Part shown: positions 1-64,000 of the stretch, one piece after another | Numbering within the stretch: the stretch's first letter is position 1 | Layout: each line of letters begins with the position of its first letter | DNA from: an uncultured Chloroflexia bacterium | Lineage (GTDB): Bacteria; Chloroflexota; Anaerolineae; CG2-30-64-16 | Assembly: GCA_963810095.1 (NCBI GenBank) | Contig: CAWEMM010000011.1 | Span: forward strand, 64,001 to 128,000 | Length of the DNA stretch: 64,000 nt | Direction of reading: 5' to 3' | Translations under genes and position numbers: made by a program | Notes under the pieces: generated by a model | What the model was told of the DNA's origin: nothing | Seen by the model: the letters and a program-made list of their open reading frames with translations, nothing else | The model's database searches: none

Positions 1-1137
1 GGCTGCGCGTCCATGAGCCCGACACCTGGGAACGCACCTACAAGTACCTCTTCCTCTCCGGATATCTCACCTACAAGCTTACGGGGCGGCTGGTTGACTC
101 GGTGGGATGCCAGGTCGGCTATGTCCCTTTTGACTACAAGAAACTCGCCTGGGCCGGACCGCACGACTGGAAGTGGCAGGCGGTCCCGATGCCCAAGGAA
201 ATGCTCGTGGACCTCGTGCCACCCGCGAGCGTCATCGGCGAAATTACCCGCGAGGCGAGCGAGCTGACCGGTATTCCGGCGGGACTGCCCTTAATCGCGG
301 CGGCGGCCGACAAGGCGTGCGAGGTCATCGGCGCGGGCTGCGTCCTGCCAAACGTGGGCTGCCTGAGCTACGGCACCACCGCGACGATCAACACGACGCA
401 CCGCCGTTATGTCGAGGTTATCCCGCTCATCCCGCCCTACCCGTCGGCCATCCCCGGCGCGTACAGCCTGGAGGTCCAGGTTTTCCGAGGCTATTGGATG
501 GTTACTTGGTTCGCAGAGCAGTTCGGCAGCGACCTGCGCGGCGGAGGCCGCCGGCCGCGGCGTCGAGCCCGAGCAGGTACTGGACGAGTTGATCGGAGAT
601 TCGAGGCCGGGTTCGATGGGCCTCGTCCTGCAGCCTTACTGGTCGCCCGGATTGAAGCTGCCGGGACCCGAGGCGAAAGGCGCCATTATCGGATTTGGCG
701 ACGTGCACACGCGGGCCGACGTCTACCGCTCCGTGCTCGAGGGGCTGGCATTCGCCCTTCTCGAAGGCAAAGAGCGCACGGAGAAGCGCAGCGGCATCCC
801 CGTCACGGAACTGCGCGTCTCGGGCGGTGGGTCGCAGAGCGATGGCGCCATGCAGATCACGGCCGACATCTTCAACCTGCCCACCGCGCGGCCGCATGTT
901 TACGAGACTTCGGGCGTCGGCGCGGCCATGGACGCGGCGGTCGGTCTCGGCCTGCACCGCGACTTCGACGCCGCAGTCACAGAGATGACGCGTGTCAGCC
1001 GGGTTTTCGAGCCGAATTCCGCTAACCGAGACCTGTACACCGGCCTATACGAGCGGGTCTACAAACGCATGTACCGGCAGTTACGTCCGCTGTACGAGGA
1101 AATCGCCGCAGTCACCGGTTACCCGCCCAAGGTGTAG
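1..1137 (+). CDS. FGGY-family carbohydrate kinase (5' end outside window; frameshift near 535)
   Basis: ORFs 102..1025 and 409..1137 join to give FGGY motifs [35 protein letters not shown] and [10 protein letters not shown]; stop TAG at 1135-1137. Confidence 0.85.
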
Positions 1138-1249
1138 CCGGCGCGCCGAACGCTTCCCGACCACAGCGAATAACGCCGGCTCATCACGGTCTTGCCCGGG
1201 GGCGTCCGTGGCACGCTCCGGGGGCAGAATTGGTCTCAAAGGAGAGGCA

Positions 1250-1981
1250 ATGTCGCCATTAAGCGTTTTGCTCGTGCTGCTCCTGGTCGGGTGGGCCACG
1301 CTTCTTTTCGGCGGGTATGTGGCCGGACGGCACGCAGCTGTTGGTGAGCGCCGCATGTCCCGCTGGACGCGTATCGCCTCCTCGTTCGTCCTCGTTCTCG
1401 CCGCCTGGCTGTCTGTCGTCCTGGCGCAAGGCAGCAATCTCGGCCCTTTTCCCCTCTTGATCGCCGTGGGCATGTCGCTCGGCTTCTGCGGTGACCTGTT
1501 CCTGGCCCGGCTGCTCCCCTTTCCAAGCCACACACTCGGAGGCATGGCGGCGTTCGCGCTCGGCCACGTCGCGTACATCGTCGCCGGGCTGCGTCTGGCC
1601 GCGGTCCTGGGCCTCGATGCCTCCGGCGTGCGCCTGATAAGCTGGCTCGCCTGGCTTCTGATCGGCTTGCTCGGCTGGTATTTCGTCGTCTTCCGCCCCC
1701 AGAAGCAGCACGACGTATTGGACTGGGCCGCCTTGCCCTATGCGCTGCTGCTCGCCTCCACCGCCGGCGTCTTCACCGGCCTCGCGCTTCAAGCGGCCGT
1801 GTTGATCCCTACGGCCTTGGGCGCAGCGCTATTCCTCTTCAGCGACCTGATGATTGCCGCCAAGCTGTTCGCCGGCCGCGAGACCCGCCGCATCAACATC
1901 GACGACCTGATCTGGCTCACCTACGGCCCCGGCCAGATGCTCATCGTCTACACCTCGTTCTACCTGCTGTTGCTTTCCTGA
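1250..1981 (+). CDS. YhhN/lysoplasmalogenase-like multi-pass membrane protein
   Basis: ATG 1250 after GGAGAGG; many hydrophobic segments with GFCGDLFLA, GMAAFALGHVAY and GAALFLFSD motifs typical of YhhN. Confidence 0.75.
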   Translation: MSPLSVLLVLLLVGWATLLFGGYVAGRHAAVGERRMSRWTRIASSFVLVLAAWLSVVLAQGSNLGPFPLLIAVGMSLGFCGDLFLARLLPFPSHTLGGMAAFALGHVAYIVAGLRLAAVLGLDASGVRLISWLAWLLIGLLGWYFVVFRPQKQHDVLDWAALPYALLLASTAGVFTGLALQAAVLIPTALGAALFLFSDLMIAAKLFAGRETRRINIDDLIWLTYGPGQMLIVYTSFYLLLLS

Positions 1982-1985
1982 CCCC

Positions 1986-2082
1986 GAATGGAACGCGGAT
2001 GCAACTGGTTGAACTGATCTGCACGGTCCCGGCGAAAGAGATCGTGATAATCAGTCTGATCAGTTGAATCTGCGTTCCATTC
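1986..2082. repeat. Long imperfect inverted repeat (33-bp arms); possible terminator or REP-like element
   Basis: GAATGGAACGCGGATGCAACTGGTTGAACTGAT (1986-2018) versus ATCAGTCTGATCAGTTGAATCTGCGTTCCATTC (2050-2082): 27/33 Watson-Crick pairs plus 4 G-U pairs, directly after the yhhN-like stop. Confidence 0.8.
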
Positions 2083-2121
2083 TGATCTGCTCGGTCCTGG
2101 ATGCAAGACCCGTGTCTGGAA

Positions 2122-2150
2122 TTGACATCTGTGCCTTTAGCCACTATACT
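2122..2150 (+). promoter_or_regulatory. Sigma70-type promoter of the heme operon
   Basis: TTGACA (2122-2127), 17-bp spacer, TATACT (2145-2150), about 66 bp upstream of ATG 2217. Confidence 0.75.
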
Positions 2151-2216
2151 CCCGTACGCACAGATACAGTTAGCTACGCTCACTTCTGCATAGTTTTGCA
2201 TAGGAATGCGCCACCC

Positions 2217-2999
2217 ATGACTGATACCGGCACCTCGTTGTGGCTTGAACTTGGCGAAGCCGCCGACATCCTCGGCGTGCACTTCACGACGCTGCGGCGC
2301 TGGGCCGACGCGGGGGAGGTCCCTTGCATTCGAACGCCGGGCGGCCGCCGGCGCTTCCAGCGCAGCGAGCTCGCCGCGTTTCTGGCGGGGCTGCGCACGG
2401 GCGATCCTAACGTGAACAAGACCCAGGACAAGCTCGGACTCCCCGCGCCGGTGGCTCAGCTCACGCATGGGGGCCTCAGCCGCGAGCCGTGGTATCCGCG
2501 GCTGGACGACGCCCAGCGGGCCGCGATGCGGGTGGAAGGCCAGGGCCTGATGGCCGTGCTGATGCAGTTCGCCACCCGCACCAACGGCGGCGATGCGTTC
2601 CTGGAAGAAGGCCGCCGGGTGGCCAGCCGTTACGGCGTCGCCTGCCTGCGCGCGGGCCTGACACTCAGCGAGACGATGCAGACGTTCATCAACGTGCGCC
2701 GCGGTATCATGGATTCGGTCTATCAGGCCGGTGCGCTGGCGGGCGCGCCCGACGCCGACACTTGGCGCCTCTACGACCGGATGAACACGTTTCTCGACAA
2801 CATGCTGCTCGCCATGCTCGAATCTTTTGACCGAGCGCGGGCACCATTTGCCACAGAGCGCGCCGAGAGATCGGAGGCGGTTATGGGAGGACCAGGAGCG
2901 TCGAGGCTCGACAACTCCCTAGCCTCTCAAGCCACCTCTGGGCCCGCGGTCACCTCAGTGGCAAACTCTGACTTCGCCGTAGAAGGACCTGACCCTTGA
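2217..2999 (+). CDS. Excisionase/BldC-like (HTH_17) DNA-binding regulator with helical C-terminal domain
   Basis: N-terminus WLELGEAADILGVHFTTLRRWADAGEVPCIRTPGGRRRF; ATG 2217 lies downstream of the promoter; stop overlaps the TTG start of the next gene. Confidence 0.75.
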   Translation: MTDTGTSLWLELGEAADILGVHFTTLRRWADAGEVPCIRTPGGRRRFQRSELAAFLAGLRTGDPNVNKTQDKLGLPAPVAQLTHGGLSREPWYPRLDDAQRAAMRVEGQGLMAVLMQFATRTNGGDAFLEEGRRVASRYGVACLRAGLTLSETMQTFINVRRGIMDSVYQAGALAGAPDADTWRLYDRMNTFLDNMLLAMLESFDRARAPFATERAERSEAVMGGPGASRLDNSLASQATSGPAVTSVANSDFAVEGPDP

Positions 3000-4177
3000 A
3001 CCCTACTCCATATCCGCCGCCCCGGCTGGTCTTCTGGGAAACAACCGCCGGGTGCAATCTCTCGTGCATCCACTGCCGCCGCACCACTGTAGCCGATCAA
3101 CTGGTTCCTCAAGATCTTACCACGCAGGAATCACTCACCCTGGTCGACCAGATCGCAGCCTTTGCCGGCGCCGCGTCGGCGCACCCGATCCTCGTGCTTT
3201 CGGGCGGCGAGCCGCTGTTCCGCCCCGACATCTACCAGATCGCGGGCCATGCCTCGGAGCAAGGGCTGATCGTTGCCCTGGCGACGAATGCCACCCTGGT
3301 CGATGCTGATGTCGCGCGGCGGATCAAGGCGAGCGGCATTCGCCGCGTGAGCGTCAGCTTTGACGGCGCGGATGCGGCTACGCACGACATTTTCCGCGGC
3401 GAAGGTGCATTTGATCGCACGTTGGAAGGCATCGAGCACCTGCGCCGGGAAGGCGTCCCGTTCCAGATCAATACCACGGTGGCGCGCCACAATGTCCACC
3501 AAATGCCCCAGGCGCTGCAGATGGCGAAGGACCTGGGCAGCCAGGCGCTCCATCTCTTCCTCCTCGTGCCCGTCGGCTGCGGCGTCGAGATTGCGGAAGA
3601 CGCCCAGATCACGCCCGTCGAGTACGAGGCGGTGCTGAACTGGATGTATGACGCGGAGATGGAAGGCGGCATCGAGCTCAAAGCCACCTGTGCGCCGCAC
3701 TACTTCCGCATCGTGCGGCAGCGCCAGGCCGAAGAGCGCCGCCAGGGCATCGTGCGCGAGCGGCCGGCCAGCCACCGGCGCCAAGAGGGGGCGGGCGGTG
3801 CGCACCACCCTGGCGGTGCACATCCGGGCGCGAACGGCCACCCCGGCAACGAACAGGCGCGGGCGGCCATGGGCGCGATGACCAAGGGCTGCCTCGCAGG
3901 CACCGGCGTCTGCTTTGTCAGCCACCGGGGCGAAGTTTTCCCGTGCGGCTACCTGCCAGTGGAGGCAGGGAACGTGCGCCGCCAGCCGTTCCAGGAGATC
4001 TGGGAAGGCTCGCAGTTGTTCGGCGAGTTGCGCGACCCCGACCAGCTTGGCGGTAAGTGTGGCCTGTGCGAATTCAAGCGGGTTTGCGGCGGGTGCCGCG
4101 CCCGCGCTTACGGCATGACCCAGGAGTATTTGGGCGAAGAGCCGTTCTGTACCTACGAGCCGAGGGCGTCGGCATAG
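2996..4177 (+). CDS. ahbD: Radical SAM/SPASM protein, AhbD-like heme b synthase (coproheme decarboxylase)
   Basis: CxxxCxxC (CNLSCIHC) after RLVFWETT; LKATCAPHYFRI; SPASM GCLAGTGVCFVSHRGEVFPCGYL and CGLCEFKRVCGGCRARAY; sits in a hem operon. Confidence 0.75.
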   Translation: MNPTPYPPPRLVFWETTAGCNLSCIHCRRTTVADQLVPQDLTTQESLTLVDQIAAFAGAASAHPILVLSGGEPLFRPDIYQIAGHASEQGLIVALATNATLVDADVARRIKASGIRRVSVSFDGADAATHDIFRGEGAFDRTLEGIEHLRREGVPFQINTTVARHNVHQMPQALQMAKDLGSQALHLFLLVPVGCGVEIAEDAQITPVEYEAVLNWMYDAEMEGGIELKATCAPHYFRIVRQRQAEERRQGIVRERPASHRRQEGAGGAHHPGGAHPGANGHPGNEQARAAMGAMTKGCLAGTGVCFVSHRGEVFPCGYLPVEAGNVRRQPFQEIWEGSQLFGELRDPDQLGGKCGLCEFKRVCGGCRARAYGMTQEYLGEEPFCTYEPRASA

Positions 4178-4186
4178 GACACGACG

Positions 4187-5500
4187 ATGACCTTATCCAT
4201 TACCTTGGTCGGGTTGAATTTCCGGTCCGCTGCCATCGACATTCGCGAGCAGCTTGCCCTATCGGGCTGTGCGCTGGACGCTGCGCTCGAACACCTTGCG
4301 CAGCCCTGTTCGGCGCGGGCGCGACGGAGCGCGGTCGCCCTGGAGGCCGCCGAAGCCGTGATCCTTTCGACGTGCAACCGGCTGGAGTTCTACCTGCTGG
4401 AGGCCGGGGAAGGCCGTGCCGTTGCGACGGTCACCACTTATCTGAGGGACGCGCACGGCATCTCGAACGAGCGCCTCGCGGGGCACCTCTACATCAAGAC
4501 AGGCGCCGAGGCGGTGGAGCACCTCCTGCGAGTGGCCGCCGGCCTCGAGTCGATGATCCTGGGCGAACCCCAGATTCTAGGGCAAGTTAGCCGGGCCTAT
4601 GCACAAGCTCACGCCGCGGCGAACAGCGGGACCGGTCCTCTCGCACTTGTTCCACGCTGCGCTGCGCACCGGCAAGCGCGCCCATGCGGAGACGGGCATC
4701 GGCGAGTTCACTTTGTCGCTGAGCCATGCCGCCGCCGACCTGCTGGCCGAGCAACTGCCCTCCCTCGGGCAGAGCCGGGTGCTGGTGGTCGGCGCGGGCG
4801 AGATGGCGGTGTTGGCGGGTCAGGCCGTGCGCGACCACGGAGTGGGTACACTGGCGTTTGCCAACCGTTCGCTTGACGGCGCGCAGGAGCTGGCCTGCCG
4901 TTTCGGGGGCGAGGCGCACCCATGGAGCGAGCTGCGCAGCCTTCTGGAATGGGCCGACGCCGTGATCAGTGCCACCGGCGCGCCGCACGTCGTCATCACC
5001 TTCGACGACGTGGCAGCCGCCCAGGTGGGGCGCGGGGGCCGGCCCCTCTTGTTCATCGACCTGGCGCTGCCTCGTGATGTGGACCCCCTCGTCAACGAGC
5101 TCGAGGGCATCCAGTGTTTCGACCTCGACAAGCTAAACGCGACCCTCGAGGCGAATCGAGCGCGACGCAGTGCAAACGTCCCGGCAGTCGAGACCATCGT
5201 CGCAGAGGAGGCCGGGGGCTTCCTGCGCTGGCTGCGCGCCCGATCCGCTGCACCAACCGTGGCACAGCTACACGAAAAGGCACGCTGTGTGGCCGAGCGG
5301 GAAATCGCCCGTACCGTGCGCCGCCTTGGGCCGGACGACGAGCACCTGGCACACGAGCTGGAGCTGATGACGCACCGCATCGTTCGTAAGCTGCTCCATG
5401 AGCCGACGGTCCGCCTAAGGCGCAGGCGGCGAACGGAGACGGCGTGATCTACCGCGAGGCCGTCGAGGAGCTCTTTGCTCTGGATCGGGGTGAATCATGA
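4187..5500 (+). CDS. hemA: Glutamyl-tRNA reductase (frameshifts near 4625 and 5425)
   Basis: LSTCNRLE catalytic Cys, SMILGEPQILGQV, VVGAGEMA, DLALPRDV, KLLHEPT; a third frame ends IYREAVEELFALDRGES* with ATGA overlap to hemC. Confidence 0.9.
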
Positions 5501-6422
5501 GCCGCCCTGAAGCCATTCGCCTGGGCACCCGCGGCTCGGACCTCGCCCGCTGGCAGACAGAACACGTCGCGCGGCGACTGGCGGAGGCGTGGCCCGGCCT
5601 GCAGACCGAGATCGTCGTGCTGTCGACACGCGGCGACCGGGTGCTCGACACGCCGCTGCCCCAGCTCGGCGGCAAGGGCGCGTTTACGGCCGAGTTGGAG
5701 GCCGCGCTCGCCGAGCGGCGCATCGACGTCGCGGTGCACAGCCTGAAAGACCTGCCCACCGACGAGACGCCCGGGCTCGCAATCGGCGCCATCCTGGAAC
5801 GCGCTCACCCCGGCGACGTGCTGGTTACACGAAGCGGCGCCCGGCTCGCCAAGCTTCCTGCCGGCGCGGCCATCGGAACCAGCAGCCGGCGCCGCGCCGC
5901 CCAGCTCCTGCACCACCACCCCGGCCTGCGCCTGCTCGACGTGCGCGGCAACGTGGACACCCGACTGCGGAAGGCGCTCGACCCTACCGGCCCGTACGAC
6001 GGCGTCGTGTTTGCCCGCTCGGGGCTCGAGCGGCTCGGTCTGCTCGATCCGGGATGGGAGAATCTCGACTTCCAGATCATGCTGCCGGCTCCGGCCAGGG
6101 CGCGCTGGCGGTCCAGTGCCGGGCTGAAGACGATGCGCTCGCCTTGTTGGCCCGGCTAGACGACCCCGAGACGCGCGCCTGCGTGACGGCCGAGCGCGCG
6201 TTCCTCGCGGGATTGGGCGGGGGCTGCTCCGTGCCGGTGGCGGCCTACGCTCAGGTACGCGGCGGACGACTGCACCTCCAGGGCCGGGTAAGCGGCCTGG
6301 ACGGCGTGGAGCAGGTGGACGTCGAAGGCGAGTCAGCGTTCGATGAAAGCTATCACCTGGGCGCCCGCCTGGCCCAACAGGCGGCGGCTCAGGGCGCAGA
6401 CAGGCTACTGACCCATGACTAA
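5497..6422 (+). CDS. hemC: Hydroxymethylbilane synthase (frameshift near 6090)
   Basis: IRLGTRGSDLARWQT, GGKGAFTAELE, AVHSLKDLP, GTSSRRRAAQL, then QGALAV and AERAFLAGLGGGCSVPV in the second frame. Confidence 0.92.
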
Positions 6423-7438
6423 CGTCACTTCATTTCCGGTAGAGCGGCCGCGGCGCTTGCGGCTAAATTCCGCACTCCGCGCGCTGGTCCGTGAGACGTC
6501 CCTGACGCCCGCGGACTTCATCCTGCCGCTCTTCGTGCGCCATGGCGAAGGCCGGCGCGTGCCGATCCAGTCCATGCCCGGCCAGGCACAACTGACGCTC
6601 GACCTGCTCGGGGCCGAGGCGCGCGACATTGCCGCGCACGGCATCCCCACGGTCGTCCTCTTCGGCATTCCGGAACATAAAGACGAGACAGGCAGCGACA
6701 ATTACAGCCCGAACGGCATCGTGCCGAGCGCGATCCGGGTCATCAAGGACGCCGCGCCCGACCTCCAGGTCATCTCAGACATGTGCTTCTGCGAGTACAC
6801 CGACCACGGCCATTGCGGGATCATCAACCTGCCGGGCCAGGAGCACTTTGTCGCGCGCCCTCCCCCACGGCTACCTGCTCAACGACCCCACGCTCGAGCT
6901 CCTGGCCCACGCGTCCGTGGTCCATGCGCAGGCGGGCGCGGACATCATCGCACCTTCCGGTATGCTGGATGGCATGGTCGGTGCGATCCGGAATGGGCTG
7001 GATGCGGCGGGCTTCACCCAGACACCCATCATGAGCTATGCCGTCAAGTATGCTAGCGGGTTCTACGGGCCCTTCCGCGATGCGGCGGAAAGCCCGCCCC
7101 AGTTCGGAGACCGCAGCCAGTATCAAATGGACCCGGCGAATCGCCGGGAGGCACTCAGGGAAGCCGCGCTGGACGTGAGCCAGGGCGCGGACATCCTCAT
7201 GGTCAAGCCCGCACTGCCCTACCTCGACATTATCGCCGACGTGCGCCGGGCGTTCAACCTGCCGGTCGCGGCGTACCAGGTCAGCGGCGAGTACGCGATG
7301 CTGCACGCGGCAGCGGCAAACGGCTGGCTCGACCTGCCGCGCTGCGCGCTGGAGAGCCTGGTCGCGATCAAGCGGGCCGGGGCCGACATGATCCTGACGT
7401 ACTTTGCCCGCGACGCGGTCCGGTGGCTGGAAGGATAA
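6415..7438 (+). CDS. hemB: Porphobilinogen synthase, Zn-type (frameshift near 6855)
   Basis: [59 protein letters not shown]. Confidence 0.93.
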
Positions 7439-7440
7439 AA

Positions 7441-8519
7441 ATGGAAGCTCAGAACGACAGATTCCTGCGCGCATGCCGTCGCGAAGCCGTGGACGCGACG
7501 CCCGTCTGGCTCATGCGGCAGGCCGGCCGCTACATGCCGGAATACCGTGCGCTGCGCGAACACCACCCGTTCCTAGAGATGGTGAAGACGCCCGAACTGG
7601 CCTGCCAGGTCACGATGCAGCCCATCAATGCGTTCGCACTCGACGCGGCGATCATCTTCGCGGACATCCTGCCGCCCCTCGAGGGCATGGGCTTGCAGCT
7701 TTCGTTTGCCGCGGGCGATGGTCCGGTCATTCACAACCCCGTACGGAGCGCGGCAGATGTCGATGCGCTGGTCGTCCGGTCGCCCGAAGAAGCCCTTGGC
7801 TTCACCCTTGAAGCGATCCGGCTCGCCCGTAAGGAGCTGGCGGACCGTGTGCCGCTCATCGGGTTCAGCGGCGCGCCGTTCACGCTGGCCGCGTATGCCA
7901 TCGAGGGCGGCGGCAGCGCCAACCATGCGATTGCCAAGACTTTCATGCTGGCGCAGCCCGCAGCGTGGCATCGCCTGATGGAAAAGCTGAGCCGGGTGGT
8001 GGGCGAATACCTGCTGGCCCAAGCGGCGGCAGGCGCGCAAGCGCTGCAGCTGTTCGACAGTTGGGTGGGGCAGTTGAGCCCGGTCGACTACCGCGAATAC
8101 GTCTTGCCCTACTCTCGCCGCAGCATCGAGATCGCTCGAGGGGCCGGCGTGCCCATCATCCATTTCGGCACGAACACCGGAGGCATGCTCGGTCTGATTG
8201 CCGAGGCCGGCGGCGACGTGATCGGCGTGGACTGGCGGCTGGCGCTCGACGAAGCCTGGCGTAAGCTGGGCCGGGCGTTGCCGTGCAGGGCAATCTTGAC
8301 CCGGTCGCGCTGCTCGCGCCTTGGGAACAGCTTGAGAAGGCTGCGGACCGGGTTCTCCGAGCGGCCGCAGCGACGGGTTGGCCCGGCCACATCTTCAACC
8401 TCGGCCACGGCATTTTGCAGGGGACGCCCGTCGACAACGTGGCCCGCCTCGTCGATTTCGTACATGAACAGACCAACAAACCAGGATTCCTCGGGAAACC
8501 TGGTTTGTCCGCAGCGTAG
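7441..8519 (+). CDS. hemE: Uroporphyrinogen decarboxylase (frameshift near 8270)
   Basis: [35 protein letters not shown], then QGNLDP and HIFNLGHGI in the second frame. Confidence 0.93.
8476..8508. repeat. Palindromic KPGF-type repeat inside the hemE 3' end
   Basis: ACAAACCAGG-ATTCCTCGGGAAA-CCTGGTTTGT, perfect 10-bp arms; encodes [10 protein letters not shown]. Confidence 0.7.
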
Positions 8520-8540
8520 CGTGGAGGAGCGGGACTACAT

Positions 8541-9848
8541 ATGAACACGACGATTTCCGAAGAACTCTTCGAGCGCGCCCGGCAGGTGATCCCGGGCGGC
8601 GTCAACAGCCCGGTGCGCACGTTTCGCGGTGTCGGGGGCACGCCGCGCTTTATCGAGCGGGGTGCGGGCGCATGCGTGTGGGACGCGGACGGCAACCGCT
8701 ACATCGACTACGTACTGTCGTGGGGCCCGCTCACGCTCGGCCACGCGCACCCGCAGGTCGTGGATGCCCTGCAGGACGCTGCCGCTCGGGGTACGAGCTA
8801 CGGCGCGCCAACCCGCCTCGAGACAGAGCTGGCCGAGCTGGTCATCAGCCTGGTCCCCTCCATCGATATGATCCGCTTCGTCAATAGCGGCACGGAAGCG
8901 ACCATGTCAGCCCTGCGGTTGGCGCGGGCATACACCGGTCGGAACAAGATCGTGAAGTTCACCGGCTGCTACCACGGCCACGCGGACCTGCTGCTCGTGC
9001 AAGCAGGCAGCGGCGTTGCGACGCTGGGCCTGCCCGACTCGCCCGGCGTACCGGCAGACACGGTCGCCGACACGCTCGTCGTGCCGTACAACGACCTGGA
9101 TGCCGTCGAATCGCTGTTCGCCCGGCACGGGGATGCGATTGCCGGCGTTATCGTGGAGCCGATCGCGGCGAACATGGGCTTCGTCCTGCCGCGGCCGGGC
9201 TTCCTCAGGGGCCTGCAGGCGCTGTGCCGCCGCCACGGGAGCCTGCTCATCCTCGACGAGGTGATGACCGGCTTCCGCGTCGCACTCGGCGGCGCGCAGG
9301 CGGCCTGGGAGCTCGACCCGGACCTGACGTGCCTGGGCAAGGTGATCGGCGGCGGGCTGCCCGTCGGCGCGTATGCGGGCAAGCGTGAGATCATGCAGCG
9401 GGTAGCGCCCGCCGGCCCGATGTACCAGGCGGGCACCCTCTCGGGCAACCCGCTGGCCATGACCGCTGGCCTCGCGACCCTCCGCGTGCTGTCCGAGCCG
9501 GGCGTCTTCGAGGCCATCGCGCTGGCGACCCAGGAACTGGTGTCCGGGATCAGGTCGGCCGCGGCTGAGTGCGGCGTGCCGCTGCAACTGGGCTCCGCCG
9601 GCAGCATGTTCGGCTTCTATTTCCTCAAGGAGCATGGCGCGGCCATCACCGATTGGGCGAGCGCGAAGCAGTATGCGGACACCGCCCGGTACGGCCGTTT
9701 CTTCCATGCGATGCTCGAGCGCGGCGTGTACTTCGCGCCCAGCCAGTTCGAGGCCGCGTTTATGAGTACGGCTCACGGCCCGGAAGAAATCGACGAGACA
9801 CTCTCTGCGGTGCGTGAGGTCATGGCGGAATTGAGACAATCCGAATGA
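8541..9848 (+). CDS. hemL: Glutamate-1-semialdehyde 2,1-aminomutase
   Basis: Intact 435 aa; [51 protein letters not shown]; RBS GGAGG. Confidence 0.96.
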
Positions 9849-11338
9849 ACGGCAGCAGGGACACAAGCCACGTCATCGTCGTCGGCGGCGGCATCGCCGG
9901 CCTGAGCACGGCGTGGTATCTATTGAAGGAAGCGCAGTCCGCGGGCCGGCAGCTGTTCGTGACGGTGCTGGAGGCACAGGATCGCTGGGGCGGCAAGGTG
10001 CTCACCGAAACGGTCGAGAGCGAAGCCGGAGCTTTCACAGTCGAAGGCGGCCCCGACTCGTACCTCACTCAGAAGCCGTGGGCGGGCCAGCTGGCACGCG
10101 AGGTTGGCATCGGCGAGCGGATCGTTGGCACCAACGACGCAAGCCGGAAGGTCTATGTCGTCAATCGCGGCCGGCCGACGCCGCTGCCCGATGGCGTGCT
10201 CTTGATCGTGCCGACCAAGTTCATGCCGTTCGCGCTCTCGCCCCTCATTTCACCGCTGGGCAAGCTCCGCATGGGCCTGGACCTCGTCATTCCCGCCAAG
10301 CGCGACGGGCAGGACGAGACGCTGGCCGAGTTCGTGACGCGGCGCCTGGGCCGCGAGGCGCTGGACAAGATCGCCGAACCGCTGATGTCCGGCATCTACA
10401 ACGCCGAAGCGGACAAGCAGAGCGTGCTGGCCACGTTCCCACGCTTCCGCGCCATGGAAGAGCAGTACGGGAGCCTGACGCGGGGCATCCTCGCGTCGCG
10501 GCGCAACGGCCACTCGCCAAAGCCCGGGCAGGCCGGCGCCTCTGCAAGCGCCGCGCCGGCCAGGAAGCCATCCGCGTTTCAGTCGTTTGCCGGCGGGACC
10601 CAGGAGCTAACGGACGCGACCGTCGCAGCACTCGGTGCCCGGCCGGGCGAGGTGGAGCTGCGAACGGGGACGCGCGTCGTGGGCATCGAGCGCGGGGAGA
10701 AGTGGACGGTGAGGCTGGCAGACGGCGAACAGCTGGCGGCTGACGCGCTCGTCCTGGCCTGCCCGGCGTTTGCGGCGGCCGAGCTGGTGCGACCACACTC
10801 GGCGGAAGTGGCCGCAAAGCTGGCCGCGATCCGCTACGTGGGCACGGGCACCGTCTCGCTCGCCTACCGGGCAGAGGACATTGCGCGGGCCAAGGCCGGC
10901 GGCTTTGGCCTGGTGGTGCCAATGAGCGAGAAGCGGCCGATCAACGCCGTCACCTTCAGCTCCATCAAGTTCGACCACCGCGCACCCGCGGCTGCGTGCT
11001 CTTGCGGGCGTTCTTTGGCGGCTCGCGCAGCCCCAAGTCGATGGCGCTCGACGATGCGGCGCTCCTTGCTACCGTGCGCCGCGAGTTGTCCGACCTGCTC
11101 GGTATTGACGGCGAGCCGCTGATGCACCGCATCTACCGCTGGCCCCGCTCGAACCCACAGTACGACGTGGGCCATCTGGTGCGGGTTGGCGAGATCGAAG
11201 CGTAGCCTGCCCGCGGGCCTCTTCGTGACCGGCAGCCCGTATAAGGGTGTCGGCCTGCCGGACTGCGTCAAGCAGGCCCAGGAGACTGCGAGCCAGGTCG
11301 TGTCCTCACTCCAAGCACAGCCGGCAGCGCAAGCGTGA
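9845..11338 (+). CDS. hemY: HemY/CgoX FAD-dependent (copro/proto)porphyrinogen oxidase (frameshifts near 10990 and 11200)
   Basis: VVGGGIAGLS FAD motif, EGGPDSYL, EPLMSGIY, PQYDVGHL, and final frame GLFVTGSPYKGVGLPDCVKQA ending TGA 11338. Confidence 0.88.
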
Positions 11339-11423
11339 CACGCGGGCAGCCGAGAATCGCGATCAAAGACACGCCTTTGGCCGTTGCATGAGGCGTCAAG
11401 CCGGTACCACTGACTCGGAGGGG

Positions 11424-12194
11424 CTACTGGGGCTCGAGCAGGAGCTGCGAAAGGTCGCGGGCGCCCTTGGTGGCCTGGCCTTCGAAGTGATTGTTGAAGT
11501 AGACGAGCGTTAGCGGGGCTTCGGCCTCCAGCTTTTCCAGCTTCGGCACCCACTCGCGCAGCTCCGGCTCACTGTACGTGTAGTTGTAGCGCTCCCAGGC
11601 TTCCTCGTGCGCGTACCACTTGGCGTAATTGCGCCCATGGAAGCGCACATAGGCCACGTCGCTGGTGGCCACGGCGATGGGCGGCATCAAGCCCTTCAGG
11701 CGCGGCTCGTCCACACAGCAGTACCCCAGGTTCTCGGCTCGGAGGAGCGCAAACGTTTCGTCGTCGACCCAGCCCGAGTTACGCAGTTCGACCACGACGG
11801 GCAGCTCGCCGAGGCCCGCACGCAGCCGCCGCAGGTAATCTTTGTTCTCGTCTGTCGGATGAAAGGAATACGGGAACTGAGCGAGCACGCAGCCGAGTTG
11901 TCGGGCCTGGACAAGCGGCTCAATCGCGGCCGCAAACCCGGCGAAGTCGTGCGATTCACGCTGGTGCGTGAGTTCGCCGTAGGCTTTGACCGCAAACAGG
12001 AAGTCGTCGGGTGTTTTGTGCACCCAGCCGACGACGGTGCTTGCGGCAGGAATACGGTAGTAGGTGACGTTGATCTCTACGGTAGTGAAGAGAGTTGCGT
12101 AATAGCGCAGATGCTCGCGTGCGGGTAGGCCCTGGGGATAGACCGGGCCGATCCAGTCGTCGTACGAGAATCCCGAAGTCCCGATCCTCAACAT
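11424..12194 (-). CDS. DUF72 family protein
   Basis: IGTSGFSYDDW, VEINVTYYRIP, LAQFPYSF, YVRFHGRN, YNYTYSEPEL, YFNNH. Confidence 0.9.
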   Translation of the reverse strand: MLRIGTSGFSYDDWIGPVYPQGLPAREHLRYYATLFTTVEINVTYYRIPAASTVVGWVHKTPDDFLFAVKAYGELTHQRESHDFAGFAAAIEPLVQARQLGCVLAQFPYSFHPTDENKDYLRRLRAGLGELPVVVELRNSGWVDDETFALLRAENLGYCCVDEPRLKGLMPPIAVATSDVAYVRFHGRNYAKWYAHEEAWERYNYTYSEPELREWVPKLEKLEAEAPLTLVYFNNHFEGQATKGARDLSQLLLEPQ

Positions 12195-12369
12195 GCTGCC
12201 TCACCAAGAAATGCACGTTGACTTGTGTTTGATCGGACGTTCTAAGAATTCTCAAAGTTCCGCCACGGCCGCCTGGTGCCATAATGAGACGTCGCCGAGC
12301 GTGGATGTTACAAGCCATGTTGCCATTAGTAACGGGCATCACAGAATGATTTAGCCACTACCCGCCCGA

Positions 12370-12398
12370 TTTGCGCCCAGAGCCGGCTGGCGTATAAT
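12370..12398 (+). promoter_or_regulatory. Candidate promoter for the NRPS/PKS cluster
   Basis: TATAAT at 12393-12398 with TTGCGC 16 bp upstream, in an AT-richer divergent intergenic region. Confidence 0.4.
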
Positions 12399-12678
12399 GC
12401 GAACCGATCACTAATCTAGGTATAAACGGAGCTCTCGCAGTTCGGATACGGGCAAGTTGACAGTTGTTCAGGAAGTCCCGACTTGTCCCGAGTGCCAACG
12501 ATCCCCGGCAGTCGAAGTTGCTTGCCACATCGCACCCTCCTCCGATCCGGCTGGGTTCCGACAAAAGAATAGGTCTGCCACGCCGCACTGCCCGCGGTTC
12601 GTGCAGCACGATTTGCGTTAGCCCTTCGTCACACCGCCAGCACCCGGTCCGACGATCCATCGATGATCCGGAGACATC

Positions 12679-14465
12679 ATGAGCCACCCCCATGACCGGT
12701 CCGCAAATCTCGTCGATATCCTGGTCCAGCGCGCCGAGCGTTCCGGTGGGGACCTGGCGTTCCGATTCCTCGCGGATGGCGAGGCGGACGAACAGGAACT
12801 CACCTACGCTGAGGTTGTGGAACGAGCGGGCCGCGTCGCCACAACTTTGCGGGAGGCCGGCTGCGGTGGTGGACGAGCAATCTTGGTGTATCAGCCCGGC
12901 CTCGACTATATCACCGGGTTTCTGGGGTGCCTGATGGCCGGCGTCGCGGCCGTGCCCGCGTATCCGCCCTGATCCGTACCGCATGGAGCGCACCTTCCCG
13001 CGCTTCCAGGCCATCGTCAACGATTCGCTGCCCGCGGCCATCCTCAGCACCTCCATGATCCTCGAACTGGCGGGCGACCTATTCGACGAGTTTCCCGATT
13101 TTGCAGGCATTGCCCGCATCGCGACGGATGCGCTGCCGGCCGACGGTGGTGTTACCTGGCGCCGCCCGGCGATCACCGGGAGCACCGTGGCATTCCTGCA
13201 GTACACCTCAGGCTCGACCGCCGACCCGAAAGGCGTCATGCTGACGCACAACAACCTCATGGCGAACCTCGAGCTGATTCGTCACGTCTTCGCCATCCAT
13301 CCGGGTTCAACCGCCGTCATCTGGCTGCCTCCATACCATGATATGGGCCTGATCGGCGGCATCCTCGAACCGCTCTACTTCGGCATGCCCTGCACGTTGA
13401 TGTCGCCGCTCGACTTCCTGCAGCGGCCCGTCCGCTGGTTGAACGCACTGTCAAGGTACGGTGCGACCATCAGCGGCGGCCCGAACTTCGCCTATGACCT
13501 GGTCGCCCGCAAAGTCACCCCCGAACAGAAGGCCTCGCTCGACCTGAGCCAGTTGGGAAGTCGCCTTCAACGGCGCCGAGCCGGTGCGCAAGGAGACCAT
13601 CGAGCGCTTTTCTGCAGCCTTCGCCGAGTGCGGCTTCCGCAAGGAAGCGTTCTACGCCTGTTACGGACTGGCCGAGGGGACGCTCATTGTCAGCGGCGGC
13701 ACCGCTCTGACGCCGCCGGTCTATACTACCGTGAGCGCGGCTGAGCTGGGAGGAGGGCGGGCTGTTCCAGTCGCCGAAGGAAGCCCCGACGCGCAGGATC
13801 TGGTCGGCTGCGGCAGGACGCTGCCCGACCAGACGATCCTGATCGTCGATCCGGATACTCTCGAGCCCTGTGCTGCGGGCATCGTCGGCGAGATTTGGGT
13901 CTCGGGCGCCAGCGTGGCGAAGGGCTACTGGCAGAAGCCGGAAGAATCCGAGCAAACCTTCTGTGCGGGCATCGCCGGGGACAAAGCGACCTCGCCCCGT
14001 TCCTTTCTCAGGACGGGCGACCTCGGGTTCCTGGACGCGTCAGGCAACCTGTTTGTCGCGGGCCGGATCAAAGACCTGATCATCGTCGACGGCCGCAATC
14101 ACTATCCGCAAGACATCGAGCTGACCGCCGAGAAGTGCCACCCGGCGCTGCGCCCCGGCTGCACGGCCGCGTTCGCAGTGAGCGAAGGCGGCCAGGAGCG
14201 ACTGGTCGTCGTCGCTGAGGTGGGCAAGGGATACCGGCCCGCGCCCGGTGCGGCTCGCCCGGCCGGCGACGGTGGAGACTTGGACCCGGCAGAGGTGGCG
14301 GCGTCCATTCGAAAGGCCGTGGCGGAGGCCCACGACCTGCGCACGCAGGCGATCGTCCTGCTCAAGCCGGGAGCAGCGCCGAAGACGTCGAGCGGAAAAA
14401 TCCAGCGCCGGGCGGCGCGGGCCGCCTATCTCGACGGAACGCTCGACACCTGGGGGGCCCAATGA
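12679..14465 (+). CDS. Fatty acyl-AMP ligase (FAAL) starter unit (frameshifts near 12968 and 13550)
   Basis: Three ORF pieces give AGVAAVPAYPP, FLQYTSGSTADPKGV, WLPPYHDMGLIG, CYGLAEGTL, IIVDGRNHYPQDIE and PKTSSGKIQR. Confidence 0.9.
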
Positions 14466-14891
14466 ACGCTACACCTGCGACGACGGACGAAATCCGCGCC
14501 TGGCTTGTCGGGCAGATTGCCGCGATCCTGAGCCTGCCGGAAGACGACGTCGACCCGGATGAAACCTTTGACTCGTTCGGCCTGGCCTCGCCGTGACGCG
14601 GTGAGCTTGTCGGGCGACCTGGAAGACTACCTGAGCCGGCGCCTCTCGCCCACCTTGCTCTACCAGTACCCGACCATCAACAAGCTGGCCGAGCACCTGG
14701 CGGCAACGGGGCGGGCACGACCTACACCAAGCGAGCACAGCGCCCCGGCAGCGCAGACAGGCCCAAGCCCGGTGGAACCAACCGAGACACCTGCCGTGGT
14801 CAATTGGCCGGGAGACGACCCGGCGAGCGCGCTGTCGGAGGACGAAGCGGAAGCCGCTTTGCTCCGAAAGTTGCTGGAACTCGGTGAATGA
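14462..14891 (+). CDS. Stand-alone acyl carrier protein with C-terminal docking-like helix (frameshift near 14590)
   Basis: ATGA overlap with FAAL; EIRAWLVGQIAAIL...FDSFGLAS/RDAVSLSGDLE...LLYQYPTINKLAEHL; tail LSEDEAEAALLRKLLELGE. Confidence 0.85.
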
Positions 14892-14943
14892 TGAAACATT
14901 CATCTTCTGGTGCGCGGATATTCACCTCGGTTGCAAGCGCATT

Positions 14944-14952
14944 TGGTACAAT
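14944..14952 (+). promoter_or_regulatory. Possible internal extended -10 promoter before the first PKS gene
   Basis: TGG-TACAAT at 14944-14952 in a ~150-bp gap, preceded by a small hairpin GATGAA-ACA-TTCATC. Confidence 0.3.
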
Positions 14953-15043
14953 TCGACGATGAGGAAGGTGTGACCCTGCCGGTCTTCCTGCGGAGCGCGG
15001 TACATAGGCCCGCGAGTCGCTCGCTCAAAGGTTAGGCTTCTCT

Positions 15044-18000
15044 ATGGTCGAGTCTGGCAACAAGAATCCACAGCGGCCAACGTCGCGCCGGCCGCAGACA
15101 CCGCGCGGGCCGACTCGGCGACGCTGACGCGCGCCCTGCTTGCGATCGAGAAGCTCCAAGCGCGCCTGGATGCCGCCGAGCGGGAGAAGACGGAACCTAT
15201 CGCCATCGTCGGCATGAGTTGCCGCTTCCCCGGCGCGCCCGACGTCGAGCCTATCTGGGCGCTGCTGCAAAACGGGGTCGATGCGATCGGCGAGGTCCCA
15301 CCCGACCGCTGGGACGTCGACGCGTACTACGATCCCGAGCCCGGCGCACCCGCCCAGATGGTACACGCGCTGGGGCGGCGTTCATCCGGGACGTCGACCG
15401 GTTCGACGCCGCAGTTTTTCGGCATCTCGCCGCGCGAGGCCAGCCGCATGGACCCGCAGCAGCGCTTGCTGCTCGAGTGTGCGTGGGAAGCGCTGGAGCG
15501 GGCGGGGCTGGCGGTAGAGAAGCTGGCGGGCAGCCGGACCGGCGTCTTCGTCGGCATCAGCCAGGTCGACTATAGCCTGATCCAGTTCGAGGATCGCACG
15601 AAGCTCGACGCCTACGCGGGCACGGGCAACGCGCTGTGCATCGCGGCGAACCGCCTCTCCTACCTCTACGATCTTCGCGGGCCCAGCGTGGCGCTGGACA
15701 CGGCTTGCTCCTCCTCTCTGGTCACGACCCACCTGGCCGTCGAAAGCCTGCGGCGCCGCGAGTGCGACCTGGCACTGGCCGGCGGCGTCAACCTGATCCT
15801 CTCCCCCGAGTTGTCGATCACCTTCTCGCACGCGCACATGATGGCTGCCGACGGCCGGTGCAAGACGTTCGACGCGGCGGCCGACGGGTACGTGCGCGGC
15901 GAGGGATGCGGCGTCCTGGTCCTCAAGCGCCTCGGCGACGCCGAGCGTGATGGCGACCGGATCGTCGCCGTGATCCGCGGCAGCGCGGTCAACCAGGACG
16001 GCCGCTCGAACGGGCTCACTGCGCCCAACGGGCTGGCGCAGCAGGCCGTCATCCGCGAGGCGCTCGCCAGGGCACACGCTCGAGCCCGCGACCAGGTGAC
16101 CTATGTGGAGGCGCACGGCACCGGCACGATCCTGGGCGACCCAATCGAGCTCAATTCGCTTGCGGCGGTGATGGGAAGGCCGCGAGCGCAAGTGCCTCGT
16201 CGGCTCAGTCAAGACGAACATCGGCCACCTCGAAGCAGCCGCGGGCGTAGCCGGGCTCATAAAGATCGTGCTGATGCTGCAGCACGCCGAGGTTGCGCCG
16301 CATCTCCATTTCAAGCAGATCAACCCCTACATCCCGATCGACGAAATGCCGCTTGCCATCGCAACCGGGGCCCAACCCTGGCCTGAAGGTGCACCCTACG
16401 TCGCAGGCGTTAGCTCGTTCGGGTTCGGGGGGACGAACGCCCACGTCATCCTGGCAGCCGCGCCGGTTCGTGCCACCGCCACGCCCGCCGAAGCAAACGG
16501 ACCCCTCCCGCAGCCGGAGCGCACGCATCACCTCCTAGCGCTCTCGGGACAAACTCCGGCGGCCTTGAGCGCCCTGGCCGGGGCCTACGCACAGGCGCTG
16601 GAACGCCCGGACGCTCTGGCTGCCCCCGACCTGTGCTACACCGCGAATGCGGCCCGAAATGGGCTGCGCACGCGAACAGCGTTGGTGGCTCGGGATGGCG
16701 CCGAACTCGCGCAGAAGCTGCGTGCATTGGCTGCGGATACCCCACCCGAGATCAGGGCTCGCCGCGGCAAGGTCGCGTTCCTGTTTACGGGCCAGGGCAG
16801 CCAGTATGTCGGCATGGGCCGCAGCCTGTACGAGACCCATCCGGCCTTCCGGGCTGCCATAGACCGGTGCGACGCGCTGCTGGCGCCCGTCCTTCCCCGC
16901 CGCCTGCTCGACGTGCTCTACTTTGGCGACGAAGCGACGCAGGCCCTGCTCCACGAAACGACGTACACGCAGCCGGCCCTGTTTGCCATCGAGTACGCGC
17001 TGGCGCAGCTGTGGCTCTCGTGGGGGGTGCAGCCTCACTACCTCATTGGTCACAGCGTGGGCGAGTACGCGGCTGCCGTCGTCTCCGGCGTCTTCAGCCT
17101 CGAAGACGGCCTGCTGTTGTTGGCGGCGCGCGCCCGGCTGATGGGCCGCCTGCCGCACGACGGCGACATGGCCGCCGTCTTCGCCGATCCGCAGACCGTG
17201 CTTGCGTTGTTAGGCGACCAGGGCGAGGTGGGCTTGGCCGCCATCAACGGGCCAAAGAGCGTCGTCATCTCCGGCAGGCGCGAGGCGATGACCGCCGCGG
17301 TCGCCCGGCTTGAAGCGGCCGGACTCACGGTCCGCCCCATGCAGGTATCGCACGCGTTCCATTCGCCGCTCATGGATCCGATCCTCGACGAGTTCGAGGC
17401 TGCCGCGCGCCGGGTCAGGGCTCGGCCGCCGCAGATTCCCATCCTCTCGAACCTGACCGGGCCCCTTCTGCAGGAGGCGCCCGATGCCGGTTACTGGCGG
17501 CGCCACGTCCGCGAGGCGGTGCAGTTCAATGCAGGCATGCAGGCGCTGGGGCAAGCCGGCTGCCGTGTGTTCGTCGAGATGGGACCGAAGCCAACGTTGA
17601 TCGGGATGGGCAAGCGCGCGCTGCAGGAGGCTCTGCCGGGGCACGCGGCGCTCTGGCTGCCCTCACTCAAGGCGCCGGATGCGGCGGCAGGCGCGGGCAA
17701 ATGGCCGGCCAATGACTGGGCCGTGCTGCTCGAAAGCCTGGGCGAGTACTGGTCGGCCGGCAACGACGTGGACTGGGCCTCCTTCGACGCGCCGTATGGC
17801 AGGCGCCAGGAGTCCTGGCCCCCACCTATCCCTTCCAGCGCGAGCGCTACTGGAACGAGTCGCCGTATGCGGCACTGCGGCGCAAGGGCTGGCTCGGCGG
17901 GGCGATCGATGGCGTCGACCGCGGGGCGGGCTTGGAAGACGCGGCGGGGTTGGAACGCGAAGACGCACAGGAAATCGAAGCGCGCGAAGCACGAAGCCGC

Positions 18001-21000
18001 GAAGCGCCGGCCGTGACGCGGGCGGAAGTCCTGGCTGCCCCGGCCGAGACGAGGCCGGCCCTGCTCGTCGATGCGATCCGGACACATATCGCCGGCGTGC
18101 TCGATCTCCCCATCACGCGCATCACCGCCGACCAGCAGCTCAATCACCTGGGTCTCGACTCGATCATGGCCATCGAATTGAAGGGCCGGGTCGAGGCGGG
18201 CCTCCAGGTTGAACTGCCCATCGCGGTGCTGCTCGCAGGCCCCACGATCGAGGAGTTGGCGGGCACCTTGCTCGACCTGCTGGCCGGCGGGGCGGCCGGC
18301 GCGGCGGATGCACCCCCACTGGTGGCAGAAGAAGCACCGGACGACGCCGAAAATCGGGATTATCCCCTGTCGGCCGGCCAGGCTGCGATGTGGCTGCAGC
18401 ACCAGGTCGCGCCGGGCAGCGTATACAACCCGGTCTATGCGGCCAGGGTCGTGGGCGAGGTCGACATCGAGCGGCTGAGGCTCGCCTTCCAGCGGCTGGT
18501 CGATCGCCACCCCGCGCTGCGCACGACCTTTCACTCCGTCGCCGGCAGTCCCGTCCAGCGGGTCCATGCGACGATGGCGGTGTGCTTCGAGACCCTGCCC
18601 GCAAACGAGCCCGTGGATGCGGCGGACGCCGGTTCGCTGGAAGACCGGCTGGGCGCCCTGGCCTATCGGACGTTTGATCTCGAAAACGGGCCGCTGCTGC
18701 GCGTCTACGCGCTCGAGCGGGCGCGTCCGTCGGGAGCGCACGAGCACGTCCTGCTGCTGGCAGCGCACCACATCGTCGTCGACCTGTGGTCGCTCGCCAT
18801 TTTGGTCAGCGAAGCCGGCGCTCTGTATGCGGAGCCCGCTGCGGAGCTGGCGCCCGTCCCGCTGCGCTATACGGATTTTGTGCGCTGGCAGGGCGACCTC
18901 CTGGCGTCGGTATCGGGCGAGCGGATGCTGGCATACTGGCAGGACAAGCTGGCAGGCGAACTGCCCGTGTTGGAGCTGCCCACAGATCGCGCTCGCCCCA
19001 CTGTCCAGACCTTTGCGGGGTCCGTGGAGTCGCTGGATCTGGGCGAGGAGTTGACCCTGTCCGTCCGGGTCTTCAGCGAAGCGGCAGGCGTCACGCCGTA
19101 CGTCACCCTGCTTGCGGCCTTCCAGACGCTCATGCATCGCTATACGAACCAGGAAGATATTATCGTCGGGTCGCCCACCACCGGACGGAGCCGGGCGGCC
19201 CTTGGCGGGATCGCGGGCTATTTCGTGAGCCCGATTGCCGTGCGCGTGAGCTTTGCCGGGCGTCCGACGGGCGCGGACCTGGTGCAGCGCGTGCAGGAAG
19301 CGGCCCTGGGCGGGCTGGCTAACGCGGACTACCCGTTCCCACTCCTGGTGGAAAAGCTGCACCCCCGCCGCGATCCCTCGCGGACGCCCGTGTTCCAGGT
19401 CATGTTCGCGCTCCAACGCAGCCACTTGCTATACGAAGCAGGGCTGTCGCAGTTCGCCACGGGCGAATCGGGCATGCAGATGGCGCTGGGCGGCAAATCC
19501 GGCCCCACGCTCCGGCTCGAGTCGGTTGCCGTGCGCCAGCGGATGTCACCGTTCGACATGACGCTGCTCGTTGCCGACGGCGAGAAGTCGCTGGGCGTTG
19601 CCATCGAGTACAATCTGGACCTCTTCGACCCTGCGACGGCCCGCCGTATGCTCGGCCACTACAAGACGCTGCTCGCCGGCCTGGTCGCAGCGCCAGAGCG
19701 GGCCGTCGCCGAACTCCCGTTGCTGACGGCACCTGAACGCACGCAGATCCTCGGCGGGTGGAGCGCGGGTGCACTGCCCGACGCGCCCCTTCGCCACGCC
19801 TGCATCCACGGGGCGTTCGAGGCTCAGGTCGACGCGACGCCGGATGCGATCGCTCTGCACTACGATGCGGGCGACGGCGCACCTCCGCTTGTCTGGACCT
19901 ATCGGGAGCTGGACCAGCGTGCTAATGCGGTGGCGCACAGGCTCAGCGCGCTGGGCGTCGGACCCGAGCAGCGGGTGGCACTCTGCTTCGAACGGTCGCC
20001 CGAGATGATCGTGGCGATCCTGGGCACGCTGAAGGCCGGGGGCGCGTATATCCCGCTCGACCCTGCGGCGCCGCAAGAACGCCTTGCCCGGATCCTGGCC
20101 GATGCCCAACCCGTCGCCTGCCTCACGCACACGGCGGCACAGCAGGTCTTTCCGGGACTGGCGCAGGCTCACGTGCTTGTCGATGCCCTCGAGCCAGCAG
20201 CACCTGGGCTGGCCGATCGCCCCGCGTCGAACGCCGGCCCCCATAACCTGGCCTATATCATTTACACCTCCGGTTCGACAGGCACGCCCAAGGGCGTCAT
20301 GCTCGAACACGCGGGGGTTGTCAACCTGGTGCAGGCGCAGTTGGTCGCGTTCGACCTGGCGCCCACCGACCGGGTTTTCCAGTTCGCGTCGTATACCTTC
20401 GACGCATCGGTGTCCGAGATCTTCATTGCGCTGACCTCGGGTGCGGCGCTGCACGTCGGACGCCGCGACGTCGTGCTTTCTCCTGACAACCTGGCGCGGG
20501 TGCTGGCACGCGAACGGATCACGAACATCACGCTGCCGCCCACGCTGCTGCGGCTGCTGGACCCCGCCGCGCTGCCCCAGCTGCGCACCGTGATCTCGGC
20601 CGGGGACGCCTGTACTCCAGACATTGTCGAGAAGTGGGCGCAAGACCGCCGCTTGGTGAACGCGTATGGCCCCACCGAGACGACCATCGGCCCCACGTAC
20701 AACGTCGTGAGCGATCTTCGCACGGGCACGTCAAGCGGGACGGGCGCCCCCATCGGGCGGGCCATCCCCAACGTCCGCACGTACATTCTCGACCGCAACG
20801 GGCAGCCCCAGCCGCTCGGCGTGCCGGGCGAACTGCACATCGGCGGCGCCGGGCTGGCGCGCGGCTACGTGGGCCGGCCCGACCTGACCGCAGAAAAGTT
20901 CGTGCCTTGCCCGTGGAATCCCGCGCCGCAAGCGCAGACTGGGGAAGATCGACACGATCCTTCTCCCGCGCTGTCGGCTGAATCGGTGCTGTCTGCTCAA

Positions 21001-21870
21001 GCGGCGCTGTCTGCGTCTGGTTCCGGCGCGCGCCTCTACCGGACGGGCGACCTGGCCCGGTGGCTGCCCGACGGCCGGATTGAATTTGTCGGCCGGGCGG
21101 ATTACCAGCTCAAGATTCGCGGCTTCCGGGTCGAGCTAGGCGAGATCGAGGCGGTCCTGAGCAAAGCGCCCGGGATCAAGCAAGCCGTCGTGCTGGCCCA
21201 GCCGGCCCACGGCGACGGAGCCTCGGGGCACAAAAACGGCGCGGCGAACGGCGACGTCAGGCTCGTGGCATGCGTGGCCCAAGACGCCCTACACGGGCCC
21301 TCGGAAGGCGAAGTGCGGGGGTTCCTGCGCAGCCGCCTGCCCGACTACATGATGCCCGCCGCCTTCATTGCCATGGACAGCCTGCCTCTGAACGCCAGCG
21401 GCAAGGTGGACCGGGCGGCCCTGGAAAAAAGCGCAGCCTTGCTCGCGCCGGCAGGTGGCCGGGCAGCGACCGCAGAGTTGGTAGCGCCGCAGAACCAGCT
21501 AGAGCGCGATCTGGCCATGATCTGGCAACAGGTGCTCGGGCTCGAGCGAGTGAGCATCCACGACAACTTCTTCGATTTAGGCGGCCACTCGCTGCTCATG
21601 GCCCAGGCCCACAGCCGCCTGCAGGAGCGCCTCGGCCGCGAGGTGCCCATCGTGGACCTATTCCGCTACCCGACCATTCACCTCCTGGCCGCTTACCTGG
21701 CGGGTGGGGCCGGCGAAGCGGCTCCGGCCAGCGCAGCCCAGCAGGGGCAGGAACGGGGCCAGCAGAAGCGCCAGGCACTGCAACAGCGCGCCGAGCAGGC
21801 TCAGCGCGCGGAGCAGGCTCAGCGCGAACGGATGCTGCAACGCACGCCGCCACGTAAGGGCGGTAGGTAG
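15044..21870 (+). CDS. Hybrid PKS/NRPS 1: KS-AT-ACP-C-A1-PCP (several frameshifts)
   Basis: [37 protein letters not shown] (KS); GHSVGE and HAFH (malonyl AT); [11 protein letters not shown] runs in frame into LGLDSIM (ACP); HHIVVDLWS (C); [11 protein letters not shown] (A); GGHSL (PCP). Start codon approximate. Confidence 0.88.
20968..21015 (+). repeat. In-frame 18-bp imperfect tandem repeat in an A1 loop
   Basis: GCGCTGTCGGCTGAATCG / GTGCTGTCTGCTCAAGCG / GCGCTGTCTGCG ([16 protein letters not shown]). Confidence 0.65.
21784..21826 (+). repeat. In-frame 18-bp tandem repeat (QRAEQA) in the C-terminal docking region
   Basis: CAGCGCGCCGAGCAGGCT CAGCGCGCGGAGCAGGCT CAGCGCG. Confidence 0.7.
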
Positions 21871-21875
21871 ACAAT

Positions 21876-24800
21876 ATGACCGACGACTTCAACGCGGCGA
21901 TGAACCAAGGCGAACAGGCCGAAAACGACCCGCTGTCCAACGGCTGGTCCGAGTTCGACCTCGCCATTGTCGGCATGGCCGGCCGCTTCCCTGGCTCGCC
22001 CGACCTGGACGCGTTCTGGCGCAATCTGGTGGACGGAGTCGAGTGCGTCCGCCGGTTCACGGACGAGGAAGTGGCCGCGGCGGGCGTGGACCCTGCGCTG
22101 AGCAGCCAACCCCACTATGTCAAGGCGGGAGGCGTGCTCGAAGGCGCAGAGTGGTTCGACGCGCATTTCTTCGGCGTTTACCCCCGCGAAGCCGAGATCA
22201 TGGACCCCCAGCATCGTGTCTTCCTGGAGGTAGCGTGGCATGCGCTGGAGCATGCGGGATATGATCCGGCAACCTCCGAGTCGACAGGGGCAGGCGCTAT
22301 CGGCGTCTATGCGGGCTGCGGGCTCAACACCTACCTGATCTACAACCTGGCGCAGAACCGCGAGATTCGCGAGAACGTCCAGGGCTACCAACTGACCATT
22401 GCCAACGACAAGGACTACCTGCCGAGTCGGGTCGCCTACAAGCTGAACCTCCGTGGACCCGCCGTCAACGTGCAAACGGCTTGCTCCACCTCGCTCGTCG
22501 CCACCCACCTGGCCTGCCAGGCGCTGCTGAGCCACGACTGCGACATGGCGCTGGCCGGCGGCGTGACGGTGCGGCTGCCACAACAGGGCGGCTATTTGTA
22601 CCAGGAAGGCGGCATTATGTCGCCCGACGGGCACTGCCGTGCTTTTGACGCACAGGCCGCTGGCACGGTCGGCGGCAACGGCGTCGGCATCGTCGTGCTG
22701 AAGCGGCTGAGCGATGCGCTGGCGGACGGAGACACGATCCACGCGGTGATCAAGGGCACCGCGATCAACAACGACGGCTCGAACAAGGTCGGCTACACCG
22801 CGCCCAGCGTGGAAGGCCAAACCGGGGTGATTTCCGCCGCACACGCAGTGGCCAACGTCGACCCCAGCACCATTTCTTACGTCGAAACGCACGGCACGGG
22901 CACCGCGCTGGGCGACCCGATCGAGATCACCGCCTTGACCAACGCGTTCGGCCTGGCGGCCGGTCCGGATGATCTTCCGGCTCAAACGTGCGCCATTGGC
23001 TCGCTGAAGCCGAACGTGGGCCATCTCGATGCAGCGGCCGGCATCGCCGGCCTCATCAAGACGACACTCGCGCTGGAGAACGGGCAGATCCCGCCCAGCA
23101 TCAACTTCAGTGCGCCCAACCCACAGATCGACTTCGCCAAATCACCGTTTTATGTAAACGACAGGCTGAGCGAATGGCGATCAACGGGCGGCCATCGCCG
23201 GGCAGGCGTAAGCTCGTTCGGCATCGGCGGCACGAACGCGCACGTCGTCTTGGAAGAAGCGCCGCCCCCCGCCCCTGCCGGCGCCTCACGAGCTGCGCAA
23301 CTGCTGGTAGTTTCCGCAAAGACGGAAGCGGCGCTCGACGCAGCCACTGCCAACCTGGCCCAGTTCCTGGCAGACCGTCCGGCAGTCAACCTCGCGGATG
23401 CGGCCTATACGCTCCAGGTCGGACGCCAGCCGTTCGCCTACAGGCGGGTTGCCGTCGTGCGCGATCTGGCAGACGCCTGCGTCGTGCTCGAAGGCCGCGC
23501 GCCCGGCCGTTTGGTCGGCAATGGCGGCGCGGCCGGTGCGACAAGCGTCGCGTTCATGTTCACCGGGCAAGGCAGCCAGTATGCCGGCATGGGGCTCGGG
23601 CTGTACAAGGCGGAACCGGTCTTTCGCGACGCCGTGGATCGCTGTGCGGACATCCTGCGGCCTCACCTCGCGACTGATATCCGGGGCTTGATCTATCCGC
23701 GGGTTGCGGATGGTGCCGACGAACGCCTCAAGCAGACGGCCATGACGCAACCTGCGCTGTTCGTAGTCGAGTACGCGTTGGCGCAATTGTGGCTGGCGTG
23801 GGGCGTGAGGCCCGGCGCGATGATCGGCCATTCGATCGGCGAGTACGTGGCCGCACATCTCGCGGGCGTGATGTCTCTGGACGACGCACTTATGATCGTG
23901 GCGGCCCGCGGACGATTGATGGGCAGCCTGCCCGGCGGCTCGATGCTCGGCCTGCCCCTCGGCGAGGAGGACGCGCACGCGCTGCTGGTCCGCCACCCCC
24001 GGCTCGCCGTCGCCACGATCAACGCGCCCGGCATGGTCGTCGTGGCCGGCCCGGACGAGGCTGTCGAGTCCCTGGAGCAAGAACTGGCCGGCAAGAAGAT
24101 TGCAACCCGGCGGCTGCACACCTCCCACGCGTTCCACTCGGCTATGATGGACCCCATCCTCGCACCCTTCGCCGACGTCGTCCGTCGTGCCCGTCTGAGC
24201 GCGCCCGCCACACCGTATGTCTCGAACGTGACCGGCACGTGGATCACCGCCGCAGACGCGACCGATCCGGCCTACTACGCCCGCCATCTGCGCGGCGCAG
24301 TCCGCTTTGCCGACGGACTGGCCGCGTTGGCCGCCGAACCAAACCGGGCCTTCCTGGAAGTGGGCCCTGGGCCGACGTTGGCAGGCCTGGCCAAGGCACA
24401 CCCGGCGGTGGGCCGGGAGCGCCGTGTCGTGACGTCGCTGCGCCACCCCCGCGAAGCGGCCGACGACCTCGAGTTTATGCTCGGCGCGCTCGGGCAACTG
24501 TGGCTCGGGGGCATTGTGCCGCGCTGGGATGCGGCCGAGGAACGCGACGGTGCGCCGTGGGTCGCGTTCTACGGTGGCCAGAACCGGCACGAGCGGCGTC
24601 GCCGCATTCCGCTGCCCCTATACCCCTTCCAACGCGAGCGCTTCTGGGTGGAGCCCGACACGAAGCTTGGTGCGCCGGCCACGGACGAGAGTCGTGCAGC
24701 CAAGACGGCCGACATAGCGGGCTGGTTCTACGTGCCGTCCTGGCGCCGCATCCCCATGCCCCCGCGCTCCGACGCCTCGGGGTGGCAGGTGCTGGTCTTC

Positions 24801-27800
24801 GCACTCGGGCACGAGGCACTCGGGCACGAGGCACTCGGGGACGAGGCGCTGATGGATGAGGCTCTCGCAGACGAGGCCCACGAGGGCACCGTCCAACTCC
24901 TTGCGGCCCGTGCGTGCGGGCGACCGGTGGTGGTGCGGCCGGGTAGGGGCTTTGCCGAGGGAGCGGACGGCTTCACGGTCGAGCCAGGGGCGGTCGAGCA
25001 GTACGAGGCCCTGTTCCGCGCGCTCGAGGCCGAGGGTCGCCTGCCGCAGTCCATCCTGCACTTGTGGAGCGCGGGGCAGGGTCAGGACGAGAGCGCGGTC
25101 CAGTCGCACGGTTTCGACAGCCTGGTCGCGCTGGCGCGGGCCTGGGGCACCGTTGCCGGCAGCGCCGAGGTCCAGGTCGACGTGGTCACCAGGGGCATCT
25201 ACAGCGTGACGGGAGACGAGCCAACCACGCCCGCCGCGGCGATGATCCTCGGCGCAGCGCGTGTCATCGGGCAGGAGACTCCCGGGATTAAGGTGCGAGT
25301 GGTGGACCTGGCCGCGGGCGAAGAGAATGCAGCCTGGCTGGCCGACGTGGCGTTCACGGAGCACCGGCAGCAGGTCGTTGCGCTGCGCGGCCGGCACTGC
25401 TGGGCGCAAGGCTTCGAGCGGCTAGAGACCGGTTCGCCTGCCGGCGGCTCGTCGCGGCTGCGACAGCAGGGGGTTTACCTGATTACGGGCGGGCTGGGCC
25501 GGATCGGGCTGGTGCTTGCCGCCCACCTCGCCTCAAGCGTGCAGGCGCGGTTGGTCCTTGTGGATCGCATCGCGCTGCCCGAGCGCGACGCATGGCCCCG
25601 ACTGCTGGCGGACGGCGACCCGGGAGAGGACCCCGCGGCCGGGCCGGCCGCGGCGCTCCGAGCCCGCCTGCAGAAGGTGCTGGCGATCGAGGCGGCCGGT
25701 GGGGCGGTCCTCTCGCTCCAGGCCGACGTCGCCGATTCCGCGCAGATGGCCGCGGCGGTGGACGAGACCATTAGCCGGTTTGGTGCACTGCACGGGGTGA
25801 TCCACGCGGCGGGGACCGTGGGACAGGCCGCAATCCGCTCGATTTCAGAGACGGACGCTGCAGTTCGCGAGGCGCAACTTGGGCCGAAGGCCGGCGGTGC
25901 CTACGCGCTGGCCCAGGCCCTCGGAGCGCATGGCGGCGAACTCGATTTCGTGATCCTGATGTCCTCCGTGTCGACCGTCCTCGGCGGCCTTGGATTCGCC
26001 GCGTACGCGGGCGCCAACAGCGTTCTCGAAGCGTTTGCGCTTGAGCAGGCGCGAGCCGGCCACCCGTGGCTGAGCGTGGCGTGGGACGGCTGGGCATTTG
26101 CAGAGGAACGCGCGCTGGGCGCGGCCGCGGCAGGTGCGCTGGCCTTCGCCATCACCCCGGAAGAAGGCGTCGCCGTATTTGACCGGCTGCTGTCCGTCGT
26201 CGACCAGGGCGCAGTCGTCGTGTCGACCGGTGATCTCAATCTGCGACTTGTGCGCGCACAGGCAGGCGAGACGCGTCCCAAGCCCGCGGCGGGCGGCACG
26301 GAGAAACCGTCCGGCAAATACGCCCGACCTCACATGCGCACAGCGTACGTGGAACCGTCAGACGACGTGGAACGCGCGATCGCGGCCGACTGGGAAGGCA
26401 TCCTGGGGATCTCGCCGGTCGGCGTGCACGACGACTTCTTTGAGCTCGGTGGGCACTCGCTCCTGGCGACGCAGCTGGTGTCGCGGCTACGCGACGCGTA
26501 TCATGTCGAACTACCGCTGCGAAACCTGTTTGAGACGCCCACGATCGCCGGCCTGGCCGCGGCGATTCGCCGCGCGCAGGGTGCGGGCGCCGGGGCAGCC
26601 GAGGGACCGGCCGGTCCCAGCGCCCGCGAAGCTATCCTGCCGCTCCCCCGCGACGGCGAGCTGCCGCTGTCGTTCGGCCAGGAACGGTTGTGGTTCCTCG
26701 ACCAACTGGCCCCCGGCAGCGCCCTGTACAACAACTTCGCCGCCCTGAGGCTCAACCCCACGGGCGAGGGCGCACCCCTGGACCCGGCGCGGCTCGAATG
26801 GGCGCTCAACCAGGTTATCGCCCGCCACGAGGTGTTGCGCACGGTCTTCGGCGAGCGCGACGGTAAACCGACGCAGACCATCTTGCCCGCCATTCCGGTC
26901 TCGGTCCCCGTGATCGACGTCGCTACGATGGAGGACCCGCAGGGGGCCGGGCAGCGCGTGGAGGACCTGGCGCGGGAAGAGGCGCGGGCGCCCTTCGACC
27001 TGGGCAAGGGCCCACTCCTGCGCGCGAAGCTGCTGCGCACGGGCGCGGACGAATATGTCTTGTTCTTCACCATGCACCACATCGTATCTGACGGGTGGTC
27101 GGTGGGCGTGCTCATCCAAGAGGTCGTCCGGTTCTACGAATCGGGCGGCGACACGGTTCTCGCGCCGCTTCCAATCCAATATGGGGACTACGCGGCGTGG
27201 CAGCGGGAGTGGCTGGGCCGCGTTCGGGAAGAGCAGCTGGCGTACTGGCGCGGCCGGTTGACCCCCGAGCCTGAGCCGCTGGAGCTGGCAACCGACCGCC
27301 CCCGGCCCGCGGTGCAAACCTCGAACGGGGCCAACTACTGGTTCAGCGTCGCCCCGCGCACGCATCGCAAGCTGGAGGCGCTGGCGCAAGGCGAGGGCGC
27401 CACCCTGTTCATGGCGCTGCTGGCCGGGCTCCAGGCCCTGCTGCACCGCTACACAGGCCAGGAAGACATCTGCGTCGGAACACCGGTGGCGAACCGGGAC
27501 CGGAGCGAGACCGAAGGTTTGATCGGCTTCTTGCTCAACACGTTGGTGCTCCGCACCGATCTGTCGCCGGCGCCCGGTGCAGCCGGTGTCAGCTTCCGCG
27601 AGCTCCTCGGCCGGGTGCGTGAGGTGGCCTTGGGCACGTACGCGCACCAGGACCTGCCGTTCGAGAGCCTGGTCGAAGGTGCTCTGCACGGCGGTCTCCA
27701 GCCGGCCCGGGATATGAGCCGCTCGCCCTATTTCCAGGTCATGTTCGACCTGCAGGCCGCGCCCCTCGCAGGGATCACGCTGCCGGGCATGTCGCTCGCA

Positions 27801-30056
27801 CCCCTCCGCGTCGACGGCGGCACGGCCAAGTTCGACCTGGCATTGTCGCTCGAATACGGACCGTCCGACGACGGCGGCGCGCTAGGCGGCTACCTGAACT
27901 ACAACAGCGATCTTTTCGACGCAGAGACCGTCGTGGCGATGGTCGAGCACCTGAACCTGCTGCTGGCCGACGCGGTCGACCGGCCAGACGCAGCTATCTC
28001 GGAGCTTGCGCTCATTTCGGCCGCCGAGTCGCGCCGGCTCCTGGTCGAGTGGGCGGACGGCGGGCTGAGTACACAGCCGCTGGGGGCCGGGCAGACCGTC
28101 GTCTCAATGTTCGAAGAGCAGGCCAGGCTGCGCCCCTTGCAGCCGGCGGTCGTGATGGCCGACGGCAGCGGCGCGACCCTGACCTACGCCGCGCTCAACG
28201 AGCGGGCGAATAAAATGGCGCGCTGCATGGCGGAGAGCGGCATCGGGCACAAACCCGATCAGATCGTCGCCTTGTTGCTGCACCGGTCCGTCGACATGAT
28301 CGCAGCCATTTGGGCCGTGCTCAAGGCCGGAGCCGCGTTCGTGCCGATCGATCCGGGGAACCCGCCCGAACGCATCGCGTTCATGCTGGCGGACTCAGGC
28401 GCTGCCGCCTTGATCACGGATGGTCCTGCCGACATGGCGGCACTGCCCCAGCATGTATTCCAAGTCGACGCGGACGGCGCGCGGTTCGCAGGGCAGCCTG
28501 GCCGCGACCTCGGGCTCCGGCTGCCGGGTTCAGCGCTGGCGTACGTGATTTACACGTCGGGCTCGACCGGCCATCCCAAAGGCGTCCTGATCGAGCACGG
28601 CGGGCTGGCACAGCACATCGTCGACGTCACTGCGCGCTTCGGCCTCCGGCCGGGCGATCACATCCTTCAGTTTGCCGCGTATACCTTCGACCAGGGGCTC
28701 GAACAGGTGCTGACGGCGCTGACGGTTGGCGGCACCCTCGTGGTGCGCGGCGACGAAGTCTGGCCGCCGGCCGAGTTCCCGCAGGTCCTGGCCGGCTACG
28801 GGCTGAACGTGGTGAACCTCCCACCGGCATACTGGAACCAGGTGCTGCTCGAGTGGGTGGCCTCAGAGCCCACCAACAAGCTGCCGAAGCGCCAGCTCCG
28901 CACGGTGATCAGCGGCGGCGATGTCCTCACGCCCGAAAGCCTGCGGCTGTGGAGCCAGGTGCAGGCGACCACGGGCCTGGCCGGCGAAGGCGCGCCGGGG
29001 GTGCGCCTCATCAACGCTTACGGCCCCACTGAGACGACCGTCACCGCCTGTGCGTTCGACGTCCCGGGTGACTGGTTCGCCCGGTCAAGCCGCCCCGTGC
29101 CGGTTGGGCGGCCCCTTCCAAACCGCCTGGCCTACGTGGTGGACCGGCACGGCAGGCCAACGCCCGCGGGCGTGCCCGGCGAGTTGTGGCTGGGTGGGAA
29201 CGGCGTGGCACGAGAATATCTGAACCGCGACGAGCTTACCGCCGAAAAGTTTGTCGAGAACCCGTTTATACAGGTGATGACCGGCCGCGCGCCTGCGACG
29301 GCTCGGGTCTATCGCACCGGCGACCTGGTGCGCTACACGCGAGACGGGAACCTGGAGTTCATGGGCCGGATCGACCAGCAGGTTAAGGTGCGCGGCTTCC
29401 GCATCGAGCTCGGCGAGATCGAGGCCGCGCTGCTCGAGCACCCGAGCGTGGCTGCGGCCGTCGTGGTTGATCGGGGCGATGGGGGCGACAAGCAGCTTGT
29501 GGCCTTCTACGTTGCCGCCGCGAGCGCACCCGCACCGGGTGTCCTGCGCACATTCCTGGGCGAGAAGCTGCCCGGTTACATGGTCCCGGCCGCATTTGTC
29601 GCCCTTCCGACTCTCCCCCTGACCGCCAGCGGAAAGGTGGACCGGACCCCCCTGCGCACCGCGACGCTGCCCGCGCCAGACGATATCGATGCGGGTGAGT
29701 CCTACGTCGCTCCCAGGACGCCGGTCGAAACCAAAATCGCGGCAATCTGGGCAGGGGTGCTCGGGGCGCCGCGGGTCGGCGTCAACGACAACTTCTTCGA
29801 CCTGGGCGGACACTCGCTCCTGGCCACGCAGATCGTCTCGCGGCTGCGTGCCCACTACCCGGTCGACCTCCCCTTGCGGCGGCTTTTCGAGTCGCCCACG
29901 GTTGCCGGGCTTGCCGGCCTCGTCGAAGAGGGTCTGCTCGCTCAGCAGAGCGAGGAAGACCTGGCCGCCCTGTTGGCCGAACTGGACGGATTGAGCGAAG
30001 AGGAAACGCGCCTGCTCCTGGATGACGCTGCAGCGGAGCAGGGCAACGAGGCATAG
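21876..30056 (+). CDS. Hybrid PKS/NRPS 2: KS-AT-KR-ACP-C-A2-PCP
   Basis: Intact 2726 aa; hybrid-type KS NDKDYLPSRVAYKLNLRGPAVNVQTACSTSL; AT GHSIGE/HAFH; KR TGGLGRIG and AAYAGAN; no DH seen; HHIVSDGWS; A core motifs; two GGHSL carriers. Confidence 0.95.
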   Translation: MTDDFNAAMNQGEQAENDPLSNGWSEFDLAIVGMAGRFPGSPDLDAFWRNLVDGVECVRRFTDEEVAAAGVDPALSSQPHYVKAGGVLEGAEWFDAHFFGVYPREAEIMDPQHRVFLEVAWHALEHAGYDPATSESTGAGAIGVYAGCGLNTYLIYNLAQNREIRENVQGYQLTIANDKDYLPSRVAYKLNLRGPAVNVQTACSTSLVATHLACQALLSHDCDMALAGGVTVRLPQQGGYLYQEGGIMSPDGHCRAFDAQAAGTVGGNGVGIVVLKRLSDALADGDTIHAVIKGTAINNDGSNKVGYTAPSVEGQTGVISAAHAVANVDPSTISYVETHGTGTALGDPIEITALTNAFGLAAGPDDLPAQTCAIGSLKPNVGHLDAAAGIAGLIKTTLALENGQIPPSINFSAPNPQIDFAKSPFYVNDRLSEWRSTGGHRRAGVSSFGIGGTNAHVVLEEAPPPAPAGASRAAQLLVVSAKTEAALDAATANLAQFLADRPAVNLADAAYTLQVGRQPFAYRRVAVVRDLADACVVLEGRAPGRLVGNGGAAGATSVAFMFTGQGSQYAGMGLGLYKAEPVFRDAVDRCADILRPHLATDIRGLIYPRVADGADERLKQTAMTQPALFVVEYALAQLWLAWGVRPGAMIGHSIGEYVAAHLAGVMSLDDALMIVAARGRLMGSLPGGSMLGLPLGEEDAHALLVRHPRLAVATINAPGMVVVAGPDEAVESLEQELAGKKIATRRLHTSHAFHSAMMDPILAPFADVVRRARLSAPATPYVSNVTGTWITAADATDPAYYARHLRGAVRFADGLAALAAEPNRAFLEVGPGPTLAGLAKAHPAVGRERRVVTSLRHPREAADDLEFMLGALGQLWLGGIVPRWDAAEERDGAPWVAFYGGQNRHERRRRIPLPLYPFQRERFWVEPDTKLGAPATDESRAAKTADIAGWFYVPSWRRIPMPPRSDASGWQVLVFALGHEALGHEALGDEALMDEALADEAHEGTVQLLAARACGRPVVVRPGRGFAEGADGFTVEPGAVEQYEALFRALEAEGRLPQSILHLWSAGQGQDESAVQSHGFDSLVALARAWGTVAGSAEVQVDVVTRGIYSVTGDEPTTPAAAMILGAARVIGQETPGIKVRVVDLAAGEENAAWLADVAFTEHRQQVVALRGRHCWAQGFERLETGSPAGGSSRLRQQGVYLITGGLGRIGLVLAAHLASSVQARLVLVDRIALPERDAWPRLLADGDPGEDPAAGPAAALRARLQKVLAIEAAGGAVLSLQADVADSAQMAAAVDETISRFGALHGVIHAAGTVGQAAIRSISETDAAVREAQLGPKAGGAYALAQALGAHGGELDFVILMSSVSTVLGGLGFAAYAGANSVLEAFALEQARAGHPWLSVAWDGWAFAEERALGAAAAGALAFAITPEEGVAVFDRLLSVVDQGAVVVSTGDLNLRLVRAQAGETRPKPAAGGTEKPSGKYARPHMRTAYVEPSDDVERAIAADWEGILGISPVGVHDDFFELGGHSLLATQLVSRLRDAYHVELPLRNLFETPTIAGLAAAIRRAQGAGAGAAEGPAGPSAREAILPLPRDGELPLSFGQERLWFLDQLAPGSALYNNFAALRLNPTGEGAPLDPARLEWALNQVIARHEVLRTVFGERDGKPTQTILPAIPVSVPVIDVATMEDPQGAGQRVEDLAREEARAPFDLGKGPLLRAKLLRTGADEYVLFFTMHHIVSDGWSVGVLIQEVVRFYESGGDTVLAPLPIQYGDYAAWQREWLGRVREEQLAYWRGRLTPEPEPLELATDRPRPAVQTSNGANYWFSVAPRTHRKLEALAQGEGATLFMALLAGLQALLHRYTGQEDICVGTPVANRDRSETEGLIGFLLNTLVLRTDLSPAPGAAGVSFRELLGRVREVALGTYAHQDLPFESLVEGALHGGLQPARDMSRSPYFQVMFDLQAAPLAGITLPGMSLAPLRVDGGTAKFDLALSLEYGPSDDGGALGGYLNYNSDLFDAETVVAMVEHLNLLLADAVDRPDAAISELALISAAESRRLLVEWADGGLSTQPLGAGQTVVSMFEEQARLRPLQPAVVMADGSGATLTYAALNERANKMARCMAESGIGHKPDQIVALLLHRSVDMIAAIWAVLKAGAAFVPIDPGNPPERIAFMLADSGAAALITDGPADMAALPQHVFQVDADGARFAGQPGRDLGLRLPGSALAYVIYTSGSTGHPKGVLIEHGGLAQHIVDVTARFGLRPGDHILQFAAYTFDQGLEQVLTALTVGGTLVVRGDEVWPPAEFPQVLAGYGLNVVNLPPAYWNQVLLEWVASEPTNKLPKRQLRTVISGGDVLTPESLRLWSQVQATTGLAGEGAPGVRLINAYGPTETTVTACAFDVPGDWFARSSRPVPVGRPLPNRLAYVVDRHGRPTPAGVPGELWLGGNGVAREYLNRDELTAEKFVENPFIQVMTGRAPATARVYRTGDLVRYTRDGNLEFMGRIDQQVKVRGFRIELGEIEAALLEHPSVAAAVVVDRGDGGDKQLVAFYVAAASAPAPGVLRTFLGEKLPGYMVPAAFVALPTLPLTASGKVDRTPLRTATLPAPDDIDAGESYVAPRTPVETKIAAIWAGVLGAPRVGVNDNFFDLGGHSLLATQIVSRLRAHYPVDLPLRRLFESPTVAGLAGLVEEGLLAQQSEEDLAALLAELDGLSEEETRLLLDDAAAEQGNEA
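24801..24875 (+). repeat. In-frame 15-bp tandem repeat x5 in the AT-KR linker
   Basis: GCACTCGGGCACGAG x2, GCACTCGGGGACGAG, GCGCTGATGGATGAG, GCTCTCGCAGACGAG (ALGHE, ALGHE, ALGDE, ALMDE, ALADE). Confidence 0.8.
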
Positions 30057-30103
30057 ATCATTAGCAGGATTTGTACCTGGCGCACATTGAAGAGAGCTGA
30101 CAC

Positions 30104-33100
30104 ATGACGCGCATTTCATCGAGCATATTGGACGGGCTATCGCCGGAGAAGCGAGCGCTGTTTCTTGAGAAACTCCGCCAAAAAGGACAGTTAGCCGCAG
30201 CGCAAGGCGCGGAGGAATGGCGTCCCATTCCACGCCGCGCCGATACTGCCGCCTACCCGCTGTCCTTTGCCCAACAGCGACTGTGGATTCTGAGCCAGCT
30301 CGAACCGGATAGCCCCTTTTACAACATTCCCCTGGCGCTCCGGCTGTCGGGCCCGCTTGACGTGGCTGCGCTGGAACGCGCGCTGAACGAGATCGTCGGC
30401 CGGCACGATGTGCTCCGGGCGAGCTTCATCACGGAACGCGGCAACCCGGTCCAGGTCATCGCCCCCGAGCTGCGGCTCTCGCTGCAGCCCGAAGAACTCG
30501 CTCCCGCCTCTTCCGGTGCAAGCGCCGCGGCCGGTGTGGAAGCTGCCGCCCGCAGCATCGCGGCCGCTGAGGCACGCCGACCCTTCGATCTCATGCGGGG
30601 TCCGCTCGTCCGCAGCCGCCTGCTTAAGCTGGCCGGCGACGAGTTCCTGGCGCTGCTCACCTTCCACCACATCGTGATGGACGGTTGGTCCACGGGTGTC
30701 TTCGTGTCCGAACTGGGCGCGCTATATGCAGCATATGCAGGCCCAGGGAAGGATGGGGTCCCCTCCCCGCTTGCGCCGCTGCAAATCCAGTATGCCGACT
30801 TTGCGGCCTGGCAGCGCGGTCAGTTGCAAGGCGAGCGGCTCAGTGCGGAGCTGGCCTACTGGAAAGAGCAGTTGCATGGCATCCCGCCGACGCTTGAGCT
30901 GCCCACCGACCGGCCCCGGCCAGCAGTGCAGACGGTGAACGGCGCAGTGTACCCCTTCGAACTGCCCGCGCACCTGGTGGACCGGCTTCGTACGCTGGCG
31001 CACAACGACACCGCCACCGGAGGTGGCGCCGCGACGCTTTACCAGGTGCTCCTGGGGGCTTTCCAGGTGCTGCTCCACCGGTACTCGAACCAGGATGACA
31101 TCTGCGTCGGCACGCCCGTCGCCAACCGCAACCGGCAAGAAATCGAAGGCCTCATCGGGTTCTTTGTCAATACGCTCGTGATGCGAAGCCGGTTCGAGGA
31201 CAAGCCGAGCTTTCACGCCCTCCTGCGGCGGCTGAAGGAACAGGCGCTGGCGGCCCAGTCACACCAGGACGTACCGTTTGAGATGCTGGTGGACGAGTTG
31301 TCGGCTGCGGGGGAGGCCGCGGCGCAGCGCAACATGGCGGTTACCCCAGTCTTCCAGGTCATGTTCACGCTGGAGCAGAACTCGGGCGGCGACGGGCGAG
31401 CGGCTGCACCGCTGGTGGGGATCACGATTAACCCCGTCGCGACGCACAGCGGCACTGCCAAGTTCGACTTGACCCTGTTCGTGAGCGAGAACGCGAACGG
31501 GACCTTGACGGGCTCATTCGAGTACAACACCGACCTGTGGTACACGTCGACCATCGGACGCATCGCCGGACACTACCTCAAGCTGCTCGAGGGCATCGTA
31601 GCGCAGCCCGACACCTCCGTCGACTTGCTGCCGATCCTGACCGCGGCCGAAGTACGCCAGGTCATCCTGGAGTGGAACGATACGGCAACAGACTACCCGC
31701 GTGACCGGTGCCTGCACGAGTTGTTCGAGGAACAGGTGGGCCTGCGCCCGAACGCACCCGCGGTCACATACGGCGCCAACACGCTGAGCTACGCGGATTT
31801 GAACGCGCGAGCCAACCGGCTGGCACATTGGCTGCAGGAGCTGGGGGTCGGCCCCGAAGTGCTCGTAGGCGTCTATCTCGAGCGCGGGATCGATATGATC
31901 GTCGCGATCCTGGGCATCATCAAGGCCGGCGGCGCGTACTTGCCGCTTGACATGGAATACCCCGCCGACCGCCTCGCGTTCATGTTGGCTGACGGCAACG
32001 TTCCGGTTCTGATAACGCAGTCCATGCTCAGGGATCGGGCGGTGAAGCTCGTTGTCGAACGCCCCGAGCTAGTCCTGATCCAGATGGATGCCGACGCGCC
32101 GCAGCTGGCGTCGCGAAGCACAATGCCGCCCCCCGTTACAGTGAAGCCGGCGAACCTGGCCTACGTGATCTATACGTCAGGATCGACCGGGATCCCGAAA
32201 GGGGTTTCGATCCAGCAGCGCGCCATCGCCCGCTTGATCTTCAATACGAACTACATCGACCTGCAGCCGGGCGACAAGATCGGGCAAATTTCCAATGCAT
32301 CGTTCGATGCCGCTACCTTCGAGATATGGGGCTCGCTGCTGCGCGGCGGGGAGCTAATCGGGGTTGACAAGGAGACGGCGTTGTCGCCGGGCGCGCTCGC
32401 AGCCTACCTGCGCCGCAGCGGGATCGGGATCATGTTCCTGACCGCCGCACTCTTCAACTACGTCGCTTCAGAGGAACCGACCGCCTTCAACACGATGAGC
32501 TGCCTGATGGCGGGCGGCGAGGCCCTAGATCCTAGATGGGTGCGCCGAGTACTCGAGCACGGCGGACCGGCTCGCTTGCTGAATGGGTACGGGCCGACGG
32601 AGAGCACGACATTTGCCACCTGGCATCCCATTTCCGAGGTGCCGCCGGACGCCCTGGGCGTGCCGATCGGAAGGCCCCTCTCGAACACGCAGGTCTATGT
32701 GCTGGACCGTCACTTCCGCCCGGTCCCGATTGGTGTGTCTGGCGAGCTATGCATTGGCGGCGACGGGCTGGCGGTTGGCTACCTGAACCGGCCCGAGTTG
32801 ACCGCAGAAAAGTTCGTGCCCAACCCGTTCGACGGCCACGATGCCCCGCGCCTCTACCGGACGGGCGACCTCGTGCGGTGGCTGCCAAATGGCAGCATCG
32901 AGTTCCAGGGGCGTATCGATCACCAGGTAAAGATCCGCGGGTTCCGCATCGAGCTCGGCGAGATCGAGACCATGCTGGGACGCCACCCGCAGGTGCGCCA
33001 GGCGTTTGCGATGGTCAGCCCCGGCAACCTGGTGCAGGATGCATCGGGTGCGGGCGCGGACACGATCAGTTCGACAGAGCGCAAGATCGTGGCGTGCATT

Positions 33101-36100
33101 ATGCCGAAAGAGGGCGCAGCTGCGCCCAGCACATCAGACTTGCGCAGCCACTTGAAGCAGCATCTGCCCGACTACATGATCCCCGCTGCGTTTGTGCTCC
33201 TGGACGAGCTCCCGATCAACCCCAACGGCAAGGTTGACCGCGGCGCCTTACAGCGCATCGCACTGCAAGCGCTGAGCTCCGGTCCGGCCGAATCCGAGCG
33301 GGCATACGTCGCACCGCGCAGCCCGGTCGAGCGCTTCCTGGCCGAAAAGTGGCAGGAAGTGCTCGGCGTCGAGAAGGTGAGCGTCACCGACAACTTCTTC
33401 GAGCTGGGCGGCAACTCGCTGCAGGCCGCGGTGCTGACGAACCGGATGCAGGAGGAACTCGGCGCCAGCGCGCACGTGCGCGCGCTCTTCATGGCGCCTA
33501 CGATCGCCGACCTGGCCAACTACCTGGACGAGTATTACCCGGACGCGGTGGCGCGCATCGCCGGCATCGGCGTCGTCCCTGCGGCCAAGCGCGAACCCTC
33601 CGGCCCTGGTACCGGTGGGGCAAGCGCGGAGGGCGTTGGAACTGCGGGTGCGTCGGCTTCGCCCGCCGCCTACACCTTCCAGGAAAAGGTGCGCGCCGCG
33701 CAGGTGGACGATGCGAAGGTGGCACAGTTCGGACAGATCGTGCCGCCGCTGCCCGCTCGCGGCGAGAGCCCGCTCGAGATGACCGACCGGAACCCGCCGG
33801 CCGTGTTCGTCCTGTCGCCGCCGCGCTCCGGCTCCACGCTGCTGCGCGTGATGTTGGCCGGGAACCCGCAGCTCTTTGCGCCGCCTGAGCTCGATCTCAT
33901 GTCCTTCAACACGCTCGCCGAGCGCCGGGATGCCTTCTCCGGGAAGTTCCAGTTCTGGCTCGAAGGCCCGCTGAAGGCAATCATGGAACTGCGGCAGTGC
34001 AGCGCGGACGAAGCAGAGTCGATCATGGCCAGTTTCGAGCGCGCGGGTTGGTCGACCAAACGCTTCTACCGACAACTACAGGAGTGGATCGCGGAATCAC
34101 AGCGCGCGGCGAACTCCGGTCTCCCGGTGTCGCAGCGGATGCTGGTCGACAAGACCCCCGTCTACCCCATGGACCGCCACATCCTGGCCCGGATGGAGCA
34201 GGACTTCGAGAACGCCCGCTACATTCACCTGGTGCGGCACCCGTTCGCGACCGTCTACTCCTTCATGGAAGCCAAGCTGGAAGACATCTTCTTCCGGTGG
34301 GACCACCCCTGGAGCATGCGGGAGTTGGCCGAGCTGGTTTATCTCGTCAGCCATCGCAATATCCTCAACTTCCTGGAACAGATCCCGGCAGAGCGCCAGC
34401 ATCGCGTGTGGTTCGAGGAGATGGTCGGGGATGCGCCGCGCGTAATGCGCGGTATCTGCGACTTCCTGCAGATCGAGTTCCATCCCGATATGCTCGAGCC
34501 GTACAAGGGCGACAAGATGACCTCGGGCATCCGTCCGGGGCACCAGATGGTCGGCGACTTCAAGTTCTACCTGCGGAACAAGATCGATCCGAAAGCTGCC
34601 GATCGGTGGAAGCGTTTCAAGAAGGACGATCGGCTGGCCGAGCAGACCTGGGACGTCGCGCGGCGGCTCAATTACGAGTTGCCGGCAGACGAAGAAGGCG
34701 GGGAGTCCGCAGCCGGGTCGACGAACGGCACGGGGCACAACCAGAACGGTGCACAGAACGCGCCTATCCGCCGCCGGGGTGCGGACGAGCCGCCCGTGCT
34801 CTCCTTTGCGCAGGAGCGGCTGTGGTTTCTCGACCAGTTCGAAGGGGCCGGTGCTAATGGCGGAGGCAGCCCATTCTACAACGTGCCGGCGGCTGTGCGG
34901 CTTACGGGAAACATCGACGTAGGTGCGCTGCGGTGGGCTCTGAACACGATCGTGCAGCGCCATGAGGTGCTGCGCACAACCTTCGCCTCGGTCAACGGCG
35001 TCGCGTCGCCGGTCGTGGCAGAGCACCTCGAAGTCGAGCTGTCCGTGGTCGACCTGGCCTCGTTGCCCCAGGAGATGCGGGAAGTGGAGGCAGGGCGACT
35101 GGCGGCCGAAGAAGCGCGCCGGCCCTTCAACCTGGCGACGGGGCCCCTGCTCCGGGCGACGCTGCTTGACCTGGGAACGAGCGAAAACGGGCGCGAGACG
35201 GTCGCTCTCATCACCATGCACCATATCGTGTCTGACGGCTGGTCAGTCAATGTGTTCATCAGAGAGCTCGCGGCGCTGTACGGCGCGCACACGTCGGAAG
35301 CACGCCCGGGCCAGCCGGAGAATACGGCAGTTTTGCTGCCGCTGCCGATCCAGTACGCGGACTTCGCTGCCTGGCAGCGAAACTGGTTTGCAGGCCATGA
35401 CGACGCACACGCTGGCGGATCGCGGCGTTCGCCGCTGCAAGACCAGCTGGACTACTGGATAGAGCAGTTGAAGGGCCTGCCGGCCCGGCTGGACCTGCCG
35501 ACTGACCGGCCGCGGCCGGCAGTGCAGACGCTGAACGGCGAGCGCTACACCTTCACCCTGCCGGAGGAACTGACGGGGCGCATCAAGGCGCTCGCGCGCA
35601 GCGAGGGCGTAACCCTGTTCATGACGCTCCTGGCCGCGTTCCAGACGCTGCTGATGCGCTACACGGGCGAGGAAGATCTTGCCGTGGGCACCCCCATCGC
35701 AGGCCGCAACCGGCCCGAGATGGCGAACCTCATCGGCTTCTTCGTCAACACCCTGGTCATGCGCGGCGACCTTTCGTCTGCGCCCGGCGAGGCGCCGCTC
35801 ACCTTCCGCCAGTTGCTCAAGCGCACGCAGGCGACGGCGATCAAAGCCTTTGCGAACCAGGACGTGCCGTTCGAAACCCTGGTCGATACCCTGCAGCGGC
35901 AGGGCGCTCAACCCCAGCGCGACATGAGCCACACGCCACTCTTCCAGGTCATGTTCGCACTGCAGGATGCGCCGCTCCAGGCCATGCACGCGCCGGGCCT
36001 CACCCTCAGCCCGCTGCAGCCCGACACAAAGACGGCGAAGTTCGACCTGATGCTCAACGTGGTCGAACGGACCGACGTCCTGCGCTGCGCGCTCGAGTAC

Positions 36101-39100
36101 AACACGGACCTGTTTCGCGCCAGCACCGCCGTCCGGATGGCCCAGCACCTGCAAGTCCTGCTCCAATCGATCGTGTCTGACCTGCCGCGGCAGGGTCCAG
36201 ACACGCCGCTGGCGACGCTGCCGGTGCTCACGCCGGCCGAGCGGCAGATGATGCTGGCCGACTGGAACGACACGCGCACCGACGTGGATACGGGCGATAC
36301 GCTTGCCGCCCGATTCGAGGCGCAGGCGCGGAAGACGCCCGAGGCGCAGGCCGTGATCGCCGAGGTTGAACAAGGCGGCGCGGGCCATTCAACGTCGCTG
36401 ACTTACGCCGAGCTGGATGCCCGGGCCGGAGCGCTCGCCAAGCACCTCGCCTCGCTGGGTGTGGGCCCGGAGAGCATCGTAGGCTTGATGGCCGATCGCT
36501 CGCTCGATCTCCTGGTCGGGGTCGTCGGCATCTGGAAGGCAGGGGCCGCGTACGTGCCGCTCGATCCGGCATATCCCCCGGACCGGCTCGCATACATGCT
36601 CTCGGATTCCGGCGCACGGGTGCTGGTCACCCAGGCGCAGCACGCGCGGCCCGAGGTGGTGGACGATCTGGCAGTCGTCCTGCTCGACTCCGACGCATTA
36701 GGGGTTGCCGGCTCCACATCCGCCGAAACATCGGGGAGGCATGCTGCGCCCGACAACCTGGCCTACGTCATCTACACGTCGGGCTCGACAGGACGGCCGA
36801 AAGGGGTGTCGGTCACCCATCGCACTGCGCTCAACCTGGCCGCCGCGCTGCAGCGAGCCGCGTACGCCGAGCATGGTGACGAGCGGCCCCTGCGCCTCAG
36901 CCTGAACGCGCCGCTGTCGTTCGACGCGTCGGTCCAGCAGCTCGTGATGTTGACGCTAGGTCACACGCTGGTCGTCGTGCCCCAAGACGTGCGCGCGGAT
37001 GCCCCGGCGCTGCTCGCGTTCATCCGCCGCCAGCGCCTGGACCAACTCGACTGCGTGCCGTCGCAGCTCAAGCTGCTGCTCGAGGAAGGACTCCTGGCGG
37101 AGGATGCCGAGTGGCGGCCGTCCATCGTTTTCCCGGGCGGCGAAGCCATCGACGAGCCAACGTGGGCGACGCTGGCCGCCGCGCCCGAGACGCGCTTCTA
37201 CAACATGTACGGCCCGACCGAGTGCACGGTCGACTCGACCACGATCTCGGCTCATGTCGCGCCACGCCGACCCACGATCGGCCGGCCGTTGGCCAACGTT
37301 CGAGCCTACGTCCTCGACCGCAACCTGGAGCCCGCGCCCATTGGCGTGCCCGGCGAGTTGTACCTTGCCGGCGCGGGCGTCTCGCGCGGCTATCTCCACC
37401 GGCCCGATCTCACCGCGGAACGCTTCCTGCCCGACCCGTTTGACGCGCAGGAGACTCCGGGATTTGGGGCCGGCCGCATGTATCGCACGGGCGACCGAGT
37501 GCGCTGGTTACCCGACGGCACGCTTGAATTCCTGGGCCGCGTCGACTTCCAGGTGAAGGTGCGCGGCTTCCGCATCGAGCTAGGCGAGATCGAGGAGGCG
37601 CTGCGGTCACACCCTGGGCTCGCCGAAGCTGTCGTCCTGGTTGCCGAAGACGCGGGGCCCGCCGACGAAGGCATGTCGGGCACGAAGCGCTTAGTCGCGT
37701 ACGTCGTCCCGCGGACCGGCTCGGCAGCGGCGACGCCATTGAGCACGGCCGACCTGCGGCGTCACCTCCTCACCTCGCTGCCCGAATACATGCTTCCTTC
37801 TGCGTTCATGCTGCTCGATGCAATGCCGCTGACGCCGAACGGCAAGCTTGACCGGAAGGCGCTGCTGAAACTGTCGCCCGACGAAGCGGTGCGGACCGAA
37901 ACCGGCACGAGCTATGTCGAGCCGTCCGGCTTCGTGCAGACAACCCTGGCCGAGATCTATGGCCGGGTGCTCGGACTCGAGCGGGTCGGAATCAACGACA
38001 ACTTCTTCGAGTTGGGTGGGGATTCGATCCTTACCATCCAGGCCGTCGCCCACGCTGGCCAGGCAGGCATCACCATCACGCCGAAGCAGATCTTCCAAGC
38101 GCCGACCGTCAGCCAGTTGGCGCTGCTCGCCGAGGCGAGCGCGGCCGCCGGCGAGGCCGGCGTAATGGCGGACGAGCAGGGACCGGTGGAGGGTGACCTC
38201 CCCTTGACGCCCATCCAGCACCGCTTCTTCGAGACCGGCTTCGCACAGCCGCATCACTGGAACCAGTCGCTGCTGCTGGCGGTGCAGGCCCAGATCGATC
38301 CGAAGAGCATGCGGGACGCGGTCGCCGCGGTGCTCGGCCAGCACGACGCGCTCCGGCTGAGGTTCGCCGTGGTCGACGGCCAATGGCGTCAGTGGAATGC
38401 CGGCCTCTCGGACGACGTCCCATTCGAGAGCATCGACCTCTCGGCGCTCGACGAACCGGCTCGGGGCGAGGCATTGCGCGAGCACACTCTGCGCCTCCAG
38501 CAAAGCCTGAACGTCAGCCATGGGCCGCTCCTGCGGGTCGCATACTTTGACTTCGGCCCCAACGCGGCCGGGCGGCTGTTGACCATCGTCCACCACCTGG
38601 CAGTGGACCGGGTCTCCTGGCGGCTCATTCTGGAGGACCTCGGCTCGGCCTATGAACAGGCCTGCAGCGGCCGCGCGCCGCAGCTGCCGCGGAAGACGAC
38701 AGCCTTTCGCGACTGGGCCCGGCGGCTGGCAGAATACGCCGGATCGTCCGGCGTCGCGGCAGAAGCGAAGCGGTGGATGCAGTGGGGCGGGCAGGCCCTG
38801 CCCGCAGCGGAGGCGGCGCCCGTACCCTGCGATTACCCGGCGGGGAGCAACCTTGAAGCCGATGCGCGCACCGTCGCGGTCTACCTGAATGAAGCCGAGA
38901 CGGGAACGCTGATCCAAGAAGCCGGAAAAGCGTACGGGACCGAAGTGAGCGACGCGCTCCTCACCGCGCTCGGCCATGGCCTTCCGCCGCTGGACGGGCT
39001 CGCCCGCGTGCCTGGTGGAAGTCGAAGGCCACGGCCGCCAGGCGGAACTCGTCGGCGCATCGCTCGGAAACGGCGGCGAGAGCAAAATCAACCTCGCGCG

Positions 39101-39668
39101 CACGGTCGGTTGGTTTACATCCGTATACCCGGTCCTGCTGCAGATTCCGCCGCACGACGAGCCCGGCCAGGCGTTGATGGCCGTCAAGGAGCAACTCCGC
39201 GCCACGCCGAACGGTGGGATCGACTACGGGGTGCTCCGCTACCTGTCCACTGACCCGCACATCACGGCGGTCATGCAGGGCTTGCCGCGACCCCAGATCA
39301 GCTTCAACTACCTGGGCCAGTTCATCCAGGAAACGACTGAGGCGGCGTTCGGCAGCGCGGTGTTCCGGCCCGCGCCGGAAAACAGCGGACCCGACCACGC
39401 CGCGGAGCACCAGCGGCAGTATGCGCTTGACGTGACAGTGAGCGTATTTGCCGGCAAGCTTCGGGTCGAGTTTACGTACAGCGATGCGCAATTTGCCCCG
39501 GAGACGGCCGAGACTCTCGCGGACTTCTATGTCGACGCGCTCCGCGGCTTGATCCAGCACTGTCTTTCCCCCGAGGCCGGAGGATACACCGCATCGGACT
39601 TCGCCGACACCGGCTTGAGCGACGAAGGGGTGCGGGATTTGTTGGCAGAGCTCGGCGAGATCGACTGA
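30104..39668 (+). CDS. NRPS 3: C-A3-PCP-sulfotransferase-C-A4-PCP-E (frameshift near 38975)
   Basis: HHIVMDGWS and HHIVSDGWS C domains; GGNSL and GGDSI carriers; E motifs HHLAVD, EGHGR, RTVGWFT, FNYLGQ and YTASDF spread over ORFs 30104..39253 and 38976..39668. Confidence 0.93.
33790..34685 (+). other. Embedded PAPS-dependent sulfotransferase domain (CurM/OLS-like)
   Basis: PAVFVLSPPRSGSTLLRVMLAGNPQLFAPPEL (5'-phosphosulfate loop plus Glu), LVDKTP and YIHLVRHPFATVYSF (3'-phosphate site). Confidence 0.88.
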
Positions 39669-39693
39669 ACCGACACACGCGGATAGGACTGGC

Positions 39694-46469
<6,776 letters not shown>

Positions 46470-46473
<4 letters not shown>

Positions 46474-49400
46474 TGGAGTTGCCGGACAACTTCGCCGACC
46501 TCACGCCAGAACAGCAAGAGCTCCTGGCGCTGCTGCTGGCCGAACAAGGCGTCGAAATGTACGACTCCGCCCTTGCTCCGCGGAAGCAGCCCGGCGAAGA
46601 CGCGCCGTTGTCCTTCTCACAGGCAAGGCTCTGGTTCCTCGACCAACTGGAGCCGAACAGCCCGATGTACAACATGCCAGCCGCGGCCCGGTTGCACGGT
46701 ACTTTGTCTGTTCCGGTCTTGCAAGCCTGCCTGGATGAGATCGCGGCGCGGCATGAGGTGCTGCGGACCATCTTCGTGCGCGGCGATGACGGCCAGGCCG
46801 TGCAGCATATTCTTCCCGAGCTTCACGTGCCGATCACCACGGCCGACCTGAGCGGACTCGCTGCCGCTGCGCAGGAGCAAGAGATTCTCCGATTGGCTTC
46901 GGCAGAGATTCAGCGCCCGTTCGATCTGGCCCGCGGCCCGCTGCTCCGCGTCATGCTGTTGGTGTTGTCCGAGAGCGACGTTCTGCTGCTGCTCAACATG
47001 CACCACATCATCACGGATGGGTGGTCAGTCGGTGTCTTCCTCCGAGAGTTAGGCGCACTTTACGGGGCCTTCGCCAAGGGACGCCCTTCGCCTTTGACCC
47101 CGCTGCCGCTGCAATACGGGGATTATGCCCTTTGGCAGCGCGAGAGTCTGCGGGGCCAGACCCTGGAGCAGCAACTGGCGTATTGGCGTGAAGCACTCCG
47201 TGATGCACCGGCAGTCCTCGAGCTGCCGCTCGACCGGCCGAGACCCCCCGTGCAGACACACCGCGGCGCGGCCCTGGACGTCACTATCGGGGCTCCCGTG
47301 CAGGCCGCTTTGAATCAACTCGCTCAATCCGAAGGCGCCACGCTCTTCATGACCCTGCTGGCCGCTTTCCAGGTGTTCTTATCGCGCTATTCTCGCATGT
47401 CAGACGTCTGCATAGGCACCCCGATTGCGAACCGCACCCGGGGCGAGCTGGAGGGACTGATCGGCTTCTTTACGAACACCCTGGTAATTCGCGCCCGCAT
47501 CGCGCCTGGCATGACCTTCCGCCAGTTCCTGCGAAGCGTTCGCGATGCGACGCTGGCCGCCTACGAGCACCAGGACGTTCCGTTCGAGCAAATCGTCGAG
47601 GCCGTACATCCCGAGCGCACCATGAGTTACTCGCCGCTGTTCCAGGTGATGTTTGCGCTTCAGAACGTGCCTCAGCAGGCCGTCGAGCTCCCCGGCATCA
47701 GACTTAGTTCGGCATCATTCCCCAGCGTTACGGCGAAGTTCGACCTCACATTGAATCTCGGCGAGCGCGGAGACGGTATCGGCGGCAGTATCGAGTACAA
47801 CTTGGACCTGTTTGACGAGACGACGGTCCAGCGGATGATTCAAAACCTGGGAGTCTTGATCGAAGCGGTGGCGATCGATCCCGACCAGGCCGTCGGCGCC
47901 CTGCCGATTATGACGCATACGGAACGCGCGCTCGTGATGGACGCGTGGAACGATACCGCGATGGCCTTCCCCGCCGATACGACGATTCATGCGCTCATCG
48001 CGGAATGGGCCGAGCGCACGCCAGACGGCGTGGCCGCAGAGTTTGCCGAACTGACCGAGCAAGGGCTCCGTACCACGCCCCTCACGTACCGCGAGCTTCA
48101 CGACCGGGCCAACCGCCTCGCCCACCATCTGCGACAACTTGGCGTCGGCACAGATGCGGAGCGAAGCAGCACATTTGTCGGGTTATCCGTGACGCGCTCG
48201 CTCGAAATGGTTGTGGGCATCCTGGGCATCCTCCGAGCCGGCGGCGCGTACTTGCCGCTGGACCCCGGCTACCCGGCCGACCGCCTCGCCTTCATGATCG
48301 CAGACTCGGGAACCCGCATTCTGGTCACAGAAGGGGCGATTGCCTCCCGGCTGCCCCTATCCGGCGCGGGAGTTCCGCCTGACCTGGCCGTCGTACGGAT
48401 TGACGAGGACTGGAACGAGATCGCTGCCCAGCCCCCCACCGATCCCCACGCTGCCGTGGGACCCGACGATCCCGTCTACTGCATCTACACGTCCGGTTCG
48501 ACGGGCCGGCCCAAGGGCACCCCCGTCCGCCACCGCAGCATTTGCAGCCTTGCCACGGCCGCCGCGCGCGACTTTGACATGGCTCCCGGCAAGAGAGTTC
48601 TGCAGTTCGCCGCGTTCTCCTTCGACGCGTCTGTCTGGGAGACCACGATGGCGCTGCGCAACGGCGCCACGCTGATCTTGGCCAGGCAGGAAGTCCTCGC
48701 TTCGGGGCCTGAGCTGCTCCGGCTACTCAAACTTGCCCGCATCACCACCGTCATTCTACCTCCCGCGCTCGCAGCCGTGCTGGAGCCGGTCCCGCTGCCC
48801 GACCTTACCACGGTGCTGTGCGGGGGCGAGCGGGTCACAAATCAGATGGTGCGGCGATGGGCCCCGGGGCGGCGCTTCATAAATGCGTACGGCCCGACTG
48901 AGACAACGGTGTGCGCAACCATGCGCGTCTGCCACGAAACAGAGGTGTGGCCGTTCGGGGGCCCGCCCATTGGACGCCCGGTCGCGAACCTCCGCTGCTA
49001 CGTGGTGGACGATGCCGGTGCGGGTCTGCAGCTTCAGCCGGTCGGAGTGGCAGGCGAGCTGGTTATTGCGGGGGTTGGCGTCTCGCAGGGATATCTTAAC
49101 CGCCCCGAACTGTCTGCCGAACGCTTCATTGCGGAGCTACCGGCCCCGGTCGCCCGTTCTGCGAACGGCGCAGAGGCAGGCCCCATCTCCGGCCCGCTTT
49201 ACCGCACGGGCGACCTCGTGCGCTGGTTGCCCGGCGGCGAGATCGAATACCTGGGCCGGATGGATGACCAGGTGAAGGTGCGTGGGTTCCGCATCGAGCT
49301 TGGCGAGATCGAATCGGTCCTGCGGGGGCATCCCGACGTCAAGGACGGCCTCGTCACTGTGCGCGGCGACGCGCTTGTGGGCTACTACATTCCCAAGGGG

Positions 49401-52400
49401 GGTGAGGCCACGATAGAGACGGGGCGGCCTGCTGCAACTGAGCTGCGCGCACATCTGCGCCAACACCTGCCCGAGTACATGGTGCCGGCTGTCTTCGTGC
49501 CAATGACGTCCTTCCCGCTGTCGCCCGCCCAAAAGGTGGACCGGCGCTTGCTGCCTCCACCGAACCAGGTCGCAGGGAATGAGTACGTCGCGCCACGCAC
49601 GCCGACCGAGGAGCTCCTGGCGAGCGTCTGGACGCAGCTTCTGAACGTACCGCGTGTGGGCGCCGACGATAGTTTCTTCGAGCTGGGCGGGCACTCGCTT
49701 TCGGCCACGCAGCTTGTCTCCCGCGCCCGGGCAGCATTTGGCGTCGAGGTGCCGCTGCGGGCGCTGTTCGAGACGCCCACCTTGTCGGGGCTCGCAGCCG
49801 CGATTGACCACCTGCGGGCTGCCGCGCTGGACACAGTTGCGCCCCCGATTGCCAGCGTGCCGCGACAGGGGGATGCAGACGGCAAAGTGCGCCTACCGCT
49901 CTCCTTTGCGCAGCAGCGCCTGTGGTTCCTCGATCAGTTCGAGGGTGCCGAGAACGGGGGCACCTCGCTCTACAACATTCCGGTCGCCGTGCGCTTGAAG
50001 GGCCGCCTGGACGGTGCGGCTCTGTCGAACACGCTCGCAGCGCTTGCCGAGCGGCACGAGTCGCTGCGTACCTCGTTCGAGAGCGTCGACGGGAAGCCGG
50101 TCCAGGCCATCGCGCCGCACGGCGCGCTCTCCCTCAACGTAGTCGACCTATCGGACGTGGAGGAGGCTGAGGTAGAGGCGGCGATCATGACCCACGCCGA
50201 GGCGGAGGCCGGCAGGCCGTTCGTCCTTGCCAGTGGCCCCTTGGTTCGGGTTACGCTCCTGCGCCTGCACGCCGAGGAGCATGTCCTGCTCTTTACGATG
50301 CACCACATAATCTCGGATGGGTGGTCCAGCGGCGTCCTGATCCGCGAGTTCGGCGAGTTGTACGCGGCGCTCGCGTCGGGCGCAAACATTCAGCTTGCTC
50401 CACTCGCCCTGCAGTATGCGGATTATGCCGTCTGGCAGCGGAAGTGGCTACTCGACCGGGCGGGCAAAGACGACCGGGACGAGGCAGCGACGCCGTTGCA
50501 GAAACAGCTGGCTTACTGGCGCGAGGCCCTGAAGGGTGCGCCGGCGCTGCTCGAGCTGCCCACCGACCGGCCCAGGCCGGCGGTCCCATCGCACGGCGGA
50601 GCGGCCATTGCATTTGAGCTGCCGGCGGACCTCACCGAGCGCGTGCGGCGGCTTAACCGCGAGGAAGGTGCCACTGTCTTCATGACCTTGATGGCCGCTT
50701 TCCAGGCCCTGCTGTCGCGCCTGAGTGCGCAAACGGATATCTTGGTGGGGACCCCGGTCGCCAACCGCACGCATGCGGAGTTGGAAGGGATTATCGGTTT
50801 CTTCGTCAACACGCTAATCATGCGGGCCCAATTCGGCGACGGGCCCTCGTTCCGCCGGCTGCTGGGCCAGGTTCGAACCGCGGCACTCGGCGCCTACGCA
50901 TACCAGGACGTCCCGTTTGAGAAGCTCGTGGACGAGCTCGAAGTCGTGCGGGACGCCAGCCACAGCCCCCTGTTCCAGGTGATGTTTGTCTGGCAGGAGC
51001 AGCGTCAGAGCGCCATGTCCGCGCCCATCACGCTGCCCGGCCTGAGCCTTTCGCCGATCCCAGTTCACGGCGGCACGGCCACGTTTGACCTCACCCTCGC
51101 GATGGCCGACGGCCCGCGGGGGTTGAGCGGTTGGCTCGAGTACTCCACCGACTTGTTCGATCGCTCCACAGCAGAACGCTTCGTCCGGCTGTTCGAGACC
51201 CTGCTGACCAACGTCCTGGCCACTCCCGACCTCCCGATCGCCCAGGTTCCGCTATTGACCGCCGAGGAACGCCGCATGGTCGTCGAGGACTGGAACGACA
51301 CGGCGGTTCCGGTTCCGGCGGTGTCGCTCCATGGGGCGTTCGAGCAGCAGGTCGCCCGCACTCCAGACGCCGTGGCGCTCGTGTTTGCCGGCGACGGCGG
51401 ATCGCGGCTGCGCTGCGAAGTCACGTATGCCGAGCTGAACCGCCGCGCGGACGGGGTGGCAAGCGAGCTGCAGCGGCTCGGCGTACGGCGAGAAGAGATC
51501 GTCGCCATCTCGGTCGAGAAGTCGGTCGAGCAGATCGCGGGCTTGCTCGGCATCCTGAAGGCGGGCGCGGCCTACTTGCCCATCGACCCCGCGTACCCCA
51601 CCGAACGCATTGCGTACCTGTTGGCCGACTCCGGTGCACAGGTCTTGCTCACGCAATCGCACCTCGCACAAGGCTTCGCCGGGCTGCACCTGCGCCACGT
51701 CGTCTGCCTTGACGAGTTCGTGGAGGCTCAGCGCGCCGGGCAAGCAGCCCTGGCGTCGCAGCCTCTGGCCCCAGCCCCGCACACGAGCGCGGACAGCCTG
51801 GCCTATGTGATCTACACCTCGGGGAGCACCGGGCAGCCCAAAGGCGTCATGGTCGAGCACCGCAACATTGTCAACCATGCGCATGCGCTGATGGCGCAAA
51901 CCGGCATCGGCCCGGGCGACCGGATGCTCCAGTTCGTCTCCCTGAGCTTCGACGCGGCCGGCGAGGAGTTTTACCCCACCCTGCTCTCGGGTGCGACCCT
52001 TGTCCTGCCCGCGGACAGCCAGGCGCTGCTGGGAACCGAGCTGCCGGCCTTCTGCGAGGTGCATGGCATCACCCTCCTGCACATGCCGGCGACGGCATGG
52101 CACGGCGTGATTGACGGCCTGTCGGCCCAGGGGGAGGCGTGGCGCGGGCCACTTCGCCTGCTGATGCTGGGGGGCGATGCCCCGGACCCGGCGAGGCTCA
52201 TTGCGTTCCGGAAGCTCCTCGACAGGGAAATCCCGTTCATTAACCTCTACGGCCCAACCGAAGCGACCATCACCGCAACAACATTCCAGACGACCGGCCT
52301 CACGGCGCTGCAGAAGGTGCCGATCGGCCGTCCCATCGCCAATGCGGCGGTCTACGTGTTGGACGCGGCCGGGCAACCCTCGCCTATCGGCGTGCCGGGC

Positions 52401-54650
52401 GAAATCTACATCGGCGGCGCCGGCGTCGCACGGGGCTACCTCGGGCGACCCGAGCTGACGGCAGAGAAATTCGTACAGGGCGAGAACCTGACCGGCAGCC
52501 CGGCCACCCGCCTCTACCGCACGGGGGATCTCGCGCGCTGGCTGCCCGACGGTAATCTGGAGTTCGTTGGCCGGGCCGACGACCAGGTCAAGGTGCGGGG
52601 CTATCGCATCGAGCTGGGCGAGATCGAGGTCGCGCTTGCCGCGCACCCAGAGGTGAAGGAGTGTGCGGTGCTGGCCCGGGCGGACGCCGGTGATGGGGGA
52701 CGGCGGCTCGTGGCATACTTCGTGCCCGCAGCCGATCCGGCGCCTTCGGTCGCAGATCTCCGGGCATTCCTGTCCAAGATCATTCCGGACCACATGGTGC
52801 CTGCGGTCTTCGTGCGGCTGCCGGCGCTGCCGCTCAATGCGCACGGCAAGGTCGATCGCCGCGCTCTGCCCGCACCGTCGGAGGCCCAGCAGGCCGACAG
52901 CGGGGCCGAGTTCCTGGCGGCCACGACCCCGGCCGAAAGGGCGCTCGCCGACATCTGGCAGCAGGTGCTCGGCGTGCCGCACGTCGGGGCTCACGACAAC
53001 TTCTTCGAGCTGGGCGGCGATTCGATCCTGTCCATCCAGGTCGTGTCGCGGGCGCAACCGGGCGGGACTGACCATCACGCCCAAGCAGCTGTTCCAGGCG
53101 CCGACGCTCTCCGCGCTGGCCGCGCTGGCAGGCACGGCCACGACCGGCTCTGCCGAGCAGGGGCCCGTGACGGGCCCGGTCCCGCTTACGCCGATTCAAC
53201 GCTGGTTCTTTGAACCAGGCATGTGGGGCGGCGAGGGGGCGAACCCCAACCACTGGAACCAGTCCGTACTGCTTTCCGTGCGCCAACAGCTTGACGGGGA
53301 GAGCTTGCGGGCCGCCGTCGTCGCGCTCGTAGAACACCATGACGCGCTCCGGCTGCGCTTCGTCGAGACGGATGACGGCTGGCAGGCGGAACATGCGCCT
53401 GCAGACCCGTCGCTCCCCACACCTTTCGACCATCTGGATCTCTCGCAGCTGGCCGAAGCAGAGCTCTCGTCCGCGGTCGAACGGCTGTCGGCCGAGGCGC
53501 AGAAGAGCCTGGATATTTCTCGCGGTCCGCTGCTCCGTGCGGTATACTTCGACGCCGGAGCCAAGCGCCCCGGGCGCCTGCTGCTCGTCATCCACCATCT
53601 TGCGGTCGACGGCGTATCCTGGCGGGTGCTTCTCGAAGACCTGCAGAATGCGTACGGCGAGCATATGCAGACCGGCCGGGTACAGCTGCCGCCCAAGACA
53701 AAGTCGTTCAAGAGCTGGGCCGAAAGCCTGGCATTGCACGCACGGTCCGAAGCGGTCGCCGGCGAACTCGACTACTGGCTGGAGCGGACCGGCGGGTGGA
53801 TTCCGTCCCTCCCCACCGACCACCCGGGCGGTGCGGCGGACAACACGGAAGCAGGTGTGGCGCAGATTGGCGTCACGCTGTCGCAGGAAGACACCGAGGC
53901 GCTGCTGACCCAGGCAAACGCGGCGTATCACACCGAGAGCCAGGACCTCCTGCTCGCCGCCCTCGCACAGGTCATAGAGCAGTGGACCGGGACGCCCACG
54001 CTGTACGTACATCTTGAGGGCCACGGCCGCGACGAGATCGACGAGGCCGAAGACGTATCGCGCACGATCGGGTGGTTCACGACAATGTACCCCGTGCGGC
54101 TCGACCTTCCGTGGGGCAGTGCCGATGCCCCGGGCGAGGCGCTTGTGGCAGTGAAGGAACAGCTTCGTGCGGTGCCCCGCCACGGGCGCGGTTACGGCCT
54201 GCTGCGCTACCTCGGCAGCGACGATGCGCGGGACGCGCTGGCATCCCAGCCCGAGCCCGAGATTTCGTTCAACTACCTGGGGCAGTTTGACCAGGTGCTC
54301 GCCGGAAGCGGCCAGGAAGCACTGCTCGGGCCCGCACCCGAGACCGCAGGACCGGACCGGGCCCCCGAGAACCGCCGCAGTCACCTGATCGACGTGACGG
54401 CCGCGGTTGCCGGGCACCGTCTCGGCGTGTCCTGGAGCTACAACCGGTCCCTGCACGACGAAGCGACCGTGCAGCAGTTGGCGCAAACGTATCTGCAGGC
54501 CCTGGCAAGGTTGATCGACCACTGCCGTTCGCCGGAAGTTGGCGCCTATACGCCCTCGGATTTCCCGCTAGCCGAGCTTGATCAGAAGCAGCTCGACAAA
54601 GTGCTGAAGCAGATGCAGCCCGGCCCCGCGCCGGCTGCTTCGGAGAACAC

Positions 54651-54654
<4 letters not shown>
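46470..54654 (+). CDS. NRPS 5: C-A7-PCP-C-A8-PCP-E (frameshift near 53055)
   Basis: HHIITDGWS, HHIISDGWS, GGHSL, GGDSI, then E motifs HHLAVDGVSW, EGHGRDE, RTIGWFT and YTPSDF; ATGA overlaps at both ends. Confidence 0.93.
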
Positions 54655-61474
<6,820 letters not shown>

Positions 61475-61478
<4 letters not shown>

Positions 61479-64000
61479 GCTCAAACCTTGATCTGTCCGT
61501 GCCCAACCCTGAGGCGGGATCCGAGGACATGCTCGACGAGCTGATCGTCTTCCCCATGTCCTACGGGCAGCAGCGTATGTGGTTCCTGGACCAGTTCCAG
61601 CCAGGAAGCCCGTTCTACAACATCCCGTCGGCGATCCGGCTGTCCGGTGCGCTGGACGTCGCTGCGCTGCGCCGCGCGCTGGACGAGATCGTCGCGCGCC
61701 ATGAAGCCCTGCGCACCACCTTTGGCCGCGTCGAGGGCGAGCCCTCGCAGGTGATCGCGCCGAGCCTGCGCCTCGACGCGCCCCTGATCGACCTGAGCGC
61801 GCTCGCGGACACGGAACGCGAGGCCGAGGCCTTACGTCTCGCGCGTGAAGAGGCCCGCCAGCCGTTTGACCTGACGAAGGGCCCGCTCCTGCGCGCCAGG
61901 CTCATCCGCCTGGCGCCCGAAGAACACCTCGCCCTGATCACCATGCACCACATCGTCTCGGACGGCTGGAGCATGAGCCTCTTCGTGCGCGAGTTGAGCG
62001 TGCTTTACAGCCGCGTTCCTTGGGGGCCGGCCGTCGCCCCTGGCGCCTCTGCCGATCCAATACGCCGACTATGCCGAGTGGCAGCGGGAGTGGCTGCAAG
62101 GCGAGGTGCTGCAGGGCGAGATTGCCTTCTGGAAAGAGAAGCTCGGAAACCCGCCGCCGCCCGTGCTCGAGCTGCCCGGCGACCGGCCGCGGCCCGCAGT
62201 CCAGACGGCCAACGGCTCGACGCTGCACACGAAGCTGCCGCGTTCGGTGAGCGACCAGGTGCAAGCCCTCGGACGCCAGGAGGGCGCCACGGTCTTTATG
62301 ACCTTGCTGGCTGCCTTCAACGCCCTGCTCTACCGCTACACCGGCCACACCGACATCTGCGTGGGCACGCCGATCGCTAACCGCCGGCAGGCCGAGCTTG
62401 AGCCGCTGATCGGGCTGTTCATCAACACGCTCGTGCTGCGCACCCAACTCGACGGCGACATGACGTTCCGCGAACTGCTCCGCCGCGTCAAGAACGTGGC
62501 GCTGGAAGGCTACGCACACCAGGATTTGCCCTTCGAAATGATCGTGGACGCGCTGCAGCCCGACCGCGACATGAGCCACTCGACGCTCTTCCAGGTGATG
62601 TTCATCCTGCAGAACGCGGGCCTCAAGGCGCAGTCGGCGCCGGGTCTCTCGCTGAAAATGGTAGAGGTCGACGCAGGCACCTCGACGTTCGACCTGACCC
62701 TGAATTGTTCGGAGCAGACGGACGGGCTGGCGACCTCGCTCGAGTACAACACAGACATTTTCGACCGCGCCACGATCCAGCGGCTGCTTGGCCATTTCGA
62801 GACGCTGCTCACCGCGGCGCTCGACCGGCCGGACACGCCGCTAGCGCTTCTGCCACTGCTCGGCGCGGCCGAACGCGAGCGGATGCTTGTCGAGTGGAAC
62901 GCGACCGGCGGCGACGTTGCGCCGGGTGGAGCCGCAGCGCTCTGCATCCATGATCTGATCGAGGCGCAGGCCGCCGAGACGCCAGACGCCCTCGCGGTCA
63001 TCGTGCCCGAGATCGCGGGCCGTCGGGCACAGAGCATCACGTATGCGGAACTCGACCGGCGCGCCAACCAGTTGGCAAGCGCGCTGAGTCGAATCGGCAT
63101 CGGACCCGAATCGACCGTCGCGGTCAGCGCGGAGAAGTCGGTAGAGATGATCGTGGGGCTGTTGGGCGTGCTAAAGGCAGGGGCCGCATACCTCCCGATC
63201 GATCCCAACTACCCCGCCGAACGCATTCGCCACATGCTAAGCGATTCCGGCGCGTCCGTGCTGCTCACCCAGTGGCGCCTGCTGACGCAATTGCCCCTGG
63301 ACGAAGACAGCGCCGATCGCAGCGCGCTATCGCATGTCCTCTGCCTCGATGCCGACTGGCCTTCGATTGGGGAAGAGCCCGCCACGAAACAAGAAGTTGG
63401 GGTTCGGCCCGACAACTTGGCCTACGTCATCTACACGTCCGGTTCCACCGGCCAGTCAAAGGGCGTGCTGGTCGAGCATCGCAATCTCGTCAACGCCTAT
63501 TATGCCTGGGAGGGCGCGTACACGCTGAAACAGCCCGTCAAGACGCACCTGCAGATGGCGAGCTTCTCATTCGACGTCTTCACCGGCGACCTTGTACGCG
63601 GGCTGTGCTCGGGCGGAACCCTGGTCCTGGCGCCGCGCGAGCTCCTCTTGCAGCCGGCAGAGCTCTACGCGCTGATGCAGCAGACGCATGTCACCTGCGC
63701 CGAGTTTGTGCCCGGCGTCCTACGGCCGCTGATGCAGCATCTGGACGACACGGGGCAGAAGCTGGACTTCATGCAGGTCTTGGCATGCGGGTCAGACAGC
63801 TGGTACATGGGCGAGTACGCCCGCTTCCTGCGCTTCTGTGGGCCAGACACCCGGCTTATCAACTCGTTCGGACTGACCGAAACGACCATCGACACCTGCT
63901 ACTATGAAACTCGGAGCGACGGCGGCAAGGGGAGCTCTTCGGCTGCCCTCGGCGCGGACCAGATCGTCCCGATCGGGCGGCCCTTCGCCAACCAGCGCAT
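61475..64000 (+). CDS. NRPS 7 (partial): C-A11, continues beyond the window (frameshift near 62015)
   Basis: FPMSYGQQRMWFLDQ and HHIVSDGWS, then in the shifted frame LPIQYADYA, YTSGSTGQSKG, FSFDVFTGD and INSFGLTETTID. Confidence 0.9.

Follow-up and report, generated by a model that had tools for sequence, protein, structure and literature searches.

In cyanobacterial lipopeptides such as puwainaphycin/minutissamide, laxaphycin, microginin and hapalosin, an FAAL and an ACP prime a cis-AT PKS that is followed by NRPS modules, as outlined in the available part of PMC11837247. Statine-type 4-amino-3-hydroxy acids are predicted where an A-T pair is followed by KS-AT-KR-ACP, as in didemnin, hapalosin, thalassospiramide and burkholdac; in the accessible portion of PMC12081711, such NRPS-PKS(KR) pairing is put forward as the source of the statine in the first three, and the route via the KR itself is without experimental verification. 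Sulfotransferase (ST) domains are also described from assembly lines. The STs of CurM and Ols (PDB 4GBM and 4GOX) stand in an ACP-ST-TE order, and the Ols chemistry is described in the same part of PMC11837247. The ST domain of OciA (cyanopeptolin 1138/oscillapeptin E) serves an N-terminal side chain on the NRPS line (PMC2533009, in part), SulN of the sulfazecin pathway acts in trans to N-sulfonate a peptide on its carrier (PMC11298585, in part), and the sulfolipodiscamides of Entotheonella are sulfoureido products of a PKS/NRPS lipopeptide cluster with a sulfotransferase (PMC12858407, in part). The last of these is, by analogy, a precedent for side-chain N-sulfonation.

The window analyzed here, a stretch of 64,000 nucleotides from an uncultured sediment bacterium of the Anaerolineae, contains a hybrid PKS/NRPS cluster whose parts all lie on the + strand at 12679..64000 (Table 1). 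Judged by sequence comparison, this is likely a complete, probably functional lipopeptide line and a member of an undescribed cluster family. As in the cyanobacterial lines, an FAAL and its cognate ACP precede the first KS, a resemblance that a first-pass annotation had pointed out while remarking that the host looked different. Unlike those lines, the cluster lacks an aminotransferase/oxygenase that would make a beta-amino fatty acid, a feature of puwainaphycin-type lines. It contains two sulfotransferases and a second PKS module behind residue 1, its predicted product has 14 residues, and its host is a member of the Chloroflexota. A search of the cluster proteins for an aminotransferase domain or gene of the puwainaphycin/iturin type found none; the class III aminotransferase at 8541-9848 belongs to the hem operon. 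The predicted statine unit is the first residue behind the lipid tail, with 13 residues after it, and we know of no module order common to this cluster and those of didemnin, hapalosin, thalassospiramide and burkholdac. The embedded ST shares the carrier-ST order of CurM and Ols but lies mid-line, between the peptidyl carrier T3 and an LCL-type C domain; the cluster has no alkene-forming TE, and the ST's own module has no beta-hydroxyl. Whereas the Oci ST pairs with a glyceric-acid starter and SulN is a stand-alone enzyme leading to a beta-lactam, the ST of the window is internal and follows an Ile/Val module. The sulfolipodiscamide cluster, compared here by its description, differs in the peptide part and has four PKS modules (PMC12858407, in part).

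Table 1 Features of the lipopeptide cluster in the window and downstream of it.
Feature	Coordinates	Strand	Remarks
FAAL, stand-alone	12679..14465	+	Pfam AMP-binding and AMP-dom_DIP2-like; 2 frame switches in assembly
ACP, stand-alone	14462..14891	+	tblastn against G014 ACP, two frames; frame switch at 14592
PKS1/NRPS1: KS-AT-ACP-C-A1-T	15045..21870 (start approximate)	+	2 frame switches
PKS2/NRPS2: KS-AT-KR-ACP-C-A2-T	21876..30056	+	intact ORF, 2726 aa
NRPS3: C-A3-T-ST-C-A4-T-E	30104..39668	+	family signature protein; frame switch within E
Embedded CurM/Ols-type ST, between T3 and C4	33797..34483	+	PF13469, E 6.5e-25
NRPS4: C(DCL)-A5-T-C-A6-T	39694..46473	+	domain and A-code alignment
NRPS5: C-A7-T-C-A8-T-E	46470..54654	+	frame switch between T8 and E
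NRPS6: C(DCL)-A9-T-C-A10-T	54651..61478	+	Pfam domains and A-code alignment
NRPS7 start: C-A11	61475..64000	+	gene continues past window to G000:C11:139714
NRPS7 rest: T11-C-A12-T-C-A13-T-C-A14-T-TE	to C11:139714		loci L001, L002
TE	extended coordinate 74953-75672 (C11 position minus 64000) = C11:138953-139672		after three more modules
ST2 (second sulfotransferase), MFS, TE-II, MbtH, PPTase	C11:139714-144103		outside window, directly after NRPS7
Pentapeptide-repeat gene, SdrD_B proteins, HlyD/FtsX/FtsX/ABC exporter	C11:144152-158861		outside window

Domain searches agreed with the first-pass annotation on an FAAL, an ACP, two PKS modules, at least 11 NRPS modules, two E domains and one ST within the window, and the domain order supports its reading as an FAAL-initiated lipopeptide line. 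The genes, described there as co-directional and partly ATGA-coupled, show four ATGA overlaps directly (14462, 46470, 54651 and 61475). The absence of a TE was correctly reported for the window; the cluster runs 16 kb further and is complete at 67 kb, with two PKS modules, 14 NRPS modules and the TE. The architecture is not due to chance, as Pfam E-values reach down to 1e-243 and other genomes have orthologous clusters in collinear order. For the FAAL, the NCBIfam fatty acyl-AMP ligase families ranked top among ligases yet scored under their cut-offs because the gene is split; it compares at 50-66% with the intact FAAL of G014. Modules are collinear, the carrier serines and the KS, KR, ST and TE motifs are intact and a release domain is present, the frameshifts being taken as assembly errors.

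All eleven nine-letter A-domain codes previously read by eye were reproduced by alignment, and the Lys assumed to complete A11 was located in a motif at 64497, just past the window. Substrates were predicted from code look-alikes and are our working assumption. A1, A13 and A14 (A13 read through a frame switch) have the Tyr-type code DASTIAAIG. A5 has this code too and shows 96-97% identity to A13/A14 at the DNA level; in G135, what we take to be textbook Tyr codes replace it at positions 1 and 13. A2 (DQENIGAVT) and A9 (DAEHVGAVT) are Arg-like, A3 (DAFFMGGTF) is Val/Ile, A4 (DAQDFGMVD) Gln/Glu, A6 (DAWTIAAVC) and A10 (DAWTVAAVC) Phe-type, A11 (DVGEAGSID) Orn-type and A12 (DLTKIGEVG) Asn, while A7 and A8 read DAWILGAVC and DAEHMGLIT. 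To our knowledge, no exact code exists for A2, A7, A8 or A9. The codes of A2, A8 and A9 had no match in the literature searched, and six code fragments had none in the available part of the supplement of PMC12283262. C5 and C9 fall in the post-E clade. E1 has HHLAVDR instead of HHxxxDG, so the case for a D-configured residue 4 is the DCL domain that follows.

Synthesis would begin with the FAAL placing a fatty acid on the ACP. PKS1, which has an AT with malonyl motif and no KR/DH/ER, would add malonate without reduction to give a 3-oxoacyl chain, and module 1 would add Tyr. PKS2, likewise with a malonyl motif and without a DH, would extend and reduce this Tyr to the 4-amino-3-hydroxy unit: A-T is followed by KS-AT-KR-ACP, and the KR, predicted active, keeps Lys/Ser/Tyr/Asn here and in homologues. 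Modules 2-4 would contribute Arg-like, Val/Ile and D-Gln/Glu residues, modules 5-9 Tyr and Phe, then a hydrophobic, a D basic-type and an Arg-like residue, and modules 10-14 Phe, Orn, Asn, Tyr and Tyr. The TE would release the chain in linear or cyclic form, and MFS and/or a MacAB-type ABC system would export it. The predicted peptide, 3-oxoacyl-(Tyr-statine)-Arg-like-Val/Ile-D-Gln/Glu-Tyr-Phe-X-D-X-Arg-like-Phe-Orn-Asn-Tyr-Tyr, retains the Tyr-derived statine and two D residues of the structure first drawn, which ignored sulfation and stopped short of the 14 amino-acid modules and the Orn-Asn-Tyr-Tyr end. Residue 4, drawn there as D-Gln, is still predicted to be D and may be Gln or Glu. A beta-ketoacyl tail is predicted here too, but reducing PKS modules in G014 and G007 mean that it is not constant across the family.

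The closest PDB matches of the embedded ST were 4GBM (E 2e-44) and 4GOX (E 6e-40). In alignment with CurM, the PAPS loop, Arg, Glu and Lys are kept and the CurM His aligns with Asp, these positions having presumed catalytic roles; by sequence family and PAPS-binding positions, the domain is of the CurM/Ols type. A literature search on the CurM residues brought up nothing relevant. It is under purifying selection, as judged by a dN/dS of 0.025-0.16 that is lower than that of the adjoining C domain in all four comparable pairs. An ST acting on the residue just loaded would have a hydroxyl-bearing residue in its own module, and A3 is Val/Ile-type in all eight carriers in the host's family. In ST-C-A-E proteins, the ST follows Ile/Val/Leu codes in 35 of 58 cases and Thr/Ser/Tyr codes in 8 of 58, while other STs follow Thr/Ser/Tyr/Hse codes in 105 of 173. 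Purifying selection on an ST whose own module loads Ile/Val makes an upstream acceptor probable, namely the nitrogen in the side chain of residue 2, the hydroxyl of the statine or a phenol. The nitrogen is tentatively favored as acceptor, the statine 3-OH is possible, and the Tyr phenol is rather doubtful, as is any other group. The additional STs of G140, G176 and G155, and one of the two in G323, belong to Glu239 basic-type modules. A non-basic unit precedes the ST in one case in G323 and in two in G216, so a nitrogen acceptor is not universal. The ST tree was a quick tree (support 91, unstarred), and an AlphaFold model of the ST from a six-row alignment had a pLDDT of 49.9. A plasmid search returned three ST-bearing proteins at below 50% identity, of which the one inspected was unrelated.

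With the chain on T3, the embedded ST would use PAPS to sulfate a group that precedes residue 3, the sulfate would be kept, and ST2 would probably sulfate a second site in trans; an APS kinase is present in the genome. The product is thus envisaged as a probably sulfated 14-residue fatty-acid-linked peptide, with an estimated mass of roughly 2.1-2.4 kDa. The amphipathic cationic character proposed earlier may be wrong in its second term, as two conserved sulfotransferases could leave the product less cationic. It is unlikely that the ST instead activates the statine 3-OH as a sulfate for elimination, leaving a vinylogous Tyr (alpha,beta-unsaturated amide) warhead and no sulfated product. The nearest solved structures are indeed activating STs, and the 3-OH lies beta to an amide carbonyl with no DH in PKS2, but no decarboxylating TE follows the ST, C2-C4 are placed among ordinary C domains and retain canonical motifs, many of the residues that precede embedded STs elsewhere are unable to eliminate in this way, and the second ST suggests that sulfate is retained. 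A dehydrating C domain after the ST was also considered and is unsupported by the grouping and motifs of C2-C4; HHxxxDG is retained in C4, whose matches are ordinary LCL domains.

The same assembly line occurs in 8 of 37 genomes of the host's family (5 of 17 genera), whose carriers have flanking genes in common; the embedded ST is found in all eight and ST2 in the same eight. Complete or near-complete copies are present in Zhuqueibacterota (G061, G135, G176, G187 and G109), and STs also occur in the Zhuqueibacterota and Bryobacterales copies. By these comparisons the cluster is not a lone one and belongs to a conserved cluster family that spans several phyla of uncultured bacteria. We know of no nonribosomal lipopeptide from Anaerolineae or Zhuqueibacterota. 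It is quite improbable that the cluster makes a described compound or closely copies a characterized cluster: MIBiG, antiSMASH and subscription papers lay outside the comparison, which leaves this some room, but for both the signature ST and ST2 the close homologues that are named come from MAGs, and the two isolate-labelled proteins, P0006 and P0009, have a different architecture or are partial on a 7.8-kb contig. The literature covered gave no matching compound or cluster, in line with the first-pass annotation, which had recognized none; cluster surveys (PMC11748557, PMC7472256) give cluster counts only.

Eight intragenic frame switches, absent from the earlier account, lie in the window at about 12900, 13500, 14592, 16125, 17775, 38925, 53025 and 61950, and about 11 more lie downstream. 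These, with the near-identical A5, A13 and A14, would fit a cluster decaying in this genome, with real frameshifts and modules 5, 13 and 14 as misassembled repeats, a reading that we hold to be more improbable still. The housekeeping genes hemA and hemB are likewise split in the same window, short-read contigs differ by one base at 14592 in two of four runs (the only one of about 19 switches that other reads contradict directly) and have gaps near 17648-18011, G019 also ends in Tyr-Tyr-TE, and the dN/dS of the ST is low. Among the matches listed, no short-read piece spans the whole stretch. The eight in-window frameshifts look like long-read errors, and the conclusion on the family is independent of decay in this genome. 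Finally, it is very unlikely that the STs are mere passengers on a line making the unsulfated cationic lipopeptide first drawn, for although the ST's own module loads an acceptor-less residue and the CurM His is replaced, purifying selection and the distribution of both STs across carriers and phyla argue against it.

The downstream pentapeptide-repeat gene, SdrD_B proteins and HlyD/FtsX/FtsX/ABC exporter are probably co-inherited with the cluster. Qnr-type self-resistance by the pentapeptide-repeat protein was rejected as weak because the repeats that it matches best in the PDB are designed or cyanobacterial and the gene occurs in only 4 of 7 other carriers and in none of the Zhuqueibacterota loci examined. 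A carnitine-acyltransferase-fold protein (PF00755) tracks the cluster, being present in 5 of 8 carriers and 0 of 53 others. Its likeness to choline/carnitine acyltransferases is at fold level (1T1U, E 9e-13), and the His of EHSxxDG aligns with Phe in all six cluster-associated copies; acylation of the statine OH by this protein is less favored because the catalytic His is missing. A literature search for carnitine acyltransferases with NRPS found nothing relevant.

The product may act as a secreted antagonistic or surface-active lipopeptide, and its statine unit could inhibit aspartic proteases. A more speculative and rather doubtful proposal is that uncultured bacteria of sediment and sludge, in several phyla, share an old group of sulfonated statine lipopeptides. 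The CurM-type ST would then N-sulfonate the previous basic side chain, masking charge in synthesis or export, and the dead PF00755 protein would serve in immunity or as a carrier by binding the 4-amino-3-hydroxy unit, which resembles carnitine. This acyltransferase-fold protein is a candidate for a new kind of accessory factor. With its ST placed after an acceptor-less residue, the T-ST-C unit would be a compact example of tailoring at a distance on the line. The intact copies in G061, G135, G024 and G014 yield a synthesizable structure prediction, and the conservation of a scaffold of 13-14 residues in different phyla implies that its function is under selection in these communities.

The window corresponds to G000:C11:64001-128000. 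Pfam searches on 32 open reading frames and motif scans gave the following order on the + strand from window position 12679: FAAL, ACP, KS-AT-ACP-C-A-T, KS-AT-KR-ACP-C-A-T, C-A-T-ST-C-A-T-E, C-A-T-C-A-T, C-A-T-C-A-T-E, C-A-T-C-A-T and C-A. This bears out the domain order proposed in the first-pass annotation; its 11 A-domain codes were all identical when read by alignment, and the ATGA gene coupling that it described is present as four ATGA overlaps. Past the window end (extended locus L001), three further modules with the codes DLTKIGEVG, DASTIAAIG and DASTIAAIG are followed by a type I TE, a stand-alone sulfotransferase (ST2), an MFS transporter, a type II TE, MbtH and a PPTase. The line closes near C11:144100, spans ~67 kb with 2 PKS and 14 NRPS modules and contains all 20 condensation-family matches of the host genome (G000; 6.13 Mb, 16 contigs, 88.5% complete). 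The cluster is real and complete and, as judged from its sequence, probably functional. The hem-region genes lie outside it.

Coordinates of features in and around the cluster and its relatives
Feature	Locus	Coordinates	Remark
HTH regulator, AhbD-like radical SAM gene, hem operon (hemA, C, B, E, L, Y)	window	2064-11122	upstream of cluster; hemA, hemB frameshifted in assembly
A5	window	41098-42730	
A13	G000:C11	133461-135241	
A14	G000:C11	136828-138605	
PF00755 gene in peptide-transporter operon	G000:C7	303635-305320	
PF00755 locus	L088 (same G000:C7 gene)	9635-11320	opposite strand
PF00755 locus	L089	5093-7144	opposite strand
PF00755 locus	L090	8180-10240	opposite strand
NRPS with PilZ domain	G061:C10, L080	13081-19998	PilZ at residues 2044-2140
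Terminal C-A(Thr)-T-E module	G014:C11	82308-87677	
Terminal C-A(Thr)-T-E module	G024:C3	741535-746508	
ACP and KS	G024:C3	near 803900-804700	
Short line	G216:C49	12950-36255	
Adenylation-domain protein with embedded ST	L129 (Agrobacterium vitis plasmid)	7934-19158	

Eight intragenic frame switches were counted within the window and about 11 further downstream. These were read as long-read errors because hemA and hemB in the window are also split, orthologues are mostly long open frames, and short-read contigs from two of four runs carry a one-base difference at 14592, the site of the frame switch in the ACP; the short-read contradiction concerns this switch alone among them all. A5 shares 96–97% DNA identity with A13 and A14 and sits in a GC-skew dip at 40–44 kb of the window; the position 5 code of relatives, DAEHMGLIT, is found at position 8 in G000. 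By its sequence, the position 5 A domain of G000 is a recent replacement.

An ST-alignment scan of species genomes returned 22 loci, including seven Anaerolineae/Anaerolineales loci at 65–83% identity in same-genus and same-family genomes; the host is therefore a member of the Anaerolineae (Chloroflexota) and not a cyanobacterium, a distinction that the earlier reading had already suggested. Eight of the 37 host-family genomes (5 of 17 genera) carry the ST embedded between T3 and C4, and strong ST2 matches were observed in the same eight carriers among 61 genomes searched (two weak matches besides). The other seven carriers keep the G000 order where assembled. Codes are kept at positions 1 (Tyr-type), 2 (DQENIGA[VI]T), 3 (Ile/Val), 4 (Gln/Glu, with E), 6 and 10 (Phe-type), 11 (Orn-type), 12 (Asn) and 13 (Tyr-type), and vary at 5, 7, 8, 9 and 14. 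Flanks common across genera (FGGY-YhhN/hem/DUF72 upstream; SdrD_B, HlyD, FtsX and ABC downstream) suggest inheritance with loss; kin carriers do not count as independent observations. Class-wide, 17 of 401 genomes gave an ST match; six of the 12 genomes outside the host family were examined, three with the family order (G270, G465, G518) and three without (G216, G323, G244). In Candidatus Zhuqueibacterota the match was present in 17/151 genomes, and the nine examined comprised five carrying the line (G061, G135, G176, G187, G109; 13–16 amino-acid modules where complete), one variant (G140) and three fragments (G103, G155, G158). Fragments with the same units were found in a Bryobacterales genome (G062).

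The predicted product is 3-oxoacyl-(Tyr-statine)-Arg-like-Val/Ile-D-Gln/Glu-Tyr-Phe-X-D-X-Arg-like-Phe-Orn-Asn-Tyr-Tyr, linear or cyclic, X being the residues from A7 and A8. Each AT has a GHSxG and a HAFH motif, which we take to indicate malonyl specificity. No reductive domain was found in PKS1, hence the 3-oxoacyl tail; tail reduction varies in the family, with KS-AT-DH-ER-KR at the PKS1 position in G014 and an added reducing module in G007. The PKS2 KR retains Lys, Ser, Tyr and Asn. In G135, positions 1 and 13 have the textbook Tyr codes DASTIAAVC and DASTVAAVC, respectively, which supports Tyr for DASTIAAIG; Phe, Orn and Ile/Val are assigned by code similarity. C5 and C9 both cluster with post-epimerase condensation domains. 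The E2 motif is canonical, and in the E1 HHxxxDG motif Arg replaces Gly in 7/7 family copies seen, with Gly in the Zhuqueibacterota copies seen. Compared with the Arg consensus in the available text of PMC12283262, A9 agrees at 8/9 positions and A2 at 7/9; the same text gives DAQDLGVVDK for Glu or Gln and places DLTKIGEVGK under Asp/Asn domains. NRPS-PKS(KR) pairs appear in an excerpt of PMC12081711 as a proposed statine route without experimental verification.

The embedded ST matched the CurM and Ols STs at E 2e-44 and 6e-40, respectively. Its dN/dS was 0.025–0.16 (5 pairs) versus 0.13–0.29 (4 pairs) for the following C domain, a rough estimate with dS near saturation in 4/5 pairs. APS kinase is present in G000. 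ST2 is similar to mycobacterial enzymes, which we take to be of the Stf type. A profile search for the embedded ST returned 1071 proteins at E 1e-30, and the 253 top proteins of this and one other search held 231 STs with a readable preceding code, a set biased to the query and including the window's own protein. In ST-C-A-E proteins the code ahead of the ST was Ile/Val/Leu in 35/58 and Thr/Ser/Tyr in 8/58, with Gln/Glu after it in 37/58; ahead of the other surveyed STs, Thr/Ser/Tyr/Hse was read in 105/173 and Ile/Val/Leu in 10/173. Family STs formed a single 20-row clade (support 91, quick tree). Placed after an Ile/Val module, this ST thus cannot have that module's side chain as its substrate. 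In G140 it is attached directly to Arg-like module 2, and additional STs are found on Glu239 basic-type modules (G140, G176, G155, one of two in G323); these placements slightly favour the residue-2 nitrogen as sulfate acceptor over the statine hydroxyl or a phenol. Against this, non-basic units precede the other ST of G323 and two of the three in G216. N-sulfonation has precedents in sulfazecin (PMC11298585) and the sulfoureido lipodiscamides (PMC12858407).

The short line in G216, FAAL-KS-AT-KR-ST-C-A(Tyr)-T-ST-C-A-T-ST-C-A(Lys)-T-TE, contains three embedded sulfotransferases, and the Agrobacterium vitis protein, encoded beside diaminobutyrate transaminase and cysDN, exemplifies the embedded ST type in a cultured organism. 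In module 8 of G061 a PilZ domain (PF07238, E 3e-10) separates the A from the T domain, a possible c-di-GMP input to an NRPS. About five additional modules (Thr, Ile, others) lie between positions 4 and 5 in G004 (C279, C157, C326; contig order inferred), which has 24 condensation matches. A terminal C-A(Thr)-T-E module without type I TE was observed in G014, G024, G036, G135, G176 and G187, a type II TE being the sole TE nearby; the terminal C domain of G014 and G024 groups with DCL domains though no E precedes it. Elsewhere on G024:C3, ACP and KS are present with a peptide ABC transporter upstream, and no FAAL was found adjoining them.

Among the 61 genomes searched, PF00755 was detected in five, each of them a carrier (5/8 carriers vs 0/53 others); it was also present in 11/151 Zhuqueibacterota genomes, eight of them among the 12 with an ST match of E 1e-66 or better. 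The gene lies within the cluster in G014, G019, G061, G140, G187 and G158 and in a peptide-transporter operon in G000, G004 and G007. In three same-genus genomes this His-less carnitine-acyltransferase-fold gene lies on the opposite strand within a peptide ABC operon, with the binding-protein gene on one side and the permease genes on the other. Phe aligns with the catalytic His in 6/6 copies, so the protein is probably not an ordinary acyltransferase; that it binds the carnitine-like statine unit is a guess. The downstream FtsX permease has 60–73% orthologues in six of the seven other carriers versus ≤50% in 29 non-carriers, and its system may plausibly export the product.

The cluster follows the same working scheme as the cyanobacterial FAAL-ACP-PKS-NRPS lines outlined in PMC11837247 but lacks their aminotransferase and, unlike CurM, has no ST-TE end. 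An NRPS-embedded ST is already known in OciA (PMC2533009), and named close homologues are MAG-derived. In the portions available, PMC11748557 and PMC7472256 only survey NRPS/PKS clusters of these groups, and PMC11143521 compiles characterised STs, none with the G000 arrangement. Searches of the open-access literature yielded no description of the cluster or its codes. We regard it as an undescribed variant within a known lipopeptide-line type: the orphan family is a strong one, with a single mechanistic oddity that is open to testing, an ST after a residue without an acceptor, and an unexplained partner protein, PF00755.

What the first reader, a model, noticed from the sequence alone, without database searches (positions are those of the whole stretch)
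33310..34800. CurM-type sulfotransferase inside an internal NRPS module (PCP-ST-C) with no thioesterase
Seen: an ~300-aa domain with intact PAPS-binding motifs (SPPRSGSTLLRVMLAG, PPEL, DKTP, LVRHP) lies between a PCP (atypical GGNSL) and the next C domain. Known: in curacin CurM and cyanobacterial olefin synthases this ST type follows a PKS ACP, sulfonates a beta-hydroxyl, and a TE then eliminates it to give a terminal alkene. Here it sits mid-line, and the module's A domain reads as Val/Ile (DAFFMGGTFK), which has no hydroxyl. Inference: it sulfates an upstream OH (the KR-derived statine-type hydroxyl or a Tyr phenol) or a nitrogen, giving a retained sulfate, a prodrug mask or a latent leaving group. 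This is the best candidate for undescribed chemistry in the window.
Basis: partly seen in the sequence, partly recalled or inferred. Interest (0 to 1): 0.88.

Follow-up and report, generated by a model that had tools for sequence, protein, structure and literature searches.

The report
Sulfotransferase domain inside a lipopeptide synthetase
A sulfate-adding enzyme domain is built into the middle of a giant lipopeptide assembly line of an uncultured bacterium, right after a valine-type module that offers nothing to sulfate, so it probably modifies an earlier building block, a use of this domain that has not been studied.

Summary
Gene 30104-39253 reads C-A-PCP-ST-C-A-PCP-E. The ST domain (about 33767-34684) matches Pfam Sulfotransfer_3 (E 6.5e-25) and the solved CurM and OLS sulfotransferases (E 5.7e-65 and 2.6e-55). 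All PAPS motifs and the PPE glutamate are intact. The module's A code is DAFFMGGTFK, Val-like.

The layout is not unique. 342 metagenome relatives exist, and this scan reported embedded NRPS sulfotransferases on other DNA several times. Published cases are only glycerate-loading modules (OciA, DysB, AerB). I found no study of elongation-module ST domains.

Most such domains follow Ser, Thr or Tyr modules and carry PPELE. This one lies in a separate, well-supported clade carrying PPELD. Domains of that clade follow residues without a hydroxyl. They track a preceding module whose A code (DQENIGAVTK) has the published diamino-acid hallmark (Glu at position 3), and a KR-bearing PKS module two modules upstream.

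Best reading (0.42): on-line sulfonation of the PCP-tethered chain at the preceding diamino acid's side-chain amine. Main rival: O-sulfation of the KR-made hydroxyl.

The line does end in a TE, outside the window, followed by a second, free-standing sulfotransferase. This is a new variant of a known kind. Interest 0.6.

The parts
30104..39253 (+). NRPS gene as it stands in the assembly: C-A-PCP-ST-C-A-PCP-E. The true end is probably 39668, because one frameshift at ~38971-38974 cuts the E domain.
   Evidence: ORF list and Pfam. The orthologue in G001 aligns to 30128-38974 in one frame and to 38973-39665 in another. One independent short-read contig (run X1, depth 2) lacks one letter at 38971 (table 4).
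30239..31663 (+). Condensation domain of the ST module
   Evidence: Pfam Condensation, best stretch aa 50-519; domain limits
31685..33346 (+). Adenylation domain, specificity code DAFFMGGTFK (Val/Ile-like, no hydroxyl)
   Evidence: A-domain profile hit; code and by eye
33335..33526 (+). PCP with GGNSL at the phosphopantetheine site. This is the motif type typical of carrier domains that precede an ST.
   Evidence: Pfam PP-binding aa 1078-1141. Carrier domains before an ST have GG[NDS]S[IL] in 139 of 156 and GGHS in 3 of 156. Carrier domains before a C domain have GGHSL in 137 of 163.
33527..33766 (+). Ala/Gly/Pro-rich PCP-ST linker
   Evidence: translation; no family hit
33767..34684 (+). CurM/OLS-type PAPS sulfotransferase domain of the PPELD clade. 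It has a 13-residue insertion just before the DKTP loop.
   Evidence: PF13469 aa 1232-1460; 4gbm E 5.7e-65 and 4gox E 2.6e-55 with alignments; conservation over 158 NRPS ST domains; clade of 60 with support 0.999
34829..36253 (+). Ordinary condensation domain (HHxxxDG) of the next module
   Evidence: Pfam. C domains after an ST keep HHxxxDG in 114 of 117 and are scattered among other C domains in a tree of 346.
36278..37951 (+). Adenylation domain, code DAQDFGMVDK (Gln-like), followed by PCP (about 37922-38137) and an E domain (from about 38174)
21876..30056 (+). Upstream gene KS-AT-KR-ACP-C-A-PCP. The KR makes the hydroxyl two modules before the ST. Its A domain (28089-29741) has code DQENIGAVTK, with Glu at code position 3 (residue X, position n-1 relative to the ST).
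   Evidence: Pfam; code, checked by eye; the meaning of Glu at position 3 is taken from PMC12042044 section 14
17932..21870 (+). ACP-C-A-PCP. The A code is DASTIAAIGK (Tyr-like), the residue that the KR-bearing PKS module extends.
   Evidence: Pfam; code

Best explanation
The domain is an active, PAPS-dependent sulfotransferase working in cis on the lipopeptidyl chain while that chain hangs on the carrier domain just upstream (PCP of module 5). Its own module loads a Val/Ile-type residue with nothing to sulfonate, so the acceptor lies further back in the tethered chain. The most likely acceptor is the side-chain amine of the residue loaded one module earlier (X, A code DQENIGAVTK, a diamino-acid-type code). 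That would give a sulfamate that stays in the product and cancels one positive charge of an otherwise polycationic lipopeptide. The ordinary C domain that follows then passes the sulfonated chain on to a Gln-type module. Shown: the identity and intactness of the domain, its placement, a specialised partner PCP, its membership of a distinct clade, and the conserved neighbours. Inferred: that it is active, which atom it sulfonates, and that the sulfo group is retained.
For: (1) It is a full-length homologue of two solved sulfotransferases. The PRSGST loop, the PPE glutamate, the DKTP lysine and the RHP...S motif are intact, and the same residues are invariant across 158 NRPS-embedded ST domains and in alignment A1.
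(2) The genome encodes an APS kinase, so PAPS can be made (211 bits).
(3) Carrier domains before an ST form their own motif class. This argues that the ST works on the cargo of that carrier.
(4) Across 158 ST domains, the residue two after the PPE glutamate is Glu in 33 of 33 Thr, 22 of 22 Tyr-like and 37 of 38 Ser modules, but Asp in 20 of 20 Val/Ile modules. It is His in CurM and OLS.
(5) In a tree of 249 ST domains the window's ST sits in a clade of 60 (support 0.999) with 51 Asp, 8 Glu and 1 broken copy. Own-module codes in that clade are Val/Ile-like, Asn, Gln, DV[YW]YLGGICK and DAED-type, so the acceptor is not the module's own residue.
(6) In the 83 related loci, 21 ST domains are of the Asp class. 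The n-1 module is visible for 14 of them, and its A code has Glu at position 3 in 14 of 14. The figure is 8 of 29 for the Glu class and 18 of 352 for all A domains of the 120 proteins scanned (P0001 and 119 relatives).
(7) In L050 the Asp-class ST sits directly behind the X-type module. In L022 (and proteins P0051 and P0115) it follows [DAEDVGTIIK or an Orn-like code]-Asn, and L022 shows no KR in the three upstream modules visible.
(8) Glu at code position 3 is described as the hallmark of 'mode 1' diamino-acid binding in A domains (PMC12042044, passages of section 14).
(9) Related ST classes sit directly on Glu-3 modules far from any KR. Ala-class STs follow DAEDIGT[IV]VK modules, with the KR four modules away in L031. 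Gln-class STs follow DAEH-type modules, as in the last module of P0036.
(10) There is precedent for N-sulfonation of a PCP-bound peptide: SulN with PAPS acts on the Dap tripeptide in sulfazecin biosynthesis (PMC11298585, passages).
(11) C domains after an ST are ordinary, and no gene with a hydroxylase-family Pfam hit lies in the cluster, although four ORFs there have no Pfam hit.
Against: No experiment exists, and nothing shows activity or the acceptor atom. The loci are related by descent. I count only about four independent architectures (the main family, L039/L081, L050 and L022/P0051), so '14 of 14' overstates the support. A KR-bearing PKS module lies two modules upstream (one in L050) in all 13 Asp-class loci where a KR was detected. 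Of the other 8, only L022 shows three upstream modules without one, so the KR hydroxyl fits almost as well. The substrate of the X module is inferred from one code position, and no paper held lists this code. Asp and Glu interchange within the tandem PCP-ST-PCP-ST group, so that residue is not a strict specificity marker. Every CurM-type ST characterised so far is an O-sulfotransferase (recalled). Why the ST waits one module after X is unexplained.
Confidence: 0.42

Rival explanations
1. The ST O-sulfates the beta-hydroxyl made by the KR of the PKS module two modules upstream (a statine-type gamma-amino-beta-hydroxy unit built on the Tyr-like residue), and the sulfate ester is retained. Sulfation would be delayed until the hydroxyl is no longer beta to a thioester, where a sulfate would eliminate easily.
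For: This is the chemistry of the closest solved relatives, which perform O-sulfonation of a KR-made beta-hydroxyl (passage in PMC11730487). The arrangement KS-AT-KR-ACP-C-A-PCP directly upstream is conserved in the window, in G001 and in L003/L004. A KR lies two modules (one in L050) before the ST in 13 Asp-class loci. The PKS module has no DH domain, so the hydroxyl persists.
Against: L022 has an ST of the same clade and no KR in the three visible upstream modules. Ala- and Gln-class relatives sit on Glu-3 modules far from any KR. If the KR hydroxyl were the target, one would expect ACP-ST-C directly after the KR module; another window of this scan shows that layout (note e1-1065556, not checked here). 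The His that CurM and OLS carry next to the catalytic Glu is Asp here.
Confidence: 0.22
2. The sulfate is a leaving group, as in curacin. Sulfonation of the KR hydroxyl would be followed by elimination (giving a vinylogous, alpha,beta-unsaturated residue in place of a missing DH) or by displacement by the neighbouring side-chain amine (ring closure). The final product would then carry no sulfate from this domain.
For: The family precedent is activation for elimination. The PKS module has a KR but no DH. A hydroxyl and a probable amine nucleophile sit on adjacent residues in all main-family loci.
Against: No partner catalyst is evident. The following C domain is ordinary and groups with other C domains, and no TE is adjacent. 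STs of the same wider family follow Tyr-type modules (22 of 158), where elimination is impossible, so retention is the family's simplest common function.
Confidence: 0.1
3. The ST sulfates the phenol of the Tyr-like residue (A code DASTIAAIGK) loaded three to four units upstream.
For: A Tyr-like code starts the peptide in the window and in G001. Tyr-type modules are common ST partners elsewhere (22 of 158).
Against: Where Tyr is the likely acceptor, the ST sits in the Tyr module itself and carries PPELE (22 of 22). The line has three more modules with the same Tyr-like code and no ST. The free-standing ST2 is an equally good candidate for phenol sulfation.
Confidence: 0.07
4. The Val/Ile residue is beta-hydroxylated on the carrier by an enzyme encoded elsewhere, and the ST sulfates that hydroxyl (retained, or eliminated to a dehydro-amino acid).
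For: It would keep the rule 'the ST acts on its own module's residue', which fits the Ser, Thr and Tyr modules.
Against: No hydroxylase-family hit was found from the haem operon upstream to the PPTase and export genes downstream, although four ORFs there have no Pfam hit. I did not scan the G001 cluster for hydroxylases; one search used only the window's own domain types as queries. The same clade also follows Asn, Gln and diamino-acid-type modules.
Confidence: 0.05
5. The domain is catalytically dead or merely structural.
For: The His of CurM and OLS next to the catalytic Glu is replaced. The window copy has a 13-residue insertion before the DKTP loop, where 148 to 154 of the other 157 aligned domains have a gap. 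The assembly carries many frameshifts.
Against: All cofactor-binding and catalytic residues are kept here and are invariant in alignment A1 at 56-83% identity to the window. The ST reading frame is open. The frameshifts also hit housekeeping haem genes, and the one in this gene is contradicted by an independent contig.
Confidence: 0.04

Closest known systems
CurM ST (curacin A) and olefin synthase ST; PDB 4gbm and 4gox
   Same: Same domain family over its full length (E 5.7e-65 and 2.6e-55), same PAPS motifs and PPE glutamate. Fused in cis directly behind a carrier domain of an assembly line.
   Different: Those follow the ACP of a KR-bearing PKS module and precede a TE that removes the sulfate with decarboxylation to give a terminal alkene (passage). 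This one follows an NRPS PCP of a Val-type module and precedes an ordinary C domain. The residue two after the Glu is Asp, not His.
ST domains in the glycerate-loading NRPS modules OciA (cyanopeptolin/oscillapeptin), DysB (dysinosin) and AerB (suomilide, varlaxin)
   Same: A sulfotransferase domain inside an NRPS protein, after a carrier and before the next module's C domain, with a retained sulfate (passages in PMC2533009, PMC6520454 and PMC10143770).
   Different: Those sit in the first module, beside an FkbH or GA-loading domain, and sulfate the glycerate that their own module loads. Here the ST is in elongation module 5, there is no FkbH, and its own residue has no acceptor. I did not test the sequence relationship to those domains, because no sequences of them were at hand.
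SulN of sulfazecin biosynthesis
   Same: PAPS-dependent sulfonation of a peptide still bound to an NRPS carrier domain, on the side-chain amine of a diamino acid (PMC11298585, passages). This is the chemistry I favour here.
   Different: SulN is a free-standing enzyme acting in trans on the C-terminal Dap, and the sulfamate primes beta-lactam closure by the TE. Here the enzyme is in cis and mid-line, and the putative acceptor is the penultimate residue. Sequence relationship not tested.
AptB of allopeptimicin biosynthesis
   Same: A lipopeptide made as active and N-sulfated inactive congeners, with the sulfate read as self-protection (PMC9169493, abstract and passages). This is a possible biological role for a charge-cancelling sulfamate here.
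   Different: AptB is a free-standing, post-assembly enzyme from an actinomycete, and its assignment is by homology only.
Uncharacterised ST domains of NRPS Ser, Thr and Tyr elongation modules
   Same: Same domain family and the same PCP(GG[NDS]S)-ST-C or PCP-ST-TE layout.
   Different: Those carry PPELE and follow hydroxyl-bearing residues (92 of 93). The window's ST belongs to a separate clade (support 0.999) that carries PPELD and follows non-hydroxyl residues.

Membership tests
CurM/OLS-type sulfotransferase domain (Pfam Sulfotransfer_3; PDB 4gbm, 4gox) | Full-length sequence homology to the solved domains | tested here: met
   4gbm_A E 5.7e-65 (query 8-313 against chain 23-311) and 4gox_A E 2.6e-55; PF13469 E 6.5e-25
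CurM/OLS-type sulfotransferase domain (Pfam Sulfotransfer_3; PDB 4gbm, 4gox) | PAPS-binding motifs (PRSGST loop, DK[ST]P lysine, RHP...S) and the glutamate of PPEL. Its role as catalytic base is recalled from McCarthy et al. 2012, a paper I could not open. | tested here: met
   Residue-by-residue alignment to both structures; invariant in 158 NRPS ST domains and in A1
CurM/OLS-type sulfotransferase domain (Pfam Sulfotransfer_3; PDB 4gbm, 4gox) | His two residues after the glutamate (PPELH in both solved domains) | tested here: not met
   PPELD in the window; Asp in 20 of 20 Val/Ile-module ST domains
ACP-ST-TE 'activating' off-loading tridomain (curacin, olefin synthase) | The ST follows the ACP of a KS-AT-KR PKS module | tested here: not met
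   It follows the PCP of a C-A-PCP module; the KR-bearing module is two modules upstream
ACP-ST-TE 'activating' off-loading tridomain (curacin, olefin synthase) | The ST is directly followed by a decarboxylating, sulfate-eliminating TE | tested here: not met
   It is followed by a C domain with HHxxxDG. The line's TE is nine modules further on.
NRPS glycerate-loader ST (OciA, DysB, AerB) | ST in cis between a carrier domain and the next C domain of an NRPS | tested here: met
   published layouts seen in passages
NRPS glycerate-loader ST (OciA, DysB, AerB) | FkbH or GA-loading domain in the same (first) module, supplying the hydroxyl acceptor | tested here: not met
   No such domain in this gene or in the upstream genes; the module is C-A-PCP-ST with a Val-like code
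Metagenomic NRPS elongation-module ST family | PCP with a non-His motif (GG[NDS]S[IL]), then ST, then C, TE or PCP | tested here: met
   GGNSL here. 139 of 156 partner PCPs have this motif type. The domain after the ST is C in 123, TE in 24, PCP in 6 and the protein end in 5 of 158.
Metagenomic NRPS elongation-module ST family | Own module loads Ser, Thr or Tyr and the ST carries PPELE (the majority type) | tested here: not met
   Val-like code and PPELD; separate clade of 60 with support 0.999
SulN-like N-sulfotransferase acting on carrier-bound peptides | Sequence relationship to SulN, and demonstrated N-sulfonation | not tested
   No SulN sequence was at hand. The comparison is one of function, taken from PMC11298585.

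The most novel reading that the evidence does not exclude
A clade of CurM-type sulfotransferase domains has been recruited into NRPS elongation modules as in-cis N-sulfotransferases. They convert the side-chain amine of the penultimate, carrier-tethered diamino acid into a sulfamate during chain growth. The residue next to the catalytic Glu (His, Glu, Asp, Ala or Gln) would tune which nucleophile is taken. The products would be polycationic lipopeptides with a built-in, possibly removable, charge mask (self-protection or prodrug).
Probability: 0.33. Interest if true: 0.75.

Novelty: new variant of a known kind. Interest (0 to 1): 0.6.

Why it matters
Sulfotransferase domains are not among the textbook NRPS tailoring domains. 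In print they appear only in PKS off-loading (curacin, olefin synthase) and in glycerate starter modules. Hundreds of uncultured-bacterial assembly lines carry them in elongation modules. This window shows a sub-clade whose own residue cannot be the acceptor. If the acceptor is a side-chain amine, this would be on-line sulfamate formation in cis, a way to mask charge in cationic lipopeptides, and a portable PCP-ST unit for engineering. If the acceptor is the KR hydroxyl, it shows how a sulfate ester can be placed safely away from a thioester. In both cases it improves structure prediction for a widespread, uncharacterised family of gene clusters, and it gives a concrete in-vitro assay.

Tried and rejected
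Literature. Eight full-text searches found no study of an ST domain in an NRPS elongation module and no paper listing the X-type A codes. The library lacks most subscription journals, and supplements were closed, so MIBiG-type tables in supplements could hold such an architecture. The CurM ST structure paper could not be opened by DOI or PMC id, so the roles of the active-site residues are recalled.

NCBIfam gave only a P-loop-level match to NoeE, far below its cut-off.

A PDB search with the X adenylation domain gave only generic NRPS hits and nothing informative on its substrate.

A sample of 401 genomes of the window's phylum held the ST only in the window's own genome at E <= 1e-30, so it gave no extra contexts.

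I could not look at the rest of the metagenome records behind L022, L050, L039 and L031 because those records are not held, so it stays open whether L022 has a KR further upstream.

Sequencing runs: no RNA holder is listed. The DNA holders are short contigs with small shares (0.18 or less), used only for the frameshift check.

A dedicated 'eliminating' C-domain subtype after the ST was rejected, because post-ST C domains are scattered among ordinary ones.

A hydroxylase in the cluster was rejected: no hydroxylase-family Pfam hit between the haem operon and the export genes, with four ORFs there unassigned.

I ran no structure prediction or complex prediction. Identity to solved structures is about 50%, and those tools would not reveal the acceptor.
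Full report
What is there. The window (67% G+C) is mostly one long plus-strand hybrid PKS/NRPS line. ORF 30104-39253 (3049 aa) has three Condensation-family stretches, two AMP-binding, two PP-binding and one Sulfotransfer_3 hit (PF13469, aa 1232-1460, E 6.5e-25; a weaker PF00685 hit at E 1.5e-05). The order is C-A-PCP-ST-C-A-PCP-E. The excised domain (33746-34708) matches the solved CurM sulfotransferase (4gbm_A, E 5.7e-65, query 8-313 against chain 23-311) and the olefin-synthase sulfotransferase (4gox_A, E 2.6e-55). The next hits are only P-loop-level matches to tyrosylprotein sulfotransferases. In that alignment the PRSGST loop, the PPE glutamate, the DK(T/S)P lysine and the LVRHP...S motif are all kept. 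The one notable change is the residue two after the glutamate: His in both solved domains, Asp here (PPELD). The window copy also has a 13-residue insertion just before DKTP. The module's A code, re-derived by profile alignment and by eye, is DAFFMGGTFK, which is Val-like.

Quality of the DNA. The assembly has many frameshifts. KS and AT are split, several C and A domains are split, and the haem genes upstream (hemA and hemB types) are split too. The ST gene has one, in its E domain. The orthologue from a relative aligns to 30128-38974 in one frame and to 38973-39665 in another. One independent short-read contig (run X1, depth 2) lacks exactly one letter at 38971 (table 4). I read these as assembly indels in a draft genome (16 contigs, 88.5% complete), not as decay of the cluster. 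The evidence is thin, being one low-depth contig. The ST frame itself is open.

The whole line. The window is G000:C11:64001-128000. Upstream lies a haem operon. The cluster starts with a FAAL fragment near 13000-14465 and runs past the window end. A-domain codes in order are:
- DASTIAAIGK (Tyr-like)
- [KS-AT-KR-ACP]
- DQENIGAVTK (residue X)
- DAFFMGGTFK, followed by the ST
- DAQDFGMVDK (Gln-like), followed by the E domain
- DASTIAAIGK, DAWTIAAVCK, DAWILGAVCK, DAEHMGLITK, DAEHVGAVTK, DAWTVAAVCK
- DVGEAGSIDK (Orn-like), DLTKIGEVGK (Asn-like)
- DASTIAAIGK, DASTIAAIGK, then PCP-TE.

So a TE exists, but nine modules after the ST. Directly after the TE comes a second, free-standing Sulfotransfer_3 gene (ST2). 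Its start overlaps the TE stop, and it resembles the embedded ST only at the P-loop. Then come an MFS exporter, a type II TE and a PPTase. No ORF from the haem operon to the export genes has a hydroxylase-family Pfam hit, although four ORFs there have no Pfam hit at all. The genome encodes an APS kinase, so PAPS is available.

How common is it. A database search with the PCP-ST-C region listed 120 proteins, and all 120 have PF13469 inside an NRPS. Sources name Thermoanaerobaculia and other Acidobacteriota, Chloroflexota, Anaerolineae, Caldilineae and KSB1. Domain strings for these 120 (the window protein and 119 relatives) show ST domains after carrier domains. Of the 158 ST domains aligned, the next domain is C in 123, TE in 24, another PCP in 6 and the protein end in 5. 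One protein has three ST modules in a row. A metagenome scan found 342 relatives, and 80 loci were kept. The nearest named relatives are Anaerolineales and Anaerolineae MAGs at 72-82% ST identity. In a sample of 401 genomes of the window's phylum, only the window's own genome has the domain at E <= 1e-30. This scan has reported embedded NRPS sulfotransferases on other DNA at least eight times. In print I found ST domains inside NRPS proteins only for glycerate-loading first modules: OciA (PMC2533009, abstract and passages), DysB (PMC6520454, passage) and AerB with FkbH-PCP-ST (PMC10143770, passages). Eight searches found no study of elongation-module ST domains. Subscription journals and supplements were not searchable.

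What the family as a whole does. Of 147 ST-bearing modules with a readable code, 39 are Ser-like, 33 Thr-like, 22 Tyr-like and 20 Val/Ile-like. About 10 have DAED- or DAEH-type codes. Carrier domains in front of an ST form their own class: GG[NDS]S[IL] in 139 of 156 and GGHS in only 3. Carriers before a C domain have GGHSL in 137 of 163, and carriers before an E domain have GGDSI in 34 of 34. C domains after an ST keep HHxxxDG in 114 of 117 and do not form a clade of their own in a tree of 346. Because STs also follow Tyr modules, where elimination is impossible, a retained sulfo group is the simplest common outcome.

What is special here. The residue two after the PPE glutamate is Glu in 33 of 33 Thr, 22 of 22 Tyr-like and 37 of 38 Ser modules, but Asp in 20 of 20 Val/Ile modules. 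In a tree of 249 ST domains the window's ST lies in a clade of 60 (support 0.999) with 51 Asp, 8 Glu and one broken copy. Own-module codes there are Val/Ile-like, Asn, Gln, DV[YW]YLGGICK, DAED-type and DAENIGAITK. The few Glu members have Thr, Tyr-like or DAED codes. So this clade does not act on its own module's side chain.

Two upstream features track it. First, a KS-AT-KR-ACP module lies two NRPS modules before the ST in the window, in G001, in L003 and L004, and in 12 Asp-class loci, and one module before it in L050. The remaining eight Asp-class loci have too little upstream sequence, except L022, which shows three upstream modules and no KR. Second, the module just before the ST module has the code D[QPA]ENIGA[IV]TK. 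Among the 21 Asp-class ST domains in 83 loci, n-1 is visible in 14, and Glu sits at code position 3 in 14 of 14. The figure is 8 of 29 for Glu-class STs and 18 of 352 for all A domains of the 120 proteins. In L050 the ST follows that X-type module directly, after a tandem carrier. In L022, P0051 and P0115 it follows [DAEDVGTIIK or an Orn-like code]-Asn. A 2025 structural paper on SulM calls Glu at code position 3 the hallmark of 'mode 1' binding of diamino acids from Dap to Lys by A domains (PMC12042044, passages of section 14). Related ST classes sit directly on Glu-3 modules with no KR nearby. Ala-class STs follow DAEDIGT[IV]VK, with the KR four modules away in L031. Gln-class STs follow DAEH-type codes, as in the terminal module of P0036.

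Mechanism. I therefore favour (0.42) sulfonation, in cis, of the side-chain amine of residue X while the chain is held on the Val-module carrier. This would give a retained sulfamate on a lipopeptide that otherwise carries about four diamino-acid-type residues. N-sulfonation of a carrier-bound peptide has a precedent in SulN of sulfazecin biosynthesis (PMC11298585), and N-sulfation as self-protection has one in allopeptimicin (PMC9169493). The main rival (0.22) is O-sulfation of the KR-made hydroxyl, delayed until it is no longer beta to a thioester. This matches the chemistry of the solved relatives and nearly all contexts. Lesser rivals are leaving-group chemistry (0.10), the Tyr-like phenol (0.07), a hydroxylated Val (0.05) and a dead domain (0.04).

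Weak points. The loci are kin, with about four independent architectures. The substrate of X rests on one code position. Asp and Glu interchange within one subgroup. Nothing has been assayed.

Verdict. The domain is real, intact and in cis. The architecture as such is widespread, and this scan has already noted it repeatedly. Embedded ST domains are published for starter modules. What this window adds is a distinct PPELD clade whose acceptor must lie upstream, probably a diamino-acid amine, within a gene-cluster family conserved in Anaerolineae-like genomes that also carries a second, free-standing sulfotransferase. It is a new variant of a known kind, of moderate to good interest, and directly testable in vitro.

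Noticed in passing
L001 13714-14655 (= G000:C11:139714-140655, outside the window): A free-standing Sulfotransfer_3 gene (ST2) starts on the stop codon of the terminal PCP-TE gene (TGATG overlap). It resembles the embedded ST only at the P-loop and weakly matches PDB 2zq5 (E 2e-4). It is conserved in both relatives searched (77% and 51% identity) next to the MFS and type II TE genes. The product may therefore carry two different sulfo groups.
   Followed up: partly
window 4187-5447, 6415-7438, 15214-18016, 52663-54654, 61475-63998; G000:C11:130000-139000: Frameshifts split housekeeping haem genes (glutamyl-tRNA reductase, ALA dehydratase) as well as PKS and NRPS domains. The last three NRPS A domains (G000:C11:130000-139000, past the window end) are in 3-6 pieces each. 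This looks like indel error in a draft long-read-type assembly rather than gene decay.
   Followed up: partly
P0042, P0044, P0045, P0049, P0052, P0066; L039 8726-10850; L081: Relatives carry a tandem PCP-ST-PCP-ST unit behind one DAEDIGTIVK-type module. The first ST has Ala and the second has Asp or Glu at the position next to the catalytic Glu. This suggests two different sulfonations on one stretch of chain.
   Followed up: no
24 of the 158 ST domains aligned, e.g. P0008, P0014, P0024; loci L026, L027, L038, L051: Many NRPS lines end in PCP-ST-TE, an NRPS counterpart of the curacin ACP-ST-TE end. It mostly follows Thr, Ser or unusual codes (DLKNFGTDVK, DALVSGCIFK). The function is unknown.
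   Followed up: no
window 15214-18270 compared with G001:C11:22666-32808: The first PKS module of the window is KS-AT-ACP with no room for reductive domains. The orthologous module in the relative G001 has about 3 kb more between AT and a weak KR hit. The lipid head of the two products should differ.
   Followed up: no
window 2064-4177: A MerR-type regulator gene and a radical-SAM/SPASM gene lie at the head of the haem biosynthesis operon (glutamyl-tRNA reductase, porphobilinogen deaminase, ALA dehydratase, URO-D, class-III aminotransferase, amine oxidase-like). This is probably an oxygen-independent haem step and unrelated to the cluster.
   Followed up: no
window 34100-34140 (aa 129-141 of the excised ST): A 13-residue insertion (Ser/Gln/Ala-rich) lies just before the DKTP loop. 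At these columns, 148 to 154 of the other 157 aligned NRPS ST domains have a gap. CurM has a gap there too, and OLS is shorter at this point.
   Followed up: no
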